Shown: one piece after another, positions 1-64,000 of the stretch
How positions within the stretch are numbered: the stretch's first letter is position 1
Layout of the letters: the number at the start of each line of letters is the position of its first letter
From: a virus
Taxonomy: Duplodnaviria; Caudoviricetes
Length of the DNA: 64,000 bases
Virus record (IMG/VR): IMGVR_UViG_3300011008_002712
Strand: one strand, 5' to 3'
Notes under the pieces: model-generated
Seen by the model: only the letters and a program-made list of their open reading frames with translations
Databases searched by the model: none
Told to the model about the DNA's origin: nothing
Program-made: the position numbers and the translations under genes

Positions 1-998
1 AAACAAGCAAATGATATTTTAATAGAGATATCTGTATATTTTTTATCTCCTGACATGACTTCATTGACTATTTTTCCAATCTCATTATCATCAAATTGAA
101 CATCATTAACTACATCTGTTTCTGGTCTTGCAACACTAATATAATCGTTAAACCAAAATAACGAATTTACATTAGCTTTAGCCATATAAGAAATTATATT
201 TTCTGCCTCATCAAACGTTATTTCATTATCTTTCATTAATGATTTAACTCTATCAACATTTCTAACAAATGTTTTTTTGTCTATTTTAGAATGTTTTAGA
301 TCATAAAACATTTTTATAAGATACGGTACTGTCTTTTTGGTTCTAATTTGATTTGCATATTGATAAAACCTATCTGCTTCTTCTATTAAAAATTTTGCTT
401 CACTGATTTGTGAATGACCAGTTTCAGCTGCATATTTAAGCAATTTTTTTACTTGTTCTGGTTCTAATTGATATTTGAAATACAAACTTTTAATAGAAGA
501 TGTTGCAAGAATGCCATTAAATTCTTTAACATCAACCAAATCATAAAAATATTTAGCGAGATTCATTGGTTTATATTGTGGATCCAAATCTTTAACAAAC
601 TTTTTTTCATGTTTTTTCTTAAATTGACTCGCTTCTATCATTTGTTTATATCGTTCTGCCTCTCTTTTTTGTTTTTCAAGTTTTGCAAGTTTTTTTGCTT
701 CAATTTTTTCTATTTTCAGTTGCTCTTTTTTTAATTTTTCTTCTTCTTTTTGTTTTTGTATATCATTCTTTTTTTGTTGCAAAACATTTTTATACTCTTC
801 GATAGATTCATTCAAATCATTAACATTTAAAATCAAATCTTTATGATTTTCAAAAACTTCTTGAAAATCTTTATTACTTTTTTTATCTAGCTTAATTAAT
901 TCTCTTAGAAATTTGTGATGTATATCTCCAGATTTGAAATGATTGCCTAATTTAATTGGAGTCTCAAACTCGCTTTGGCATAATGGGCAAATATGCAT
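1..998 (-). CDS. Partial ORF running off the window edge; N-terminal C2H2-like zinc finger followed by a charged coiled-coil; function unknown
   Basis: Not in the ORF track. ATG at 998 overlaps the TAA of the upstream gene (TAATG). Hand translation begins MHICPLCQSEFETPIKLGNHFKSGDIHH and appears open to position 1. Confidence 0.75.
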   Translation of the reverse strand, partial: MHICPLCQSEFETPIKLGNHFKSGDIHHKFLRELIKLDKKSNKDFQEVFENHKDLILNVNDLNESIEEYKNVLQQKKNDIQKQKEEEKLKKEQLKIEKIEAKKLAKLEKQKREAERYKQMIEASQFKKKHEKKFVKDLDPQYKPMNLAKYFYDLVDVKEFNGILATSSIKSLYFKYQLEPEQVKKLLKYAAETGHSQISEAKFLIEEADRFYQYANQIRTKKTVPYLIKMFYDLKHSKIDKKTFVRNVDRVKSLMKDNEITFDEAENIISYMAKANVNSLFWFNDYISVARPETDVVNDVQFDDNEIGKIVNEVMSGDKKYTDISIKISFAC

Positions 999-1921
999 TA
1001 TTTCAACTCCTTTACAATGTTTCCATCATTATCTAACAGCAACAGCAAACTTTCGCCGTAGACAATATTATCATCAATATCTATTCTTATCCACTTATGT
1101 GAAGTAGCCAATAAATATTTAATGCATAAATTTATTAAAAATATGATTCGATGATCATCATAATGTTGTTTTTTCTCAGCCAAATGATCAATTAAAATAA
1201 GTTTCCATCCATGTTGTTTTAAAAAATATGATCTTTTCAAATCTTTTATCAAAGCATCTTGTGGTGACTCTTTCCCAATTAAAACCGAATAAAAATGACC
1301 AGAGCCATTATATTCTATTCCTATCATTTTGTCAGGAAAAGCAATGTCAATAGCTGTTTGTTCAAAAATGTAATTAATTTCACTACCAACTAATAAATGA
1401 TGAAGATGCAATTGATACCTAGACGTAGGTATCATGTTATTTTTCTTATAACGAATAAGATTTTTATTTTTTATTTTTTCTATCACAGATGGATTGGAAA
1501 ATGGATTACGGTAACCAGTTTTCTTTTCATACGTATCTGAACGAGCTCTTTGAACATTAGGATCGGCTGATACACTAGTATATCCAGTTCGATCAAAATG
1601 AGTTTTATTTTTCATTTTGGATAAAAGTTTGTTATTATCTGGATTTTCTATCTTTCCGTAATGTTCTTTAAAACGCATTTTCATTCTACATTGAGGACAA
1701 AAACTTCCTCCATACTTAATTATCTTATAGTATTCATATGAAAAATTTTTTTTACATTTATCACAAATGCATTTTACTAAGCAACTACTTGTTGGTTTTA
1801 AGTCGCTTAGAGGAACAACGAATTTCTCATGAATTTTTAGTTTTGGATATCCTAATTTCATGTAGTAATCTTGTGTCATTCCGTGCCACTTTATTTCAAA
1901 TGTTTGGTCTTGTATAATCAT
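998..1921 (-). CDS. Free-standing homing endonuclease-like protein (zinc ribbon + Vsr/DUF559-like nuclease domain)
   Basis: CICDKC...CPQC zinc ligands; C-terminal IDIAFPDKMIGIEYNGSGH motif; paralogous to three other ORFs in the window. Confidence 0.7.
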   Translation of the reverse strand: MIIQDQTFEIKWHGMTQDYYMKLGYPKLKIHEKFVVPLSDLKPTSSCLVKCICDKCKKNFSYEYYKIIKYGGSFCPQCRMKMRFKEHYGKIENPDNNKLLSKMKNKTHFDRTGYTSVSADPNVQRARSDTYEKKTGYRNPFSNPSVIEKIKNKNLIRYKKNNMIPTSRYQLHLHHLLVGSEINYIFEQTAIDIAFPDKMIGIEYNGSGHFYSVLIGKESPQDALIKDLKRSYFLKQHGWKLILIDHLAEKKQHYDDHRIIFLINLCIKYLLATSHKWIRIDIDDNIVYGESLLLLLDNDGNIVKELK

Positions 1922-3780
1922 TACACTGTCACATTAAACGTCTTAATGTCCCATTCTTCCTCTTCTTCATATAACTTTCTTCTTACTTTAGAATGCCTTT
2001 TAAAAATTGGTGTTTCATCTTCAAAATCAAAAACAAATGCTTTTGATTTTCCTGGATATATTCTTAGCACTCTTCCAACTCTTTGATATGCTCTTGTTGA
2101 AGACTTTCCTCCACCAGCCAAAATCAATGTGTCAAGTATTGGAAGATCTAATCCTTCATCAGCGATAGATGTAGCTATCAATATTCTGCATTTGTTTTGT
2201 TTTACAGCTTCCAAAACAGCTAATCTTCTACAAGAATCATCACTTCCAGATAAAAATTCTATATTAGATACTTCGTCTTGAGAAATATTTCCATTTTTAT
2301 CTTTAAAAGATATTGTCGATTTGTTTTCTCCTAGAATATGTTTTAATTTATCTAATAAAAATTCTCCATGCCTTACATATTTGATAAGAAGCAAAATGAT
2401 TCGATTTCTTTTATATAATTGATAAGCTATCTTACATATTATTTTATTACGATAATTATTATCTACTATAGCTTTATCATATAATTGCTGATATTGTTTG
2501 CCTTGAAACCTGCCTTTGACTGGAACAAAATAAATTGTTGGTTTTACCAAATATCCAAGTTGAATCAATTTGGAAGCTGTTATTGATTGATCTGGATTTC
2601 GTTTATTTAGAACGGCTTCTATTAGCATATCATCTCCAGCATCTCTCCATGGTGTTGCAGAAACACCAATTCTATAATATGCATTTGTACATTTGCAAGC
2701 TGTTTTTAAACACGTATCTGCTGCTACATGATGACAGTTACTAACTAAAACACCGTTAGCAAAAAAATTATGATTTTTTTCAACTGTTATATCATATACA
2801 TATTCTATTTTTGATGCTACTTTTGCTGCTGTAACTATTTTTCCTTCTATTGTATCAAGATTGTTATAACATACAACGTGCATATTTTTTTCAATTTGTT
2901 CAGCTCTTACATAAGATTGTGATTCTTCTACCCAAATCTTATGATTATTTGTGCATGTCAAATTAAATGTTTGATTAGAAGTTTTTATAGACAACAAATA
3001 TATATTTCGTTCGCCAATAGGTCTTTCCATAAAATTTATTATCTTACAATCTTCCAAAGAATTTGTTTTTGTATTAAACGTAATAACATTTGCTTTTAAT
3101 TTATTTTTTACTATATTCCCAATTGTCTCTGTACTTCCATCACTCATAGATATCTTTGCATTAGCTGGTAAACATTCATCAACCAAAATCATTTTTGCTT
3201 GTTTACAAAGCTCTTCATCAGCAGACTGAATAGACATAACCGTAATATCTTTTGGATTATAGATTCCATCGCCAATAAATCCAATTTCTCTACCTAAAAA
3301 TTTTTCAAATTCAGATTTAAGTTGCGTGCATAATGAAATTTTATCAGCAAAAACACACGTTGGAGAGACTTTATATTTAGCAATCAAAGCTGCCATAATA
3401 ACAGTTTTTCCAGCGCCAGTCGCTGCTTGAATTGTTTCTCTTTCTGAGCATTTATCAACAATTTCTTGTTGATATGGACGCAACTCAACTGGATTTCCGT
3501 TTATCTCTTTAACCAATTCATATTTTTCATTATTTTCTGGTTTAACTCGTTTATCTATTAGTTTGTACGGAATTCCATATTCTTTTAAAATCTCAATAGC
3601 ATTTGGAGTTAATCCAGCATATGTTTTTTTAGTTTTTCTATTGAATAGATGGCGATAGCGAACTTCTTGCACTCCAAAAACTTCTACTCTAAATGCTAAT
3701 CTTGACCATAATGTATATTCTTGTTCTTTTGTTAAACCAGTAATTTTTACATACACATTATCTAATTCTAATTTAACCAT
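1921..3780 (-). CDS. SF2 DNA helicase (UvsW/Hef-like), intein-containing
   Basis: Q motif LRPYQ, Walker A AATGAGKT, motif II DE|CHH split by an intein, motif III SATP, motif V EGLDLP, motif VI QRVGRVLR. Confidence 0.92.
   Translation of the reverse strand: MVKLELDNVYVKITGLTKEQEYTLWSRLAFRVEVFGVQEVRYRHLFNRKTKKTYAGLTPNAIEILKEYGIPYKLIDKRVKPENNEKYELVKEINGNPVELRPYQQEIVDKCSERETIQAATGAGKTVIMAALIAKYKVSPTCVFADKISLCTQLKSEFEKFLGREIGFIGDGIYNPKDITVMSIQSADEELCKQAKMILVDECLPANAKISMSDGSTETIGNIVKNKLKANVITFNTKTNSLEDCKIINFMERPIGERNIYLLSIKTSNQTFNLTCTNNHKIWVEESQSYVRAEQIEKNMHVVCYNNLDTIEGKIVTAAKVASKIEYVYDITVEKNHNFFANGVLVSNCHHVAADTCLKTACKCTNAYYRIGVSATPWRDAGDDMLIEAVLNKRNPDQSITASKLIQLGYLVKPTIYFVPVKGRFQGKQYQQLYDKAIVDNNYRNKIICKIAYQLYKRNRIILLLIKYVRHGEFLLDKLKHILGENKSTISFKDKNGNISQDEVSNIEFLSGSDDSCRRLAVLEAVKQNKCRILIATSIADEGLDLPILDTLILAGGGKSSTRAYQRVGRVLRIYPGKSKAFVFDFEDETPIFKRHSKVRRKLYEEEEEWDIKTFNVTV
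2737..3174 (-). mobile_element. Mini-intein (146 aa, no endonuclease domain) in helicase motif II
   Basis: Starts CLPANAKISMSDG, block B TCTNNHKIW, block F/G VYDITVEKNHNFFANGVLVSN followed by +1 Cys; removal restores VDECHH. Confidence 0.93.
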
Positions 3781-3792
3781 ACAGCACCTCTA

Positions 3793-4212
3793 TTACGTGT
3801 AATACATTGGTTTTTCTCTTGTGCGTTGTGTATTTGTAATATTAATTTGTAATTCTAAATAATTTTTAATTTTTTCTAAGTTATCTCTATCAATAGTATT
3901 GTATGACCAATCTTTATTCAAAACATTAGAAATTACTTCATATAATTCTTCTTTTGTATATTTTCTTCTTGTATGCATTTCATCGTCAGCATATTCTTCA
4001 TTTTTTGCATATTTTTTTACTTTTGGAATTAATCCTTCTGCTTCCCATCTTCGAATAGTAGATGTCTTTTTATTAAAAATATTAGCAACATCTGTAATAG
4101 TAAAAAGATCATCATCTAATATTTTTTGATATAGCCTTTGTTCTTTTTTCTTTGCATATTGTTCTTTCCAACGTTTTTTTTGTTCTTCTTTAGACATTGC
4201 CATAAAAATCAC
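3793..4212 (-). CDS. MerR-type helix-turn-helix DNA-binding protein
   Basis: FTITDVANIFNKKTSTIRRWEAEGLIP...RRKYT matches the MerR HTH pattern. Confidence 0.75.
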   Translation of the reverse strand: MIFMAMSKEEQKKRWKEQYAKKKEQRLYQKILDDDLFTITDVANIFNKKTSTIRRWEAEGLIPKVKKYAKNEEYADDEMHTRRKYTKEELYEVISNVLNKDWSYNTIDRDNLEKIKNYLELQINITNTQRTREKPMYYT

Positions 4213-4264
4213 CTCTAATAAATTTTATTAACAAATTTTGTTTTCTGTATAAGAAAAATAAAAA

Positions 4265-4294
4265 AATGCATTAAGATAATTATCTTAATGCATT
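4265..4294 (-). terminator. Probable intrinsic terminator; perfect 30-bp palindrome
   Basis: aatgcattaagataa|ttatcttaatgcatt, followed by a T-run on the minus strand, just after the stop at 4300. Confidence 0.7.
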
Positions 4295-4299
4295 GTTAT

Positions 4300-4503
4300 T
4301 CATTTATCATTATATCCTTCTATACAAGATTCTTTTAATGAATCAAACAATTTTTCTGGAGATATGTTCATTCTTTTCGCTAAGTGCACAATACCAAGAC
4401 CAAGTAATACGCTACATTCAAAATCATCTCCAATTGTATTATATGAAATATAATTGTCGTATGTTTGTCCTATGCCAATTATGTTTTTATAGTCATTCCA
4501 CAT
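4300..4503 (-). CDS. Hypothetical protein (ORF track start 4554; ATG at 4503 more plausible)
   Basis: Short overlap with the upstream gene if started at MWNDYK; no recognisable motif. Confidence 0.5.
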   Translation of the reverse strand: MWNDYKNIIGIGQTYDNYISYNTIGDDFECSVLLGLGIVHLAKRMNISPEKLFDSLKESCIEGYNDK

Positions 4504-4780
4504 ATTGCTTTGCCTTTTCAAAAAAATCATTAAATGCTTTTTGAAAAACTTCAATTTCTTCTATTGTTTCTACATATAATGAAAATCCATTTTTTGTTGG
4601 ACCTTCGTATGTATCTGTTTTTGTAAATTGGCGCATTGATAAATATTTAGATCCACTACGTTTGTTTTCTTGTAACGCAAAATCTATATATGTATCTGGG
4701 TTTTGTTGAAGTCTTGATTCAACAATCTTATTTATGTTTTGAGAAAAATCTCTTTTTTTCTTTTCTGCCAAAATAATCAC
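4493..4780 (-). CDS. PC4/YdbC-like single-stranded DNA-binding protein
   Basis: YLSMRQF....YEGPTKNGFSL resembles the PC4 'D.R.w...PT.KG.sl' pattern; size fits. Confidence 0.65.
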   Translation of the reverse strand: MIILAEKKKRDFSQNINKIVESRLQQNPDTYIDFALQENKRSGSKYLSMRQFTKTDTYEGPTKNGFSLYVETIEEIEVFQKAFNDFFEKAKQYVE

Positions 4781-4968
4781 TCCGTTTCGTCTTTTTCGGC
4801 CAACTCTAATGCAGATTCTTTAATGTTTGTATAACTAACCTTACCATTGTCAATGAAAAAAGTATTATCATCAAAAACTTGCGTAATTTGATATATAGAA
4901 TCATCAAATGGATGTTGTTTAAATTTTACTTTATCGTGGACTCTAAATGCATGTTTCAACCGTTTCAT
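4777..4968 (-). CDS. Small hypothetical protein, possibly SH3/KOW-like beta barrel
   Basis: FRVHDKVKF...YQIT pattern; AGGAG RBS; 4-nt overlap with the next gene. Confidence 0.55.
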   Translation of the reverse strand: MKRLKHAFRVHDKVKFKQHPFDDSIYQITQVFDDNTFFIDNGKVSYTNIKESALELAEKDETE

Positions 4969-4980
4969 ATGCGTTCTCCT

Positions 4981-6624
4981 TTATGAAAGACCGGTAATAA
5001 TTCCATTATTGTCAATATCAATTTTTTCTGCAGCTGGATGTTTTGGCAATCCTGGCATTGTCATGATATCTCCTGTCAAAGCCACCACAATTTTAGCACC
5101 ATGATATACACGTAATTCTCTTACTGTAATATTGAAATCTTTAGGCCGGCCAAGAAGTTTTGGATTGTCACTAAGTGAGTATTGTGTTTTTGCTATGCAC
5201 ACATAATAACTTCCATTCCAGTCATTCAATTGTTTTTGAGCAAGAGGTGTGTAAATAACTTCATTGGCTCCGTAAATTTCTTTTGCTATTATTTCAATCT
5301 TATTTTTAATGCCATTAAAACGATCATAAATTGGACTAAAATTATTACTACGTTCACAAAGAGACATAACTTTTTCAGCTAGTTGCAATCCACCTTCAGA
5401 ACCATTTGCAAAAACTTCAGAAACAGCAAATTCAACATTCATTTCTTTACATAAATTTTCAACACAAAAAATTTCATCTAAATTGTCATCTTCAAAAACA
5501 TTTAGTGCAACAACGATAGGAAGACCAAATTTCTTTATATTGATGATGTGTTTCTTAAGGTTCTGCATACCATCATTAAGAAGTTGTATCTTATTTTTAA
5601 TAGAAGGGTCACCGTGCATTTTTAATGCTCTTATTGTAGCAACTATTACAACTGCGTTAGGATGTAATCCAGCAGCCTGACATTTAATATCAAAAAACTT
5701 TTCAGCTCCCAAATCGGCGCCAAATCCAGCTTCTGTCACTACATAATCAGATAATTTTAACGCAAACTTAGTAGCTCGGATAGAATTTGTACCCAACGAA
5801 ATATTTGCAAACGGGCCGCAATGAATAAATGTTGGAGTATGTTCAAGAGTTTGAACCAAATTAGGTTTAATAGCATCTTTCAGCAAAGTGGTCAGTGCTC
5901 CAGCGCAATTTAGTTGTTCTACGTGAACAGGCTGATCATTATACGTATAACCAACTAAAATTTGATTAATACGAGATTTTAAATCATTAATGCTTTGACT
6001 TAGCACTAAAATAGTCATAATCTCAGAAGCAACGGTTATGTCAAATCCAGATTCTCTTGGTACTCCATGAGCCTTTCCACCAAGCCCCGTCACAATATGT
6101 CTTAAAGACCTATCGTTGATATCCAAAACTCTTTTCCAAGTTACTCTTCGTGGATCTATATTGAGTTGATTTCCCTGATGGATATGATTGTCTATAATAG
6201 CTGCAAGAAGATTATGAGCAGATGTAATAGCATGAAAATCTCCTGTAAAATGGAGATTAATATCCTCCATCGGAACAACCTGCGCATAACCACCGCCACA
6301 TGCTCCACCTTTAATACCAAAACATGGACCGAGTGACGGTTCACGTAAAGTTAAAATAACTTTCTTTTTCAATTTATGCAATGCATCAGCCAATCCTACA
6401 CTTGTTGTTGTTTTACCTTCTCCTGCCGGCGTAGGATTAATAGCTGTAACCAAAATCAGTTTTCCGTCTTCATTATCTTTGATCTTATCCCAAACATGAG
6501 AAGAAATCTTCGCTTTATATCTACCGTATTGCTCAATATCGTTTTTAGACAATCCAATACTAGAAGCTATTTCTTCAATGTCTTGCATTCTGCTTTCTTG
6601 AGCAATTTCAATGTCACTCTTCAT
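4981..6624 (-). CDS. fhs: Formate--tetrahydrofolate ligase (FTHFS)
   Basis: MKSDIEIAQ start behind a GAGGTG RBS; [71 protein letters not shown] motifs. Confidence 0.97.
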
Positions 6625-7203
6625 CTTTTGCCACCTCACAAAATAAAATAGGCTCTCTATCTCCAGAATTATAGTACAACATTTTTAACATATCGATGTC
6701 ACTTAGCTGAAAAATATCGTTTTCATTGTATAAGACTCTATATACTTTTTCTACAAATTCTTTTGTTTGAGGATGCATAAGCCTTATATGTTCTTTATCC
6801 TTTTGCCATCGTTTGTATTGATCTTCAAATGTACAATCTTTTCCAAGATATGCCATTGCTGCACTATTCTATCACATATCATCTCTAATGCATCATAAAA
6901 AGGCATTGAATAAATCCAAATTCCATTGTTTGCGCATTCAATCCAATATTCGTAATGATGACTATTAAATTTTTGATGATGTCTCCAACAATTACAAAAA
7001 CCATGTTTTTCTTTTATGCGATCGATGGGAGACCTTGTCCCGCAGTAATTATTTGCTGATTCAACAAATTCATCAAACGAAAACTTACTTAAATCGTGTT
7101 TAATTCCCCTTAGATAGAGGCCTGCAATGAAACAAATTTTCCCCACATAATATTTGTGAATTAAAATTTTTTTTAAATGTTGTTTAAAGTTATTAAAATT
7201 CAA
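6614..7203 (-). pseudogene. HD-superfamily/DUF5662-like gene split by a 1-nt frameshift near 6863
   Basis: HDLSKF, HH...N.HHYEYW, MP...ALEMICD in the first frame; the continuation AAMAYLGK...MHPQT is in the overlapping frame (ATA GT GCA GCA ATG). Confidence 0.65.
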
Positions 7204-7289
7204 TACTCATCGTCTCCAAATTATTTTATAAAAAAAATCATAATGTATAAAAAATGAATTAAAATTTTTAAATTATTTAAAACGTATCA

Positions 7290-7360
7290 TTTTTTACTTT
7301 ATTTTTTCAGTATAACTGAAAGGTAACATTTTCAGAACCTACGTCTTGGAAGACGATTTT
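7290..7360 (-). ncRNA. Candidate omegaRNA 3' scaffold of the IS607 TnpB
   Basis: Hairpins directly after the tnpB stop: CGTCTT-cc-AAGACG (7342-7355), AGGT..ACCT (7321-7340), TTCAGT-tat-ACTGAA (7306-7320). Confidence 0.45.
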
Positions 7361-8681
7361 AATAAATATTCGAATAATAATTATTAATTATGTTTTTAGT
7401 TTCGTCTAAAGTCAATTCTTTAGTATCAAAACATTGTTTTTCTCTTTTAGTAGTCATTTTTTGCCGTAGAACCTCTACAGTAATTCTATTTTTAATATTT
7501 AAAGCTGCATTTATATCTGCATCCATTTCATGTCCGCAGCATAAACATTTGAAATGAGATTGGGTTAATCTATTTTCGCTAGCTATATGTCCACACACTG
7601 GACATCCCTTAGATGTATATGCTGCTGGAACCAAACTAACCAAAAAACCATATTTCTTGCCTAAAGCTACAGCTACATTTTTTATATCAAATAGATGCAA
7701 AATGTGCATTAACTCATTGTGGTTTATATCATTATATTTGCTTTTTATGTATTTTTTTCCATAAAATGGAGACAAATCTTCAAATACTAAATGATTATAT
7801 CCCATAACTTTAGCATATCTGAAAAGCTCTAAAAGCTTTGAAATAATATGCCATTTAGCTCTATTCATGTCTTTTTTGTCTATCTTTTTCTGTTTTTTGC
7901 CGTGTTCTTGGTTCAATCCTCTCCTTTGCTTTGTTTCAGCTATTCTTCTATTTTTTAAATCATTATTTATTAGTTTTGTTACTATTTTTTTGTTATGAGT
8001 TATAGTATGTCCATCGCTGCAAGCAAATAGATTTCTAGATACATTGACATCTATTCCTAAAATTTTTTCTTTTTCATATTCTAATTCATAATATTCATCA
8101 TTTTCTTCTGTAATAGAAATTTTTATAATATTGCTTGCTTCATCTATTGTAAGTCTATATGCTTTTTGATATTGACATTGATTAGGACCAGTCTTAGAAT
8201 AATGTATATCATCTAAATTTCCATGATATTTTTTAGAATATTTGAATGGTATAGCAATGCATTCTTGTTTTGGGATATTAAAATTAATGATGCCATTAGT
8301 ATGTATATTATTTGATTGTACAAACATTGGCTTTTTACATAAATTTATGCCAATAAAAGATAATTTTTTAAATGTTACGATACATTTAGGAGGTTTCTTT
8401 TTGAAATATTTACTCCATACATCAAAACATGCTTGCTGAAAAATTGAAGAAGGAATGTCAAAAACTTCATGAATTTTATCATTTTGCATTTCTTTCCAAA
8501 AATCATATTTTGATATCTTTCTTTTGAAATGATAAAAAGCATAATAAAATGCAGATAAATAATTCTTGCATTCTACAACTTTTTCAGCAAATGATTTTAT
8601 TGCTTCATATTTTTCTTTATTTAAGTCTTTACTTACAAAACATATGCCTTTAGGATGTATAATATCATGCTTCTTCTTCAA
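7359..8681 (-). CDS. tnpB: TnpB RNA-guided endonuclease (IS607-associated)
   Basis: RuvC-I GIDVN, RuvC-II VFEDL, zinc finger CPVC...CLCC, RuvC-III DADINAALNI; all catalytic residues present. Confidence 0.92.
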   Translation of the reverse strand: MKKKHDIIHPKGICFVSKDLNKEKYEAIKSFAEKVVECKNYLSAFYYAFYHFKRKISKYDFWKEMQNDKIHEVFDIPSSIFQQACFDVWSKYFKKKPPKCIVTFKKLSFIGINLCKKPMFVQSNNIHTNGIINFNIPKQECIAIPFKYSKKYHGNLDDIHYSKTGPNQCQYQKAYRLTIDEASNIIKISITEENDEYYELEYEKEKILGIDVNVSRNLFACSDGHTITHNKKIVTKLINNDLKNRRIAETKQRRGLNQEHGKKQKKIDKKDMNRAKWHIISKLLELFRYAKVMGYNHLVFEDLSPFYGKKYIKSKYNDINHNELMHILHLFDIKNVAVALGKKYGFLVSLVPAAYTSKGCPVCGHIASENRLTQSHFKCLCCGHEMDADINAALNIKNRITVEVLRQKMTTKREKQCFDTKELTLDETKNIINNYYSNIY

Positions 8682-9285
8682 GTTTTTTTGTCACCTCTTT
8701 TAATTGTTTTCTTCTATTACTATGCATTTTCATTGAAAAATTGTTTATAATAGCAATTAAATCTTCAGTTAATTCTTTTTGAAAATTTTCTTCATTAATT
8801 TGATTTTCTAATACTACTATCTCAACATTGAAATGTTTGCATATATTATTGAAATATTCGAATCCAAATCTTGTAAATCTATCTTTATATGTAATAAAGA
8901 TTTTATTGATTTTTTTATCAAGAATTAATTTCATTAATTCATTAAATTCTTTTCTATTTTCATTCATTCCAGATGCTATTTCTGAAAATATTTTGTCTAT
9001 GATGATTCCATGAGAATTACAATAATTAATTAAAATTTGTTTTTGAGTTTCTAAATCTTTTTGTTGTTTAGTATTTGATACCCTGCAATATATAACATTC
9101 ATTTTATCATATTGTTTTTGTATATGTAAAAGTTTTTCTATATCATCCTTTGAATATACAAATTTTCTTGGGCTAAGAGCTGTATATTGTATTCTGCCTT
9201 CTTTTCTCCAATGATATAGTGTTGCTGGAGAAATTCTAAATAATTCTCTTACTTCTTTTGCTGTTAAAAAACCATTTAAATCCAT
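8665..9285 (-). CDS. tnpA: IS607-family serine recombinase transposase
   Basis: N-terminal MerR-like HTH, catalytic YCRVS, EIASGMNENR, YKDRFTRFG, ELTEDLIAII. Confidence 0.93.
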   Translation of the reverse strand: MDLNGFLTAKEVRELFRISPATLYHWRKEGRIQYTALSPRKFVYSKDDIEKLLHIQKQYDKMNVIYCRVSNTKQQKDLETQKQILINYCNSHGIIIDKIFSEIASGMNENRKEFNELMKLILDKKINKIFITYKDRFTRFGFEYFNNICKHFNVEIVVLENQINEENFQKELTEDLIAIINNFSMKMHSNRRKQLKEVTKKLEEEA

Positions 9286-9485
9286 ATAAAATTTCCCTTC
9301 AATTATAAAATAAACATTTTACTATTAACTATATATTCAAAATAAGAAAAATTATAACTTAAATGTATTTTTAATTCAGATTTTATAATAAATTTTATTT
9401 TTTATCTCTAAAAAGAGCATTTTACAATTCAAAAAAAATTATTCAAAAACGATTAACAACATTTTTAATTATATTTCTAAAAGAA

Positions 9486-9511
9486 AAGATAGACTTTTAT
9501 AAGCCTATCTT
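9486..9511 (-). terminator. Intrinsic terminator
   Basis: Minus strand aagataggctt-ataa-aagtctatctt followed by ttctttt, 25 nt after the stop at 9536. Confidence 0.65.
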
Positions 9512-9535
9512 ATCATAAAATCTATAAATTGTACA

Positions 9536-12500
9536 TCAATTTTTAACACATGGTCTTCCTTTTATTCTATACAAATCGCCATACACTGGACTTAATTTAT
9601 TGATAACAGTAGTTGATGTTTGTAAGTTACCAACAACTAAGAGCATAACCTCACCATTTTCATCAATTACAGGACAATATGCTCCGATATATTTTTTAAT
9701 CGCATTTTGACAATCATTAAAATACATCGTAAAATCAACATTTTCAAACAAAATGTTACCATCCTGGAAATAACTGCTATTCTTTGAAATCTTATATGTA
9801 TCTACTAAATTACATGTTTCTTCATTATTTTTTAACATATAATCATTCATGAATACTATTTTTTTATTAACGTTCTCATTATTTAATGTTATATTCATAT
9901 CTGAAAATATGTTTTTCAAAATTATATCTTGATTGTCTATTTTATATCCATATGCCATTCCACCAGGAAGTTCGTTGACAATATTAGTTGTAATTGACTC
10001 TCCATTCGGTTTTCCAGTGCTCAATGTAGTTATAAAATATTTCCATTCTCCGATTCTAGTAACTTGTTTGTTATTAGTTGTCATTAATCCTTGATATGGA
10101 ATATGCTTATACCAAATAGATAAAATATCATCATTTGTCATCTGATAAGAAATCATAATTGGAATTTGAATATTTACATCTTTTCTTGGCTTAGCATTTT
10201 CATCAAATATAATCGTAATAAATGGCGTTCCAAAACTATCATCTGTAATTCTTACTGGAATTGTATTATAAATCTTTTTATTTGTAGCTATTCCATGTTC
10301 ATCATAAAAAATTTCTCCATCATGATATGCGAGAATTTCTTCTTCGTATTCTCCGGTAGCATTTCCATTATCATCTAACACGTTATTTGAAAATGTATAT
10401 ACAGATTTTAATACACCACCGTGTATTCCGCCATCTTGTATCAGGCTAACACATGGCAATTTATAAACATTATCTATTCCATTTGCAACAAAACTTAACA
10501 ATTTACACTTATGCATATTAGTCATTAATGTTTTTGATTTTAAATCATAATCAAAACTATATCCTTCACAAGCCAATTCAAATGTTATAGTGTCTCCTAT
10601 ATTCAATGGATTTTTAAGATATACCGTATATTTTAAATCATCTTCGCCAACTGTGTTTGATGGTGTTTTTGTAATCATTTCTATTCTGTTTGTCCTGGAA
10701 CCAACAATTCCAATAACTTTATATCCATACACTTCTATAGGGATGTCATACTGGTTTGTGCCATTACCAGATACATTATAATAAATTAATCTTGCATAAC
10801 ATTGTTTTCTTGTTCTGTATTTATTTGTAAAATCATATGCTTCGTCTTCATTGCCAAATACTTTCCTCGGCTTCAAATAAGATACTTTTCGAGGATATTC
10901 GCTATTAATATCATTAAAAGAGACTTCTTGTTTTATATATAATGGATAATCATAGTTTGTAGCCGATTCAACATCAAGATCATAATCAACAAATCCAGCA
11001 GCAAGTAGTTCTGTTGGCATGTCAATTCCACCACATCCTGGGGAAAGACATATCTTGCATTGGATTATTACTCTATCTATGTCTTGATCATATGGCTTAT
11101 ATGTGATATGGTTTGTTCCAACACCATCAAGTCTTCCATAAGCAATATCGCTTAACTTATTCCCAGACATATCATATATTTCTTGAATGCTTTCAATATA
11201 TTTATCATCATTTAAATCTATGTTAAATGTCTTAAGATTTTCATTTTGATTATATTCAACATAAAATATTGTATCTTCTTGAGTAAACGCATTGTCACTA
11301 AAATTATTTGCAATAGAATTAAATCCATTCATGATTAACGCATCACTATTCATGAAATCTTTTGGAAGCATTGGCCAAAATTTATTGACAACGTAACTAT
11401 ATCCCGTTCCAGTTCCCATAATTAATTCAAAGTTATTATTATATCCAATTAAATTTTCAATAACAAAACCAGAATTAGCTTGATTTAAAGCATCTCCAAC
11501 TTTTAATTTATATGCATTCATATAACAAGGAGAAAAATCACCTTGAGCCACTAATTTTGAATTAATATACAAATAAATCTGGCCAACAACTGGAGACGGT
11601 TCATTAGTCCAAGACATACGAATATGATAATATCTACCTGCAATCAGCAACCGTTCTGACAAATTAACAATAGCTTTATTTTCAATGAAATTGTCATTGC
11701 TTATTTCATAATTTCTTTGCGAAAGAATCAATTTATTCTTTTCTTTTTTTAATTGTATGATTGGTGAATTACTTTCGTTAACCAATGTAATCATTATTTG
11801 AGATTCATCATTACATCCATTCCATAACGGTTTCATGAAAAAATCGATTGTGCCTTTTTGTTCAGTCATCAAATCTGAAATTATATATGGCAACTCAACA
11901 TTATCATTAATAATAGCACCCAAATAATTAATCGAATTATCATAATTAGCAGATACATCATAAATTAAAGGATGATTAATGTCATTTGCTGGATAAGATT
12001 GCTCTACAGAACCATTAAATGGTATTACCAATTTTACAGATGAAATTTCATTTGCATAATCGAATAATTTATTTCCTATTTGCACTCTTCTCATTTTAGG
12101 AGTCTGAGCTGTTGACAAATTATTTGAAAACAAATCTTTTATAGTATCATCTGCTAACACTTCGTTTCTAAATGCTTGAAAAGAAACCGTTTTTCTCAAA
12201 TCAATAATATCATTTCTATTAATTGTATCATACGATAATCTATCTGGACGCATGTTATTTTTTAAATCTCCATTTTTAGATGAATCGTTACTAACTAGCA
12301 TCCTATTATAACTTGGAGCTCCATTAAAATTATCGAAATCATATGTCTGATTGTTTCTTCTTCTTATTCTAAACATTGGAAGTGCGTATACATATCTCCC
12401 AAACAAGGATGAAGATTCTATTTCATAATCTTTTCTCCCTGCTACATATAGATTTTTATCATGATTAAATGTTTCGTCTTTAAATAATTCGTTTGTTGCT

Positions 12501-13198
12501 TCGCAAAATACGATATTAACATTTTGGTGTGCGCCCAATTGTCCATTTGCTTTAGCAAAAACGGAAGAATAATGCAAAACATCTTTATATCCTAAACCTT
12601 CTGGATATAAATCAAAATCGCACTCCTGTTTTACTCTTATATCCCAATACATAACGATACGTCTAGATGTTTCTTCTGCTACTCTTTCATCTACAGCTGG
12701 CGTTCCAATAGTATCGCCTTCAATATATCCGTATTTATAATTTTCAACGTCTCCCTTAACGCTTTCAAACCATACCTCAAGATATACCAAGCTGTCTTTA
12801 GTTGAATTTGTGGAAGTGTTTCCAAGATCAATCAATATGTAGTCATTTATTTTATTAAATGAAAAATTTCCCTTGCAGATCAACTCATGTCCATCTATAA
12901 CACATTGAAATGGAGCAATTGCTATTTTATTTTTCAAAACTAACCCATTAGAAGTAACGTTATATATAATTGGTTCTCCCTTGAAACTATCATCAACTAA
13001 TTGAGTGAATCCGCTCGGAATGGATTTTCTTACTACATTCGTCTTTGCATCTATTTGAATTTGCTGTAACTCGTTTAGTTCTGTTTCAAGAATAGGTTTA
13101 TCGTGCCCCCAATGAATTGAAACAAAATTAGATTTGTTATCATAATTACTATATTTTTCAAAATGTTCCAAAATCTTATTCATCTCCTTGAGCAGCAC
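9536..13198 (-). CDS. Large virion/baseplate-associated protein with a LamG/ConA-like domain (fibre or receptor-binding candidate)
   Basis: N-terminus paralogous to 15634..17613 (ELNELQ, YLEVWF, DER..ETSRR, YALPMF, RPD, DLR); central GTIDFFMKP...YYHIRMSW...IYLYIN LamG-like pattern. Confidence 0.6.
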   Translation of the reverse strand: MLLKEMNKILEHFEKYSNYDNKSNFVSIHWGHDKPILETELNELQQIQIDAKTNVVRKSIPSGFTQLVDDSFKGEPIIYNVTSNGLVLKNKIAIAPFQCVIDGHELICKGNFSFNKINDYILIDLGNTSTNSTKDSLVYLEVWFESVKGDVENYKYGYIEGDTIGTPAVDERVAEETSRRIVMYWDIRVKQECDFDLYPEGLGYKDVLHYSSVFAKANGQLGAHQNVNIVFCEATNELFKDETFNHDKNLYVAGRKDYEIESSSLFGRYVYALPMFRIRRRNNQTYDFDNFNGAPSYNRMLVSNDSSKNGDLKNNMRPDRLSYDTINRNDIIDLRKTVSFQAFRNEVLADDTIKDLFSNNLSTAQTPKMRRVQIGNKLFDYANEISSVKLVIPFNGSVEQSYPANDINHPLIYDVSANYDNSINYLGAIINDNVELPYIISDLMTEQKGTIDFFMKPLWNGCNDESQIMITLVNESNSPIIQLKKEKNKLILSQRNYEISNDNFIENKAIVNLSERLLIAGRYYHIRMSWTNEPSPVVGQIYLYINSKLVAQGDFSPCYMNAYKLKVGDALNQANSGFVIENLIGYNNNFELIMGTGTGYSYVVNKFWPMLPKDFMNSDALIMNGFNSIANNFSDNAFTQEDTIFYVEYNQNENLKTFNIDLNDDKYIESIQEIYDMSGNKLSDIAYGRLDGVGTNHITYKPYDQDIDRVIIQCKICLSPGCGGIDMPTELLAAGFVDYDLDVESATNYDYPLYIKQEVSFNDINSEYPRKVSYLKPRKVFGNEDEAYDFTNKYRTRKQCYARLIYYNVSGNGTNQYDIPIEVYGYKVIGIVGSRTNRIEMITKTPSNTVGEDDLKYTVYLKNPLNIGDTITFELACEGYSFDYDLKSKTLMTNMHKCKLLSFVANGIDNVYKLPCVSLIQDGGIHGGVLKSVYTFSNNVLDDNGNATGEYEEEILAYHDGEIFYDEHGIATNKKIYNTIPVRITDDSFGTPFITIIFDENAKPRKDVNIQIPIMISYQMTNDDILSIWYKHIPYQGLMTTNNKQVTRIGEWKYFITTLSTGKPNGESITTNIVNELPGGMAYGYKIDNQDIILKNIFSDMNITLNNENVNKKIVFMNDYMLKNNEETCNLVDTYKISKNSSYFQDGNILFENVDFTMYFNDCQNAIKKYIGAYCPVIDENGEVMLLVVGNLQTSTTVINKLSPVYGDLYRIKGRPCVKN

Positions 13199-13367
13199 TA
13201 TAATTTGAACTTATAAAATCATGTATATCACTTTTTTTGTATAAAAATTTTTTTGGACTTAATCGTATAAATTTTATTTTTCCTTGTTTTCTCCAATTAT
13301 GTAAAGTAAAATTCGTTATATGTAGCAACTTTTCTACTTCACTAGAAGTATAAAATTCTTCATTCAT
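13176..13367 (-). CDS. Stand-alone MerR/excisionase-like HTH, probably a truncated IS607 tnpA N-terminus
   Basis: TLHNWRKQGKIKFIRLSPKKFLYKKSDI vs TLYHWRKEGRIQYTALSPRKFVYSKDDI in tnpA 8665..9285. Confidence 0.7.
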   Translation of the reverse strand: MNEEFYTSSEVEKLLHITNFTLHNWRKQGKIKFIRLSPKKFLYKKSDIHDFISSNYSAAQGDE

Positions 13368-13436
13368 AAAATCATCTCTTTTCCCTTTTCAATTATTCTA
13401 TATAATGAAAATAACATTTTTATTTAAATAAAATTT

Positions 13437-14732
13437 TTACGTCAATATGTTGCCGTAGCTATCTAATTTACAATTCAATTCTTTTGATTCTATGCATAAC
13501 ATATCAACATTTATGTAAATCCAATGATGGCACGTCGTAGATAAATAGTTTTTGCATACATTAAATAAATTTATCAATTTGTCATTTGAGAACAACTTAT
13601 CTTTAGAGGTTTTGTATCTAATTAATTTAAATCCACTAGAAATAATGAAGTTTTCTCTTCTTTTTTCTTTTCTATCAAATTCCGCTTGACTAATCTTATT
13701 TAATTTAACAGACAAATTATGTCCTCCACCATCATATTCAATGACAATGTTATTTATTATTATATCTAATAGGCATCCACCTAACGGTACGTTTATTTCA
13801 CCATTCATTAGATTACATATATGTTGCTGCTGTTTAGATGATGGAGCTGTTTTGTTATCATGCATTGTTTGTTTAGATGAGCAAATAATCTTTTTTCTAA
13901 TCATTGCATTTTGTATTGGAAATTCAACTCCATATCTTTTTTTCATTGTTTCTTTTCTTTTATTTTTTACTTGTTCAGAATTAATTGCGGTTTTTATGTT
14001 TTTGCTCATTTTTTCTTTTATTTGTTCATTTTTAGCCACATTATCAACGTCATACTTTTCCAAACAAGTTTTTCTTCTTTTTTCTTGTATCTCGTTATTA
14101 TGTTTTTTATATGTTTTCTTTAAAGATTTTGACAATTTTTTCCTAATTTCTTTATTTTGACATGAATGTTCTACGCCGTAGCGTTTTTTCATTGTGTTTT
14201 TAAATTTTTTCATGCATTCTGGATTTTGAAGATTATGTTCATATCCAGTTTTTTCTTTTCTCGTTTGTTTGACTCTCTCTAATAAATTTTTATGTCCTTC
14301 TGGATTTAATTCTTTCCCAAAATTAGATTGATATGTTAATCTTGCCTTATCAACAATTTTTTTGCATTGCATTGGCTTTTCAGCGCCATACTTTTCTAAA
14401 CATGTTCGTTTTCCTTTTTCTTTTATTTCTTCTGATTGTAAAACGTGTTCAACTCCATATTGTTGTAGACATTTTAATTTTCTTAATGATAACGAACATT
14501 TTTTGTCTCCACAAGAATGTTTTATTTTATCAACAAGAAAAGAATAACTCTTTTTAAAAATTTTGCCACAAAAATCACATTTACAAGTAACTTGTTTTTT
14601 GCACCCGTTCTGCAAATCTTCAATTTTCGCCATAAATTTTGTGAAAAATCCTGTAAATTGATAACCTTTTGATTCAAAATGTTTTCTATTATTCGACATC
14701 CACGTGATTTCAATTTCTTTGTCTATAAACAT
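13437..14732 (-). CDS. Free-standing homing endonuclease-like protein with multiple KYGVE repeats
   Basis: CKCDFC zinc motif, repeated (K/R)YGVE units, C-terminal LDII...IEYDGGGH Vsr/DUF559-like domain; ATG at 14732 behind GAGGG (track start 14753). Confidence 0.72.
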   Translation of the reverse strand: MFIDKEIEITWMSNNRKHFESKGYQFTGFFTKFMAKIEDLQNGCKKQVTCKCDFCGKIFKKSYSFLVDKIKHSCGDKKCSLSLRKLKCLQQYGVEHVLQSEEIKEKGKRTCLEKYGAEKPMQCKKIVDKARLTYQSNFGKELNPEGHKNLLERVKQTRKEKTGYEHNLQNPECMKKFKNTMKKRYGVEHSCQNKEIRKKLSKSLKKTYKKHNNEIQEKRRKTCLEKYDVDNVAKNEQIKEKMSKNIKTAINSEQVKNKRKETMKKRYGVEFPIQNAMIRKKIICSSKQTMHDNKTAPSSKQQQHICNLMNGEINVPLGGCLLDIIINNIVIEYDGGGHNLSVKLNKISQAEFDRKEKRRENFIISSGFKLIRYKTSKDKLFSNDKLINLFNVCKNYLSTTCHHWIYINVDMLCIESKELNCKLDSYGNILT

Positions 14733-14751
14733 ATTGCCCTCTATTAAAAAC

Positions 14752-14779
14752 AAGAGAGGAGCTCAAATGTTCCTCTCTT
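14752..14779 (-). terminator. Intrinsic terminator
   Basis: aagagagga...tcctctctt inverted repeat after the stop at 14789, followed by a T-run on the minus strand. Confidence 0.6.
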
Positions 14780-14788
14780 ATTTTACTA

Positions 14789-15439
14789 TTAAAATGTAAG
14801 CTTCCAACGTACACTTATACGATGATTACTTTGTTTATTAATGACTGGGAAACGTTTTAAGTTGAATAAGATACCAGAATCTTTTCCAGCGCCATTATTC
14901 CAATCAACACTATCGCCACCGTATAATCCAATCTCTGTCCATGGGCCGCATGCTTCATTTTCAAAAAATGTTGTATCTATTAAAAGAATATTTGTAGGAG
15001 TATCTGTTTCTTCTCCAGCTGCATCTTGGAATTTCCAGCTAGTAAATCTTTTACGATAAAATTCTCCAACAAGCTTCGTCTCTCCAAGTGTTGGGTCTGG
15101 TGGATTCATAACATCCCAAGCAGTTAAATCAACAACATTTGTTGTTACATCATATGGATTAGCTGGATCTTGTAAAATACCACAACCAACTGCTAAATAT
15201 TGTAACCCTTTATCAAGAAAAGCACCTTCAAATGCTTCATCTGCACCGCCAGTAATTGCACCTGGACACATTCTGCATGCCATTAAAATTGAAGCTGTAT
15301 CAACGATCAAGTTATGATCTTCAAACTTATTGATTAGTTGTCCACCAATAACTCTTCCGTTCTTAAATTCTCCTCCAATATATTGATAAATAGCAACTTC
15401 ACCTTGTGGAGTGTTATATTTTTTTTCATCTAATAACAT
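14789..15439 (-). CDS. Baseplate/tail-fibre attachment (collar-like) protein
   Basis: HNLIVD, YLAVGCG, TKLVGEFYRK, EACGPWTEIGLYGG, FPVINK...W.LTF pattern typical of myophage tail-collar proteins; position after the baseplate genes. Confidence 0.65.
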   Translation of the reverse strand: MLLDEKKYNTPQGEVAIYQYIGGEFKNGRVIGGQLINKFEDHNLIVDTASILMACRMCPGAITGGADEAFEGAFLDKGLQYLAVGCGILQDPANPYDVTTNVVDLTAWDVMNPPDPTLGETKLVGEFYRKRFTSWKFQDAAGEETDTPTNILLIDTTFFENEACGPWTEIGLYGGDSVDWNNGAGKDSGILFNLKRFPVINKQSNHRISVRWKLTF

Positions 15440-15451
15440 ATTTTTATCTCC

Positions 15452-15637
15452 TCAATTATTGAAATACCATCTATTTGAATAATTGTTGCTTGGCATTTCA
15501 ATATTTATGTCATTGTTTTTACAAATCGAAACATTGGCATCACAGAACCAATCATCTTCTTTTACTACTTTTTTTAAATATTCAAATAAGATGTTGATTG
15601 GTTCTGCGCTAGCCTTCTTAATCAAATACTTTTTCAT
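15452..15637 (-). CDS. Small hypothetical protein
   Basis: ATGA overlap with the upstream gene; fills the gap in the operon. Confidence 0.45.
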   Translation of the reverse strand: MKKYLIKKASAEPINILFEYLKKVVKEDDWFCDANVSICKNNDINIEMPSNNYSNRWYFNN

Positions 15638-17613
15638 ACTATCTTATCGAGATTAATCAATTTTTTGATTTCTGTCGTATCATATTTTTCATCATAAAAT
15701 ATTTCGTCAAAAATCAAACATTGAATATGTACATCTACTTCATTAGAACCAGTATTATACACTGTTACTTGATTGTCATCCTCTGTATTAGCATATACAT
15801 CGCCAATAACACCATCTTCTACAGTGCTAGAAGAAAGAATGAATGGCGTTCCAAGCAATAATGTATATGCATCACCAAAGGAAAGAGATTCCTTAGTAAC
15901 GCCTTCGGTTCCATTTAACTTGAGATTAAATAAATCTACATTATGAATATCTTTATTGAAAATATCAATAACGATCCAAGTAAATTCATTTCCAATTGTA
16001 GAAACAACTTCTCCTGATTCATCTGTTGTTAAACCAGTATTATATACAGTAAATGAATTTGTTCCAAGCTTAATATAAATTTCACCATTTCTACCATTCG
16101 TATTTTCGCTTGGGCAGATATAGATAAAATGTTTGTCTACATCCAATTCAAATCCTAATTCTATTTCTGTTCCTTCTAATCCATTGAACAAATCTTGTCC
16201 TGACATGCATTTTTGTGTATTTGTTTCTACAGCTGTTAAATGCATTTTTAAATCTTCGGCGCCAGTATTATGAACGACAAAATATTTTTTTTCTTTTGTT
16301 ACATACATATCGCCAATTGTGCCCAAAGAATTAGAATCATAGTCAACTACTGACGGAACAACTACATAATTCTTTCCAATTAATGATTTTCCGACGTAAT
16401 ATTTATTTTTACGATAAACAATTGCATGTTGTTCATCTTCATTCGTAACATATCCGCCAAATGTAACGCCATTTTGCCTAAACGAATTAATTCCATATAC
16501 TTCTTCATCATGAATAGACGGGATAGAATATCCAATGTTTTGAAGTATATAGTTTGTGCTTTCAATATCACTTGTAAGACGGTTTATCTTATTTTTTAGC
16601 AGTGTTTGATTGATATATAATTCATTTAAAGTAAGAAAGATTTTATTATATTGTTCTTCTCCTATAGCCGATAGATGACGCAAATCTACAATTTGGTCAT
16701 GATATATTACATTAGAGAACTTTTCATCTGGTCTATCTGGAGATGATGAAGAATCAACATAATCAATTCCGCCAAATGGATTATTGACTTGATCGAACCC
16801 AGAGTTATTTATTCTTTTTATGCAGAATAAAGGAATTGCATAAATATATCCGTCAAATGAACGAATTTTAGATATGTCTCCAGTTCCAGCAACATAAAGA
16901 TACGGATCATCATTTGATTTCTCAAAATAAAAATCTGTTTGTTTAAATCCATTCAATGCTGATGGATGAATTTTTTTATTTGGATTTCCATCTGAATCTA
17001 CAAATCCATTTTCACAAAGTTCATCATAGTCTTCATAAATAGAAATACTCCATTGCAATTGAATTCTTCTTGAAGTTTCTAGTTCAATGCGTTCATCAAT
17101 GATATGATAATCTAAAATATCGTTATCTTCATTCCCGTATGCATGAATTGAATCTTGTTCTTTTAATTCCTTAAACCAACATTCTAAAAACACAAAATCG
17201 TTTCTCGTACCAGCTACTGGAGGATTCGGCAAACGTACACTATAATTCTTCAATTCTAAATCTTTGTATGAATATATATTAACTATTTCTCCATTGACAA
17301 TAGCTTTAAATGGAGGCAATTCGAATGAATTTGTATGGTTTTCATCGTTGTTCTCTAATTGAAAACATTTCGATCTATTATGAGAATCATTTTCATCATC
17401 TTCTAAATGATTTACTGTAAGTATTCCAGAATAAGTCATATTACGTATCAGGTCGGCAACTTGTTCTGATTGGATCCATTGAATTTCATTTAGTTCTCGT
17501 TCTGGAACATACGCATTTGTTCCCCAATTGAATGTCTTTATATTTGCCAACTTATTGTATTGCCCTTTTGCAGGCTGATAAAAAGTTGGTGGACGTTTTT
17601 CTGTGCTAGGCAC
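15634..17613 (-). CDS. Virion fibre/baseplate-attached protein with three C-terminal beta-rich repeats
   Basis: N-terminus paralogous to 9536..13198; repeats IGDMYV..YFVVHNTG / NGEIYI..SFTVYNTG / IGDVYA..QVTVYNTG. Confidence 0.6.
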   Translation of the reverse strand: MPSTEKRPPTFYQPAKGQYNKLANIKTFNWGTNAYVPERELNEIQWIQSEQVADLIRNMTYSGILTVNHLEDDENDSHNRSKCFQLENNDENHTNSFELPPFKAIVNGEIVNIYSYKDLELKNYSVRLPNPPVAGTRNDFVFLECWFKELKEQDSIHAYGNEDNDILDYHIIDERIELETSRRIQLQWSISIYEDYDELCENGFVDSDGNPNKKIHPSALNGFKQTDFYFEKSNDDPYLYVAGTGDISKIRSFDGYIYAIPLFCIKRINNSGFDQVNNPFGGIDYVDSSSSPDRPDEKFSNVIYHDQIVDLRHLSAIGEEQYNKIFLTLNELYINQTLLKNKINRLTSDIESTNYILQNIGYSIPSIHDEEVYGINSFRQNGVTFGGYVTNEDEQHAIVYRKNKYYVGKSLIGKNYVVVPSVVDYDSNSLGTIGDMYVTKEKKYFVVHNTGAEDLKMHLTAVETNTQKCMSGQDLFNGLEGTEIELGFELDVDKHFIYICPSENTNGRNGEIYIKLGTNSFTVYNTGLTTDESGEVVSTIGNEFTWIVIDIFNKDIHNVDLFNLKLNGTEGVTKESLSFGDAYTLLLGTPFILSSSTVEDGVIGDVYANTEDDNQVTVYNTGSNEVDVHIQCLIFDEIFYDEKYDTTEIKKLINLDKIV

Positions 17614-17617
17614 ATCA

Positions 17618-18280
17618 TCACTTCCTTAATAATAATTGATAATCATATAAAATATTATCTTTGTCAACAGTATTTTTAAATTTTAAATATAAAACTTTAT
17701 TCTTTAAATTAATTGAATTTCCTTTTTTAAAATTTTTATTTTCAAATCCATAGTGGACTGAAATTGGGTATAATGAATGTATTTTTACTTCTAAAAGAGA
17801 ATAATCAAATTTCAATGGTTTCACATCTAAAACTGAATTTTTCTTTAGTTTAATATTATTAATTCCTGCGTCATAGTTTGTACTATTTTCCAAATCTATG
17901 AAATTAAAAATATTAAATTCATATATATAACATTCATCATATCCTCTATTTAAAAAATATTGTTTTTTACATAACATAATATCTTCTAATGTAAACTTTT
18001 CTGGATAACTCAAAAAATCAATAACATTTGATTGCGTTGATTTTTTAATTAATGGTTTTCCTAGAATTTTGTTAGTTGATATTATACCATTTTTATCAAT
18101 ATACAATAATTCATTGTTTTCGTTTTTTTCTTGCTTTTCTATTGTTACTTCTTCTATTTTTTTAAGTTGAGACATATCTTCAAAATATACACCATAATGA
18201 AATTCTGGAATATATTCACTACATCCAACAGAAGAAGTTTTTATATTTTGAGGTATTTCTTGAGGAAAAAGTATATACAC
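17618..18280 (-). CDS. Hypothetical protein in the baseplate operon
   Basis: Tightly packed ORF with GAGGAGG RBS. Confidence 0.6.
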   Translation of the reverse strand: MYILFPQEIPQNIKTSSVGCSEYIPEFHYGVYFEDMSQLKKIEEVTIEKQEKNENNELLYIDKNGIISTNKILGKPLIKKSTQSNVIDFLSYPEKFTLEDIMLCKKQYFLNRGYDECYIYEFNIFNFIDLENSTNYDAGINNIKLKKNSVLDVKPLKFDYSLLEVKIHSLYPISVHYGFENKNFKKGNSINLKNKVLYLKFKNTVDKDNILYDYQLLLRK

Positions 18281-21200
18281 TCAAACAACCTCCTCATATA
18301 TCAAAATTTCTTTCCCATTTTTTATTTTAGACATTTTTATAGAACACGATTCGCGAATACGTTGATTTGCAGCAGTTTTCATCTTATTTGTCATACCATT
18401 TGTAGTTGTAAATGCACCATCTAGAATCAATTTGTAATTTTCTTCAAACGTCGGAAGAATATAATCTATGCTTATTTTCTCTTCTGGTTTGTCAAATGAT
18501 TCAGACATAACGCCAATATGATGATTTAATTGAAAAATTTCTTCATTAGGTTTTTTGACAGTTTCTTCTAATAATTTATAAGAATATTGTTCGAATGATT
18601 CTTTATTACGTTCAGCTATTGAAGTTTTTGATTGATTCAATGTTCTTGAAAAATCAAAAAATGTTTTTAAAGAATTGTCATTAACGTATCTAAACGAAAT
18701 ATCAGATGTTTCAATATAATTATTTAAATTAAATTCTTCATCTTTCACATCATACTTTTCTTCTGACATTACTTCTAATTTTACGTTTTCAACATTTTCT
18801 TTTGGTTGTTCGTAATATTCGTTTTCTATATAATCATATGATAAAAATAATTCTTCATCTAACCTTGGAGAAAGCGCTGTTTTAAAATGGTTTAAATATG
18901 TATCATTATAAATACTATATGTTCTTATATCATCATTCCACTTATATTTAAATGGAAATTCTGAGAAAAATGAAAAAATATGCGAATATTCACTATCTTC
19001 TGGTTTCTCAATTTCTTCATGTTCTTGAATTTTATAATCTAAATGATATTCTTCTTCTGGAGTTTCAAAAACTTCTGAATTTGTTGCATGAATATGCCCA
19101 GTGTCGTCATCTCTTAATAAATATTCAAACCCAGTAACATAATCATTATCTTCTGTTTTGGCTAAAGCTGGAGAAGATTTTAAAGAAATAGCTTTTAAAC
19201 TGGCTCTTCTAAAATGAATATAATCATTGCCCCATAGATTCCCAATATTCGTAATCAATGTATTTGCCATTGGGCGAATACCATATCTATTTTCTACGCA
19301 TGTTACTAGTGAATCTAAGTGATGCTCATCTTCTGGAATTCTGTCATATTTTTCAATATAATAACTGTTGAAATCTATCAACATTTCAGCTTTAGCTTTA
19401 TCATAAACCTCTTGACAATATATATTGCTATTCCACCAATCATTGTCGTGCAATGTATATTTTGGTCCAATTACATGAGATGAATTAAGTAAATGTTGAT
19501 TATTATGAAACACTAAATCATAATCAATAGATTTCCAACCAAATTTATTTGTTTCTTCAAATGACAATAAATCCCAATTATCTATGTCGCTGTCTTTCCA
19601 TGGAATGCCGTATTTATTCTCATACCAATCACCATAATCTTCTTTCCCAATTAACACAACCATGATAATTGGTATAGTGTGTGCTGGTCTGACTATATCT
19701 ACTAACATTCTAATATCATCATATAACTTGTCAGTGCTAATATTAGATTCTATATCTTTTTCAACTTCTACAACAAAACTATATTGATTCTCATAATGCA
19801 TTGCTTGAGTCATTCCATAATGTTTGTAATCTTTAAATAACTCATATATATGAACATCAAAAGTCGTGTATGTTTGAAGAGCTTTTTCTATAGAATGTTT
19901 TGTAGCTCCCTTTAATAAAGATTCTATCAACGCTGAAACTACTGTACGATATTTTTCTTCTTCCCAGTCGCTTCTCCATGGGACTTGAATCATAGCACCA
20001 AAATTATTATATATAGCATCGCCATGAGCAGTCTCAAGATACATATTATCTTCAAGTATTTTTCTTTCATATTCCAAATCGCCATGCTCAATAGCTATAG
20101 AACGTAAAAGCTTTGGGAAATTCATTCCATCATAAACATCTTTTACATAATCATCTGGAACCATATCAAGCATTTCTTTTGCGTAAGTTGAATACAATTG
20201 AAGGCGATCAGATGCTTCTTTTAACACACTATCGTCTACAGATACATCTAAAGATACTTGTTCTTCTACAAAAACAAAATCATAGTTTTTAAAAGTTATA
20301 TCTATTGGATTTGATATAACGCCTTTTGTCCCATCTAGCAAATAGTAATTTCTATTTGCAGCTGGCTTTAATGTAACTGTAACATATACTGGATTTTTTA
20401 CTAAAATATTGCGTTCAGAAGCAGGAAAAATAACAGTACCCAACATACTTTTATCCTTATTCATAAGCATAATATAATGTACATCATTGCTTACTATAAA
20501 AGGACGTTTATTATTCAAATAATATGTATTATCTGCCAATTGAACATATTGTTCTAAATGAGAGAGCAAAAACACATATTGATCATATGCTGGTTTATGA
20601 TTATTTCCTAAAAAATAATACAAAAGACCGCTAATATTCTTAACTGCAGAAACATCATTTGGATCATAAAATTCATCAACTAACTGAGTTTTAAATGGCA
20701 CAACATTTACTTTAAATGCATTAATAAATTCTCTTAGATCTCTATATGCTTGCAATTGCAAATCATTATAATTCCCATTCTCAGCTTCATGCCCTTGATA
20801 TGTTGACATGAATTCTATGTCTAAATTATAATTATCTCTCTGAGCTTGTGCAACTAAACCTTTTTTTAATTTTTCAATTACTCCTTGATAAATATTGTAA
20901 TTCATCTCAGAATAATTCTGTCTTCCTTGGAATGCAAAAAAATCTATATATTTAAGAAAGCCAGACGGCCCAATATCAGCATCTGAAGGATCTATTCCAT
21001 AATATTCGCCTGTTGCTGTAGCCAACCATCCTGTATGAAAAAGATCTCCATCTTGGTTATAATACTCACTATTAACATATTCTACAATCGCATTACATAT
21101 GCCTGGACCACCGATTTTTATATCATTATACTTTGTATGTATTATCTCATATATATATTTTATTAGTTTGACATATAAATCTGGTGGACATTTTTGCATA

Positions 21201-21634
21201 CCAGCTGCATCACGACTTTCTGGTTCTGTCATGATCTGCCAATATTTAACCCAAGGATATGTGTTTATAATGTCAGCAGCAAAAACAGCATAAGAATTTA
21301 TATTTTGAGAAGTTACAACTGTTGGAAATTCTATCTCTAAAACTAAATTCAAGCTGTATTGATTAATTAATTTTCTATAACTTTCTATACGTTGTTGAAA
21401 AGGCCAAAGATCTCCATTAACACCAGAATTGCCTACATATAATTGATTACTAGAATTTTTATTAATTTGAATAGTGTCAATGACATCAGTGAATTTCAAC
21501 TTATTAATATGAAGAAATAAATCTTCTAGTTTTTGTTGGATCGCTTCTTCTCCAGATAAGTCCTTATATATCCAAACTTCTCCGAGCAAAGCGTCTCCGT
21601 TTTTTAAGCAGGTCAACCTGACGCCTGAGCGCAT
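18281..21634 (-). CDS. Baseplate wedge-like protein with N-terminal GH-A (TIM-barrel) glycosidase-like domain and C-terminal acidic repeats
   Basis: Follows gpJ; wedge motifs IYNNFG...YR...KGAT..SI and VRPAHT; N-terminal VKYWQIMTEP, IKIGGPG, IDFFAFQG. Confidence 0.62.
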   Translation of the reverse strand: MRSGVRLTCLKNGDALLGEVWIYKDLSGEEAIQQKLEDLFLHINKLKFTDVIDTIQINKNSSNQLYVGNSGVNGDLWPFQQRIESYRKLINQYSLNLVLEIEFPTVVTSQNINSYAVFAADIINTYPWVKYWQIMTEPESRDAAGMQKCPPDLYVKLIKYIYEIIHTKYNDIKIGGPGICNAIVEYVNSEYYNQDGDLFHTGWLATATGEYYGIDPSDADIGPSGFLKYIDFFAFQGRQNYSEMNYNIYQGVIEKLKKGLVAQAQRDNYNLDIEFMSTYQGHEAENGNYNDLQLQAYRDLREFINAFKVNVVPFKTQLVDEFYDPNDVSAVKNISGLLYYFLGNNHKPAYDQYVFLLSHLEQYVQLADNTYYLNNKRPFIVSNDVHYIMLMNKDKSMLGTVIFPASERNILVKNPVYVTVTLKPAANRNYYLLDGTKGVISNPIDITFKNYDFVFVEEQVSLDVSVDDSVLKEASDRLQLYSTYAKEMLDMVPDDYVKDVYDGMNFPKLLRSIAIEHGDLEYERKILEDNMYLETAHGDAIYNNFGAMIQVPWRSDWEEEKYRTVVSALIESLLKGATKHSIEKALQTYTTFDVHIYELFKDYKHYGMTQAMHYENQYSFVVEVEKDIESNISTDKLYDDIRMLVDIVRPAHTIPIIMVVLIGKEDYGDWYENKYGIPWKDSDIDNWDLLSFEETNKFGWKSIDYDLVFHNNQHLLNSSHVIGPKYTLHDNDWWNSNIYCQEVYDKAKAEMLIDFNSYYIEKYDRIPEDEHHLDSLVTCVENRYGIRPMANTLITNIGNLWGNDYIHFRRASLKAISLKSSPALAKTEDNDYVTGFEYLLRDDDTGHIHATNSEVFETPEEEYHLDYKIQEHEEIEKPEDSEYSHIFSFFSEFPFKYKWNDDIRTYSIYNDTYLNHFKTALSPRLDEELFLSYDYIENEYYEQPKENVENVKLEVMSEEKYDVKDEEFNLNNYIETSDISFRYVNDNSLKTFFDFSRTLNQSKTSIAERNKESFEQYSYKLLEETVKKPNEEIFQLNHHIGVMSESFDKPEEKISIDYILPTFEENYKLILDGAFTTTNGMTNKMKTAANQRIRESCSIKMSKIKNGKEILIYEEVV

Positions 21635-21647
21635 TCTTTCACCTTCT

Positions 21648-23582
21648 TTAACTTTCTATCTGATTCTCAGAAACTATTTCTATATCGATATTATCTAAAA
21701 CAAAATATTCATTTTTTTCTAATTGAATTTTATCAACAGCTAACTGATTTTTCTTAGACAAAGATATTGAATCTAAATCAACTTGTACTATCCCATATGT
21801 ATCTCTAGCTATAGTAGCGATCATAGATTCTTCTATCATTCCACCAAGTCTTGTCAATTTATTTACAAAAGTAGAAATTTTAGTTGCTATTGTATTTCTC
21901 AATATTGTTGATGTTGAGTTTTCATCACAATAAGCTTTCAATAAAATTTGAATTGGAACAGCATATGCTTCTCTTATTAAAATGTCTGCAGTTAATATCC
22001 TTATTCCATTAATACGTTCTTGTAAATTATAAACCAACTGATTATAATTATAAGTTATATTCAAAACATCTCCATCTTGAAGAATGTTATTTTTTAACCA
22101 ATGAATTTTATCTGTTGCATAAATTGAATTACCTAAATCTTCATTTACTTGAGATTCATATCTCTGACCAAGATACGAATTTTTTACCAAAATATAATCT
22201 GGTTCATTATAATATCTTAGATAAATTCTATTGTTTCGTTTTACAAATGTTCTCCCATTCAATCTTTTATCAACAGCTATAATTTTATAAGGAATCCCAT
22301 TATAATATACTTTTTGAAACATTGGAGGAATATCATAAGTAGAAATATCTTCATATGTAACTAATGCCCAGTTAATTGAATAGTTGATGTTATATAAATA
22401 ATTAATTGCTTCTTGTAATTCTTCATCTATTCTTCTTTTAAGAAGTTCTATTTCTGTGGCATCGCTAATATCTAATGCATACAAACTAGAGTCTGGAAAT
22501 GTATCTGTAATAGAAAAATCCCACAAAATGTCTTTATAATATGTGGTATTTTCTATATTATCGGAAGACACTCCATATTCTACTTCATAATCATCTGCAT
22601 TATCATAAATATATCCAGAAGCTGAGCTCTGTATAGAAATAATATTAGAAACAGGCTGATGTGGCAAAGTAATATCTAAATCATCTTGACTTAGATAAGA
22701 AGTTGACAAATTGATATTCAATGTAGATTCTACATTTTGCTTTCCTCTTATCCATATATCAACCATTCCGCCTCTGCCATAAACATATTCTTGAGCGGCA
22801 TTCAAATATCCTCCATCACGGAACATAATAGAATCCGCTCCGCCAATAACTAATGCATCATCAACATAATCTTGTTGAATTGCGAACTTCAAATAACCAT
22901 TCTTCGTACAAATACTAGCACCAAGAATAGACAACATGATTCTAAATCGTAATGATACATCGTTTTCTTTATCTTCTCCGCCAGTAGTAGCTATTAAATT
23001 ATTGCAACTATCTACTCCTTGGATAATGGACGTCATTACTGTTATTGTTCCAGCAGAAACATTTGAATTTTGCCCGTAGTCAACAGCTTCTATATCAACT
23101 TCAATATATCTATAATTTGTCAAATAGTCTTTTTGTAAAGATAACACATTGCGTTTAGATACATACACAGATTCCGTTGTAACAAATTCCTTGTATGGTA
23201 CTGAAGAAGTTTCCATAGTCGCTATAACAAAATTTGCAGGAATATAAACGCTTTCTGGAAGAGATTCAGAAGATTCATCTACTCTGTTTGTCCCAGAAAT
23301 ATAGAATCTCACTCTTCCAGTCGCTTTAGAAGCTGCTTTTCTTTCTGTGAAATAATTTCTACCTAGTCTGTCCAAATCATCTCCAGATGCAGTAAGAACA
23401 GATTGATTGATTTCCATTATTTTCATATCTGCATAAGTCGACGCCAATTCGTCACTAACTGGAGATATAATAACATCTGACATCCATGTTCCTGGTTTTG
23501 TATCTGCTTCTGGAAGCCTGTCATTTATATTATTTCTTATGCTTTGATATAATTCATCAAATATTTTTTGTCTTATCATCAT
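21648..23582 (-). CDS. Baseplate J-like wedge protein
   Basis: TASGDDLDRLG...RKAASKATGRVRF, IEAVDYGQNSNVSAGTI, GGEDKENDVSLRFR, GMVDIWI. Confidence 0.9.
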   Translation of the reverse strand: MMIRQKIFDELYQSIRNNINDRLPEADTKPGTWMSDVIISPVSDELASTYADMKIMEINQSVLTASGDDLDRLGRNYFTERKAASKATGRVRFYISGTNRVDESSESLPESVYIPANFVIATMETSSVPYKEFVTTESVYVSKRNVLSLQKDYLTNYRYIEVDIEAVDYGQNSNVSAGTITVMTSIIQGVDSCNNLIATTGGEDKENDVSLRFRIMLSILGASICTKNGYLKFAIQQDYVDDALVIGGADSIMFRDGGYLNAAQEYVYGRGGMVDIWIRGKQNVESTLNINLSTSYLSQDDLDITLPHQPVSNIISIQSSASGYIYDNADDYEVEYGVSSDNIENTTYYKDILWDFSITDTFPDSSLYALDISDATEIELLKRRIDEELQEAINYLYNINYSINWALVTYEDISTYDIPPMFQKVYYNGIPYKIIAVDKRLNGRTFVKRNNRIYLRYYNEPDYILVKNSYLGQRYESQVNEDLGNSIYATDKIHWLKNNILQDGDVLNITYNYNQLVYNLQERINGIRILTADILIREAYAVPIQILLKAYCDENSTSTILRNTIATKISTFVNKLTRLGGMIEESMIATIARDTYGIVQVDLDSISLSKKNQLAVDKIQLEKNEYFVLDNIDIEIVSENQIES

Positions 23583-23591
23583 TTCACCTCC

Positions 23592-24077
23592 TTATAAATA
23601 AATTGATTGATCTAATATTTCTTCTGATTGATTTTTTATTGTTACGTGCAAGTTATATCCTCTATCAAATTGATCTGTTTGAACAGATTCTACATCTAAT
23701 AGTATTTCATCATCTGTCATATTTTTATATTCATCATTTTCAATCAATTGCAACAATCTCAAATATTCTAATGACATTCTTACTGCCATTTCACATTTTG
23801 CAGCTGGCATATTGACAATTTTTGTTCCAATAATATTATGAATTGTTGATCCCCAACGTTCAAAATATTGATTGTTGCCTCTAACATCATTAATAATTTT
23901 AAGCATTTCTTGCTGCAATTTTATAGTGCCAGTAGCAAGCACTGGATTTCCAGAAACATCAAATGTAATATCATAATAATATCCAGTGCCTTTGCATTTT
24001 GGACACAAATCATAATCATATTGTTTGTGATTTGCATAATGATCACATTGACAAAAATATTTTATATCTGTAGACAT
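23592..24077 (-). CDS. gp25/gpW-like baseplate protein with N-terminal Cys motif
   Basis: DI.FD..G...KLQQE..K......N....WGS gp25-like pattern; CQC...CPKCKGTG; directly upstream of gpJ; ATG at 24077 behind AGGTG. Confidence 0.72.
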   Translation of the reverse strand: MSTDIKYFCQCDHYANHKQYDYDLCPKCKGTGYYYDITFDVSGNPVLATGTIKLQQEMLKIINDVRGNNQYFERWGSTIHNIIGTKIVNMPAAKCEMAVRMSLEYLRLLQLIENDEYKNMTDDEILLDVESVQTDQFDRGYNLHVTIKNQSEEILDQSIYL

Positions 24078-24090
24078 AATTTCACCTGCA

Positions 24091-25029
24091 TTATTGGTTA
24101 GAATCTTCGCGAGGAGCATTTTTATCAACATGTCCAGCGGATTCAGATATCGTAGAACCAGTCATTGTGATTCCACCGGAATCCATGCCAAATATTGTCT
24201 TTCCTTGAACTACTATATTAACGCCGTCTGGAGAAATCCATATACCAGACATCTTTCCTTCTCCTCCGCCAGTTGCTGAGATTTCTATATGACCATTATC
24301 TGCATCCATACGAATCCACAATGTACAATCATCTTGCGCTGATTCTTCTCTTGAAGCAGAATCTCTATCTTGATCACCAGCAACAGCCCAAGCTTTTAAA
24401 TCTAATTTGTTAGACCATCTATTATGAATATAATTGTTTCCCGCTCCTTTCATACAAAGCTCACCTGGCTTTAAATAAGGAGTACATGCTTTATATTGTG
24501 GATTTATATATCCTAAAATATACGCATTGTGTTTTCTTCCAAACCCAATAATAACTTCAGAATTAAGTGGCGGAAGATAATTATATCCACACCAAGAATC
24601 TTGTCCAACCCAAATAAACGGATACGTCAAAGGAATTTTTTCTTCATTTGATGTATTTTTTACTTCATCTAAAGTGCGATCTTCTGGATTATAAGAGATG
24701 TCAGTATAATCTGTCATATCTTGTTGTGTTGGTGAAACGAAACCTGATAAATTTAGCGTTAGAAGTACTTTGCCAGTTGATTCGTTAACAGCACTTTTAA
24801 CTTCTAAATTATTTGTTGAAACCGGATTTAAATTATTTAAATTCGGATTCCATATTTTTGCTGTTCTTATGAACATAATTGTATTTTTATCAAGAGCATT
24901 GTCTTCTGTTTGACCATACTCATAATATTTATCTGTTGGATTAAGAGGTGGTTTTTGATTATCTAAAACCTCCCTTAACATCGCTTCATCTTCTTCTGTG
25001 AAGATATTATCATCATCCATATTTAACAT
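24091..25029 (-). CDS. Baseplate central spike (gpV/gp5 OB-fold-like)
   Basis: GYNYLPPLNSEVIIGF...YILGY...LKPGE motif and beta-rich C-terminus; position upstream of gp25. Confidence 0.7.
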   Translation of the reverse strand: MLNMDDDNIFTEEDEAMLREVLDNQKPPLNPTDKYYEYGQTEDNALDKNTIMFIRTAKIWNPNLNNLNPVSTNNLEVKSAVNESTGKVLLTLNLSGFVSPTQQDMTDYTDISYNPEDRTLDEVKNTSNEEKIPLTYPFIWVGQDSWCGYNYLPPLNSEVIIGFGRKHNAYILGYINPQYKACTPYLKPGELCMKGAGNNYIHNRWSNKLDLKAWAVAGDQDRDSASREESAQDDCTLWIRMDADNGHIEISATGGGEGKMSGIWISPDGVNIVVQGKTIFGMDSGGITMTGSTISESAGHVDKNAPREDSNQ

Positions 25030-25055
25030 CCTTTCATTTCTTATCTAAATAAAAA

Positions 25056-25078
25056 ATACCTCGAAACTTTCGAGGTAT
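25056..25078 (-). terminator. Intrinsic terminator
   Basis: atacctcgaaa-c-tttcgaggtat inverted repeat followed by tttttt on the minus strand. Confidence 0.7.
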
Positions 25079-25129
25079 AATGAATTTTTGTTTACATTTT
25101 TATAGATTTTTCAATCGGTAAACAATTAC

Positions 25130-25609
25130 TCATTTTGGCGTTGCTTTAGCTGCAACACTCCCAGCTTGCTTTTTTTGTTCCTCTTCTTGTTGTGCTTTTT
25201 TATCTCGTTCTTTTTCAATTTCTGCTTGCTTATTTGCTTTTTCTTCAGCTGCTTTTTCTTTTTGTTCCGTTTCAGAATTATTATCGCCAATACCAGATTT
25301 TGATTTACTTGCTTTTTTCGCCTCTTTCATAACAGCTGAAATATTTTTTATAATTTCAACAGCACCCATTGCACCAACAAGTTTAGGTAAAATATTACCT
25401 GGCATTGCTTTGGCTAATATTGCTGATGCTACTCCAGCTTGAGCTAATTTGCCAGCCAACGAACCAAGATTTAATTGTTGTGTTACATTTGTTTTTGTTT
25501 TAAGGTCTTCTGCTTTTGATTTCATTTCATTCATTTTATTTTTTGCATCATTTGTTGCATTTTTAGCAGATTCTTTTTTGCTTGCTATTGCACTAGCTGG
25601 ATTAGCCAT
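25130..25609 (-). CDS. Hypothetical Ala/Lys-rich protein with a hydrophobic middle segment
   Basis: AAGGTG RBS; LAGKLAQAGVASAILAKAM hydrophobic helix. Confidence 0.6.
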   Translation of the reverse strand: MANPASAIASKKESAKNATNDAKNKMNEMKSKAEDLKTKTNVTQQLNLGSLAGKLAQAGVASAILAKAMPGNILPKLVGAMGAVEIIKNISAVMKEAKKASKSKSGIGDNNSETEQKEKAAEEKANKQAEIEKERDKKAQQEEEQKKQAGSVAAKATPK

Positions 25610-25653
25610 GTAATATCACCTTCAATAATTAATTTTGAACATCAGTTTTTTAT

Positions 25654-26526
25654 TTAGAAAAAATTCTTAGTTTTTTCTTTTTTAGAATCCGTCAACAAGG
25701 ATGTGTTTGTTCTGAATTCAGACGTTGTTTGAGATGTAGATTCTGGATTTTTATTATAACTTCCAGGTTTACTTTTTACTTTTATAGTATATTTATTTTC
25801 AGTTTTTTCAATTATAGTAATATCAGCGCCGTTATTCTTTTTCTTTTTTGCTATTTCATTTGTTTCTGCAAGTTTTTCAGCATTCATTTTCGCTTCTTCT
25901 TCTGACCGTCCGTCTTGAATTGCTTTGTTATATCCATCATCATATGCTTCTTTTTTAGTCTTTTCTAAAAGTATCTTTTTCCCCTCAGATTCACTTTGAG
26001 AAGGAATAATATCTCTTTGATTATCATTTATTGCTGGATTATTAAAATCATTTTGGCTATTTGTTTCTTGTTTTCTTTCTGAAACAATTTCGCTTCCATC
26101 TGCATTCTTTTGAGTTATTATTTGACTTCCATCTTGTTTTGTTTCAATTACAGTTTCTACACCATCTGGATCTTTAGATTTATCTAATGTATGATCTTCT
26201 GTTGCAGTTGTTGTTTGTTCAGTACTTTTACCAGATACCGTTTTATTGCCTAAGATTAATCCATTTGGAATTTCTATTGTTTGACCAACATGTTCATTTA
26301 AAGTTTGATTAATTTGATTTTCAGAAAAAGCTAATGAACTACCAAAAAAGCCGGGATTTAATGAAATCAATGCATGAGCAAATTCTATTAATTGTTCTTG
26401 AACAGGATCTGTTTCAGTCTGATTTCTAAATGCACTACTAGAAAAATAATCTTTTGTATCTATGTCAGATTTTACTTTTATAACAAAAGCATCACCATTG
26501 CTCATAGTCTTTTTTTCATCAGCCAT
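25654..26526 (-). CDS. Hypothetical protein, possibly the detached C-terminal part of the hub (half-LysM-like segment)
   Basis: GAGGAG RBS; ALISLNP...VGQTIEIP resembles the second half of a LysM domain. Confidence 0.55.
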   Translation of the reverse strand: MADEKKTMSNGDAFVIKVKSDIDTKDYFSSSAFRNQTETDPVQEQLIEFAHALISLNPGFFGSSLAFSENQINQTLNEHVGQTIEIPNGLILGNKTVSGKSTEQTTTATEDHTLDKSKDPDGVETVIETKQDGSQIITQKNADGSEIVSERKQETNSQNDFNNPAINDNQRDIIPSQSESEGKKILLEKTKKEAYDDGYNKAIQDGRSEEEAKMNAEKLAETNEIAKKKKNNGADITIIEKTENKYTIKVKSKPGSYNKNPESTSQTTSEFRTNTSLLTDSKKEKTKNFF

Positions 26527-26543
26527 TATTTCTCCTCTTTTCT

Positions 26544-29500
26544 TTATTTATTTGCATCTCTATGAATACCTTGAGCTACTCTTTTAACAAATTCTGCATA
26601 TGATTCTGTTCCGCTATTACTGCTAACATACGGCTCTTGTTCTGTATATTGACTTTTAGCATCCTCTTTTAATCCAACATATACAAATTTTGTTTTATCA
26701 AAATCATACACATATATCGTATAATCAGATACTTTTGAAGCACTTCCTGTTCCGCCTTGAGATACCTTATAATATTCACCATGACTTTCATATGTACGCC
26801 GTTTCCAGCCATTTTGGAATGGTTTAAAATCAAGTTTTGTTGCGTCTTTTCCTTCATCACTCAATCTAAAAGTAGAATATTGATCAGCTCTTAAATCTTC
26901 TTCATTTTGTCCATCTTTACCTTCAATTTTCTTTAATTGAGGTTGAGCGATTTCGAGCCCATAAATGTCTTTAGCGATAGAAGTCAATGTATCTCCAGCT
27001 TTAATAACATAAGTTTGAGTATTTCCAACATATTTATCTCTTATAGCCATAATTTCACTTAAATCTGGGCAATACCCAGTATTCGTATCATAATATGTTT
27101 TATATAACAACATCATTTGATCAATAACAGACGGTTTGCCAAGCATTCTTCCATGAGTCAATGTCAATGTCATGGTTGATTCTTTTGCGCCCATTTGGAT
27201 GTCTCTTCTAATTGCAGAGACATAGTATATGCTTTGTGCATCTGTTTGCTGTGCCAGCCAACTTGCACCAACACCTTTATAGCCACTACCAGCAACTTTG
27301 CCAACAGTAATATTTACGTCATCGCCATCTTCTGTTAAAATTTTATTTAACTGATTTCCGCCACCGCCCAAATTCATTGAAGTTTGTGTATTTCCGCCGC
27401 TAATATTTTGTAATGAATTAGATATTTCATTTGAAAATGTATTCATTACACTTGAAGAAATTGCATTAGATGCGTCTTGTAATGTAATCTGTTTTTTAGA
27501 ATTAGACATATCACTTAGTGCTGATGACACATAACTTCCTTGTTCTTGAGATCCTAGCGGTTTATGAGGATGTTCATCATAAGCAAAAAATCTAATTGGA
27601 TTGCCAATCTTAATTGAAGAATCTTCTATCATATTTAACGTAGCAGAATATCTTTCAGCAACAGATTTTGCACATAACATATATGCCAATAAATGAGCAT
27701 TATTTTTATTTCCCATATGAGGGAAATTAAATACTTTTGGATTCGGACGACAACCGAAACGAATCATAGAATTTAAATCTGGAAAAACGCGTCTTATTTG
27801 AGTTTGTGGTCCACTAGAATCAAATGGAGAAAAATCGCCAGTAATATTAACTTCATACATATTAAACAAATTTTCATCACTATCAGTTAATGTAAATCCC
27901 ATAATATATTCTTGAGGAATTTCTGGTATCAATTCATCTGTAAGCTCAGACAACGTATGATCATACCACTTATGTTTTACTGATTCAAATTTGCTTTTTG
28001 ATATACTTCCATCACTAACGAACTCTGACTCATATATTTGTCCACCAGCTGCTTGCCATTGTTTATATCTCAAATCTACTTCAGATTGTAATTTTGCAGC
28101 ATAATCATTTTTGTCTAAATCTTCCGATTTATGAGTTGAAACACTAATGACTTTACCTTTTAATTTACTTAATTCTTGCGGACTGGCATTCATAGAATCA
28201 AATAATTCTCTATTACTATCATAAATTTCTTGCCAGTTGTTCCCGTCGCCAGTGTATGCTTCTGCGACATCATATAATGTCATTCCATCTTTAATTTCTA
28301 CGCCGACTGTACCTCTCATTAATCTATTTGCAACGGAATCTGTAATATCAGAACCAGATGCTAAATATTGCGCTGCATTTATATCGAAATGGCAATATTC
28401 GGCTATTTTATAACCATCTCGAGCGTCTTTATATTCTTTATATTCCTTTGTAAATACTTTTCTTTCTTCTACAGACGGATCTCTAATATATACGCCATCG
28501 TTACCTTTTATTTCACCATTCTTCTCATTTGGTTTGCTATTTTCGTCAGTACCTGGTTTTTTCATATAACCCTTATTTTTAAGTTCTTCGTCTGAACCTT
28601 CTTTTTCTATTGCTTTCTTAGTTATATCTTCTTGTTGTATGGCCCAATATTCATTAGTCATATTATACAAGCCAAGAGATTCTGAGTTTAGTAGTCCTCC
28701 TTTAAGTTGACTATATCCCATATTATTCTTGACTTTAGTATTAGCACCTAACGCATAATTTGGGCACTTCATTACTATATTTCCTTCTTCATCAGCAAAA
28801 AATTCTAACAATAAATCTTGAACAGCTCTTCTACATACACGAAGACGACTTTCTGTAGCAGCTGAAAAAACCTGGTCAGAAGATGATTGTTTTATATTGA
28901 CTGTAAATGGAGGAAACTGAATTGGTTCAATACGTTCAGTTAGATACCATGGTGGAATTCCGGCATCTAAACACATTTGACGTATAATCTTTTCTAATGC
29001 TAATCCACCAAAAATATCTTTTAACGCAAAACTTTTCCAAAGACTTTGCAGAGCCATTTGCTGTTCTTCACTTGAAGCATCGGCACCTTTTTCTCCCATA
29101 ATTGCCATAACTTCATAAGGATTATATATCTCAACAGTGCCAAAATGTTTTGGATCTTGACGCCCCCAACGTAAATCTATTCCTGGAGAACCAGACATTG
29201 TTGTTCCAGCTATCATAGAAGGTTGAGTTGAGACATAACTCAATTCCAATAATTTTAATTGGTCTTTAGCTGAAATAGATATGACACATCCATTTGTTCC
29301 ACCTGAAGCATGCGTCTTTTTAACATCATTAATATAACCAAAAAATATTTGATTCATCTTAAATTCGCCAGACGAATCTCTTTCAAAATTAGATTTACCA
29401 AAAACCCAAACCTCATCCATAGCTTCAAAATCACATTTTTCAGCTATTTTCCATTCACTTTTTGGCGTTTCAATATCATCTGGTTTAATTTTATAACTAT

Positions 29501-30344
29501 ATGGCCGTTCTAATTCTAACGCATCTTGTCTATTTTCTCCAACGATTTTGACATTAGTATAAGATTCTTGATAATAATCTTTTATGTCTGTTCTTTCTAC
29601 TTGCGTTGCGCCGCCAATGGTTGTTATGGTCCTATCACCAACCATATTGCCATTTTTGTCTTTCCATCCTTCTATTTCTCTTTTTTTCTTTTGATTAGCA
29701 TTTTGTTGTGCATTAATATTTGCAGTTGCATTTTTTATGGAAGAAGATTCATAGTCCATGGTATAAGAACTATGAATTCCACCATGTTCCATATCGGCAA
29801 TCAAATCATCAATAGATGGATTTGCTTTATCATTTGTCAAGCTGTGTTCATAACACATTACTCGTTCATTGCCTTTCATTGTTACAGAACACGTTCCAGA
29901 AGAAAGTATAGAATGGCTAATAGAAAGATTTGTAAAATTATCTATCTTATACGTACGCATATAATTGCCTTTTGACGTTATACTTGTATCGTCTTGTGAT
30001 TTTAATGTTCCATCTGTGTTATTTTCTTCAGCTTTTCCAATTTGTTGATTAGAAGCATTAGCAGCATAAAATAATTTTTTTCTTATTAAAACCACATAGT
30101 CTTGTCTAAAATTTACAATTTTTCTTGATCCAGCTCTTGGTTGATACTGTTCTTGCGTACCAACTAAATGTTGAGTATTATCATACATTTTATAAGCTTG
30201 ACCTTTTAGTATATCATCATTCGCAGAATAAACAACGGTACCAGCAGAAGCATCATACCCAATTGATCCTCCATTAGAAGATGATTCAGACGAATTTTCT
30301 TTTGTTCTATTTAAAGCTTCATTTTGTTCTTTGGTATCAGCCAT
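26544..30344 (-). CDS. Baseplate hub protein (gp27/gpD-like) with LysM-like inserts
   Basis: FEAMDEVWVF...QIFFGYINDV, ISAKDQLKLL, EFFADEEGNIV, IRFGCRP, SSIKIGNPI, IYYVSAI...TMTLTLTHGR; LysM-like VEIKDGMTLYDVAEAY and TYVIKAGDTLTSIA. Confidence 0.75.
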   Translation of the reverse strand: MADTKEQNEALNRTKENSSESSSNGGSIGYDASAGTVVYSANDDILKGQAYKMYDNTQHLVGTQEQYQPRAGSRKIVNFRQDYVVLIRKKLFYAANASNQQIGKAEENNTDGTLKSQDDTSITSKGNYMRTYKIDNFTNLSISHSILSSGTCSVTMKGNERVMCYEHSLTNDKANPSIDDLIADMEHGGIHSSYTMDYESSSIKNATANINAQQNANQKKKREIEGWKDKNGNMVGDRTITTIGGATQVERTDIKDYYQESYTNVKIVGENRQDALELERPYSYKIKPDDIETPKSEWKIAEKCDFEAMDEVWVFGKSNFERDSSGEFKMNQIFFGYINDVKKTHASGGTNGCVISISAKDQLKLLELSYVSTQPSMIAGTTMSGSPGIDLRWGRQDPKHFGTVEIYNPYEVMAIMGEKGADASSEEQQMALQSLWKSFALKDIFGGLALEKIIRQMCLDAGIPPWYLTERIEPIQFPPFTVNIKQSSSDQVFSAATESRLRVCRRAVQDLLLEFFADEEGNIVMKCPNYALGANTKVKNNMGYSQLKGGLLNSESLGLYNMTNEYWAIQQEDITKKAIEKEGSDEELKNKGYMKKPGTDENSKPNEKNGEIKGNDGVYIRDPSVEERKVFTKEYKEYKDARDGYKIAEYCHFDINAAQYLASGSDITDSVANRLMRGTVGVEIKDGMTLYDVAEAYTGDGNNWQEIYDSNRELFDSMNASPQELSKLKGKVISVSTHKSEDLDKNDYAAKLQSEVDLRYKQWQAAGGQIYESEFVSDGSISKSKFESVKHKWYDHTLSELTDELIPEIPQEYIMGFTLTDSDENLFNMYEVNITGDFSPFDSSGPQTQIRRVFPDLNSMIRFGCRPNPKVFNFPHMGNKNNAHLLAYMLCAKSVAERYSATLNMIEDSSIKIGNPIRFFAYDEHPHKPLGSQEQGSYVSSALSDMSNSKKQITLQDASNAISSSVMNTFSNEISNSLQNISGGNTQTSMNLGGGGNQLNKILTEDGDDVNITVGKVAGSGYKGVGASWLAQQTDAQSIYYVSAIRRDIQMGAKESTMTLTLTHGRMLGKPSVIDQMMLLYKTYYDTNTGYCPDLSEIMAIRDKYVGNTQTYVIKAGDTLTSIAKDIYGLEIAQPQLKKIEGKDGQNEEDLRADQYSTFRLSDEGKDATKLDFKPFQNGWKRRTYESHGEYYKVSQGGTGSASKVSDYTIYVYDFDKTKFVYVGLKEDAKSQYTEQEPYVSSNSGTESYAEFVKRVAQGIHRDANK

Positions 30345-30360
30345 TTATTTCACTACCTTT

Positions 30361-32106
30361 CTAAAAGAAATTGCCATTCTTATCTTGTTGTCCTAATCTA
30401 AATTGATTTCTTTCGCCAGAATATGCATTTCCAGAACCAAGTCCATTTAATCCATTTCCAACTTGCCAATTATTTGCAGCGCCAGAATTAGAAGATCCCA
30501 GCCAATCTATGTTCGTACTCAAAGCAGAATTAGCATAATCAGATATCAATGAAGAATTGACACCAGAATTAGAAGAATCTTTTTGATTTGTTTTTGTGCC
30601 GCCTCCAAGCATACCACCAATTGCATTTCCTAATGCTGAAATTCCAATACCAGTTAATACATTTTTTAAATCGCTTTTTTTGGTAGTTGACGTTCCAACA
30701 TTGCTACGTGGAACTTTTACTTGTTGCGTTATAGTAAATTTCATTGTATATGTAATTGACATAGTAGTTGCAACTTTAGTCCACGTAAATTGATCAAAAT
30801 GCCCTATAAAAACACGATCATCAAAGTAAATAAATATTTGTCTTGGACGATACATGTCTGTTAAATTATCTTCTATATCACTCCAAGCTTGAGAAGCCAC
30901 TGAACGATCTATTTTTCTATTTGCATTCATTGTTTGAACAGAACTAACAACTCTATTTAATTCTTGTGTTGTCATTCTGTTTAACGCATAATAATTTCCT
31001 TGTGTTGCTTGATTAGGCAATGCATAAGAAGGTCTTTCTTTTCCTCCCAAAAATGTCGCAATTGCATCAACACCAGCACCAGCATCTGCTCCAAGTTGTT
31101 CTAAAATGCCAGATGCATTGCCTCCCAAACCAGCTGATCCAAGCAGTAATTCCGCAGCCATATCTTTTACTGTCGCACTGTCATATCCGCCCATAATGCT
31201 ACCTAATGCTCCAGTTAGGCCATTTAAATTTTCTTTAAACGATCCTCCTGGATTAAATCCATTTTGAGCTATGCCTTGTCCTATACCACTTAGCGCTGTA
31301 CCAACAACAGCACCAGCTGCTCCATTAGCAGTTGCGCCAGCTAAATCTCCAAACAAGATTCCACCAACAGTATCAACTTTACCAGTACCAAAGCAACCGC
31401 CTCCAGTTCTATCACCAAGAGCTCCTCCTATAACAGATTCAACTTGTCCAAGGCCATCACTTAAAGTACCAATTACTTTATCATCAATATAATCTTTTGC
31501 TTTTTGAGCAATTCCATCTAATCCTGTAAGTTCTAGAATTCCGTCTGTTGAACTTCCAATATTTTTCTTTCCAGTCAATGATGTCATTTTGTTTGTATGA
31601 ACAGTTGTGACATCAACATTTTGGTATTTTAATAATGTACCAGAATGATGGTATACTTCTTCTAAAGCTTCTATGCCTTTCATTTGAGACATTCCAGTTT
31701 CTCCGGTAATGTCCATAGTCCAGACATCATCGCCATAGTGATGGAAATATATTCCTCCGCGGGTAAATACTTTTGCTTTTACTTTTTGCGTAGATATATT
31801 AATTTTATTCGGATTAATATATAAAACTATTTCTTTCCTTTGTGTTGGAGTAAGATAGTATTCTATTGACATAGGAATACGTTCTTTCAATGACATATAT
31901 CTATCTGATGCCATTTGAGCAGCTCCATAATTATCGGTAAGATAATTATTATATCTAGCTTGTGTTTGCATGAACTTTTTTGTAGCTGCTACATTTTTTA
32001 ATTGTCCAACAATAGTGCCAGGAACATTAATTGATTCAGATAAAGGAGTGCTTCCAGATTGGCTAGTGCTAAATCCAAACAAATTGCCGATTATCCCTAA
32101 ATCCAT
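30361..32106 (-). CDS. Tail tube initiator-like baseplate protein with a large Gly-rich insertion
   Basis: LYINPNKI...KVFTRGG...DITGETG and FIGHFDQFTW...YTMKFTI halves; lies between the tape measure and hub genes. Confidence 0.6.
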   Translation of the reverse strand: MDLGIIGNLFGFSTSQSGSTPLSESINVPGTIVGQLKNVAATKKFMQTQARYNNYLTDNYGAAQMASDRYMSLKERIPMSIEYYLTPTQRKEIVLYINPNKINISTQKVKAKVFTRGGIYFHHYGDDVWTMDITGETGMSQMKGIEALEEVYHHSGTLLKYQNVDVTTVHTNKMTSLTGKKNIGSSTDGILELTGLDGIAQKAKDYIDDKVIGTLSDGLGQVESVIGGALGDRTGGGCFGTGKVDTVGGILFGDLAGATANGAAGAVVGTALSGIGQGIAQNGFNPGGSFKENLNGLTGALGSIMGGYDSATVKDMAAELLLGSAGLGGNASGILEQLGADAGAGVDAIATFLGGKERPSYALPNQATQGNYYALNRMTTQELNRVVSSVQTMNANRKIDRSVASQAWSDIEDNLTDMYRPRQIFIYFDDRVFIGHFDQFTWTKVATTMSITYTMKFTITQQVKVPRSNVGTSTTKKSDLKNVLTGIGISALGNAIGGMLGGGTKTNQKDSSNSGVNSSLISDYANSALSTNIDWLGSSNSGAANNWQVGNGLNGLGSGNAYSGERNQFRLGQQDKNGNFF

Positions 32107-32118
32107 ATTCTCACCTTC

Positions 32119-35100
32119 TTATTCTGCCTCTACATACTGCATATCACTTGTCCATTTATTACTACACAAAATTTTATAAATTTCTTCTAACATCTTTTCA
32201 GGAGATATCTGTTCTCCATTATGGTCTTTTTTCATTATGCCAAAAATTTGTATATTCCCAATATTTTCTTTTTCTGCCTGCTTTTGGGCTTTTTGTTGTT
32301 CTATCAAATTATCTTGTTCTTGCTGAAGTTCTTCTTGCCTTTTTCTTATTTCTTCATCTAATTTTTCAACTTGATCACGATGAGCTTTTTGACGTTGTTC
32401 TTTTGATTTTTTATGTTCTTTTTGGTAAGTTATTCTATGTTGTTTTTTAATGCGATTCATTTTTTCTTCTAATGATTCTGCATTAGGATCTACAAACATG
32501 TCATTAATAAGATGTCCAGTAGCAATTGCTCTGCTATTTCCATTTCGAGATGCTATACGTTTCATCATAGCATCTGCGTTTTCTATTTGTTCTTTTACTG
32601 TTTGAAGTTTAGGAGGAGCTTGATGATTTAATGTTTGATTTGAAAAACTTCCTCCGCCTTTCATATAACTTAGAACTTTTGGAACATATTTTCTAGTTTC
32701 CTCATATGCTATTTTTGACAAATCTCCAGTTGAAAAATACTCAGCAACACCAGTTTGTTCTCCACCACCAGAATTGTATGCAGCTGCTATTGCACCAGCA
32801 TGACCATGCCAAGCTTTTCCGAGTTGTCCAAGATATTTAATTCCACCTTTAATATTATCTTGTTCATCATATGGATTTACTCCTAATCCAGCTGCAGTTG
32901 ATGGCATTAATTGCATTGCTCCAATTGCTCCAGCAGAACTATTGCTTCCCCATTCTAATCCATTCTCAGCTTTCATGATTGCAGCTGCCAAATACGGATC
33001 AACTCCATATTCATGAGAATATTTCATTACCCACTGATAATATTGTGGATTTTTTGTTTTTAATTCTTCTAATGCTGGTATGCCATTAGATGATTTAGAT
33101 GTTTCGCTTTGAGGTTCGGCTGAATAAAAAGAACCGCCAATTCTTACAGCCGGATCAATATCTGGTATATAAAAACCGACATTATGTGCAAAACCATAAG
33201 ATCCAGAACCTTGACCTGCATTTGCTAGAAGTTCTTGTTCAGTAAGATTTATTACACCTTTTGCTGGATCATGAACCCTTATCGTGCCATCAGCATTATA
33301 TCCAATATAAACAACGGCATGGCCAACTGAATATGATGGATGAACAGCGTCATATCCGCTATGATATGCAAGCATTGGTTTTCCAGATTTCAATGTCTTT
33401 CTTACAAGATTCACCGCTTCTTCATAAGAACTTGGATCATATTGAGAAGCATGTATTGCGCTATACCATTCTTCACTATCCCAATATCCTCTTCTTAAAA
33501 ATTCTCCTGGATCTATCATTTCGCCAGTATATATAGCTCTCATCATTGCGGCTGATGTAGCAAAACATCCTATAGCAGACATCGAACTACCACCATTTGG
33601 AGCCATATCACCCCATCTTTCATCATGCTGTAACCACATTGGAATATTTCCAGCATCTACAGAACTAGATTGTGATGGTGTTCCATATTTATCAATAATA
33701 TATTTTTGCAAATCTTTATAAACATCTGGTTGTTCTTTGATTACTTCAGCAATATGCTGCCATAAATTAACAGTATCATGTGTTGAAATTGTTTTTAATG
33801 CAAAATCTGCAACTTCTTCATCATCTACATTTAATGAATCAATATCAGATGAATCATCTATATATTGTCCTTTTTCAGACATAATTGCCAATGCAATCGC
33901 ATTATATCTACCATCTTGTTTTAACATTTCAACATAATTTCGTTTAATTCTTTGGGCAAAATCATCTTTTTTACCAGAAAGATTTCTCATTTGATCTCTT
34001 TCGTTTTCCCAATATTTTTTATCATCGCTTCCTGCATTAGGATGATAATAATAATTGCTCAAATGAGTATATAAACGATTATATTCGTGATTTTCATCAT
34101 AATTTGCTGCGTAATCTTGATAGAATTTTGCAAGAACAGAATTATCAGACATATATTTATGCAAATTACCTTGTCCAAATCCAAATTCAGACGTAATTTG
34201 TCGTCTTTTTAATGCAATATCTGACAACATTTGTCCAAGCGTAGCATGTTGTCTTTTATTTTGCTCAACTATTTCTTTTAATATATTTTTTTGAGTTTCA
34301 TTCAGTGCTGTTAAGTCTAATCCATTATCCTTTAAATATTTTCTTAGAATTTCGCCTTGATCTGTTTCTGATTGAAGAACTTTCATGATATCAATATCTC
34401 TAATTAAGGATGTTTCATTCATTGTTGCTACCCAATTTCTAGTAGCTTCATCCATTTTTTCTCCAATCCCCATTTTGTCTTTCAGGAAATTACCAAACTG
34501 ATTGCCAGCATATCCACCTATCATGCTTCCTGCTAAAGCTCCAATTCCTGGTATTGGTATCAATGCTTGTCCTATTGCTGCACCAATCGCCGCTCCTCCT
34601 AAGGATGAACCAGTTCCAATAGCAATTCGTTCTAATCGTTCTCCAGCACTTCTTTGATTACCAGATAATGCATCTGAAATTTCACCAGCACCTTCAAAAA
34701 ACAAAGTCATTCCCCACCAATTTTTAGCAAAATTTTTCATATTACTAAAAACAGCAGAACTAGTAGAATGAATAGATTGATAATTTTTTATTTCTTGAAG
34801 AATAGTAGACTTAGTTCCACCTAATATAGAACTGCCAACTTTCAAATAGTCTCTAAATGATTTTATTTTCGGTGTCTCGGTCCCAAATTTCTTCAAAAAT
34901 TGCGTTCTATATGCTTGTGGAATGTTTTTTGCTTCTAAATAGACATTTGCTATATTTCTTATACTTCTTGGGACTCTTCTTAAATTTTTTTGAAATCTCT
35001 TTAAAGAAAATTGGCTTGGATGAAGAATATTACTTGGCTTTATATATTTCCATGCATTTGCAAAATTATTTCTCAAATTAGTTTTGAATCTTTGAACATT

Positions 35101-38100
35101 TTTCATTTCTTTTGCTGTCATTTTTTGAGAAATATATGTAGGAGTCAATTGCTTGAATTGACCGTTCTTAAAAAACATCGATATGCCTTTTTTTGTGAGT
35201 AACAAACCAGCTATTCCAAGAGCTACTTTCGATGTTGTATCTAAAACGTTTTGTTCTTCTTCATCGTCTTCCATTTCAATAAAAGAACCATCAAAATTCA
35301 TTAACCTAATTTTTGCTTTGCCTGACGACATAAACGTAGAAAGAGATTCAAAACCATTTATATTTTTATTTAATTTTTCTTTATCATCGATCAGTTGCCT
35401 ATCTTTTGAAAAATAATCTATTGCTTGAGGAATTAATGACACACCCAAAGCTACTAGTCCAGCCGTTCCAGCAATTTTTCCAAATGTTTTCATGCTTCCC
35501 GGTAATGAATTTGGTATATTTTTTGGTGACGAAATACTAGGATTAGTTTTAAATGTTTTTTGCAATCCATTTAATATTGAATTTGTAATTAAACCGCTAG
35601 CTTTTCCTAACGCATATTTACCGAGTCCATATGTCATTCCAAGAGCAGTAATGCTTCCTCCAATTGTAAGCAATGGATTGTCTCCAAACATTTTTATAAA
35701 TCCTGCAGCATTTGGATCATTAGCTAAATCTCTTATCGTTTTTATGAAACTTGCAATTTTTCCAGGAAGTTTTTCTAACAAATTATCTATAAATGATACT
35801 GTTTTTCCTATGAGAGGAGAAAAATTCTCTTTCCATAATTCAGCTAGTCTCATTATATTAGCTTGTCTATCTGCCATAATTTGTTGTGTTATCGCAGTTT
35901 GTTGTCCCATATTTGATAAAGCTTTAGTAGCTTCAGAAATAGAATCGCTTAACTCTTTTCTTTGTTTAAATTTTTTATCATTTTTTCCAAGCAAAATCTC
36001 TTCTATTTCATCATATTTGCCCTCTTTTTTCATGGACATCATCATAGAAACTTCTTTTTCTGAATATCCATCTTCTTTCAGCAATCTACCAAAATATGCA
36101 AGAGACAAATTAGAGTCTGATGAACCAAAAAAATCATCATACCTTCCATATTTAGACATCATGGCTTTACCCATCATTTCTCTAAAATTTTCTACTGGTT
36201 TGCCATTCCTGTCCATAAAAATGCGGCCTCTTGTCATATTCGCATATAAATCATATCCCATTCCTGACAAGGCGCCAAAATATGCAACTTGTGATTTATT
36301 TTGTCCAAATCGTTGAGCTACTTGTGCAGATTTTATTACTAATCCATGAGCATCTTCTATTAACATTCCTCGTTTTACAAGATTAAACATCATTTCTGTA
36401 GCATCATCTGCTGACATTCCAAGTTCATAGCTTTTTACAGCTAAAGAACTAGCTTGATTCAAATATAGTTTAACTGGTATTCCAAGAATTTTTGCCTGCT
36501 CAATTATATTTGCAATTTTTGATGATGTTTGATTTACATCTTGTTGAGAATCTTTATAATAATATTTTATTAATTGATTAAAATCATTATTATCTAAATC
36601 ATTTGCTTCTTTCATAGCAAATAAATTATAAGTAAATTGACTTAAATCTTCTCTATTTTTCTCTGGATTAGAATTATATCTTCCTCCAATTTGTCTAGCC
36701 AAAGATTGATAAAATTGAGTTGGAGCAGCCAATTGAATTTGTCCAGCAGTTAAATGTTGAAAACGAGCTCCCATTCTATAGATACGATTGTAGTTATCAT
36801 TTTCAGCAATATTTGCTCCCAACATTTGGTCTGCTAATGCAGCTTGTTGCATTAATTTACCGCTAGATACATCTGCATTTTTTGTGTCACTTAGTAATTT
36901 GGAAAGTGAGATAATTCCGCCAAGACCCATCATAGCCAATGCAGAATTAAACATTCCCCACCAACCAGAAACACCACTCATAATCTTATCACCAAGAGAT
37001 TCTTTGTTCTCTTGTGACTTGGCTTTTGACATAGCTCTTTCTCTATCTACCAATTCAGCATTAATTGATTTTAATTGCTTTAAATATTCTGAATCTGAAT
37101 TAAGTATCTCTAAAGAATTAATCAAATTGACAGTATTAGCTATTTGCGTTTGAAGATCTTTTTGAATCTTATCATAATTTTCTTTTTCTTTCGTTGTCAT
37201 TTTTTTATATTCGTTATCAACTAATGACATCGATCTTCTTAAAACCATGCTACTATCATTAACAACTGTAGTAGAAATAGATTTAATAAACGCATCTGCA
37301 GATGAATGATTAGATATTTGACTTAGAAAACTTTGTTGATCTTGTATAAAACTAGGAGAAATCAATGATCTTACAAATGATTCATTTTCAATTTCTTGGT
37401 AGCCCTGAGAAACTAATCTATTTTGTTGTTGTACAAATGGAATTTTTCTTAATGTGTTTTCTTGTAAAATTTCTCTTGAATTTCTAACAGATGAAAATTC
37501 ATTAGTCATTGGTTTTACAAAACCAGCAAACATTTTCGCTAATTGAACAGATAAATTTTCATTAGATTTAAGATTTTCTTTCTTCGTTGAATCTTTTATT
37601 TCTGCTTGATGATCGTTTATTTTATCAGAAACTATCACATTAATAGTTTCAAGACTATTTTGTATAGTATTAAACGTATCATCTTGCAAATTATTTGGAT
37701 TAACATTTTCTGAAAGTTCGGCCGTCGTATTTCTTCTTATCAACAATTTGTCATGTTCATCTTGTATTTGATGCATTCTTTGATATGCTTTTAATGCATC
37801 TTCCATAGTGTTGATAGGAGATTTTGTTATATTATTAGATGTTTTTGCTGCTTGAAGCATTTGAGCATTAATATTATCAATCATATCAGCAGCTGAAACT
37901 TTTTCGTTTTTTACTATCTTATTTAAAGAATTTATTATAGAATTTATGTCATGAGATGTATTAGCAATAGAACTAGCGTGTTGTATGTCTAAGTTCTTGC
38001 TAATAAATTCTTTGCTCATTTCGTCATTAATTCTAATTAATTTTCTAGCTGAATCATTGACATCTTCTCCAATAACTCCAGCTATATGACTAGAAAAATC

Positions 38101-38586
38101 TCCATATTGTTGTCTTTGATCATTGACAAATTTTATGATAGCATCTGCTGAACTATCTATATTGTTTGCAGAATTTTGAATTTTCAATACAGAATTTTTT
38201 ATATTCTGTATTGAATGATGACAAGAATTTACTAAACTATTAACAAAATGATTGTTGCTAAAAACATTAATTGCTTCATATAATTCATTAATAGCTATAT
38301 CTGTTTTTTGATCGTTTTTTATTTGAGAATTTATTTTATAATTCGATATTTCTCTAACATGATCGATAAATCGACTAAACATAGTCAAATTAAAACCATT
38401 AGGAATTGAATATGAATTTATTCCTATATTTTTAACGTCTTTATGTGTTTCTTCTAATATTTCTATCAATCTATCAATCTGTTGTTTCGTTTCTGTATTT
38501 AAATCATAAGCATTCGCTACGCGAATAGCTTCTGAGCATAAATTATCTAATTGTCTATAATTTTGTTCTAATGTAGAAATATCCAC
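32119..38586 (-). CDS. Tape measure-like protein 3 with C39-like peptidase followed by lytic transglycosylase (SLT)
   Basis: Helical, with hydrophobic/Gly-rich segments; WLQHDERWG..IGCFATS..GHAVV..VHDP; PYLAAAIMKAENG..GAMQLMPSTA..AAYNSG. Confidence 0.82.
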   Translation of the reverse strand: MDISTLEQNYRQLDNLCSEAIRVANAYDLNTETKQQIDRLIEILEETHKDVKNIGINSYSIPNGFNLTMFSRFIDHVREISNYKINSQIKNDQKTDIAINELYEAINVFSNNHFVNSLVNSCHHSIQNIKNSVLKIQNSANNIDSSADAIIKFVNDQRQQYGDFSSHIAGVIGEDVNDSARKLIRINDEMSKEFISKNLDIQHASSIANTSHDINSIINSLNKIVKNEKVSAADMIDNINAQMLQAAKTSNNITKSPINTMEDALKAYQRMHQIQDEHDKLLIRRNTTAELSENVNPNNLQDDTFNTIQNSLETINVIVSDKINDHQAEIKDSTKKENLKSNENLSVQLAKMFAGFVKPMTNEFSSVRNSREILQENTLRKIPFVQQQNRLVSQGYQEIENESFVRSLISPSFIQDQQSFLSQISNHSSADAFIKSISTTVVNDSSMVLRRSMSLVDNEYKKMTTKEKENYDKIQKDLQTQIANTVNLINSLEILNSDSEYLKQLKSINAELVDRERAMSKAKSQENKESLGDKIMSGVSGWWGMFNSALAMMGLGGIISLSKLLSDTKNADVSSGKLMQQAALADQMLGANIAENDNYNRIYRMGARFQHLTAGQIQLAAPTQFYQSLARQIGGRYNSNPEKNREDLSQFTYNLFAMKEANDLDNNDFNQLIKYYYKDSQQDVNQTSSKIANIIEQAKILGIPVKLYLNQASSLAVKSYELGMSADDATEMMFNLVKRGMLIEDAHGLVIKSAQVAQRFGQNKSQVAYFGALSGMGYDLYANMTRGRIFMDRNGKPVENFREMMGKAMMSKYGRYDDFFGSSDSNLSLAYFGRLLKEDGYSEKEVSMMMSMKKEGKYDEIEEILLGKNDKKFKQRKELSDSISEATKALSNMGQQTAITQQIMADRQANIMRLAELWKENFSPLIGKTVSFIDNLLEKLPGKIASFIKTIRDLANDPNAAGFIKMFGDNPLLTIGGSITALGMTYGLGKYALGKASGLITNSILNGLQKTFKTNPSISSPKNIPNSLPGSMKTFGKIAGTAGLVALGVSLIPQAIDYFSKDRQLIDDKEKLNKNINGFESLSTFMSSGKAKIRLMNFDGSFIEMEDDEEEQNVLDTTSKVALGIAGLLLTKKGISMFFKNGQFKQLTPTYISQKMTAKEMKNVQRFKTNLRNNFANAWKYIKPSNILHPSQFSLKRFQKNLRRVPRSIRNIANVYLEAKNIPQAYRTQFLKKFGTETPKIKSFRDYLKVGSSILGGTKSTILQEIKNYQSIHSTSSAVFSNMKNFAKNWWGMTLFFEGAGEISDALSGNQRSAGERLERIAIGTGSSLGGAAIGAAIGQALIPIPGIGALAGSMIGGYAGNQFGNFLKDKMGIGEKMDEATRNWVATMNETSLIRDIDIMKVLQSETDQGEILRKYLKDNGLDLTALNETQKNILKEIVEQNKRQHATLGQMLSDIALKRRQITSEFGFGQGNLHKYMSDNSVLAKFYQDYAANYDENHEYNRLYTHLSNYYYHPNAGSDDKKYWENERDQMRNLSGKKDDFAQRIKRNYVEMLKQDGRYNAIALAIMSEKGQYIDDSSDIDSLNVDDEEVADFALKTISTHDTVNLWQHIAEVIKEQPDVYKDLQKYIIDKYGTPSQSSSVDAGNIPMWLQHDERWGDMAPNGGSSMSAIGCFATSAAMMRAIYTGEMIDPGEFLRRGYWDSEEWYSAIHASQYDPSSYEEAVNLVRKTLKSGKPMLAYHSGYDAVHPSYSVGHAVVYIGYNADGTIRVHDPAKGVINLTEQELLANAGQGSGSYGFAHNVGFYIPDIDPAVRIGGSFYSAEPQSETSKSSNGIPALEELKTKNPQYYQWVMKYSHEYGVDPYLAAAIMKAENGLEWGSNSSAGAIGAMQLMPSTAAGLGVNPYDEQDNIKGGIKYLGQLGKAWHGHAGAIAAAYNSGGGEQTGVAEYFSTGDLSKIAYEETRKYVPKVLSYMKGGGSFSNQTLNHQAPPKLQTVKEQIENADAMMKRIASRNGNSRAIATGHLINDMFVDPNAESLEEKMNRIKKQHRITYQKEHKKSKEQRQKAHRDQVEKLDEEIRKRQEELQQEQDNLIEQQKAQKQAEKENIGNIQIFGIMKKDHNGEQISPEKMLEEIYKILCSNKWTSDMQYVEAE

Positions 38587-38650
38587 GTATCAAATGCCTC
38601 CTTATGTTTCTATAAAATAAATACAGAAAAACGAAATGAATAGTACAAAA

Positions 38651-38674
38651 AATGGCTAGAATCATCTAGCCATT
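38651..38674 (-). terminator. Intrinsic terminator
   Basis: aatggctaga-atca-tctagccatt followed by a T-run on the minus strand. Confidence 0.75.
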
Positions 38675-38677
38675 CGA

Positions 38678-39046
38678 TTATTTCATTTTTTCAATTTCGT
38701 TTTCTTTCTTTGCGCGTTCGGCATCATATAAACGATACAATGTCTGAAGAATATATGGATTAACGTTATCAAATAATGTTTCTTTTTCATTTTCATCAAG
38801 AGATTGATCGTTAATAGAAACTAATGCTTCTTTCATAGTTTCTCGTTGCATTTTAAACATACGAGCAACCATATCATTTGCACTATCAGCAGAATTATCA
38901 AGAATATTTGAATGTTCCTTTGCATTTACAATTTTAAATGTCCACTTTTTATCAAATTTCATAATATCTATATTGCCGGAACCAAGAGATACAAGTTCGT
39001 TGATTATTTGATCCACAGCATTAATGCTATTTTTCATAACAGTCAT
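38678..39046 (-). CDS. Short tail assembly chaperone (paralog of the N-terminal domain of 52441..53382)
   Basis: KKWTFKIVNAKEH..MKEALVSIND..KETLFDNV vs KTWLFRTLSPKEH..MKKALLSING..KDVLFDNL; directly upstream of a tape-measure gene. Confidence 0.7.
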   Translation of the reverse strand: MTVMKNSINAVDQIINELVSLGSGNIDIMKFDKKWTFKIVNAKEHSNILDNSADSANDMVARMFKMQRETMKEALVSINDQSLDENEKETLFDNVNPYILQTLYRLYDAERAKKENEIEKMK

Positions 39047-39113
39047 TCCTTTACTAAAAAAATCTAGATTTTTTACTCTATTAAAAAAATAAACGTAAAA
39101 CTAATAAAAAATT

Positions 39114-42100
39114 TTAGTTTATAACACAATCAGCGGAAATTTCTACATTATTCATATATTTTTCTGCTATATTTTTAATTATTTCAATTGCTTCTTTAAA
39201 ATGCTTTTTAGGAATCAATTCTGGATTTAATTTAATGGCTTCTCTTATTTCATCAATTTTATCAAATTCCATATCTATTTGCGCACGTAAATCTTTTTTC
39301 AATTGTTTATCTGCATCTGTATCTTTTGTGTCATATATTCCATATTTTTCTCTTATTTTTTTTCTTTGTTCATCTAATGTAACAACCTTTTTATTGGGAT
39401 CTACATACATATCATCAACCAAAGCGCCAGAAGCTATTACTCCACGTCCTTTGCTTTGAGCCATTCTTTTCATTATTGCATCAGCATTTTCTATTTGTTC
39501 TTTCGCTGTTTTACTAGAAACAATTTGTTGCGTATTTAATTCTGGTGTTGCTCCACCAAATTGAGTAGCGCCTTTTTTAGTTTCATCTGGAATCCAATAA
39601 TCAAAATCATCTCTCCACAATTCAGAGTCTGAAATTGTTTCATTTACTCTACTTTGAGTATATGTATCATTTGGATCATGAACAATGACAGAACCATCTG
39701 AACGTAATCCAGCATACGTAATAAAATGTCCATTTTGTGTAAAATAACTTCCGGCAGATGCACCAACAACAACTGGAATATTATTTTTTAATGCTCTCAA
39801 TGCTTCTTCTTTTGTGCCTTTATGGAATCCAACTCCATATTGATATTTTGCCGCAGCAAATGCTTCATGAGACATTCCAAAACCTTCATGAAATCCTTGT
39901 TTTGTTGACCAATCAGCAACGTCTCTTGGCGTTATATATCTGCCAGTCATATTACTTAATGCCATAGCTAAAGCTGTTGGACCACAAGCAGATTGTCCCA
40001 TAGAATTTCCAGTACCATTCAATGTGTCATATGTTCCACCATCCCAATATTGACCATAAAGAGGTACTAATGTGCCATCAGCTAATTTAGTATATCTAAT
40101 TTGATTGCCTGATGGATCAACTTGATTTGCTAGTTCTACTGAAGAACTTTGTGATGATGGTAACGAATATGTTTGTTTTTCTCCACCAATAGAACTAAGA
40201 ATATTGTTAATATAATTTCTCGTTTCTTGAGGTAGAACAGACATATCATGTGTACTAGAAAAATTAGTTTTTGAAAGATTTCCTGATCCCCAGTTATAAG
40301 CAGCCAAAACAGAAAGAATATCACCGTTATATTGCTGAATATTTTGAGCTAAGTATTTTGTACCGCCCATAACATTCTGTTCCATATCCATTCTATCAAC
40401 ACCAAGATATTCAGCGGTTTCTGGCATAAGCTGCATTAAACCATAAGCACCAGCACTCGATCCTCGATCATGCACAAAGCCAGATTCATTTTTTATGACA
40501 GCAGCAACAAGTCTTGGATCTACATTATACATATTAGAGTACTTTATAATCAACTTATAGATTTCTGGATGTTCATTTTTTGCAATTTCTAAAGCATCTC
40601 CACTTAAAGCGTTAGTCTCAAGACCAGCCAAATTTCCAGAAGAATTAAAATTTTTAAGTTTTTCTTCTTCCTCTTTCCATCTTTCTTGCCCTTTTACAAC
40701 CATATATTCATGTTCAGCCAGCAAAACATTTTGTTCTGCATAATATTTTGCCATAGCTTTTAATTCATCGGCCGTAACTCCAGATAAATCATTTGATTTT
40801 TTTTCTTTGCCATGCCAACTATTCCATAATGACTTAATATATTGATTTAAGTTGTCTTCTTCTGCTTGAGCATGATACACATTAGCTTGTTTGAACCAAT
40901 AACTATTTTCATCATTCGCGTTTTCTTGAGAATGGTAATAATAATTAGATATAAACTCATATTTGTTTCTTGTGGCTTCATTATATCTTTCATCTTGCGA
41001 CATTCTTTGAAACCAGCTTCCTTTTACATTATCATCATTATCCCATTCTTTTTTCAACTGCTCAGATATTTGTTTTTTTATAAGATTAGAATCGCCCGTT
41101 GGATTTTTAGATAAATCTTTCGAAGCTTGCATAATTGCAAATTGATTATCGCCATATATCTTTAAATATTCTTGATATTTTTTAAACCAATATCCTTTTT
41201 GATCATCATTTAATTTTTGCCATTCTATATTATGATTTAATAAACTCATTGCAACTATGCTTTCAAATTCTCTATTTGATAAACCAAGTTTCATAGCTGC
41301 GTCAGCAAATGATTTAGTTTGAGCAAATGTTGATTCTTTAGCAAGAACAACTTCAAATTTTCTATTATTTATTCCAGTGTATTTATCAATAAAATTTTTT
41401 CCTTCATTTTCATCAATATTTTTTGTTTCAGACGATTTATTTTGAGCAATTATATTTTGTTGTTCTAATAAATAGTTATACTGATCGTGATGTAAATCAT
41501 ATTGTTGAGGAGTTTCACTAGCTTCTGCTTGACTAAACATAGAATTATTCATAAATGGGATATTGATTGCTGCAATTCCTAAAAATCCACCAATATTTCT
41601 TGCCATATTAGTAGCTGCAGCTGGATTTCTTATGCCAACTCTAGAAGCAACAGCGGAAGTTATTCCTCCCAATAGAGTAGAACCAACTAATTCTCCAACA
41701 GTCATTTTTGCAGTATTGACAGCTACATCTTTCATGGAAAAATCTTCTCCAGTAGCAATAGATTCAGCAAGTTCAAAACCAGCGCCCCATATAGCATTTC
41801 TTCCCAATGTTTTTGCAGCGCCGCCCCAAGATGTCCCACCAAGACGAGCTTGTTGCATAGCTTGTTCTTTTGCAATTCTTTGTTGTTCTAATTGCTGCAT
41901 ATATTGTCGTCTGTTTTGATAAATTAATCTTCTTTGTGCTGATGACATTTTTGCTCCTGGCTGTGGAAGTGGCGGCAAACCAGAATGTGTTTGTCTATTT
42001 GTAAAAAATGATTTTATTTTTTGCCATCTTGTAAGAGAAGAATTAGACATAGTATTCATGTTTGTTGGAATCTTTCCTCTTTTTAAGAATGATAATCCAA

Positions 42101-45100
42101 CAGTTGCCAGTACAGCTGTCGTCAGCAATGTCACAAACATTGAATCTTCTTCTGTTTTTGGCTTTTTAACCATTTTTACTTTTGCATCACCAGATGCTAA
42201 AAATGACAAAAAATCTACGACGCTATCTTTATCACTTCTTTTAGAATAATCATTTATAGCATCTCCTAATGTTATTGTCCCAGCTAAAATAGAAGCAATG
42301 ATAGCAGCTTTTTTTGTAGAACTAATACCTTCAAATGCATTTACTATACCAGCAATTAATCCTCTTTCAGAAGCTTTTGGAGCAGATGTTATCAATCTAC
42401 TCGGAAGAGAAATTAAAAGACGAAGCAATTTTCCTCCTCCAAGCATTGCGAGTTTTCCAGTAGTATATAGTCCAATAGATGATAAAATAGGATGCTGCTT
42501 AGCAAAATCAATCATGCTTCTCCCAATTTTAGTATCTCCAAACCAGCTAAATAATTGTGAAAATTTATCAACAAATAATTTAACTTCTTTTTCTATCCAT
42601 TGAACAAAACTTCTAATTGAACCAGCAAAAGCATTATGTAATATAAATGCAATGTTATTGATATGAGACGCATAAGTGCTTTCCATTTTATGTGTTTCTG
42701 CCAATTGATTTGCAGATTTTTCAATAGAATTTGTATAATCTCTTGTGACTTCAGATGTAGTAACATTTTTATTTTGTGCAATACCTTTTAATTTATCTTT
42801 TAATTCATCTAATCTTCCCTCTTGAGCCATATATAAAGACATAGAAATATCTTTTTCTGAGAATCCATTTTCTTTCAGTCCTTTTGCAAAAGTGAATTGT
42901 CCAATAGAAGTATCTATCCCACCATATAAATTGATTTGTGCCCACATTCTATCAAACATTACATCATAATATTTATCATTAACTTTTCCAAAACGATCAG
43001 TAGAAATTAATCCATCTTTAAATGCGGAAAATACATTACCTTCTCCAGAGAACATATCGAAAAATATATTTTTACTCCAATTGGATTGTTTTCCCATATT
43101 CCATCCAGATACAGCTTTACCAACATTTTGTGATAAAGATAACGCATCTTCTATTAACATATTTCTATCTTTCAATAAAGACGTTATAATATTATGTGCT
43201 CTAACTTCAGAAAAACCAAGATTTCTATATGTTGATGCTAATGGTGTAACTATCTTTGAAAAAGATTCAACAGAAACATTATTTTGTATTGCTGTAATTT
43301 CCATTGATTTAAAATGTTTGACTGTATCTTCTGCTGACATTCCAAGGTCTTTATAAAAAACCTTTATATTCGTCAACAATGTTGAATCAGACATTCCATA
43401 TATTTCTTTCATTTGAGTAAATTCTTTAGCAAAATACTGCATATCTTTGGCAGCTTGTTCTGGATTAGAATTATATTGGCCACCAACATAATTAAACAAA
43501 GAAACATATGTACGTGTTATTTCTGGAAAATCTATCATTCCAAAAGATTTTTCATATAAATCTTGAGCGCTATAAAAAGATAAATCATTTTCTCTATCTA
43601 AATTGATATTCGCTCCATGAGCTATATCTGTCTTTGCTATTGAAGCGCGCAATTCACCTTGTTGATTCATTTTATCGATAGATTTCGCTATTGCTTTAAA
43701 CGGATTAAGAAAATCCAATATTGTCGATCCACCGAACATCATAGCTGTAGAACCAGCAAAAAATAGCAATGCATTTTTACTAGAATTAAAAACATCTTTT
43801 ATAGCTTTTGAAAAAGAAACGCTAATTTCTTTTACATTTTTCATTTTTTCTCTAGAATTATACAATTCTTTTCGTTCATTTTTAAATTTCTTTAAAATTG
43901 AAGATTCTGGATCAATTTTTTCTAATGCATCAATTAGAATATTATAATTTTCAACTAATTGTTCTACATTTTTTGTATATTCTTCAACAACAACTACATC
44001 AGATTTAGATAAATCAAAAAACATCCCTTTGGACATGTTTAATGAATTAATCATAGAAATTTGTTCTTTAGCAACTTGAGATAAAATATTACCAACATTA
44101 TTTAATGATTGCTCAGCTAAATTATCATCTTTTGTATTCAAAGATTTATGATATACATCTAGCCCATCTTTCAGAGTTTTTTGGGCTTGATGCATCATAT
44201 GTTGATAATTTCTATTTTTTTGATAAAATAATTCTCTATTGCCAAAACCAAATAAATGCTGCCTTGCAATATCAGCTATAGAATTATTAGAAAACCTGTC
44301 ATTTTGCAATTCTTGTACAATTCTATCAGTTGAATCTGGTAACAAAGCCATTTTTTTAATTTGATCTGGAATTTCATTAACTAATGGCTGGTCAAAAAAT
44401 TTCTGTTCTCCAAAACTGATTATATTACCATTATTATCTTTTAACGTTTCATATAATTTACTCTTTATTTGTTTATTCTGTAAATCTAAATCGTTTGATA
44501 TATAATCTTGTTCTAATTCATCATTCGTATTTATAGAATCTATCAACCTAACAGTTTTTTCTATATTTTCATATGATAATTCAAATATTCTAGATGCATT
44601 ATCATTAAATACGTTCAATTGATCTTGCAAAACATTTGGAAGCTGATCATAATTTGCATAGTCTTTAATATAACTTAATAAATTTTTGTAATTATATGCT
44701 AATGTTTCATCGATTGCGTTAATTGTATTATTAAAATTGCTTCTAAGTTGAGGATTATTTATATTTCGTAACGAATGATTAATTTGACTTTTTACATTAT
44801 ATACTAAATCGTGAAGTCCTTTTAAATAATCTACTAAATCTATTTCATTTCTCTGATCACTATTAAATAATGAAACTTTTTGTTGTATTTTTTTTATTCC
44901 ATCATTAATTGATTCAACTGAATTTAATACTTTTCTTGTTGGAGAAAGCAAATCTTCGTCAAGGATTACTTTTGGATTAGCTGTATCTTTTTTTATTTTT
45001 TCTAAATCACTTTTATATGCATTTAATGATTCTATTAATCCATTAACATCGAATTTATTTTTGTCACGAGGATGAGATGTAACATTATAAGAACCAAATC

Positions 45101-45611
45101 TCGGCCCCAAATGCAATTTTTTATTATTTTCAATATTATCAAGTTTTATTAAATTCGCATTAATAGAACTAATAGTATCTGACAAAGTTCTCTTTATTGA
45201 CAATATATTAGATTGATTAACAAGAGAATTGATCAATAAATCTATTTCATTATCATCAATAACAGAAATATTTCTTAGTTTTAGCTCTTGATTTTTTCTT
45301 TTTGCTTTATCAAATGATTGTCTTATAATATCAAAGGTTTTTGTAATTTCTTGAGAGATTTTTGTTTTTGTTTCATCTGAAGTTATATTTACAACTAACT
45401 TAGGAATATCAGAAAGAGATGCATCTGCATCTTGCAGTGCATTAACCATAATTTCATATAATTCTTTTACTTCTTCAGCAGAAACATCTTGAAGTTTTTG
45501 AAGCAATTCGATTTGCGCTTTTTCGCTTTGATCTTTGAATTCTGTTATTTTATTTTCTAATTTTCGTTTTGCTTCGTTTATTTCTTTCTGATAATCATTT
45601 TTTGATTTCAC
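39114..45611 (-). CDS. Tape measure-like protein 2 with SLT followed by C39-like peptidase
   Basis: PRLVAAVIKNESG..GLMQLMPETA..AAYNWG; SACGPTALAM..GHFIT..VHDP; core shared with the other two. Confidence 0.82.
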   Translation of the reverse strand: MKSKNDYQKEINEAKRKLENKITEFKDQSEKAQIELLQKLQDVSAEEVKELYEIMVNALQDADASLSDIPKLVVNITSDETKTKISQEITKTFDIIRQSFDKAKRKNQELKLRNISVIDDNEIDLLINSLVNQSNILSIKRTLSDTISSINANLIKLDNIENNKKLHLGPRFGSYNVTSHPRDKNKFDVNGLIESLNAYKSDLEKIKKDTANPKVILDEDLLSPTRKVLNSVESINDGIKKIQQKVSLFNSDQRNEIDLVDYLKGLHDLVYNVKSQINHSLRNINNPQLRSNFNNTINAIDETLAYNYKNLLSYIKDYANYDQLPNVLQDQLNVFNDNASRIFELSYENIEKTVRLIDSINTNDELEQDYISNDLDLQNKQIKSKLYETLKDNNGNIISFGEQKFFDQPLVNEIPDQIKKMALLPDSTDRIVQELQNDRFSNNSIADIARQHLFGFGNRELFYQKNRNYQHMMHQAQKTLKDGLDVYHKSLNTKDDNLAEQSLNNVGNILSQVAKEQISMINSLNMSKGMFFDLSKSDVVVVEEYTKNVEQLVENYNILIDALEKIDPESSILKKFKNERKELYNSREKMKNVKEISVSFSKAIKDVFNSSKNALLFFAGSTAMMFGGSTILDFLNPFKAIAKSIDKMNQQGELRASIAKTDIAHGANINLDRENDLSFYSAQDLYEKSFGMIDFPEITRTYVSLFNYVGGQYNSNPEQAAKDMQYFAKEFTQMKEIYGMSDSTLLTNIKVFYKDLGMSAEDTVKHFKSMEITAIQNNVSVESFSKIVTPLASTYRNLGFSEVRAHNIITSLLKDRNMLIEDALSLSQNVGKAVSGWNMGKQSNWSKNIFFDMFSGEGNVFSAFKDGLISTDRFGKVNDKYYDVMFDRMWAQINLYGGIDTSIGQFTFAKGLKENGFSEKDISMSLYMAQEGRLDELKDKLKGIAQNKNVTTSEVTRDYTNSIEKSANQLAETHKMESTYASHINNIAFILHNAFAGSIRSFVQWIEKEVKLFVDKFSQLFSWFGDTKIGRSMIDFAKQHPILSSIGLYTTGKLAMLGGGKLLRLLISLPSRLITSAPKASERGLIAGIVNAFEGISSTKKAAIIASILAGTITLGDAINDYSKRSDKDSVVDFLSFLASGDAKVKMVKKPKTEEDSMFVTLLTTAVLATVGLSFLKRGKIPTNMNTMSNSSLTRWQKIKSFFTNRQTHSGLPPLPQPGAKMSSAQRRLIYQNRRQYMQQLEQQRIAKEQAMQQARLGGTSWGGAAKTLGRNAIWGAGFELAESIATGEDFSMKDVAVNTAKMTVGELVGSTLLGGITSAVASRVGIRNPAAATNMARNIGGFLGIAAINIPFMNNSMFSQAEASETPQQYDLHHDQYNYLLEQQNIIAQNKSSETKNIDENEGKNFIDKYTGINNRKFEVVLAKESTFAQTKSFADAAMKLGLSNREFESIVAMSLLNHNIEWQKLNDDQKGYWFKKYQEYLKIYGDNQFAIMQASKDLSKNPTGDSNLIKKQISEQLKKEWDNDDNVKGSWFQRMSQDERYNEATRNKYEFISNYYYHSQENANDENSYWFKQANVYHAQAEEDNLNQYIKSLWNSWHGKEKKSNDLSGVTADELKAMAKYYAEQNVLLAEHEYMVVKGQERWKEEEEKLKNFNSSGNLAGLETNALSGDALEIAKNEHPEIYKLIIKYSNMYNVDPRLVAAVIKNESGFVHDRGSSAGAYGLMQLMPETAEYLGVDRMDMEQNVMGGTKYLAQNIQQYNGDILSVLAAYNWGSGNLSKTNFSSTHDMSVLPQETRNYINNILSSIGGEKQTYSLPSSQSSSVELANQVDPSGNQIRYTKLADGTLVPLYGQYWDGGTYDTLNGTGNSMGQSACGPTALAMALSNMTGRYITPRDVADWSTKQGFHEGFGMSHEAFAAAKYQYGVGFHKGTKEEALRALKNNIPVVVGASAGSYFTQNGHFITYAGLRSDGSVIVHDPNDTYTQSRVNETISDSELWRDDFDYWIPDETKKGATQFGGATPELNTQQIVSSKTAKEQIENADAIMKRMAQSKGRGVIASGALVDDMYVDPNKKVVTLDEQRKKIREKYGIYDTKDTDADKQLKKDLRAQIDMEFDKIDEIREAIKLNPELIPKKHFKEAIEIIKNIAEKYMNNVEISADCVIN

Positions 45612-45648
45612 AAAAATCTCTCCCAGTTTTATTCTTTATAAAAAAATA

Positions 45649-45677
45649 AAAAGAGAGTAATTGATTAACTCTCTTTT
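45649..45677 (-). terminator. Intrinsic terminator overlapping the TMP1 stop
   Basis: aaaagagagt...actctctttt inverted repeat, then T-rich on the minus strand. Confidence 0.65.
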
Positions 45678-48600
45678 AAGGATTTACTGCCGCATGATGT
45701 GACATTCTTACATATTGAGCTTGCTCGCCCTCTTTCAAACGAGTTGTTTCATCTATGCTATGACCCATTCTTGTCATTGCTTGAATAACCCACTGTTTTG
45801 TGACACCGCCACCAATTACATTCATAGCAATACTTACACTATGCTTTTCATCTAAATCATTTTGAAAATCTTCTTCTAATCTTTCATTTGTTGGTGTTTC
45901 ATATCGTCTAACACTTTCTTGCAGCCATGCATCACTATCTAGAACAGCTTTGTCAGAATTTTCTAAATCGGATATTTTGTCTTGATTATATGTTATTTTA
46001 CCCCAAGATTCCTTATGATCTTTTCTGAATTTATTTTCCATATTTTCTATCATCTTGGCGCCGCTTGTATCAAATTGCTCAAATTGTTTTTTATCTTTGT
46101 TCCAAGAAAAATATCCTTGTGTATTAAATCCATATAAACTTGATTCTTGTGCTCCAGATGATAAATTTAAACGATTTTTTACGCCTGTTGGAGTCATATA
46201 TACATCTCTATCTCTAAAAGAAGCTGTTGTTCCGTCTAATATTAAACGACCAGTTGCAAATTTATCTCTATAGTTAGTCATTGCCCCAACTTCTTTGGAC
46301 ATCCTATCTGTTATGCTTTTTTTCGCAGCATCTACAGTGCCTGCCAAATCAGTATTAAAATCATCATTTGTATTTTTATTACTTGAAGCTCCGGATAAAG
46401 CATCTACGTCTGGAGCTGATGCACCTGGTGTACCAAAACCTCCAAAATTTGTTCCAGCATTAGGACCTTCCCATTGTTCTCCAGCAGCAGATATATCAAA
46501 ATGGTCGCCTTCCCAATTCATTCCAAGTCCAAGACTATTGCCATATTTTATAAACTCTTGACCAAGCGAACCCATCGTTCCATCAGCATTTACAAGATAA
46601 CCTCCTTGCAAACCTTCTGGCCCATACCAATCGTTAACATCGACCTTCCATCCAGCGTCATGACCAGTTGGAGAACCATTACTTGAATGATCACCATCTG
46701 TTCCAGCTGTAATGACAAGTTTATGTCCGGTTTTATCAGCAAACCATTTTCCTAATGCATCCATAGCACTAAGAGTTTGCTGCTGCATGCCTTCAGTTGA
46801 TACGCTACTACGTTGTCTTACCCAATATTTATTTTCGCCAGAACCAGGAATAGATAAATCAAAATTATTTGCCTGCATTTGAGAAACATTTTTTGCTGTT
46901 CTGTTTATTCCATCAGAACGATCTTGATTGTCGCTTTCAGCATTATTCCCTTCTTCTTTTAAAATTGATTGTGGATATTTTTCGCTTGCATGCAAACCAG
47001 CGAATTCTGTTGTTGATTCAACCAAAGAATTAATATCTGATTTAGAACCATCAAAATACATTGGGCTAAAATAGTCATCAATAAATTGACTTTGTTTTGT
47101 ACCAAATTCTAATCTTTGTTTATACTCTCCCATGTCAACAGTAGACGACATGTCATTAACGAATTTTTCTTTTTCAGCATTTGTAAATCTATCAGTTGTA
47201 CCAAATGAAGCTATTCTCTTCCACATATTGTCTATTTGAGAATCTGTTACTTGATTACCCTGACTGTCACTAACAAAAGTTGAACGCATCCAATCGGTAA
47301 ATTTTTCTTTACCACTTGATAATTCTTTATAATCGCCTTTTTTTATTTTTTCCCAATCTATTCCGCTACTATTCAGTCCAAAACTTAATGCTTCTTTAGC
47401 ATATTGTTTTGCTGTTCTATCTTGATTTCCAAATCCTTCCATACTTTCATCTGTAGACTGCAAAGCTACTCGATAATATCGTAAATTATCTTTAATGTTA
47501 GTGGCGTCTTTAAATCCTTCTTGCAATGCTTTCAATCTTCTTTGAGGATCATCATATGTTTCTTCCCACTCTTTTTTATGCATTTGTGCAGTATGTTCAG
47601 CAGAAAGATATGCAGCAGAAATATCACTATAATTTAACTGTTTCAACTGATTAAACAAATCATCCATATATCTTTGCTGATCTTTCGTTAGATTCTCCAT
47701 TTTAACGCCATGAGCTTCTAAATTATCTTTTGCCGCGCGGGCACGATTATCATTACTATTTATCAAACTGTTAGTATCTTTTGTATATTTTCCAGAAGCC
47801 CATTTAGACGCATCAAGATATTTATCTCCCATCATTCTGCCGTCTTCGTCAGATATTTTAAATATTTTTTTAAGCCGATCTCCTGCAAGTCCTCCAAGAT
47901 ATCCACCAGCAGCAGCTCCTACAAATGTGCCAACTGGTCCAACAAGACTTCCAACGGCTCCACCTACTAACATTCCAGCTGTTTGAGATGCAGCAGATAT
48001 GCCAAATCTTCCAATTCTTTCTTTTGTTGTAAACTTATCCGGATTTTCATAATAATCCATTAATTCTGTAGCTCCAGCAGATAAAACTCCAAGTGCTGCA
48101 GTTGTTTTTCCACTTGCTTTTAAAAAGTCTTTTGCATTTGCAAGTCTTCCAGAAGATGCATATTGCCGAGCATTCGTTTCAGCTTGAACAGCAGATGAAC
48201 TACTTGTTGTCTGAGGATTATATCTTTGTCCATTAGAAGTAGGTATTACTGGAGGGATATTAGCATTTGACATTCGTCTATTAGCATATAATCCAGCTAA
48301 GCCAACAGCTCCAGTTCCAAGCAACATTGCTGTTGCATAACCTGGCATTCCGTTATGTTCAGACAATAATCTCGCTTCATCTCTTTGCCTTATAGCTTCA
48401 AAATCTTGTTCTGAAGCTATAGCAACATTCGATTCAATTTTATCATCTTGATCTTTTATTTTTTGATGAGTTTCATTATATGTTTTTTGATATTCATCTA
48501 TTATTTGTTGTTCTTCTGCGCTTATTTGTCCGTCTAAAATTTCATTTGTTTGTTCATCATTTGCTATTTGGTTATCTGTATTTTGATCTTGACGTGTTGC

Positions 48601-51600
48601 TTGTTCTTGAATAAAACTTGTTTGTGCACTTTTTTCAGCTTTTTTATTATTATTTGATTCATTTGGAACTAGCTGTGCTTTAAAATCTCCAGATGTAAAT
48701 ATATTATAAAGTCCAGTAAAAAGTCCAGAAACAGTATCTGATATATCGGAAAAAGTTTGTGTTTTGGAAAAAGCAATGCCTCCTCCTAAAACAGCTCCAG
48801 CTCCAAGAAGTTTTCCCCATCCAGGTATTGAATTAACAACTTTTGCTCCAGTGCTAAGTTTAGATGGATCTTTAAATATGCTATACTTTGTCAATTCTCC
48901 TAAAATTTTAACACCTTTTACTCCCGCACCAGCGGCTGCTAATCCTCCCAATCCAGCTAATGCAAGTCCTCCTGGAGACATATCTCCTAAAAAGTTACCA
49001 ATTGCTTGCCCAGTACTAGAAGAAGAAAATTTCTTTAATTCTTTTATTAGTAATTCTACAGAAGAAACAAATCCAGTTAGTAGATCGTCAAATCCTTTTC
49101 TTAAGTTACTAAGAGGTTCTTGCAAATCACTATGAATTACTTCGCCAAGATGTTTTTCAGCCAATGCTACAGAAGTTTGTGCTTTAGTTATTTCAGAAAC
49201 TTGATTTCCAGAAGCTTCAATCTTTTGTCTAGCTTCTGACATAGCATTTTTAAGTCCTTCTTCACTGTTTTCTTTCTCTTCATCAGCTTCTTTCAATAAA
49301 TCCTCAAATAGCTGCATATCATTATTAAGATAAGCATCTCCAAGCATTGAAACCGATCTTTGAGAATACCCACGTTTAGATAAAGTGTCCATTAATAACG
49401 AAGCACCAAGATAAGAACCTGGACCTCCTCCAATGCCACCCATCATTCCAGCTTCAAAAAACAGTCTTTGCGCCATAGTGGAATAATATTCTTGATTTAT
49501 ATTTCCATCGCTTCTTACTGGCATCATTCCAGAGACTATATTACCAAAAATATCTCCACCTTGACCAGCCATAATGCCATAAAATCCAGATGCACCCCAA
49601 TCATTAAATCCCATGTTTCTTCCAGCATGAGCAGTATCTGTTAATAGTTGTGAAGCATCTTCTATACGCATTCCTCTTCCAGTCAAATCACGTATAAATT
49701 GTTGAATTTTTTCTCCTTCAACACCATATTCACGTAAACTTGACATCATGCTAGTCATATTGTTTATATATTGACTAACTGGGATACCTGCAGCTTGAGC
49801 TGAACGAGCCATTTGGACTAACGCATAACTTGCTTGGTCTGCCGAGTGTCCCAAATCTTTATAATATGTTTTCATGAAAGATGAAACATCATTTTCATTC
49901 AAACCATACATCTGAGCTATACCAAAAGTGTTGGTAGTTATTTTGTCCATGTCTGCACGAGACTGACTTGGATCCATGCCATAATGTCCACCAACATTTC
50001 TTCTCATTGCTATAGCATAATTTTTGACTTGATCCCAACCAATTTGTCCTTGTGACAATTTATAGTATTCATCTGCCATAGTATCAACGTAAAAATTATT
50101 TCTACTTTCGTTAATACTATTACCGATAGCAAAATCACTTTTTGCTAATTCATATCTATAAATTCCAGAACGTTTTTCTGCTTCAAAGCCTCCGCCGACA
50201 ATTTGTAAAAGATTTCCAAGAGTAGGCGCTAGCATTCCTAATCCCATTAAGCCCATGCCGCCAACAAACAATCCATGTGCTTTTTTAACGCCAGACACGG
50301 CTCCGCTCAAAACATCTTTTACATCAAAAGAATCATCTTTTATGTCTTTAATACTATTTGCAGTAGATGATAATTCGTTATTTATGTTTTTTAGCGTTTG
50401 AAGAGATTCATGTTGCGGATCGATAGCCTCAATAGCAGAAATTGCATCTCGCAAACTAGCAGCAGCATTATCAGATGATTTAAGAAATGAATCTAATGTT
50501 CCTTTATCATTTTCATTTAATAATTTATACTGCCCACGATGCAAATTAATATTTTTTAATCCTTCTAAATGAGCTTTAGCATTAGCTTCAACAGAATCAG
50601 CCAATGAACGTAATGTTTTTTTAGTATGTTCGCTATCTCCAGCAGCTCTAAATGCATCTAATTGTGTTTGTACTTTGGATAATTGCTCACCAGCTACAAA
50701 ATTAGTTCTTTGAGCATTTCTAACATTTCCCTTAAATAATTCTCTATTATTTAAAAAATTTCCTGGCAAATATCTATATAGCCCTGGAATTGAAACTCGA
50801 CTCATTTCTAATTCTGCAGATGTCATATGACGCATAACATTTGCTAAATCATTTTGTGAAGCATTAACTCCGCCAATAGATGTTTTGGTAAACATGTTAG
50901 ATATATCAAGATTAACTTGATTATATTCTTCTGTCCCGGCTATACTTGCATTTTTTATTTTTTGCTCATTTTGTTGATTTGCTTTTTCTATTAATCCAGA
51001 AAGTTCTTTTCTAAAATTATCTAATGTTAAATTTACAATTTCATTAAATTTTACGTTTTCATTTTTAATAGAAGTAACTATTCTAGATATTTGTTCGAAA
51101 TTTCCGCTTTCACTCAACAATTTAGCAAATGTCAACGATATATTTGATTGAGATTCATTTATTGATTCTGCAAATTTTTGAATCTCTGTCAATGTTGACA
51201 TATAAATATCTAAATTATTATCTTTATCGTCAATATTATTTAATTCATTAATAATTTGAATTAATTGCGAAGAAGCAAATGACAAACCTTTAACATTATC
51301 TGGATCTAATAATTCATCTATTGATTGAACGTCATGTGATTGAACAGCTGATGATAATTGATTAATGACATCGCTTACATTTGCGGCTACATATCCACCA
51401 ACATTTTTAAAAAAATTTTTTGCTATTTCATCTACATTTTCAAATGTTTTTGCTGATTCTTGGTATTGTTCTCTCAACAAACGAATCATATCAGCATTTT
51501 GCTGAGCCATTTGTTGCATATTCTGTGCATCAGATGCAATAGCTTCTGCACTATCTGCAGATGTTTGAGCTATGTTTTCTGCTGCCTGACCAAAAGTTTG

Positions 51601-52422
51601 TCCAGATCGAGCAACTCGTTCCATAGCATCAGATGCTATATTCATTACATCAACTAATTGATTAATAATACTAACATCAAAAAATTGAGTAGAAATGTTT
51701 CCTAGCGTACTTATTTTATTTACGACATCTACTACTTTTGTTTTGACAGTATCAATTTGAGATGTATCTATATTTTGTTCTAATAAATGATTTATTTGAT
51801 CACTTAAAACACCAGTAATGTCAAAACTTTGAATAGCATTTTTTAATTCGTTTTGAGCATTTTGAAATTCTCTACTTATAGCATTCACATCAATAAGATG
51901 AACTTCTGCGTTATTCATCTTATCATATACTTCTCTTAATTGGTTTGTTTTTTCTCTAATAATTTGAAAATTATTAGCTAGATCACTGCTAACCTGTCCT
52001 CCTGCAGCTTTGATCTCTGCGATTTTTTGAGCTATATTATCAATTCCATCTGAAGCTTCGCGTGAAATAGCAGTGAAAGACTCATGAAGTCTACGTATCT
52101 TATCTTGAGAATCTGTAATGTCTATAGAAAGAGAATTGCCTAAAGAATCTTTTTGATTAGGAGTAACTATTCTTCTAGTATTATCTTCTGTAACAACTCT
52201 TCCAGTATCTCCAGAACCAGGTGTAACAAAACCAGTATTCTCAATACGACCAATATTAAGAGCTTCACGTAATGAACTATTCAACTTATTGGTATCTGTT
52301 ATTAAATCTCTATTCAATTTCTCTTGTTCTCGAGACATTGTATATTGATTCATATTGTCGCCAAAAATATTATTATAAGTTACCTTTTTATTATCATCTA
52401 AATTATCAAATCCTGTAGCCAC
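45676..52422 (-). CDS. Tape measure-like protein 1 with M15-like zinc peptidase domain
   Basis: Follows tube and chaperone genes; helical with Gly-rich hydrophobic segments; VITAG..GHDAGWKVD (H-x6-D)...GDHFDI. Confidence 0.82.
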   Translation of the reverse strand: MATGFDNLDDNKKVTYNNIFGDNMNQYTMSREQEKLNRDLITDTNKLNSSLREALNIGRIENTGFVTPGSGDTGRVVTEDNTRRIVTPNQKDSLGNSLSIDITDSQDKIRRLHESFTAISREASDGIDNIAQKIAEIKAAGGQVSSDLANNFQIIREKTNQLREVYDKMNNAEVHLIDVNAISREFQNAQNELKNAIQSFDITGVLSDQINHLLEQNIDTSQIDTVKTKVVDVVNKISTLGNISTQFFDVSIINQLVDVMNIASDAMERVARSGQTFGQAAENIAQTSADSAEAIASDAQNMQQMAQQNADMIRLLREQYQESAKTFENVDEIAKNFFKNVGGYVAANVSDVINQLSSAVQSHDVQSIDELLDPDNVKGLSFASSQLIQIINELNNIDDKDNNLDIYMSTLTEIQKFAESINESQSNISLTFAKLLSESGNFEQISRIVTSIKNENVKFNEIVNLTLDNFRKELSGLIEKANQQNEQKIKNASIAGTEEYNQVNLDISNMFTKTSIGGVNASQNDLANVMRHMTSAELEMSRVSIPGLYRYLPGNFLNNRELFKGNVRNAQRTNFVAGEQLSKVQTQLDAFRAAGDSEHTKKTLRSLADSVEANAKAHLEGLKNINLHRGQYKLLNENDKGTLDSFLKSSDNAAASLRDAISAIEAIDPQHESLQTLKNINNELSSTANSIKDIKDDSFDVKDVLSGAVSGVKKAHGLFVGGMGLMGLGMLAPTLGNLLQIVGGGFEAEKRSGIYRYELAKSDFAIGNSINESRNNFYVDTMADEYYKLSQGQIGWDQVKNYAIAMRRNVGGHYGMDPSQSRADMDKITTNTFGIAQMYGLNENDVSSFMKTYYKDLGHSADQASYALVQMARSAQAAGIPVSQYINNMTSMMSSLREYGVEGEKIQQFIRDLTGRGMRIEDASQLLTDTAHAGRNMGFNDWGASGFYGIMAGQGGDIFGNIVSGMMPVRSDGNINQEYYSTMAQRLFFEAGMMGGIGGGPGSYLGASLLMDTLSKRGYSQRSVSMLGDAYLNNDMQLFEDLLKEADEEKENSEEGLKNAMSEARQKIEASGNQVSEITKAQTSVALAEKHLGEVIHSDLQEPLSNLRKGFDDLLTGFVSSVELLIKELKKFSSSSTGQAIGNFLGDMSPGGLALAGLGGLAAAGAGVKGVKILGELTKYSIFKDPSKLSTGAKVVNSIPGWGKLLGAGAVLGGGIAFSKTQTFSDISDTVSGLFTGLYNIFTSGDFKAQLVPNESNNNKKAEKSAQTSFIQEQATRQDQNTDNQIANDEQTNEILDGQISAEEQQIIDEYQKTYNETHQKIKDQDDKIESNVAIASEQDFEAIRQRDEARLLSEHNGMPGYATAMLLGTGAVGLAGLYANRRMSNANIPPVIPTSNGQRYNPQTTSSSSAVQAETNARQYASSGRLANAKDFLKASGKTTAALGVLSAGATELMDYYENPDKFTTKERIGRFGISAASQTAGMLVGGAVGSLVGPVGTFVGAAAGGYLGGLAGDRLKKIFKISDEDGRMMGDKYLDASKWASGKYTKDTNSLINSNDNRARAAKDNLEAHGVKMENLTKDQQRYMDDLFNQLKQLNYSDISAAYLSAEHTAQMHKKEWEETYDDPQRRLKALQEGFKDATNIKDNLRYYRVALQSTDESMEGFGNQDRTAKQYAKEALSFGLNSSGIDWEKIKKGDYKELSSGKEKFTDWMRSTFVSDSQGNQVTDSQIDNMWKRIASFGTTDRFTNAEKEKFVNDMSSTVDMGEYKQRLEFGTKQSQFIDDYFSPMYFDGSKSDINSLVESTTEFAGLHASEKYPQSILKEEGNNAESDNQDRSDGINRTAKNVSQMQANNFDLSIPGSGENKYWVRQRSSVSTEGMQQQTLSAMDALGKWFADKTGHKLVITAGTDGDHSSNGSPTGHDAGWKVDVNDWYGPEGLQGGYLVNADGTMGSLGQEFIKYGNSLGLGMNWEGDHFDISAAGEQWEGPNAGTNFGGFGTPGASAPDVDALSGASSNKNTNDDFNTDLAGTVDAAKKSITDRMSKEVGAMTNYRDKFATGRLILDGTTASFRDRDVYMTPTGVKNRLNLSSGAQESSLYGFNTQGYFSWNKDKKQFEQFDTSGAKMIENMENKFRKDHKESWGKITYNQDKISDLENSDKAVLDSDAWLQESVRRYETPTNERLEEDFQNDLDEKHSVSIAMNVIGGGVTKQWVIQAMTRMGHSIDETTRLKEGEQAQYVRMSHHAAVNP

Positions 52423-52440
52423 TTATATTCACCTCCTTAT

Positions 52441-53382
52441 TCAATCAACTGGAAATATTAAATCTAAATTATCTGGGTTTGGATCTAATTTTTCTTGTTG
52501 CTGTTGTTCTTGTTTTTTATGTTTCAATATGTTTTGTTTGTTTTGTTCTTGAACATATTCTTGATTACCCATAACTCGCTTAAAGAAGTCTTCTGGACGT
52601 TCACTAGCATTTCCTTTTTCATGACTACTTGGTAGTTCTGTAAATTCTTCATTAGAATTTTGCATCATATATTGCAATTTTTTATCAAAATCATCATCTG
52701 TTGTTGTATCGCCATATGTTATTTGCGTATTTCCGTATGTTTCTGTATGTGCACCATCGCCAATGCCACTGGACTTCAGACGATCTTGTTCTCTAATATG
52801 TTTCCAAAGTTCTGGATTAATAAACATACATAAATAATCTCTTTTTGCTTTTTCTAGCTCTTCTTCCTCGTTTATTGTTTCTTTCATATTATACCAATAC
52901 CATAGCCATTGGTAGTCATTCATATCTTTCACTCTTTGTTCTGTTGGAAGAGCTTTTACTTCTTGCATAACTAAAAATTTGATTCTATCAAAACTTGGTT
53001 TCGCAAAACTTTTAATAATATCTTCATGAGAAAGCGCTTCATTTTGAAGTTTTTCTAATTTGTGATATTCTTCATATATTTCATCAAATACTACTGACGA
53101 TAAATTATCAAATAGAACATCCTTTTTTTCTTCTGGTATTTCCGTGCCATTTATTGATAAAAGTGCCTTTTTCATAATAAGACTTTCATATTTTTTTTGT
53201 CTTGTATGTTCATCATCATAAGTGCATGTTATAAAGTCTACTATGTCATCATGTTCTTTGGGAGATAACGTACGAAACAACCAAGTTTTTTGAAATTTTT
53301 CAAACTCCTTGGTTGCATATCCTTGATATATAAATTGTCTTATTAATTCTTTCATCGTTTCATTATTTTGCACTTTTATCAA
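52441..53382 (-). CDS. Long tail assembly chaperone (gpG+T-like fused in one frame)
   Basis: Directly upstream of the first tape measure; chaperone-like N-domain plus LPTEQRVKDMNDYQWLWY second domain. Confidence 0.7.
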   Translation of the reverse strand: MIKVQNNETMKELIRQFIYQGYATKEFEKFQKTWLFRTLSPKEHDDIVDFITCTYDDEHTRQKKYESLIMKKALLSINGTEIPEEKKDVLFDNLSSVVFDEIYEEYHKLEKLQNEALSHEDIIKSFAKPSFDRIKFLVMQEVKALPTEQRVKDMNDYQWLWYWYNMKETINEEEELEKAKRDYLCMFINPELWKHIREQDRLKSSGIGDGAHTETYGNTQITYGDTTTDDDFDKKLQYMMQNSNEEFTELPSSHEKGNASERPEDFFKRVMGNQEYVQEQNKQNILKHKKQEQQQQEKLDPNPDNLDLIFPVD

Positions 53383-53449
53383 TCACCTTTACAATTTAGT
53401 TTTTCTAAAAAATAAATACTAATTAAACGATGAAAAAGTTTGTTATATA

Positions 53450-53478
53450 AAAAAGAGTAGTTTTATACTACTCTTTTT
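53450..53478 (-). terminator. Intrinsic terminator
   Basis: aaaaagagtag-ttttata-ctactcttttt spanning the stop at 53463. Confidence 0.65.
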
Positions 53479-53921
53479 AAACGATTAAATGCAATTCTTG
53501 TAACGGTGTGATCAAACATATCTGACACGGTATAAATTTTCTTATATCCTCTAGCTTTTAATGCTTGAATCACATCGTCTATATCTGCTGAAAGAAGATT
53601 TAATTCTATGACAGCCACATCTTTTGTAACATGACCCCATGCTAATTCATAATTTGGGAGTCTTTCAAACCTACATTCCAAAATGTTCTTACGTTCTTCT
53701 TCATTATCAGTCATTTGTTTGACACAATCGCCATGCCCGTTGCCAAAATAAATTTCTTTATCCTTATATGCAAATGCTTTTTCTCGCCCATTTTCTACAT
53801 TTTCATCTTCAAAATCTATTTCGTCCCCAATGTCATCTTCTAAAATAACTAAGTCTTCAATTGAAGTTACTTCATAACCGTCTCCAATGTCATTTAAATG
53901 AATTTCACTATTTTTTTTCAT
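53463..53921 (-). CDS. Acidic hypothetical protein
   Basis: GAGG RBS and its own terminator; no recognised family. Confidence 0.6.
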   Translation of the reverse strand: MKKNSEIHLNDIGDGYEVTSIEDLVILEDDIGDEIDFEDENVENGREKAFAYKDKEIYFGNGHGDCVKQMTDNEEERKNILECRFERLPNYELAWGHVTKDVAVIELNLLSADIDDVIQALKARGYKKIYTVSDMFDHTVTRIAFNRLKRVV

Positions 53922-53981
53922 TTATAAAACCTCATTAATTAAAGAAACTCATCTTTCTATCTAAAGAATAAATCCTACATT

Positions 53982-54893
53982 TCAAAATATGTTTTTAATT
54001 TCATTATTTTCGTTTAATTTAACTACATTATCATCAGAACAAATTTGATGTTTTATCAAATCTATAAAAACAATGCGACTATCAAAAGTTTTACATAATT
54101 CAATAAGAGGTTTTATGTCAGGAAAAACATTATCTCTTGAATCTAAAATGTGAATTACTTTCCAATGCTCTGAAAGCAAATCATCTCTGACAGAATCATT
54201 GGAATTATGAAAATCATTCCAAAAATTATGTCCTCCGCCATCATATTCTATAGCAAGTTTCTCATCAGGCAAAGCGATATCTACAAATTTGTTATTGAAT
54301 TCATAATTCAAAACTCCGTCTAATGTCTCACAAATTTCAACTTGACGTTTAGATGCAAGAACTTTCTTACAACCTTTTTTACATTTTGCATTTAAATAAT
54401 TGTTTAATAAAGTATTAACCATTTTCGAATGTATCTCTGATGAAAGATCGTAGCGATAACCGCCAGCGTTTCCATGCTTTTGAATGTTAGTTATTTTTCT
54501 TTTGTTTATAAATTCATCATGAATCTCAGAGTTTTTCCCATAACGATTTTTAAATGCGCTAGCACCTTTTTGTTTAATTTCAGGAATTTGATTAACATTT
54601 TCGACGCCATACTTATCTAAATTCAATTCTTTTCTTAGTTGATTTTTGCATTCTTTTTGGTTGCACGAATGTTTATCATGACTATTTACTCTATTAAAAC
54701 TGCGCTCGAAAATCTTCCCACAGTAATCACATTTGCATTGCACCTTATAACGGCTATTTTTATTTAAATCATTTAATGAAACATAGAAAACATCATCATA
54801 TTGAGTGAATTCATATCCCAAATTCATAAATCTCTTTTTGTTAGTTTTATTCCAAATGACTTTAACCTTATCACTAATTATCAAGCAAATCAC
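53982..54893 (-). CDS. Free-standing homing endonuclease-like protein
   Basis: CKCDYC, KYGVEN, VDIALPDEKLAIEYDGGGH. Confidence 0.72.
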   Translation of the reverse strand: MICLIISDKVKVIWNKTNKKRFMNLGYEFTQYDDVFYVSLNDLNKNSRYKVQCKCDYCGKIFERSFNRVNSHDKHSCNQKECKNQLRKELNLDKYGVENVNQIPEIKQKGASAFKNRYGKNSEIHDEFINKRKITNIQKHGNAGGYRYDLSSEIHSKMVNTLLNNYLNAKCKKGCKKVLASKRQVEICETLDGVLNYEFNNKFVDIALPDEKLAIEYDGGGHNFWNDFHNSNDSVRDDLLSEHWKVIHILDSRDNVFPDIKPLIELCKTFDSRIVFIDLIKHQICSDDNVVKLNENNEIKNIF

Positions 54894-54977
54894 TCATTTT
54901 CATATAAAAATTTTTCCCATGCCATTAAAATTATTAAAATCTCCAAAAAGATATTAAAAATTTTAATAAATTTTAAT

Positions 54978-55100
54978 TCTACATAAACTTATCATCCGTG
55001 ATTCGTTTATATATAGCTTAGCATATAGCTTCCGAATGCATTTGAATTCTTGATTATATTAATCTACTCATAGTAGATGTTGCTTACGCAACACATACTC
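54978..55100 (-). ncRNA. Candidate omegaRNA/right end of the solo TnpB, ending TCAC (55001-54998), followed by the putative guide
   Basis: Minus strand hairpin ATCTACT-atg-AGTAGAT, then GAAGCTATATGCTAAGCTATATA...GAATCAC resembling IS200/IS605 right ends. Confidence 0.5.
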
Positions 55101-56376
55101 TTTCAACATTACTTGCTATTTTCTTCCAATTTAAATTGGAACCAAAACAGGAAATCAAGCTCTTATTCATTCGCCTTTTTTTGTTATTTTGTTGTATTTC
55201 ATATTTTCTTATTATTTGATATCCAGCATTTATATCATCATTAATAACAACATCATTAGACACAAACAATCCTCTTTTTACTCTACGCTCATTGTTATAA
55301 AACTTCTTTTGAGGCAATTCATTATCCAAAAATGATGTTCCAGATGTATAAGATTCATTAATATAAACTACTTTTATCCTATATAACTTAGCTTTATATT
55401 CAATCATTGTTTTAAACATATTGAATGGAATATAAATAAAATTTTGTTTATTGTCATTGTGTTGTTTCCAATTTTTATTTTCTCCTATGATAATTTTAGA
55501 CACTCCATTTTTCAAACATTCTCTAATCAAAAATGTACTAGCTTTATGCATATAGTCTTTGATTTTTCTATACCTTTTTAACCATAAAGCTTCTAATCTC
55601 TTTGTGATATAAAGGTTATTACATTTTTTTGCCAAAGACTTACATTTAGAGATTTTTTTGTTGTACAGTTGATTTGCAGACTTAATGAAACTACTATCAA
55701 TTAAAATAGGAGATTTATTGAAATTAAATGAACATGCAGCAAAATTTGCTACTCCTAAGTCTATACCACAAATCTTATCTTTACGTAATGTATAAGCTTG
55801 TTTAGCAAATATTTGATAAACAACTTCTAAAACAATAACGCCATGCTTTAAATAAAATCTCACCTCACTAAGCTTTTTAAAATCGTATTCTTTGTTTGTA
55901 AAACATTCTTTAATATCCAATGTAAAACCGTTATAAGTTTTAGGAAAATGTAATACATTGCCCTTAACCTTACAATTCTGGTTTGTGAGAGTTACAATGT
56001 AATACTTATCCTTTTTGTATTTAGGTATCTTTGGCTTTCCAGTATAATTTTTAGGATTTTCATTGTATTTTTTCAAAGATCTAAGAAAATACTTCATACT
56101 ATCTTGAGCTTTCATGACAGTCTGCTGAGCAGACTGTACAGTAGCCATCTGATAATAATCATATCCTGGTTTGTTGCTTCTATTAGACATCTTATTTTTC
56201 ATTACTTTATCTAAGTTTTTTATGTTTTCTTTTCTAAAAAATGCTTGCCTTAGCTCATATAAAGTAGCATTATAAAGATTCTTTGAAAAATGAAGCTGGA
56301 AAAGCAAAAAAGAATACATTGGATCATGTTCTCTTATAAAGAATTGTTTTACTCTAAAATTTGTAACTTTTTTCAT
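55084..56376 (-). CDS. tnpB: Solo TnpB (IS200/IS605-type, no tnpA)
   Basis: SKNLYN, PKIPKYK, RuvC-I GIDLG, IIIGENKNWKQ, NESYTS, RVKRGLF, INDDINAG. Confidence 0.9.
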   Translation of the reverse strand: MKKVTNFRVKQFFIREHDPMYSFLLFQLHFSKNLYNATLYELRQAFFRKENIKNLDKVMKNKMSNRSNKPGYDYYQMATVQSAQQTVMKAQDSMKYFLRSLKKYNENPKNYTGKPKIPKYKKDKYYIVTLTNQNCKVKGNVLHFPKTYNGFTLDIKECFTNKEYDFKKLSEVRFYLKHGVIVLEVVYQIFAKQAYTLRKDKICGIDLGVANFAACSFNFNKSPILIDSSFIKSANQLYNKKISKCKSLAKKCNNLYITKRLEALWLKRYRKIKDYMHKASTFLIRECLKNGVSKIIIGENKNWKQHNDNKQNFIYIPFNMFKTMIEYKAKLYRIKVVYINESYTSGTSFLDNELPQKKFYNNERRVKRGLFVSNDVVINDDINAGYQIIRKYEIQQNNKKRRMNKSLISCFGSNLNWKKIASNVERVCVA

Positions 56377-56406
56377 CTTTTTTCACCTCCCTTCATGTTT
56401 AATTCT

Positions 56407-56435
56407 ATTCTATCATACGTTTAAATGTATGTAAA
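56407..56435 (-). promoter_or_regulatory. sigmaA/sigma70-type promoter of the solo tnpB
   Basis: TTTACA-17 nt-TAGAAT with extended -10 TG, upstream of a GGAGGTG RBS. Confidence 0.6.
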
Positions 56436-56546
56436 TAATATATATTATAACGTGTTTTAATATTTTTAATAAAAAATGATAGTAAAAACATAAATTTATT
56501 AAAAATATAAAAGATTTAATAAAATTTTTAATAAATTATTTTTTCT

Positions 56547-57458
56547 TTAATATTTTCTTTTACTATATACGTTTTGATTTATAAAATCAGCAACTAGAAC
56601 ATGTTCGTTTAATTCAACGAATAATTGTTTACAAACATTAATCAAAGTTATTAAAACATCTTTATTTATTTTTGAATTATTACATTTTAAATGAATAATG
56701 TTCCATCCAAAACTAATCATTACATTATCTTTTTTTAAATCAATGTCAGATAAAAATAAATTGTTTTCATCTTCTTTTCTGTAGATTCTATGGCCAGTGC
56801 CATCATATTCTATGACAATCTTATCATTAACCAACGCAATATCGCCATAATAAAGATTGTTATTGACTTCAAATTTATAATTCAAAACTCCATCTAACAT
56901 TTCACATAAATGAACTTGATTTTTTGAAACAATTTTTTTACCATCTTTTTGACATTTTGCTTCATTAAAATTTTTAAACATCGTTCTAATTCTTTTTGAA
57001 TGTGTTTCTTTTGTATCAACATATCCTTTTTTATTACCACATCTTTTTAGATTCGTTTCATATCTTTTTTGTACATAGGCTTCATGTTTTTCTGAACCAA
57101 CGCCATAATTATTTTTAAAATTCTTTGCATTTTCTAATTTTATGTTTTCTTCAGAAAAAACATTTTTGACCCCATAGATTTTCATTACTTTATTTTCTCT
57201 CATTTTTTTAATGCATTCCATGTCACCACAAGAATGTAATTTTCCGCATGACACGGCAATATACTGAATCTTATATTCTTTTCCGCAAATGTCACAAATT
57301 GCTTTCACAACAACTCTAGATGTTGGCATCAAATCATTTGAATCAACTTCAATGATATCATTTTTATGCTTAACATCATATCCTTTCTTTTTAAACCATT
57401 TCATGTTACTAGAGGATAATTTTATTTTAACTTTTTGGTTAACAATCATACAGCTCAC
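56547..57458 (-). CDS. Free-standing homing endonuclease-like protein
   Basis: CDICGK, IYGVKN, GDIALVNDKIVIEYDGTGH; close paralog of 53982..54893. Confidence 0.72.
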   Translation of the reverse strand: MSCMIVNQKVKIKLSSSNMKWFKKKGYDVKHKNDIIEVDSNDLMPTSRVVVKAICDICGKEYKIQYIAVSCGKLHSCGDMECIKKMRENKVMKIYGVKNVFSEENIKLENAKNFKNNYGVGSEKHEAYVQKRYETNLKRCGNKKGYVDTKETHSKRIRTMFKNFNEAKCQKDGKKIVSKNQVHLCEMLDGVLNYKFEVNNNLYYGDIALVNDKIVIEYDGTGHRIYRKEDENNLFLSDIDLKKDNVMISFGWNIIHLKCNNSKINKDVLITLINVCKQLFVELNEHVLVADFINQNVYSKRKY

Positions 57459-57477
57459 CTCTTAATTTTAACATAAG

Positions 57478-57507
57478 AAAAAAGACGTCTTTTATGACGT
57501 CTTTTTT
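57478..57507 (-). terminator. Terminator downstream of the tube genes
   Basis: aaaaaagacgtc-tttta t-gacgtctttttt inverted repeat. Confidence 0.65.
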
Positions 57508-57552
57508 ATATATTTTCAACATCGAATAATTTTTTTCTAAACAATGTAATTA

Positions 57553-58284
57553 TTAGTATACGTCGCCGTAAGCAATCTGAACGTCTTCAGCAACAGTTAT
57601 GGACCCAACACTATAAGAACGTCTATATGATGACAACCAGCAATCTATGTATGTTTCAATCCAATATTTTTCTTGCTGTCCATGTGCTCTAGTTTTTACT
57701 TGTATTTCAAGAGGAGTCCTCTGATCTTTCAATGTTTTGAACACGAAATTTGTAGCAGTTTTATATGCTTTTGAGTCAATACTGTCTGGAGCAATAGATG
57801 ATTTATCCCATTCTGTTGTTCCTGCTGAACCTTCGGTCTCAGCATCATATACTTTTGCTCCAATTTCATTGAATGGGCGACCGCTAGTCGTTAAACCAAT
57901 AGCATTCCATATAGATGATTCATATAAAGCAATACGAGATACGCTCAAAGAGCCACCTTTCGTATTATCTGGCACAGCTTGAACGACGCCTTCCCAACCA
58001 ATAGCTTGAAGTTTATTGATGGTACGCGTTTCGTTCACAGTGAAGCTTTGAATCATTCCTACGATGGAACCATTGGCAAAAATAAATACGTTTGTAGACG
58101 TAGCTGCTAATGAGTTATCGAACGCTGTTCTTGGATTAAAATCATTTTCTGCAGTACGTATATCGTTTCTTGTAGCACGATGGGTGTTTGTAGATGTATT
58201 TCTAATATTACTATTAACAGCATCGTGCTGTTCAAAGTTATTAAAATGCAGTCCAGTATCATAGCCTGGAGATGTTATTGCCAT
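57553..58284 (-). CDS. Tail tube protein 2
   Basis: VGMIQSF..ETRTI..LQAIG.EGVVQAVP...GGSLSVSRIAL, ETYIDCW; paralog of the adjacent tube gene; follows the sheath. Confidence 0.8.
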   Translation of the reverse strand: MAITSPGYDTGLHFNNFEQHDAVNSNIRNTSTNTHRATRNDIRTAENDFNPRTAFDNSLAATSTNVFIFANGSIVGMIQSFTVNETRTINKLQAIGWEGVVQAVPDNTKGGSLSVSRIALYESSIWNAIGLTTSGRPFNEIGAKVYDAETEGSAGTTEWDKSSIAPDSIDSKAYKTATNFVFKTLKDQRTPLEIQVKTRAHGQQEKYWIETYIDCWLSSYRRSYSVGSITVAEDVQIAYGDVY

Positions 58285-58304
58285 GTATTCTCACCTACCT
58301 TCAC

Positions 58305-58985
58305 TTAGTTAGTGCCTGTAATTTTTTCACCATATACGTCACTATAAGACACAGTAGCCGTTTCGGTAATTGTTATAGTATTACTTGTTATTGTTTTACT
58401 ATACTGCTGAATCCAGCAATCTACGTACGTATCAACATGATATGAATCATTTTGATCATCTGGAAGTCTAATTTTTGTTTTGAATTCCAAAGGAACTCTT
58501 TGATCTTTCAAAGTCTTAAATGGATTTCCGTATGTACGATATGTTGGATCTTTCATAGCATTGGCTGTATCATATACATAATCAGAATCTCCAGCAGGAA
58601 TAAACTGACCAGTTTTTGTTAGACCAATAGCATTAGCAAGCATTGAGTTAAATAGTGCAAATCTACGTAATGATATAGTACCACCATTGGTATTGCCCGG
58701 TACCATTTGCACAACGCCTTCTGTTCCAAGTTCTTGAACTGGAGTTATTGTACGTTGTTCTGATGGAGAAAACTCTTGTACCATGCCAACACGCATATTG
58801 TTAGCAAATACTTCAATGTTTGTGCTAGTAATAGGCAAAGTAGCAGAGTTATCAGCAACTTCAGGCATACCAGTAGCACGTTGAGTATTCAGCATTTTGT
58901 TTACTGAAGACGGAAACGCTGCTTTAGTACCAGCAATTACATTTTTTGAATTATCAGCTGCAGTTGCTGCACCACTAACTGGCAT
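58305..58985 (-). CDS. Tail tube protein 1
   Basis: VGMVQEF..EQRTI..VQELG.EGVVQMVP...GGTISLRRFAL, DTYVDCW; immediately after the sheath. Confidence 0.82.
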   Translation of the reverse strand: MPVSGAATAADNSKNVIAGTKAAFPSSVNKMLNTQRATGMPEVADNSATLPITSTNIEVFANNMRVGMVQEFSPSEQRTITPVQELGTEGVVQMVPGNTNGGTISLRRFALFNSMLANAIGLTKTGQFIPAGDSDYVYDTANAMKDPTYRTYGNPFKTLKDQRVPLEFKTKIRLPDDQNDSYHVDTYVDCWIQQYSKTITSNTITITETATVSYSDVYGEKITGTN

Positions 58986-59011
58986 ATTTACTCACCTCAC
59001 TTAAAAAGGTT

Positions 59012-59039
59012 TGTATCAGGGACATTTGTCCCTGATACA
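59012..59039. promoter_or_regulatory. Strong hairpin between sheath and tube genes
   Basis: tgtatcagggaca-tt-tgtccctgataca, 13-bp arms. Confidence 0.6.
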
Positions 59040-59061
59040 TTATTGAAGTTGTTATTTATAA

Positions 59062-61215
59062 TCAGGTAGCAGCAAATCCAAATGTAATAGTTACATAATT
59101 CAATGGATAAACTGCTTCAATCTCAAAGTTTACAAGTACTTCACGAGGATCATCTGGAGAATCTTTAACAGAAAGTCCACTGTAACCAAGAAGAATTTCT
59201 TGAGAAACAAATTGAGACAAAATTGAATTAATTGTATATTGAATATCTGCTTTTCTACCGGGCAGATTCTTAATACCGATATAAAGAGCATCGCAAGATC
59301 TACGGCATTGATCAATGACATAGTCTTTTATTTGGATAAGAGTAATTTCTGTGGTATTGACTTCATCATCTTTTGTAGTAATACCATGACGGCAACGAAT
59401 ACCGGCAGTTTTTTGTTCTACTACGCAGCAACCAGATTCTGCTAATGCATTTTTCTCAGTTTCAGTATAAACATCTAACAATTCGTTAAATCCGCAGTTA
59501 ATATACTTACGAGTAAGTGGTTCTGCAACGTCTTGTGTTAATGCAATAGTAGCTACGCCAAGAGCAAGATAGCAACCTGGAAGCGTTCTTGTATTGATTC
59601 GTCCAGTCTGAAGGTTTTTAACATCATAAGTTACTCGTCCTGGAACAACATAAACAACGCGCTCATTGTCATAACCTTCAGCTTGTTGTTTCATACCAAC
59701 TGTCTTATCAGCAGCTGTTGCAAATTTATTAATCGGCTGTCCAGGATATGCACCAAGATACGTCATACGTTCATGTGCACCTTCTTCAGAAGACATATGC
59801 TCAACGTGAGTCATCATATAAGAGCCAACTGAAGTTGAAGTTGTAAGAGGAACAACAATATTTACGTTATTAGCACCAGCAACATCAGCTGTAAGTTTAT
59901 CAATAGCTTTCTTCATTTCATAGTCTGAATCATTTTTTGATTGTACACAGACTAATGGATTTACGCCAGCTCTAAATGCAAGTTCGGCACCAAGAGTCAG
60001 TGAATTAATAACTACCATAGATGCTGTAACATCATAGTTACCATATTCTTGAATGACTGAATCATAATCATAGAAGAGTTGTGGATTGTAATCTTCATCA
60101 GATTTCTTATATTTATAAGAAACATAATAAACATCATCTTCGGCAATAGATTCTCCGCGTTCTGGAGCTGTTACATGAATACCAACAGTATCTCCAACAT
60201 TGACAGAAGAATCTATTTCATTGATAATAAATGTAATGCCTGGAATGATATTAAGATATTCAGCCACAGTGCCAACTTCACCTGAATAAATTGGATTAAG
60301 AGAAGTATCAAATCCATCTGTTACATTATTTATTTCAATCATTTGAGGAGATGAAGAAGTAAATACTAATTCATAATCTCCGTTTGTAATTGATTCAGAA
60401 TCTACAATCATGAAATATTCGTAATCAGCTGATGAAGAAGCTGTTGAAGCATTCAATGGCATAAATGAATCTGCTAATGCTTGGTTATATCCAGTTACGG
60501 TATCATCAAATTGAACAGACGCTTCAATTTCTGTTTTTGGTGCTTTTGTAGTAATAATTACAGCGTCGCCTACTTTTGTAATTGATTCGCCAGAAGAATC
60601 TGGTACAAAAACATCTTCAACTTTAATCTTAAGTCCAGGAACCGCTTCATCATTCCAATCTGGAGAAACACCCCATTCACCAAGAATCTGTTTTGATGAA
60701 TTATCAATTACTCGATAACATCCTACATTGACATGCCCAGTCTCAGAATGATCCCAAGCATCTTCAATATAAGATATTTCTAATGTATAAGAACCATCTA
60801 CTACTTTATATTCGTCATTGTCATTGACAATAGCTGTTACTTGGTTTTTAAGTTGAATAGCAGCTTCTGTTGGCGTAGCGGCTGTAACACTATATTCGGC
60901 GGGAGCAATGGTATTCCAAGCAATCTTGTTACCATCTTTCAGCTCATACGCTACACCCTCTTCGAATACTGTTGTGCCTCTAACTATAGAACCGTTAGAA
61001 AGAGCGCGGTCAGTCAATGAAATAATTTCAAACACGTTATCTTGAGCAAGTTTATCATAGCTTTGTGTATGTGATTTCTTAATAGCTTCATTATAAACTT
61101 CAAAATAATTGGCACCAGTGCCAACTATACCCAATACACGAGTTGCACCAACATTGTTGACCGGAGAAGCCGTTCTAACAAATCGCGCATACGCGCCAGG
61201 TACACGATAAGGCAT
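59062..61215 (-). CDS. Contractile tail sheath protein
   Basis: N-terminal YRVPGAY; C-terminal AEPLTRK, LAESGCCVV, RHGITT, DPREVLVNFEIEAVYPLNYVTITF. Confidence 0.92.
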   Translation of the reverse strand: MPYRVPGAYARFVRTASPVNNVGATRVLGIVGTGANYFEVYNEAIKKSHTQSYDKLAQDNVFEIISLTDRALSNGSIVRGTTVFEEGVAYELKDGNKIAWNTIAPAEYSVTAATPTEAAIQLKNQVTAIVNDNDEYKVVDGSYTLEISYIEDAWDHSETGHVNVGCYRVIDNSSKQILGEWGVSPDWNDEAVPGLKIKVEDVFVPDSSGESITKVGDAVIITTKAPKTEIEASVQFDDTVTGYNQALADSFMPLNASTASSSADYEYFMIVDSESITNGDYELVFTSSSPQMIEINNVTDGFDTSLNPIYSGEVGTVAEYLNIIPGITFIINEIDSSVNVGDTVGIHVTAPERGESIAEDDVYYVSYKYKKSDEDYNPQLFYDYDSVIQEYGNYDVTASMVVINSLTLGAELAFRAGVNPLVCVQSKNDSDYEMKKAIDKLTADVAGANNVNIVVPLTTSTSVGSYMMTHVEHMSSEEGAHERMTYLGAYPGQPINKFATAADKTVGMKQQAEGYDNERVVYVVPGRVTYDVKNLQTGRINTRTLPGCYLALGVATIALTQDVAEPLTRKYINCGFNELLDVYTETEKNALAESGCCVVEQKTAGIRCRHGITTKDDEVNTTEITLIQIKDYVIDQCRRSCDALYIGIKNLPGRKADIQYTINSILSQFVSQEILLGYSGLSVKDSPDDPREVLVNFEIEAVYPLNYVTITFGFAAT

Positions 61216-61246
61216 TTAAATTACCTCCCTTCGAATTTCTATATAA

Positions 61247-61915
61247 TCATGAGTCCTCGTTGTTAAACTCATGCCTATAATCTTTTGTTTGTTGACTATT
61301 ATAAGAACTCGTATCTGAATTCGAATCATTTTTCATGGACATATTAGCTTTAAGAGTAAACTCGTTAGGATCGAGAAGTTCAACATCTTCTATCCAAGAA
61401 GACCACGTGTCAATTCGTATAGAAGCTATATATACTTTGTCTGAATTATAGTCAATACTAGATTCTCCTGCATATGATACATTTTTTATTATAATTCCTT
61501 GATTTTGAATAAATCTTCTTAAAGAAAATCTAATTGCTTTAGCTATCAAATCAGCAAATACTTCTCGTTCTAATGTATTTTTACATCCTACATCTATTTG
61601 TACTCCAAATTCATAAAAGCCCTGATAACGCCATGCTATAATCTGTCCAGTACGAGGATCTTTTATTTCTTGACAAAAATCCGATAACCCAGCAGTCACC
61701 ATTGTACCAGAAAATGTAGTTACTATCACTGTGGGAAATTTTCTAAGTTCTTCTGGTTCTGTATCATAAAATACAGCTTCTGCAAATAAATTTTCAGAAA
61801 TTTGTTTTGGCAATTTGTGACGATAGTTTTTCGGATTTCTAAAATATAATCGAAGAAAAGCGATTATGACATCTTTAATATGTCGTTCGGCATGTTCGAT
61901 TATCACAATCATCAT
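61247..61915 (-). CDS. Tail completion/terminator (neck) protein
   Basis: Position before the sheath; RKFPTVIV, LEREVFADLI pattern. Confidence 0.6.
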   Translation of the reverse strand: MMIVIIEHAERHIKDVIIAFLRLYFRNPKNYRHKLPKQISENLFAEAVFYDTEPEELRKFPTVIVTTFSGTMVTAGLSDFCQEIKDPRTGQIIAWRYQGFYEFGVQIDVGCKNTLEREVFADLIAKAIRFSLRRFIQNQGIIIKNVSYAGESSIDYNSDKVYIASIRIDTWSSWIEDVELLDPNEFTLKANMSMKNDSNSDTSSYNSQQTKDYRHEFNNEDS

Positions 61916-61963
61916 CTCCTGAAAAAAAAATAAAATTACAATTGCTTAGTTATTTGTCGTCAA

Positions 61964-62818
61964 TCAGTTTCTTGGGTACAGTGTTGTTCGCTTTAAATTA
62001 TATATAACGTCTTCTGGATCATATGCTTTAAGTCTTAATTCCTGATGAAACAAGAACCCTCCAGCATGATTGATATGCCTTGCTAGAACTTGGTAGAAGA
62101 CGCCATCTGGAGAAATGAGTATATCTCTATTCATAAGTAATGTATCAGAAATCGTCCAAGCGCCAGGAGTATTTTCATTAACAAACATTTGATTAGATAT
62201 ACCAAGATTTTGTTCAACAGGTTTTAATCTAACATATAATTGATATGCAGGATCATATCCTCCTACAAATCCAGTACCATAGCAGACTGGACAAGAATTT
62301 AATCCAGAACGTCCTCTAATCTCATCATAACATCTTTCGCATTTTTCTCCAGTATATTTCCTTGTATATAAATCAAAAAGCATTCCAGTATTTTGAAGAA
62401 TCCAATAATTTCGTTCATTTACTTTAAAAAACCATTTATCTGTATTTCTTATTCTAAATGTAGATGGTCTTGATAATTGCCCTTCTATAAAATTACCTTC
62501 TTCATCTTCATATACTGACGACACTTTATACCAATTCATTATGTTTGGATTGACATTTATATCGTGATCTTCATATCTATTTGTTTTCAATGGCAATGAG
62601 TTTAATTTATAAAATAACCCATTTTGAGATAATCCCTTATAAATGTTATAATTAATAGATTTTATTTTCTTGTTCTCTAAATGTTTGTCTGGATTTCTTA
62701 TCTCATCCCAAGTAACAATTAAATGACGATAATCTCTAGCATACGCAATAACTAAATGTTCTGGTGGAAGAAGCTGTCGTTGAATAACTATGTTCATTAC
62801 ACTGCCTCCTATATACAA
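61964..62818 (-). CDS. Head-tail connector/neck protein with FN3-like N-terminus and zinc motif
   Basis: VTW..YNIYK..YKVSSV FN3-like; GEKCERC...CPVCYGTGFVGGY. Confidence 0.6.
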   Translation of the reverse strand: MYIGGSVMNIVIQRQLLPPEHLVIAYARDYRHLIVTWDEIRNPDKHLENKKIKSINYNIYKGLSQNGLFYKLNSLPLKTNRYEDHDINVNPNIMNWYKVSSVYEDEEGNFIEGQLSRPSTFRIRNTDKWFFKVNERNYWILQNTGMLFDLYTRKYTGEKCERCYDEIRGRSGLNSCPVCYGTGFVGGYDPAYQLYVRLKPVEQNLGISNQMFVNENTPGAWTISDTLLMNRDILISPDGVFYQVLARHINHAGGFLFHQELRLKAYDPEDVIYNLKRTTLYPRN

Positions 62819-63609
62819 ATCATTGAATCTTTAGAAAATAAATTTGAATTCATTAGTTGTTTTGCAAACCCAGACGATTTTGTCAAATTTATTACTGTAC
62901 GTTTTGCATGCGTAGAATCAGAACGAATTAAAACACAATACTTACCTGGTTTTAATGAAAAACGGTATCTTCCATTTTCATCTGTTTTTTCAAATGCATA
63001 TATATATGTATTATCGAATACTATAATTTCTGCATTATTAACTGGGCGTTTTGAATTATCAACTAAATTATTTTGTACATATATATAATCAGAATTTGTA
63101 AATGTTATTGTATCATCAACATGTTCTTTTATTGCAGCTTTAGTAGTAAGATAAAAATTATATTTTAATCCATCTTTTACAACTTGATCTTTATTAACAA
63201 ATAATTGATTATTTACATTTATTTCAATATCATAGACACCTGGCTGAACATACATTTTATACATTCCAGCTGAATCAGTGTAGCAAACATCTGAAATAAT
63301 TTTAGAAGAAATTCCTTGAAATTTTTTAATAAATGTTACTTTTGCATTTTTATAAATTTGGTTTCCATTTTTTATATATCCAACAACTGGTCTTAAAGCA
63401 TAACGTTTTAGATCTATATATGATACATTTTCAAATAATTGATTTCCTAAGTGCAATGTATTAACTTCTGGCGTTGCTTGTATTTTAAACATCCCATATA
63501 TTGTGTTTCTATCTGATTTAAATCCAAGCGGTTCAAAAAAACAATTAAATGTAATAGATCTTTTTTCAATATTTGAAGAAGTAAGAGATTCTATGGCCAT
63601 ACTCATCAC
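62809..63609 (-). CDS. Virion protein with two carboxypeptidase-regulatory/Ig-like domains
   Basis: YTDSAGMY..VQPGVYDI and PVNNAEI..KTDENGRYRFSLKPGKY. Confidence 0.6.
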   Translation of the reverse strand: MMSMAIESLTSSNIEKRSITFNCFFEPLGFKSDRNTIYGMFKIQATPEVNTLHLGNQLFENVSYIDLKRYALRPVVGYIKNGNQIYKNAKVTFIKKFQGISSKIISDVCYTDSAGMYKMYVQPGVYDIEINVNNQLFVNKDQVVKDGLKYNFYLTTKAAIKEHVDDTITFTNSDYIYVQNNLVDNSKRPVNNAEIIVFDNTYIYAFEKTDENGRYRFSLKPGKYCVLIRSDSTHAKRTVINLTKSSGFAKQLMNSNLFSKDSMICI

Positions 63610-63995
63610 TTCCTAAATTGATATGTAAATCTCAATTGAAAATTATATTGAAGTTTACATATGTTCGAACCTTTTTTTAATTTGATTTTTGTCTGTATAA
63701 TTGCATGGTCTCCGGTTCCAAGAATTGTTCCAAAGTCTGGAGAACACATTCCCTGTATTGTAGAAAATTCAGGATGTTGGCAATCTAATGCTTCCCATTC
63801 TGCTTCTGGATTATATGTTATACATCTAACATAAAGAAATGGACATAAGTTTCTACATTCTCCAGGAATCTCTACATATAATTTACAATTTTCAGCATCC
63901 ATGCATGTTACTTCTGGTCCTCCGCCATTCCATGCATATGTTTCGTTGTTATGTATATCATATTCAACTATATATTCGCTTTCTCCGCCATTCAT
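63606..63995 (-). CDS. Hypothetical virion protein (start may lie beyond the window edge)
   Basis: ORF overlapping the next gene by ATGA. Confidence 0.5.
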   Translation of the reverse strand: MNGGESEYIVEYDIHNNETYAWNGGGPEVTCMDAENCKLYVEIPGECRNLCPFLYVRCITYNPEAEWEALDCQHPEFSTIQGMCSPDFGTILGTGDHAIIQTKIKLKKGSNICKLQYNFQLRFTYQFRK

Positions 63996-64000
63996 ACCAT

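Follow-up and report, generated by a model that had tools for sequence, protein, structure and literature searches.

The window, a stretch of 64,000 nucleotides of phage DNA, contains three tandem genes for candidate tape-measure proteins (TMPs). TMP-A (2248 aa; 45676..52422), TMP-B (2165 aa; 39114..45611) and TMP-C (2155 aa; 32119..38586) are all encoded on the minus strand by open reading frames that are intact, as an earlier interpretation made from the letters alone (the sequence-only reading) had stated. The proteins share a core, encoded at 49066-50445, 42570-43937 and 35764-37125, respectively, and the three motifs named in that reading are present in it: the first starts at residues 810, 709 and 633, the next at 853, 752 and 676, and the last at 918, 818 and 741. 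The pairwise alignment it had suggested confirmed the paralogy, with 21-24% identity over 550-1140 aa (BLASTP, E 1e-31 to 1e-48). A core-profile search showed exactly three copies of the TMP core in this genome (416 kb, 99% complete). No long DNA repeat linking A, B and C was found, and the junctions between A and B and between B and the adjacent small gene are spanned by contigs of another public run that are ~97-98% identical. A recent duplication or a mis-assembly is ruled out by the low identity, the lack of long repeats, the separate clades of the paralogs described below and these independent contigs. DNA joints skipping a gene were dismissed as noise, their sides being just 20-26 bases long.

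The putative enzymatic cargo differs from copy to copy and appears to be swapped quickly. TMP-A carries a probable M15/hedgehog-fold zinc peptidase (46468-46842), a weak assignment. A His/Asp/His ligand motif is visible at residues ~1912-1973 and the atlas lead for this fold is 0.89, while the hedgehog-fold matches, obtained from a pLDDT-50 model, reach E ~1 only. TMP-B carries an SLT lytic transglycosylase domain (40263-40553) and a C39-like peptidase domain (39669-40067). The order of the two is reversed in TMP-C, where the C39-like peptidase (33262-33645; weak, E 2e-4) precedes the SLT domain (32755-33024). The C-termini are of the strand-helix type in A, the helix-strand type in B and the strand-helix-strand type in C. 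Turnover of the cargo is fast, as A of the close relative L075 has an M23 domain in place of the domain found in the window.

The other tail genes described here are also located on the minus strand. A tail sheath gene (59062..61215), present once in the genome and 41-45% identical to gp178 of Bacillus phage G (Donellivirus gee), is accompanied by two tail tube genes resembling phage G gp179 (58305..58985) and gp180 (57553..58284). A GT-type tail assembly chaperone gene (52441..53382), in which the G and T domains share a reading frame and no frameshift is needed, lies beside TMP-A. Between B and C a stand-alone G-type chaperone of 122 aa is encoded (38678..39046), which shares 32% identity with the N-terminal region of the GT gene product and whose end coincides with the end of phage G gp181. 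TMP-C is followed by single copies of a probable tube initiator gene (30361..32106; gp184-like, weak PF23980 match), a probable baseplate hub gene (26544..30344; gp185-like, role inferred from position) and a gene for a baseplate J-like wedge protein (21648..23582). The initiator had no match among bacterial genome contigs. The tubes are 41-54% and the wedge protein is 32% identical to their phage G counterparts. Judged by this homologous and syntenic tail module, the genome is that of a phage G-like, Donellivirus-related jumbo myophage. A search for TerD was negative, and an identity with Moose phage W30-1 would have to be based on other traits. The phage G module gp178-gp189 has the same gene order, two tube genes and C-terminal peptidoglycan hydrolases (PMC8570332). 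Phage G has a single TMP of 2893 aa, which carries both glucosaminidase and M23 domains, and a 450-nm tail, whereas here the cargo is distributed over three TMPs.

The identity of A, B and C as TMPs, presumed in the sequence-only reading, is supported by gene position, homology and predicted fold. They lie between the tail chaperone and the tube initiator and hub, in the order of phage G gp181/182-gp183-gp184, and all three match gp183 with E 1e-23 to 1e-27. The gp183 protein is annotated as a TMP and has been found in virions (PMC8570332). Its core is homologous in tblastn (E 6e-23) and is the top structural match. The model of the A core is all helical (pLDDT 78) and its best structural matches are TMPs, which supports a TMP-like fold of the shared core, the assignment of B and C being carried over from A by alignment. 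The TP901-family/PF10145 PhageMin_Tail TMPs (diffocin trimer, T4 gp29, lambda gpH) show the same predicted all-helical fold with TM 0.54-0.56, and share the position between chaperone and initiator as well as weakly hydrophobic Gly-rich segments. Sequence-profile matches to TIGR01760 are weak and were obtained for 2 of 33 cores; searches of PDB sequences gave no significant match.

Conservation in relatives, which the earlier reading had proposed as a check, was found: the triplet is intact in 10 distinct genomes, this one and nine others, and the order chaperone-A-B-small chaperone-C-initiator recurs in those nine. A, B and C are each monophyletic, with support of 100/99, 99/99 and 95/94; when L081 and L084 are added, the support of the B and C clades falls to 82/95 and 80/96. 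The C-terminal motifs are paralog-specific and conserved. A, B and C probably arose by an old tandem duplication of a gene similar to phage G gp183. Of the 11 complete loci in the triplet lineage, 10 retain all three copies. The exception, L079, has two copies, with B-type and C-type ends and no A-type C-terminus, so three copies are not obligatory. For A, B and C alike dN/dS is 0.17-0.22 (G003 versus G004), and A appears to be under purifying selection with its full architecture kept. In a sister lineage the TMP gene was duplicated independently, giving doublets.

The lengths of the three proteins, described as similar in the sequence-only reading, are broadly alike, but the within-genome spread is 3-17%, the largest values (13-17%) being those of G011, L081 and L084, and A is coupled just loosely. 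In phylogenetic contrasts total length correlates between B and C (r 0.80, p 0.006), between A and B (r 0.71, p 0.02; up to 0.82) and between A and C (r 0.59, p 0.07). For the middle segment the phylogenetic correlation is r 0.95 (p 0.0002) between B and C; r is 0.53 for A-B and 0.33 for A-C, neither being significant. Indels in B and C offset each other (r -0.75, p 0.03). The length tests use 7-9 contrasts; the anchors come from a 20%-identity alignment, and an error in placing the middle anchor would look like compensation. The N-terminal part of A is up to ~200 aa longer than that of C. No correlation was seen between TMP length and the length of the neighbouring initiator or GT gene, and a general inflation of protein length is rejected on this ground. 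Gene conversion is not favoured as the cause of the B-C match, since the B and C middle segments of one genome are usually less alike than orthologs; G003, G011 (marginally), L081 and L084 are exceptions. The doublets measure 2424/2293, 3676/3422, 4266/3948 and 4423/4393 aa (r 0.99), their copies share 29-43% core identity, and the trees of the two copies mirror each other. Thus, the paralogs co-evolve in length, strongly for B-C and the doublets and moderately for A.

Tail length is normally set by a single TMP gene, and a homo-oligomeric ruler is the textbook rule for long tails. The correspondence of one gene per tail does not hold here, as three TMP genes face a single sheath and hub. TMPs form trimers or hexamers (PMC10996793, PMC12929629); that of T4 looks hexameric, yet three C-termini bind the hub. 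The diffocin-, T4- and lambda-type TMPs compared are each homo-oligomers of one gene product, in contrast to the three genes found here. The sequence-only reading had offered a heteromeric tape measure and alternative tail types as explanations. We consider it probable that the phage builds one contractile tail around a heteromeric tape measure, co-assembly being the inferred part, because copies with different enzymes change length together. The C-termini are paralog-specific, three copies are retained and there is one sheath, hub and initiator, which further favours this reading, as does the parallel length change in the independent doublet lineage. It is weakened by the spread of 13-17% in some genomes, the weak coupling of A and the two copies of L079; moreover, separate homomeric tails that are all selected for the same optimal length could likewise show tied lengths. 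Complex prediction for the three C-terminal fragments gave a median of 0.07 and speaks neither for nor against co-assembly.

We propose that A, B and C would enter a common tube together, either as an ABC trimer or as a 2+2+2 hexamer, with complementary C-termini anchoring all chains on one hub. B and C would lie in close register, and A would form a looser third strand that is longer N-terminally. On injection every chain would deliver its own wall-cutting domains, so that one virion would bring glycan- and peptide-cutting enzymes together with a ruler of unchanged length. Incorporation of A, B and C into virions, their stoichiometry and their enzyme activity are part of the same proposal.

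Alternative tail types are disfavoured. The single sheath and baseplate set noted in the window is now established genome-wide: sheath, initiator, hub, gp25-like and J genes occur once in this genome, and a single sheath is present in each of three triplet genomes with a completeness of 98-100%. Neither a duplicated initiator, hub or sheath nor a DNA switch was found, and high-identity repeats flanking the TMP genes were not detected. The two tube genes do not mark two tails, as single-TMP phage G has both. It is also conceivable that individual virions contain a homo-oligomer of a single paralog, or paralogs mixed at random, and that wall specificity varies in the population. None of the proteins is truncated and each has enzymes of its own, B and C each combine a glycan- and a peptide-cutting domain, cargo is exchanged fast, and L079 manages with two copies. 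Such interchangeable rulers nevertheless appear unlikely given the single hub and initiator and the lack of switching repeats; offsetting indels and parallel doublet length change are not expected of independent rulers, and the conserved C-termini and the retained triplet also speak against them.

The loose coupling and longer N-terminus of A, together with the ends found in L079, would fit a ruler made of B and C, or of one copy, with A or two copies serving as ejected lytic or channel-forming cargo; the T4 arrangement indicates that non-equivalent positions exist. This seems rather improbable, since A retains its full architecture under purifying selection, its total length still tracks that of B, and it occupies the canonical TMP position directly after the GT gene. 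An end-to-end arrangement of the three chains, giving a tail of ~1 micrometre, is highly improbable. The lengths sum to 6568 aa and single TMPs of the family reach 4534 aa, but matched lengths are not predicted by this arrangement and the terminal motif is kept in each copy; for the MarsHill-type analogue it yields 0.059 nm per residue, whereas one chain gives 0.118 and the value for phage G is 0.156.

The Staphylococcus jumbo phages MarsHill, Madawaska, Machias and UFV_DC4 encode a 'tape measure protein' and a 'tail lysin' in tandem (10.1101/2020.12.14.422802; PMC10638138), and MarsHill tails have one length, 233 +/- 4 nm. A phage with two TMP-like genes and one tail length favours the heteromeric reading. 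The adjacent TMP-like paralogs of these Staphylococcus phages are matched in length (1962 and 1990 aa) and differ in their lytic domains; there are two copies rather than three, without detectable homology to the core of the triplet; in the accessible text they are annotated as two potential TMPs and co-assembly is not proposed. The suggestion of an undescribed system needs to be qualified: no TMP triplet and no heteromeric TMP was found in the literature, most subscription journals being outside the search scope, while two potential TMPs had already been noted in these phages. The phages studied here are uncultured; although unrelated, the doublet of the cultured Staphylococcus phages can serve as a proxy. 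Paralogs of the type VI secretion protein VgrG form trimers whose subunits bear different C-terminal effectors and would work alike if the heteromer holds, although VgrG is a spike rather than a ruler and unrelated in sequence. A natural heteromer would imply that an asymmetric ruler can be accommodated in a hub and tube that are symmetric, and that enzyme cargo can grow while the tail stays the same length. Its strands would be labelled, making trimer versus hexamer and the length-setting chain directly testable.

In lambda, the G and GT chaperones are produced by a programmed -1 frameshift. The same products are encoded here by separate genes; phage G has a frameshifted G/GT. All 16 multi-TMP loci encode the G and T domains in the same frame, while a slippery site is present in 9 of 9 single-TMP loci. 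A slippery heptamer at the end of G with T in the -1 frame is lacking here, the sole heptamer near the G/T junction of the GT gene (codon 135) being out of -1 slip phase. By gene organization, the frameshift has been replaced by separate genes in both multi-TMP lineages. With the frameshift lost, free chaperone would come from the separate G gene, and separate genes may allow co-loading of different chains. That the ruler is an obligate three-gene heteromer with strands acting as swappable hydrolase carriers, evolved at least twice among phage G relatives, in the triplets and the doublets, with the frameshift replaced each time, is a tentative extension that we regard as possible but somewhat doubtful. 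That the G/GT frameshift was lost twice, independently and in company with TMP multiplication, is relevant to the question of why this frameshift is so conserved.

The three tape-measure protein (TMP) genes lie in tandem on the minus strand of the window: TMP-A (2248 aa, 45676-52422), TMP-B (2165 aa, 39114-45611) and TMP-C (2155 aa, 32119-38586). The sequence-only reading had described three intact ORFs of these lengths that share core motifs. The ORF check bore this out, and the motifs were re-located at the residues claimed. Pairwise alignment, proposed in that reading, showed the proteins to be 21-24% identical over 550-1140 aa; their DNA has only short matches in common (71-83%). A core profile search of the 416,024-base genome returned exactly three copies, and contigs from a second sequencing run span the junctions of A with B and of B with the adjacent small gene. 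In every copy, conserved anchor positions extend from the core almost to the C-terminus. All three proteins match gp183 of Bacillus phage G. The A core is predicted to fold entirely into helices (model pLDDT 78), with gp183 and TMPs of the PF10145/TP901 type as its best structural matches. Each protein by itself is a TMP; it is the arrangement that departs from the one-gene rule.

The triplet arrangement is real and conserved. The earlier reading suggested testing related jumbo phages for the triplet; the order GT-A-B-small G-C-initiator is complete in ten distinct genomes (the window, G001, G003, G004, G005, G007, G011, L075, L081 and L084; G008, having the same lengths as G005, was left out) and is seen in part at five further loci. 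In the tree A, B and C form one clade each and together also one clade, the support for the B and C clades dropping to about 80 after the two most divergent genomes are added. Purifying selection acts on all three genes, with dN/dS of 0.17-0.22 between G003 and G004 and of about 0.5 between the more widely diverged G005 and G007. L079 (L079:10001-22111), of the same lineage, has two copies, with A-like cores and B-type and C-type ends; it may be an intermediate or reflect a loss or gene conversion. A single TMP, of 1911-4534 aa, is present in nine relatives. In G001 the tail module lies in two parts of inverted orientation: the sheath is at about 339 kb on the plus strand and the TMP block, with the triplet intact, at 213-233 kb on the minus strand.

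A separate clade (support 100/100) carries two tandem TMPs and is a duplication independent of the triplets. The doublet lengths are 2424/2293, 3676/3422, 4266/3948 and 4423/4393 aa; three of the second-copy lengths derive from gene calls or from database proteins that are nearly identical, and the L076 copy carries a frameshift in that assembly. The core identity between copies is only 29-43%. In three pairs the trees of the two genes are mirror images, indicating that since the duplication the two copies have changed length in step, by several hundred residues. The 2424/2293 copies are each other's sisters, which implies a further duplication or homogenisation. In the single 4534-aa TMP of G016 (L073:4495-18099) the added length precedes the core; in the 4400-aa doublets it follows the core. 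The doublet genome G017 has a fragmented sheath gene on the opposite strand (L069:3797-4939).

The products G and GT are tail assembly chaperones, as in lambda. The GT gene of the window (52441-53382) encodes G and T in a single frame, and a separate small G gene of 122 aa (38678-39046), absent from the sequence-only reading, lies between B and C and is a paralog of the N-terminal part of the chaperone. All nine single-TMP relatives have a slippery AAAAAAC immediately ahead of the stop codon of G, and their T lies in the -1 frame. G and T share a single frame at all 16 multi-TMP loci examined, 15 of which have a separate G gene. The two G domains of the triplet lineage group as sisters (100/99), so the change arose separately from that in the doublet lineage, where the GT genes encode 290-684 aa with N-terminal extensions. 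The two origins of the frameshift replacement point to, without proving, a causal link with TMP multiplication. A terminator-like hairpin (38650-38675) separates the small G gene from TMP-C; C may therefore be transcribed or tuned separately.

TMPs assemble as a trimer or hexamer, with three C-termini on the trimeric hub (PMC10996793, PMC12929629). A trimer would accommodate ABC, and a hexamer would accommodate 2+2+2 as well as the 3+3 of the doublets. This fit favours the loading of different chains together into a single tube, which we regard as the probable explanation, ahead of all rivals. The heteromeric TMP offered as one option by the earlier reading is likewise favoured by length co-variation and the single tail machine, but A is only loosely coupled. 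Inside one genome A, B and C differ in length by 3-17%. Phylogenetic contrasts of total length gave 0.71 for A-B (p 0.02), 0.80 for B-C (p 0.006) and 0.59 for A-C (p 0.07), and no comparable link was found between TMP length and that of the initiator or GT gene. In the length of the segment from core to cargo, B and C are almost in lockstep (r 0.95 across the eight genomes whose anchors are clear, 0.84 when the short outlier is dropped), and the two halves of this segment show compensating indels, such as -33/+35 and -68/+65. The coupling of A is looser than that of B and C. All these tests draw on 6-9 contrasts and on anchors placed in an alignment of low identity. That the copies are interchangeable rulers appears unlikely; no switching repeats were found flanking the TMP genes. 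Serial use of the three chains is highly improbable.

Partial cargo roles for some copies are a little less likely still than interchangeable rulers. B carries SLT followed by a C39-like peptidase and C the reverse, with the expected catalytic motifs visible in these domains. The cargo of A is probably an M15/hedgehog-fold peptidase, a weakly supported assignment; a similar domain is found on B in G003/G004. Taken over all genomes, the domain on A is usually a peptidase (M23, NlpC/P60), and those on B and C are glycan hydrolases (SLT, GH73, tail lysozyme). In phage G both kinds of domain are on one chain (PMC8570332). The C-terminal motifs are paralog-specific and conserved within each paralog.

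The sheath, both tube genes, the chaperone, the probable initiator and hub and the wedge gene are collinear with phage G gp178-gp189, although phage G has a single TMP where the window has three. One sheath and one baseplate set, as first noted for the window, holds for the whole genome, which has one copy each of the sheath, initiator, hub, gp25-like and J genes; a single sheath is also present in each of three near-complete triplet genomes. Having two tube genes is the ancestral state, and phage G expresses both. Scaled to the phage G tail of 450 nm with its 2893-aa gp183 (PMC8570332), the tail of the window phage would measure 335-350 nm. The nearest published case is that of the Staphylococcus jumbo phages, for which two potential TMPs and a single tail length of 233 nm are reported (bioRxiv 10.1101/2020.12.14.422802; PMC10638138). 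The two are paralogous to each other, but no homology to the TMP core of the window was detected. A literature search for a TMP triplet, TMP length co-evolution or a heteromeric TMP found no report.

The genome has a GC content of 29.74% and encodes reverse transcriptase, NrdD and PnuC; TerD was searched for in it and not found. Close relatives are present in sheep gut sequencing runs. Between the tube and chaperone genes (53463-57458) are two genes of homing-endonuclease type and one resembling a transposase/TnpB; several relatives have other insertions at this site, and phage G has none. The genes at 26544-30344 and 25654-26526 are separate here and fused in relatives (a 1517-aa ORF in G001; similar in G004, G005 and G007). 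Those at 9536-13198 and 15634-17613 are paralogs of each other (28% over 323 aa), each resembling phage G gp211, and a superfamily 2 helicase at 1921-3780 has an intein-like insert. The whole genome (G000) has twelve tRNA genes at C1:248376-256453, among them genes for Ile with the anticodons TAT and AAT.
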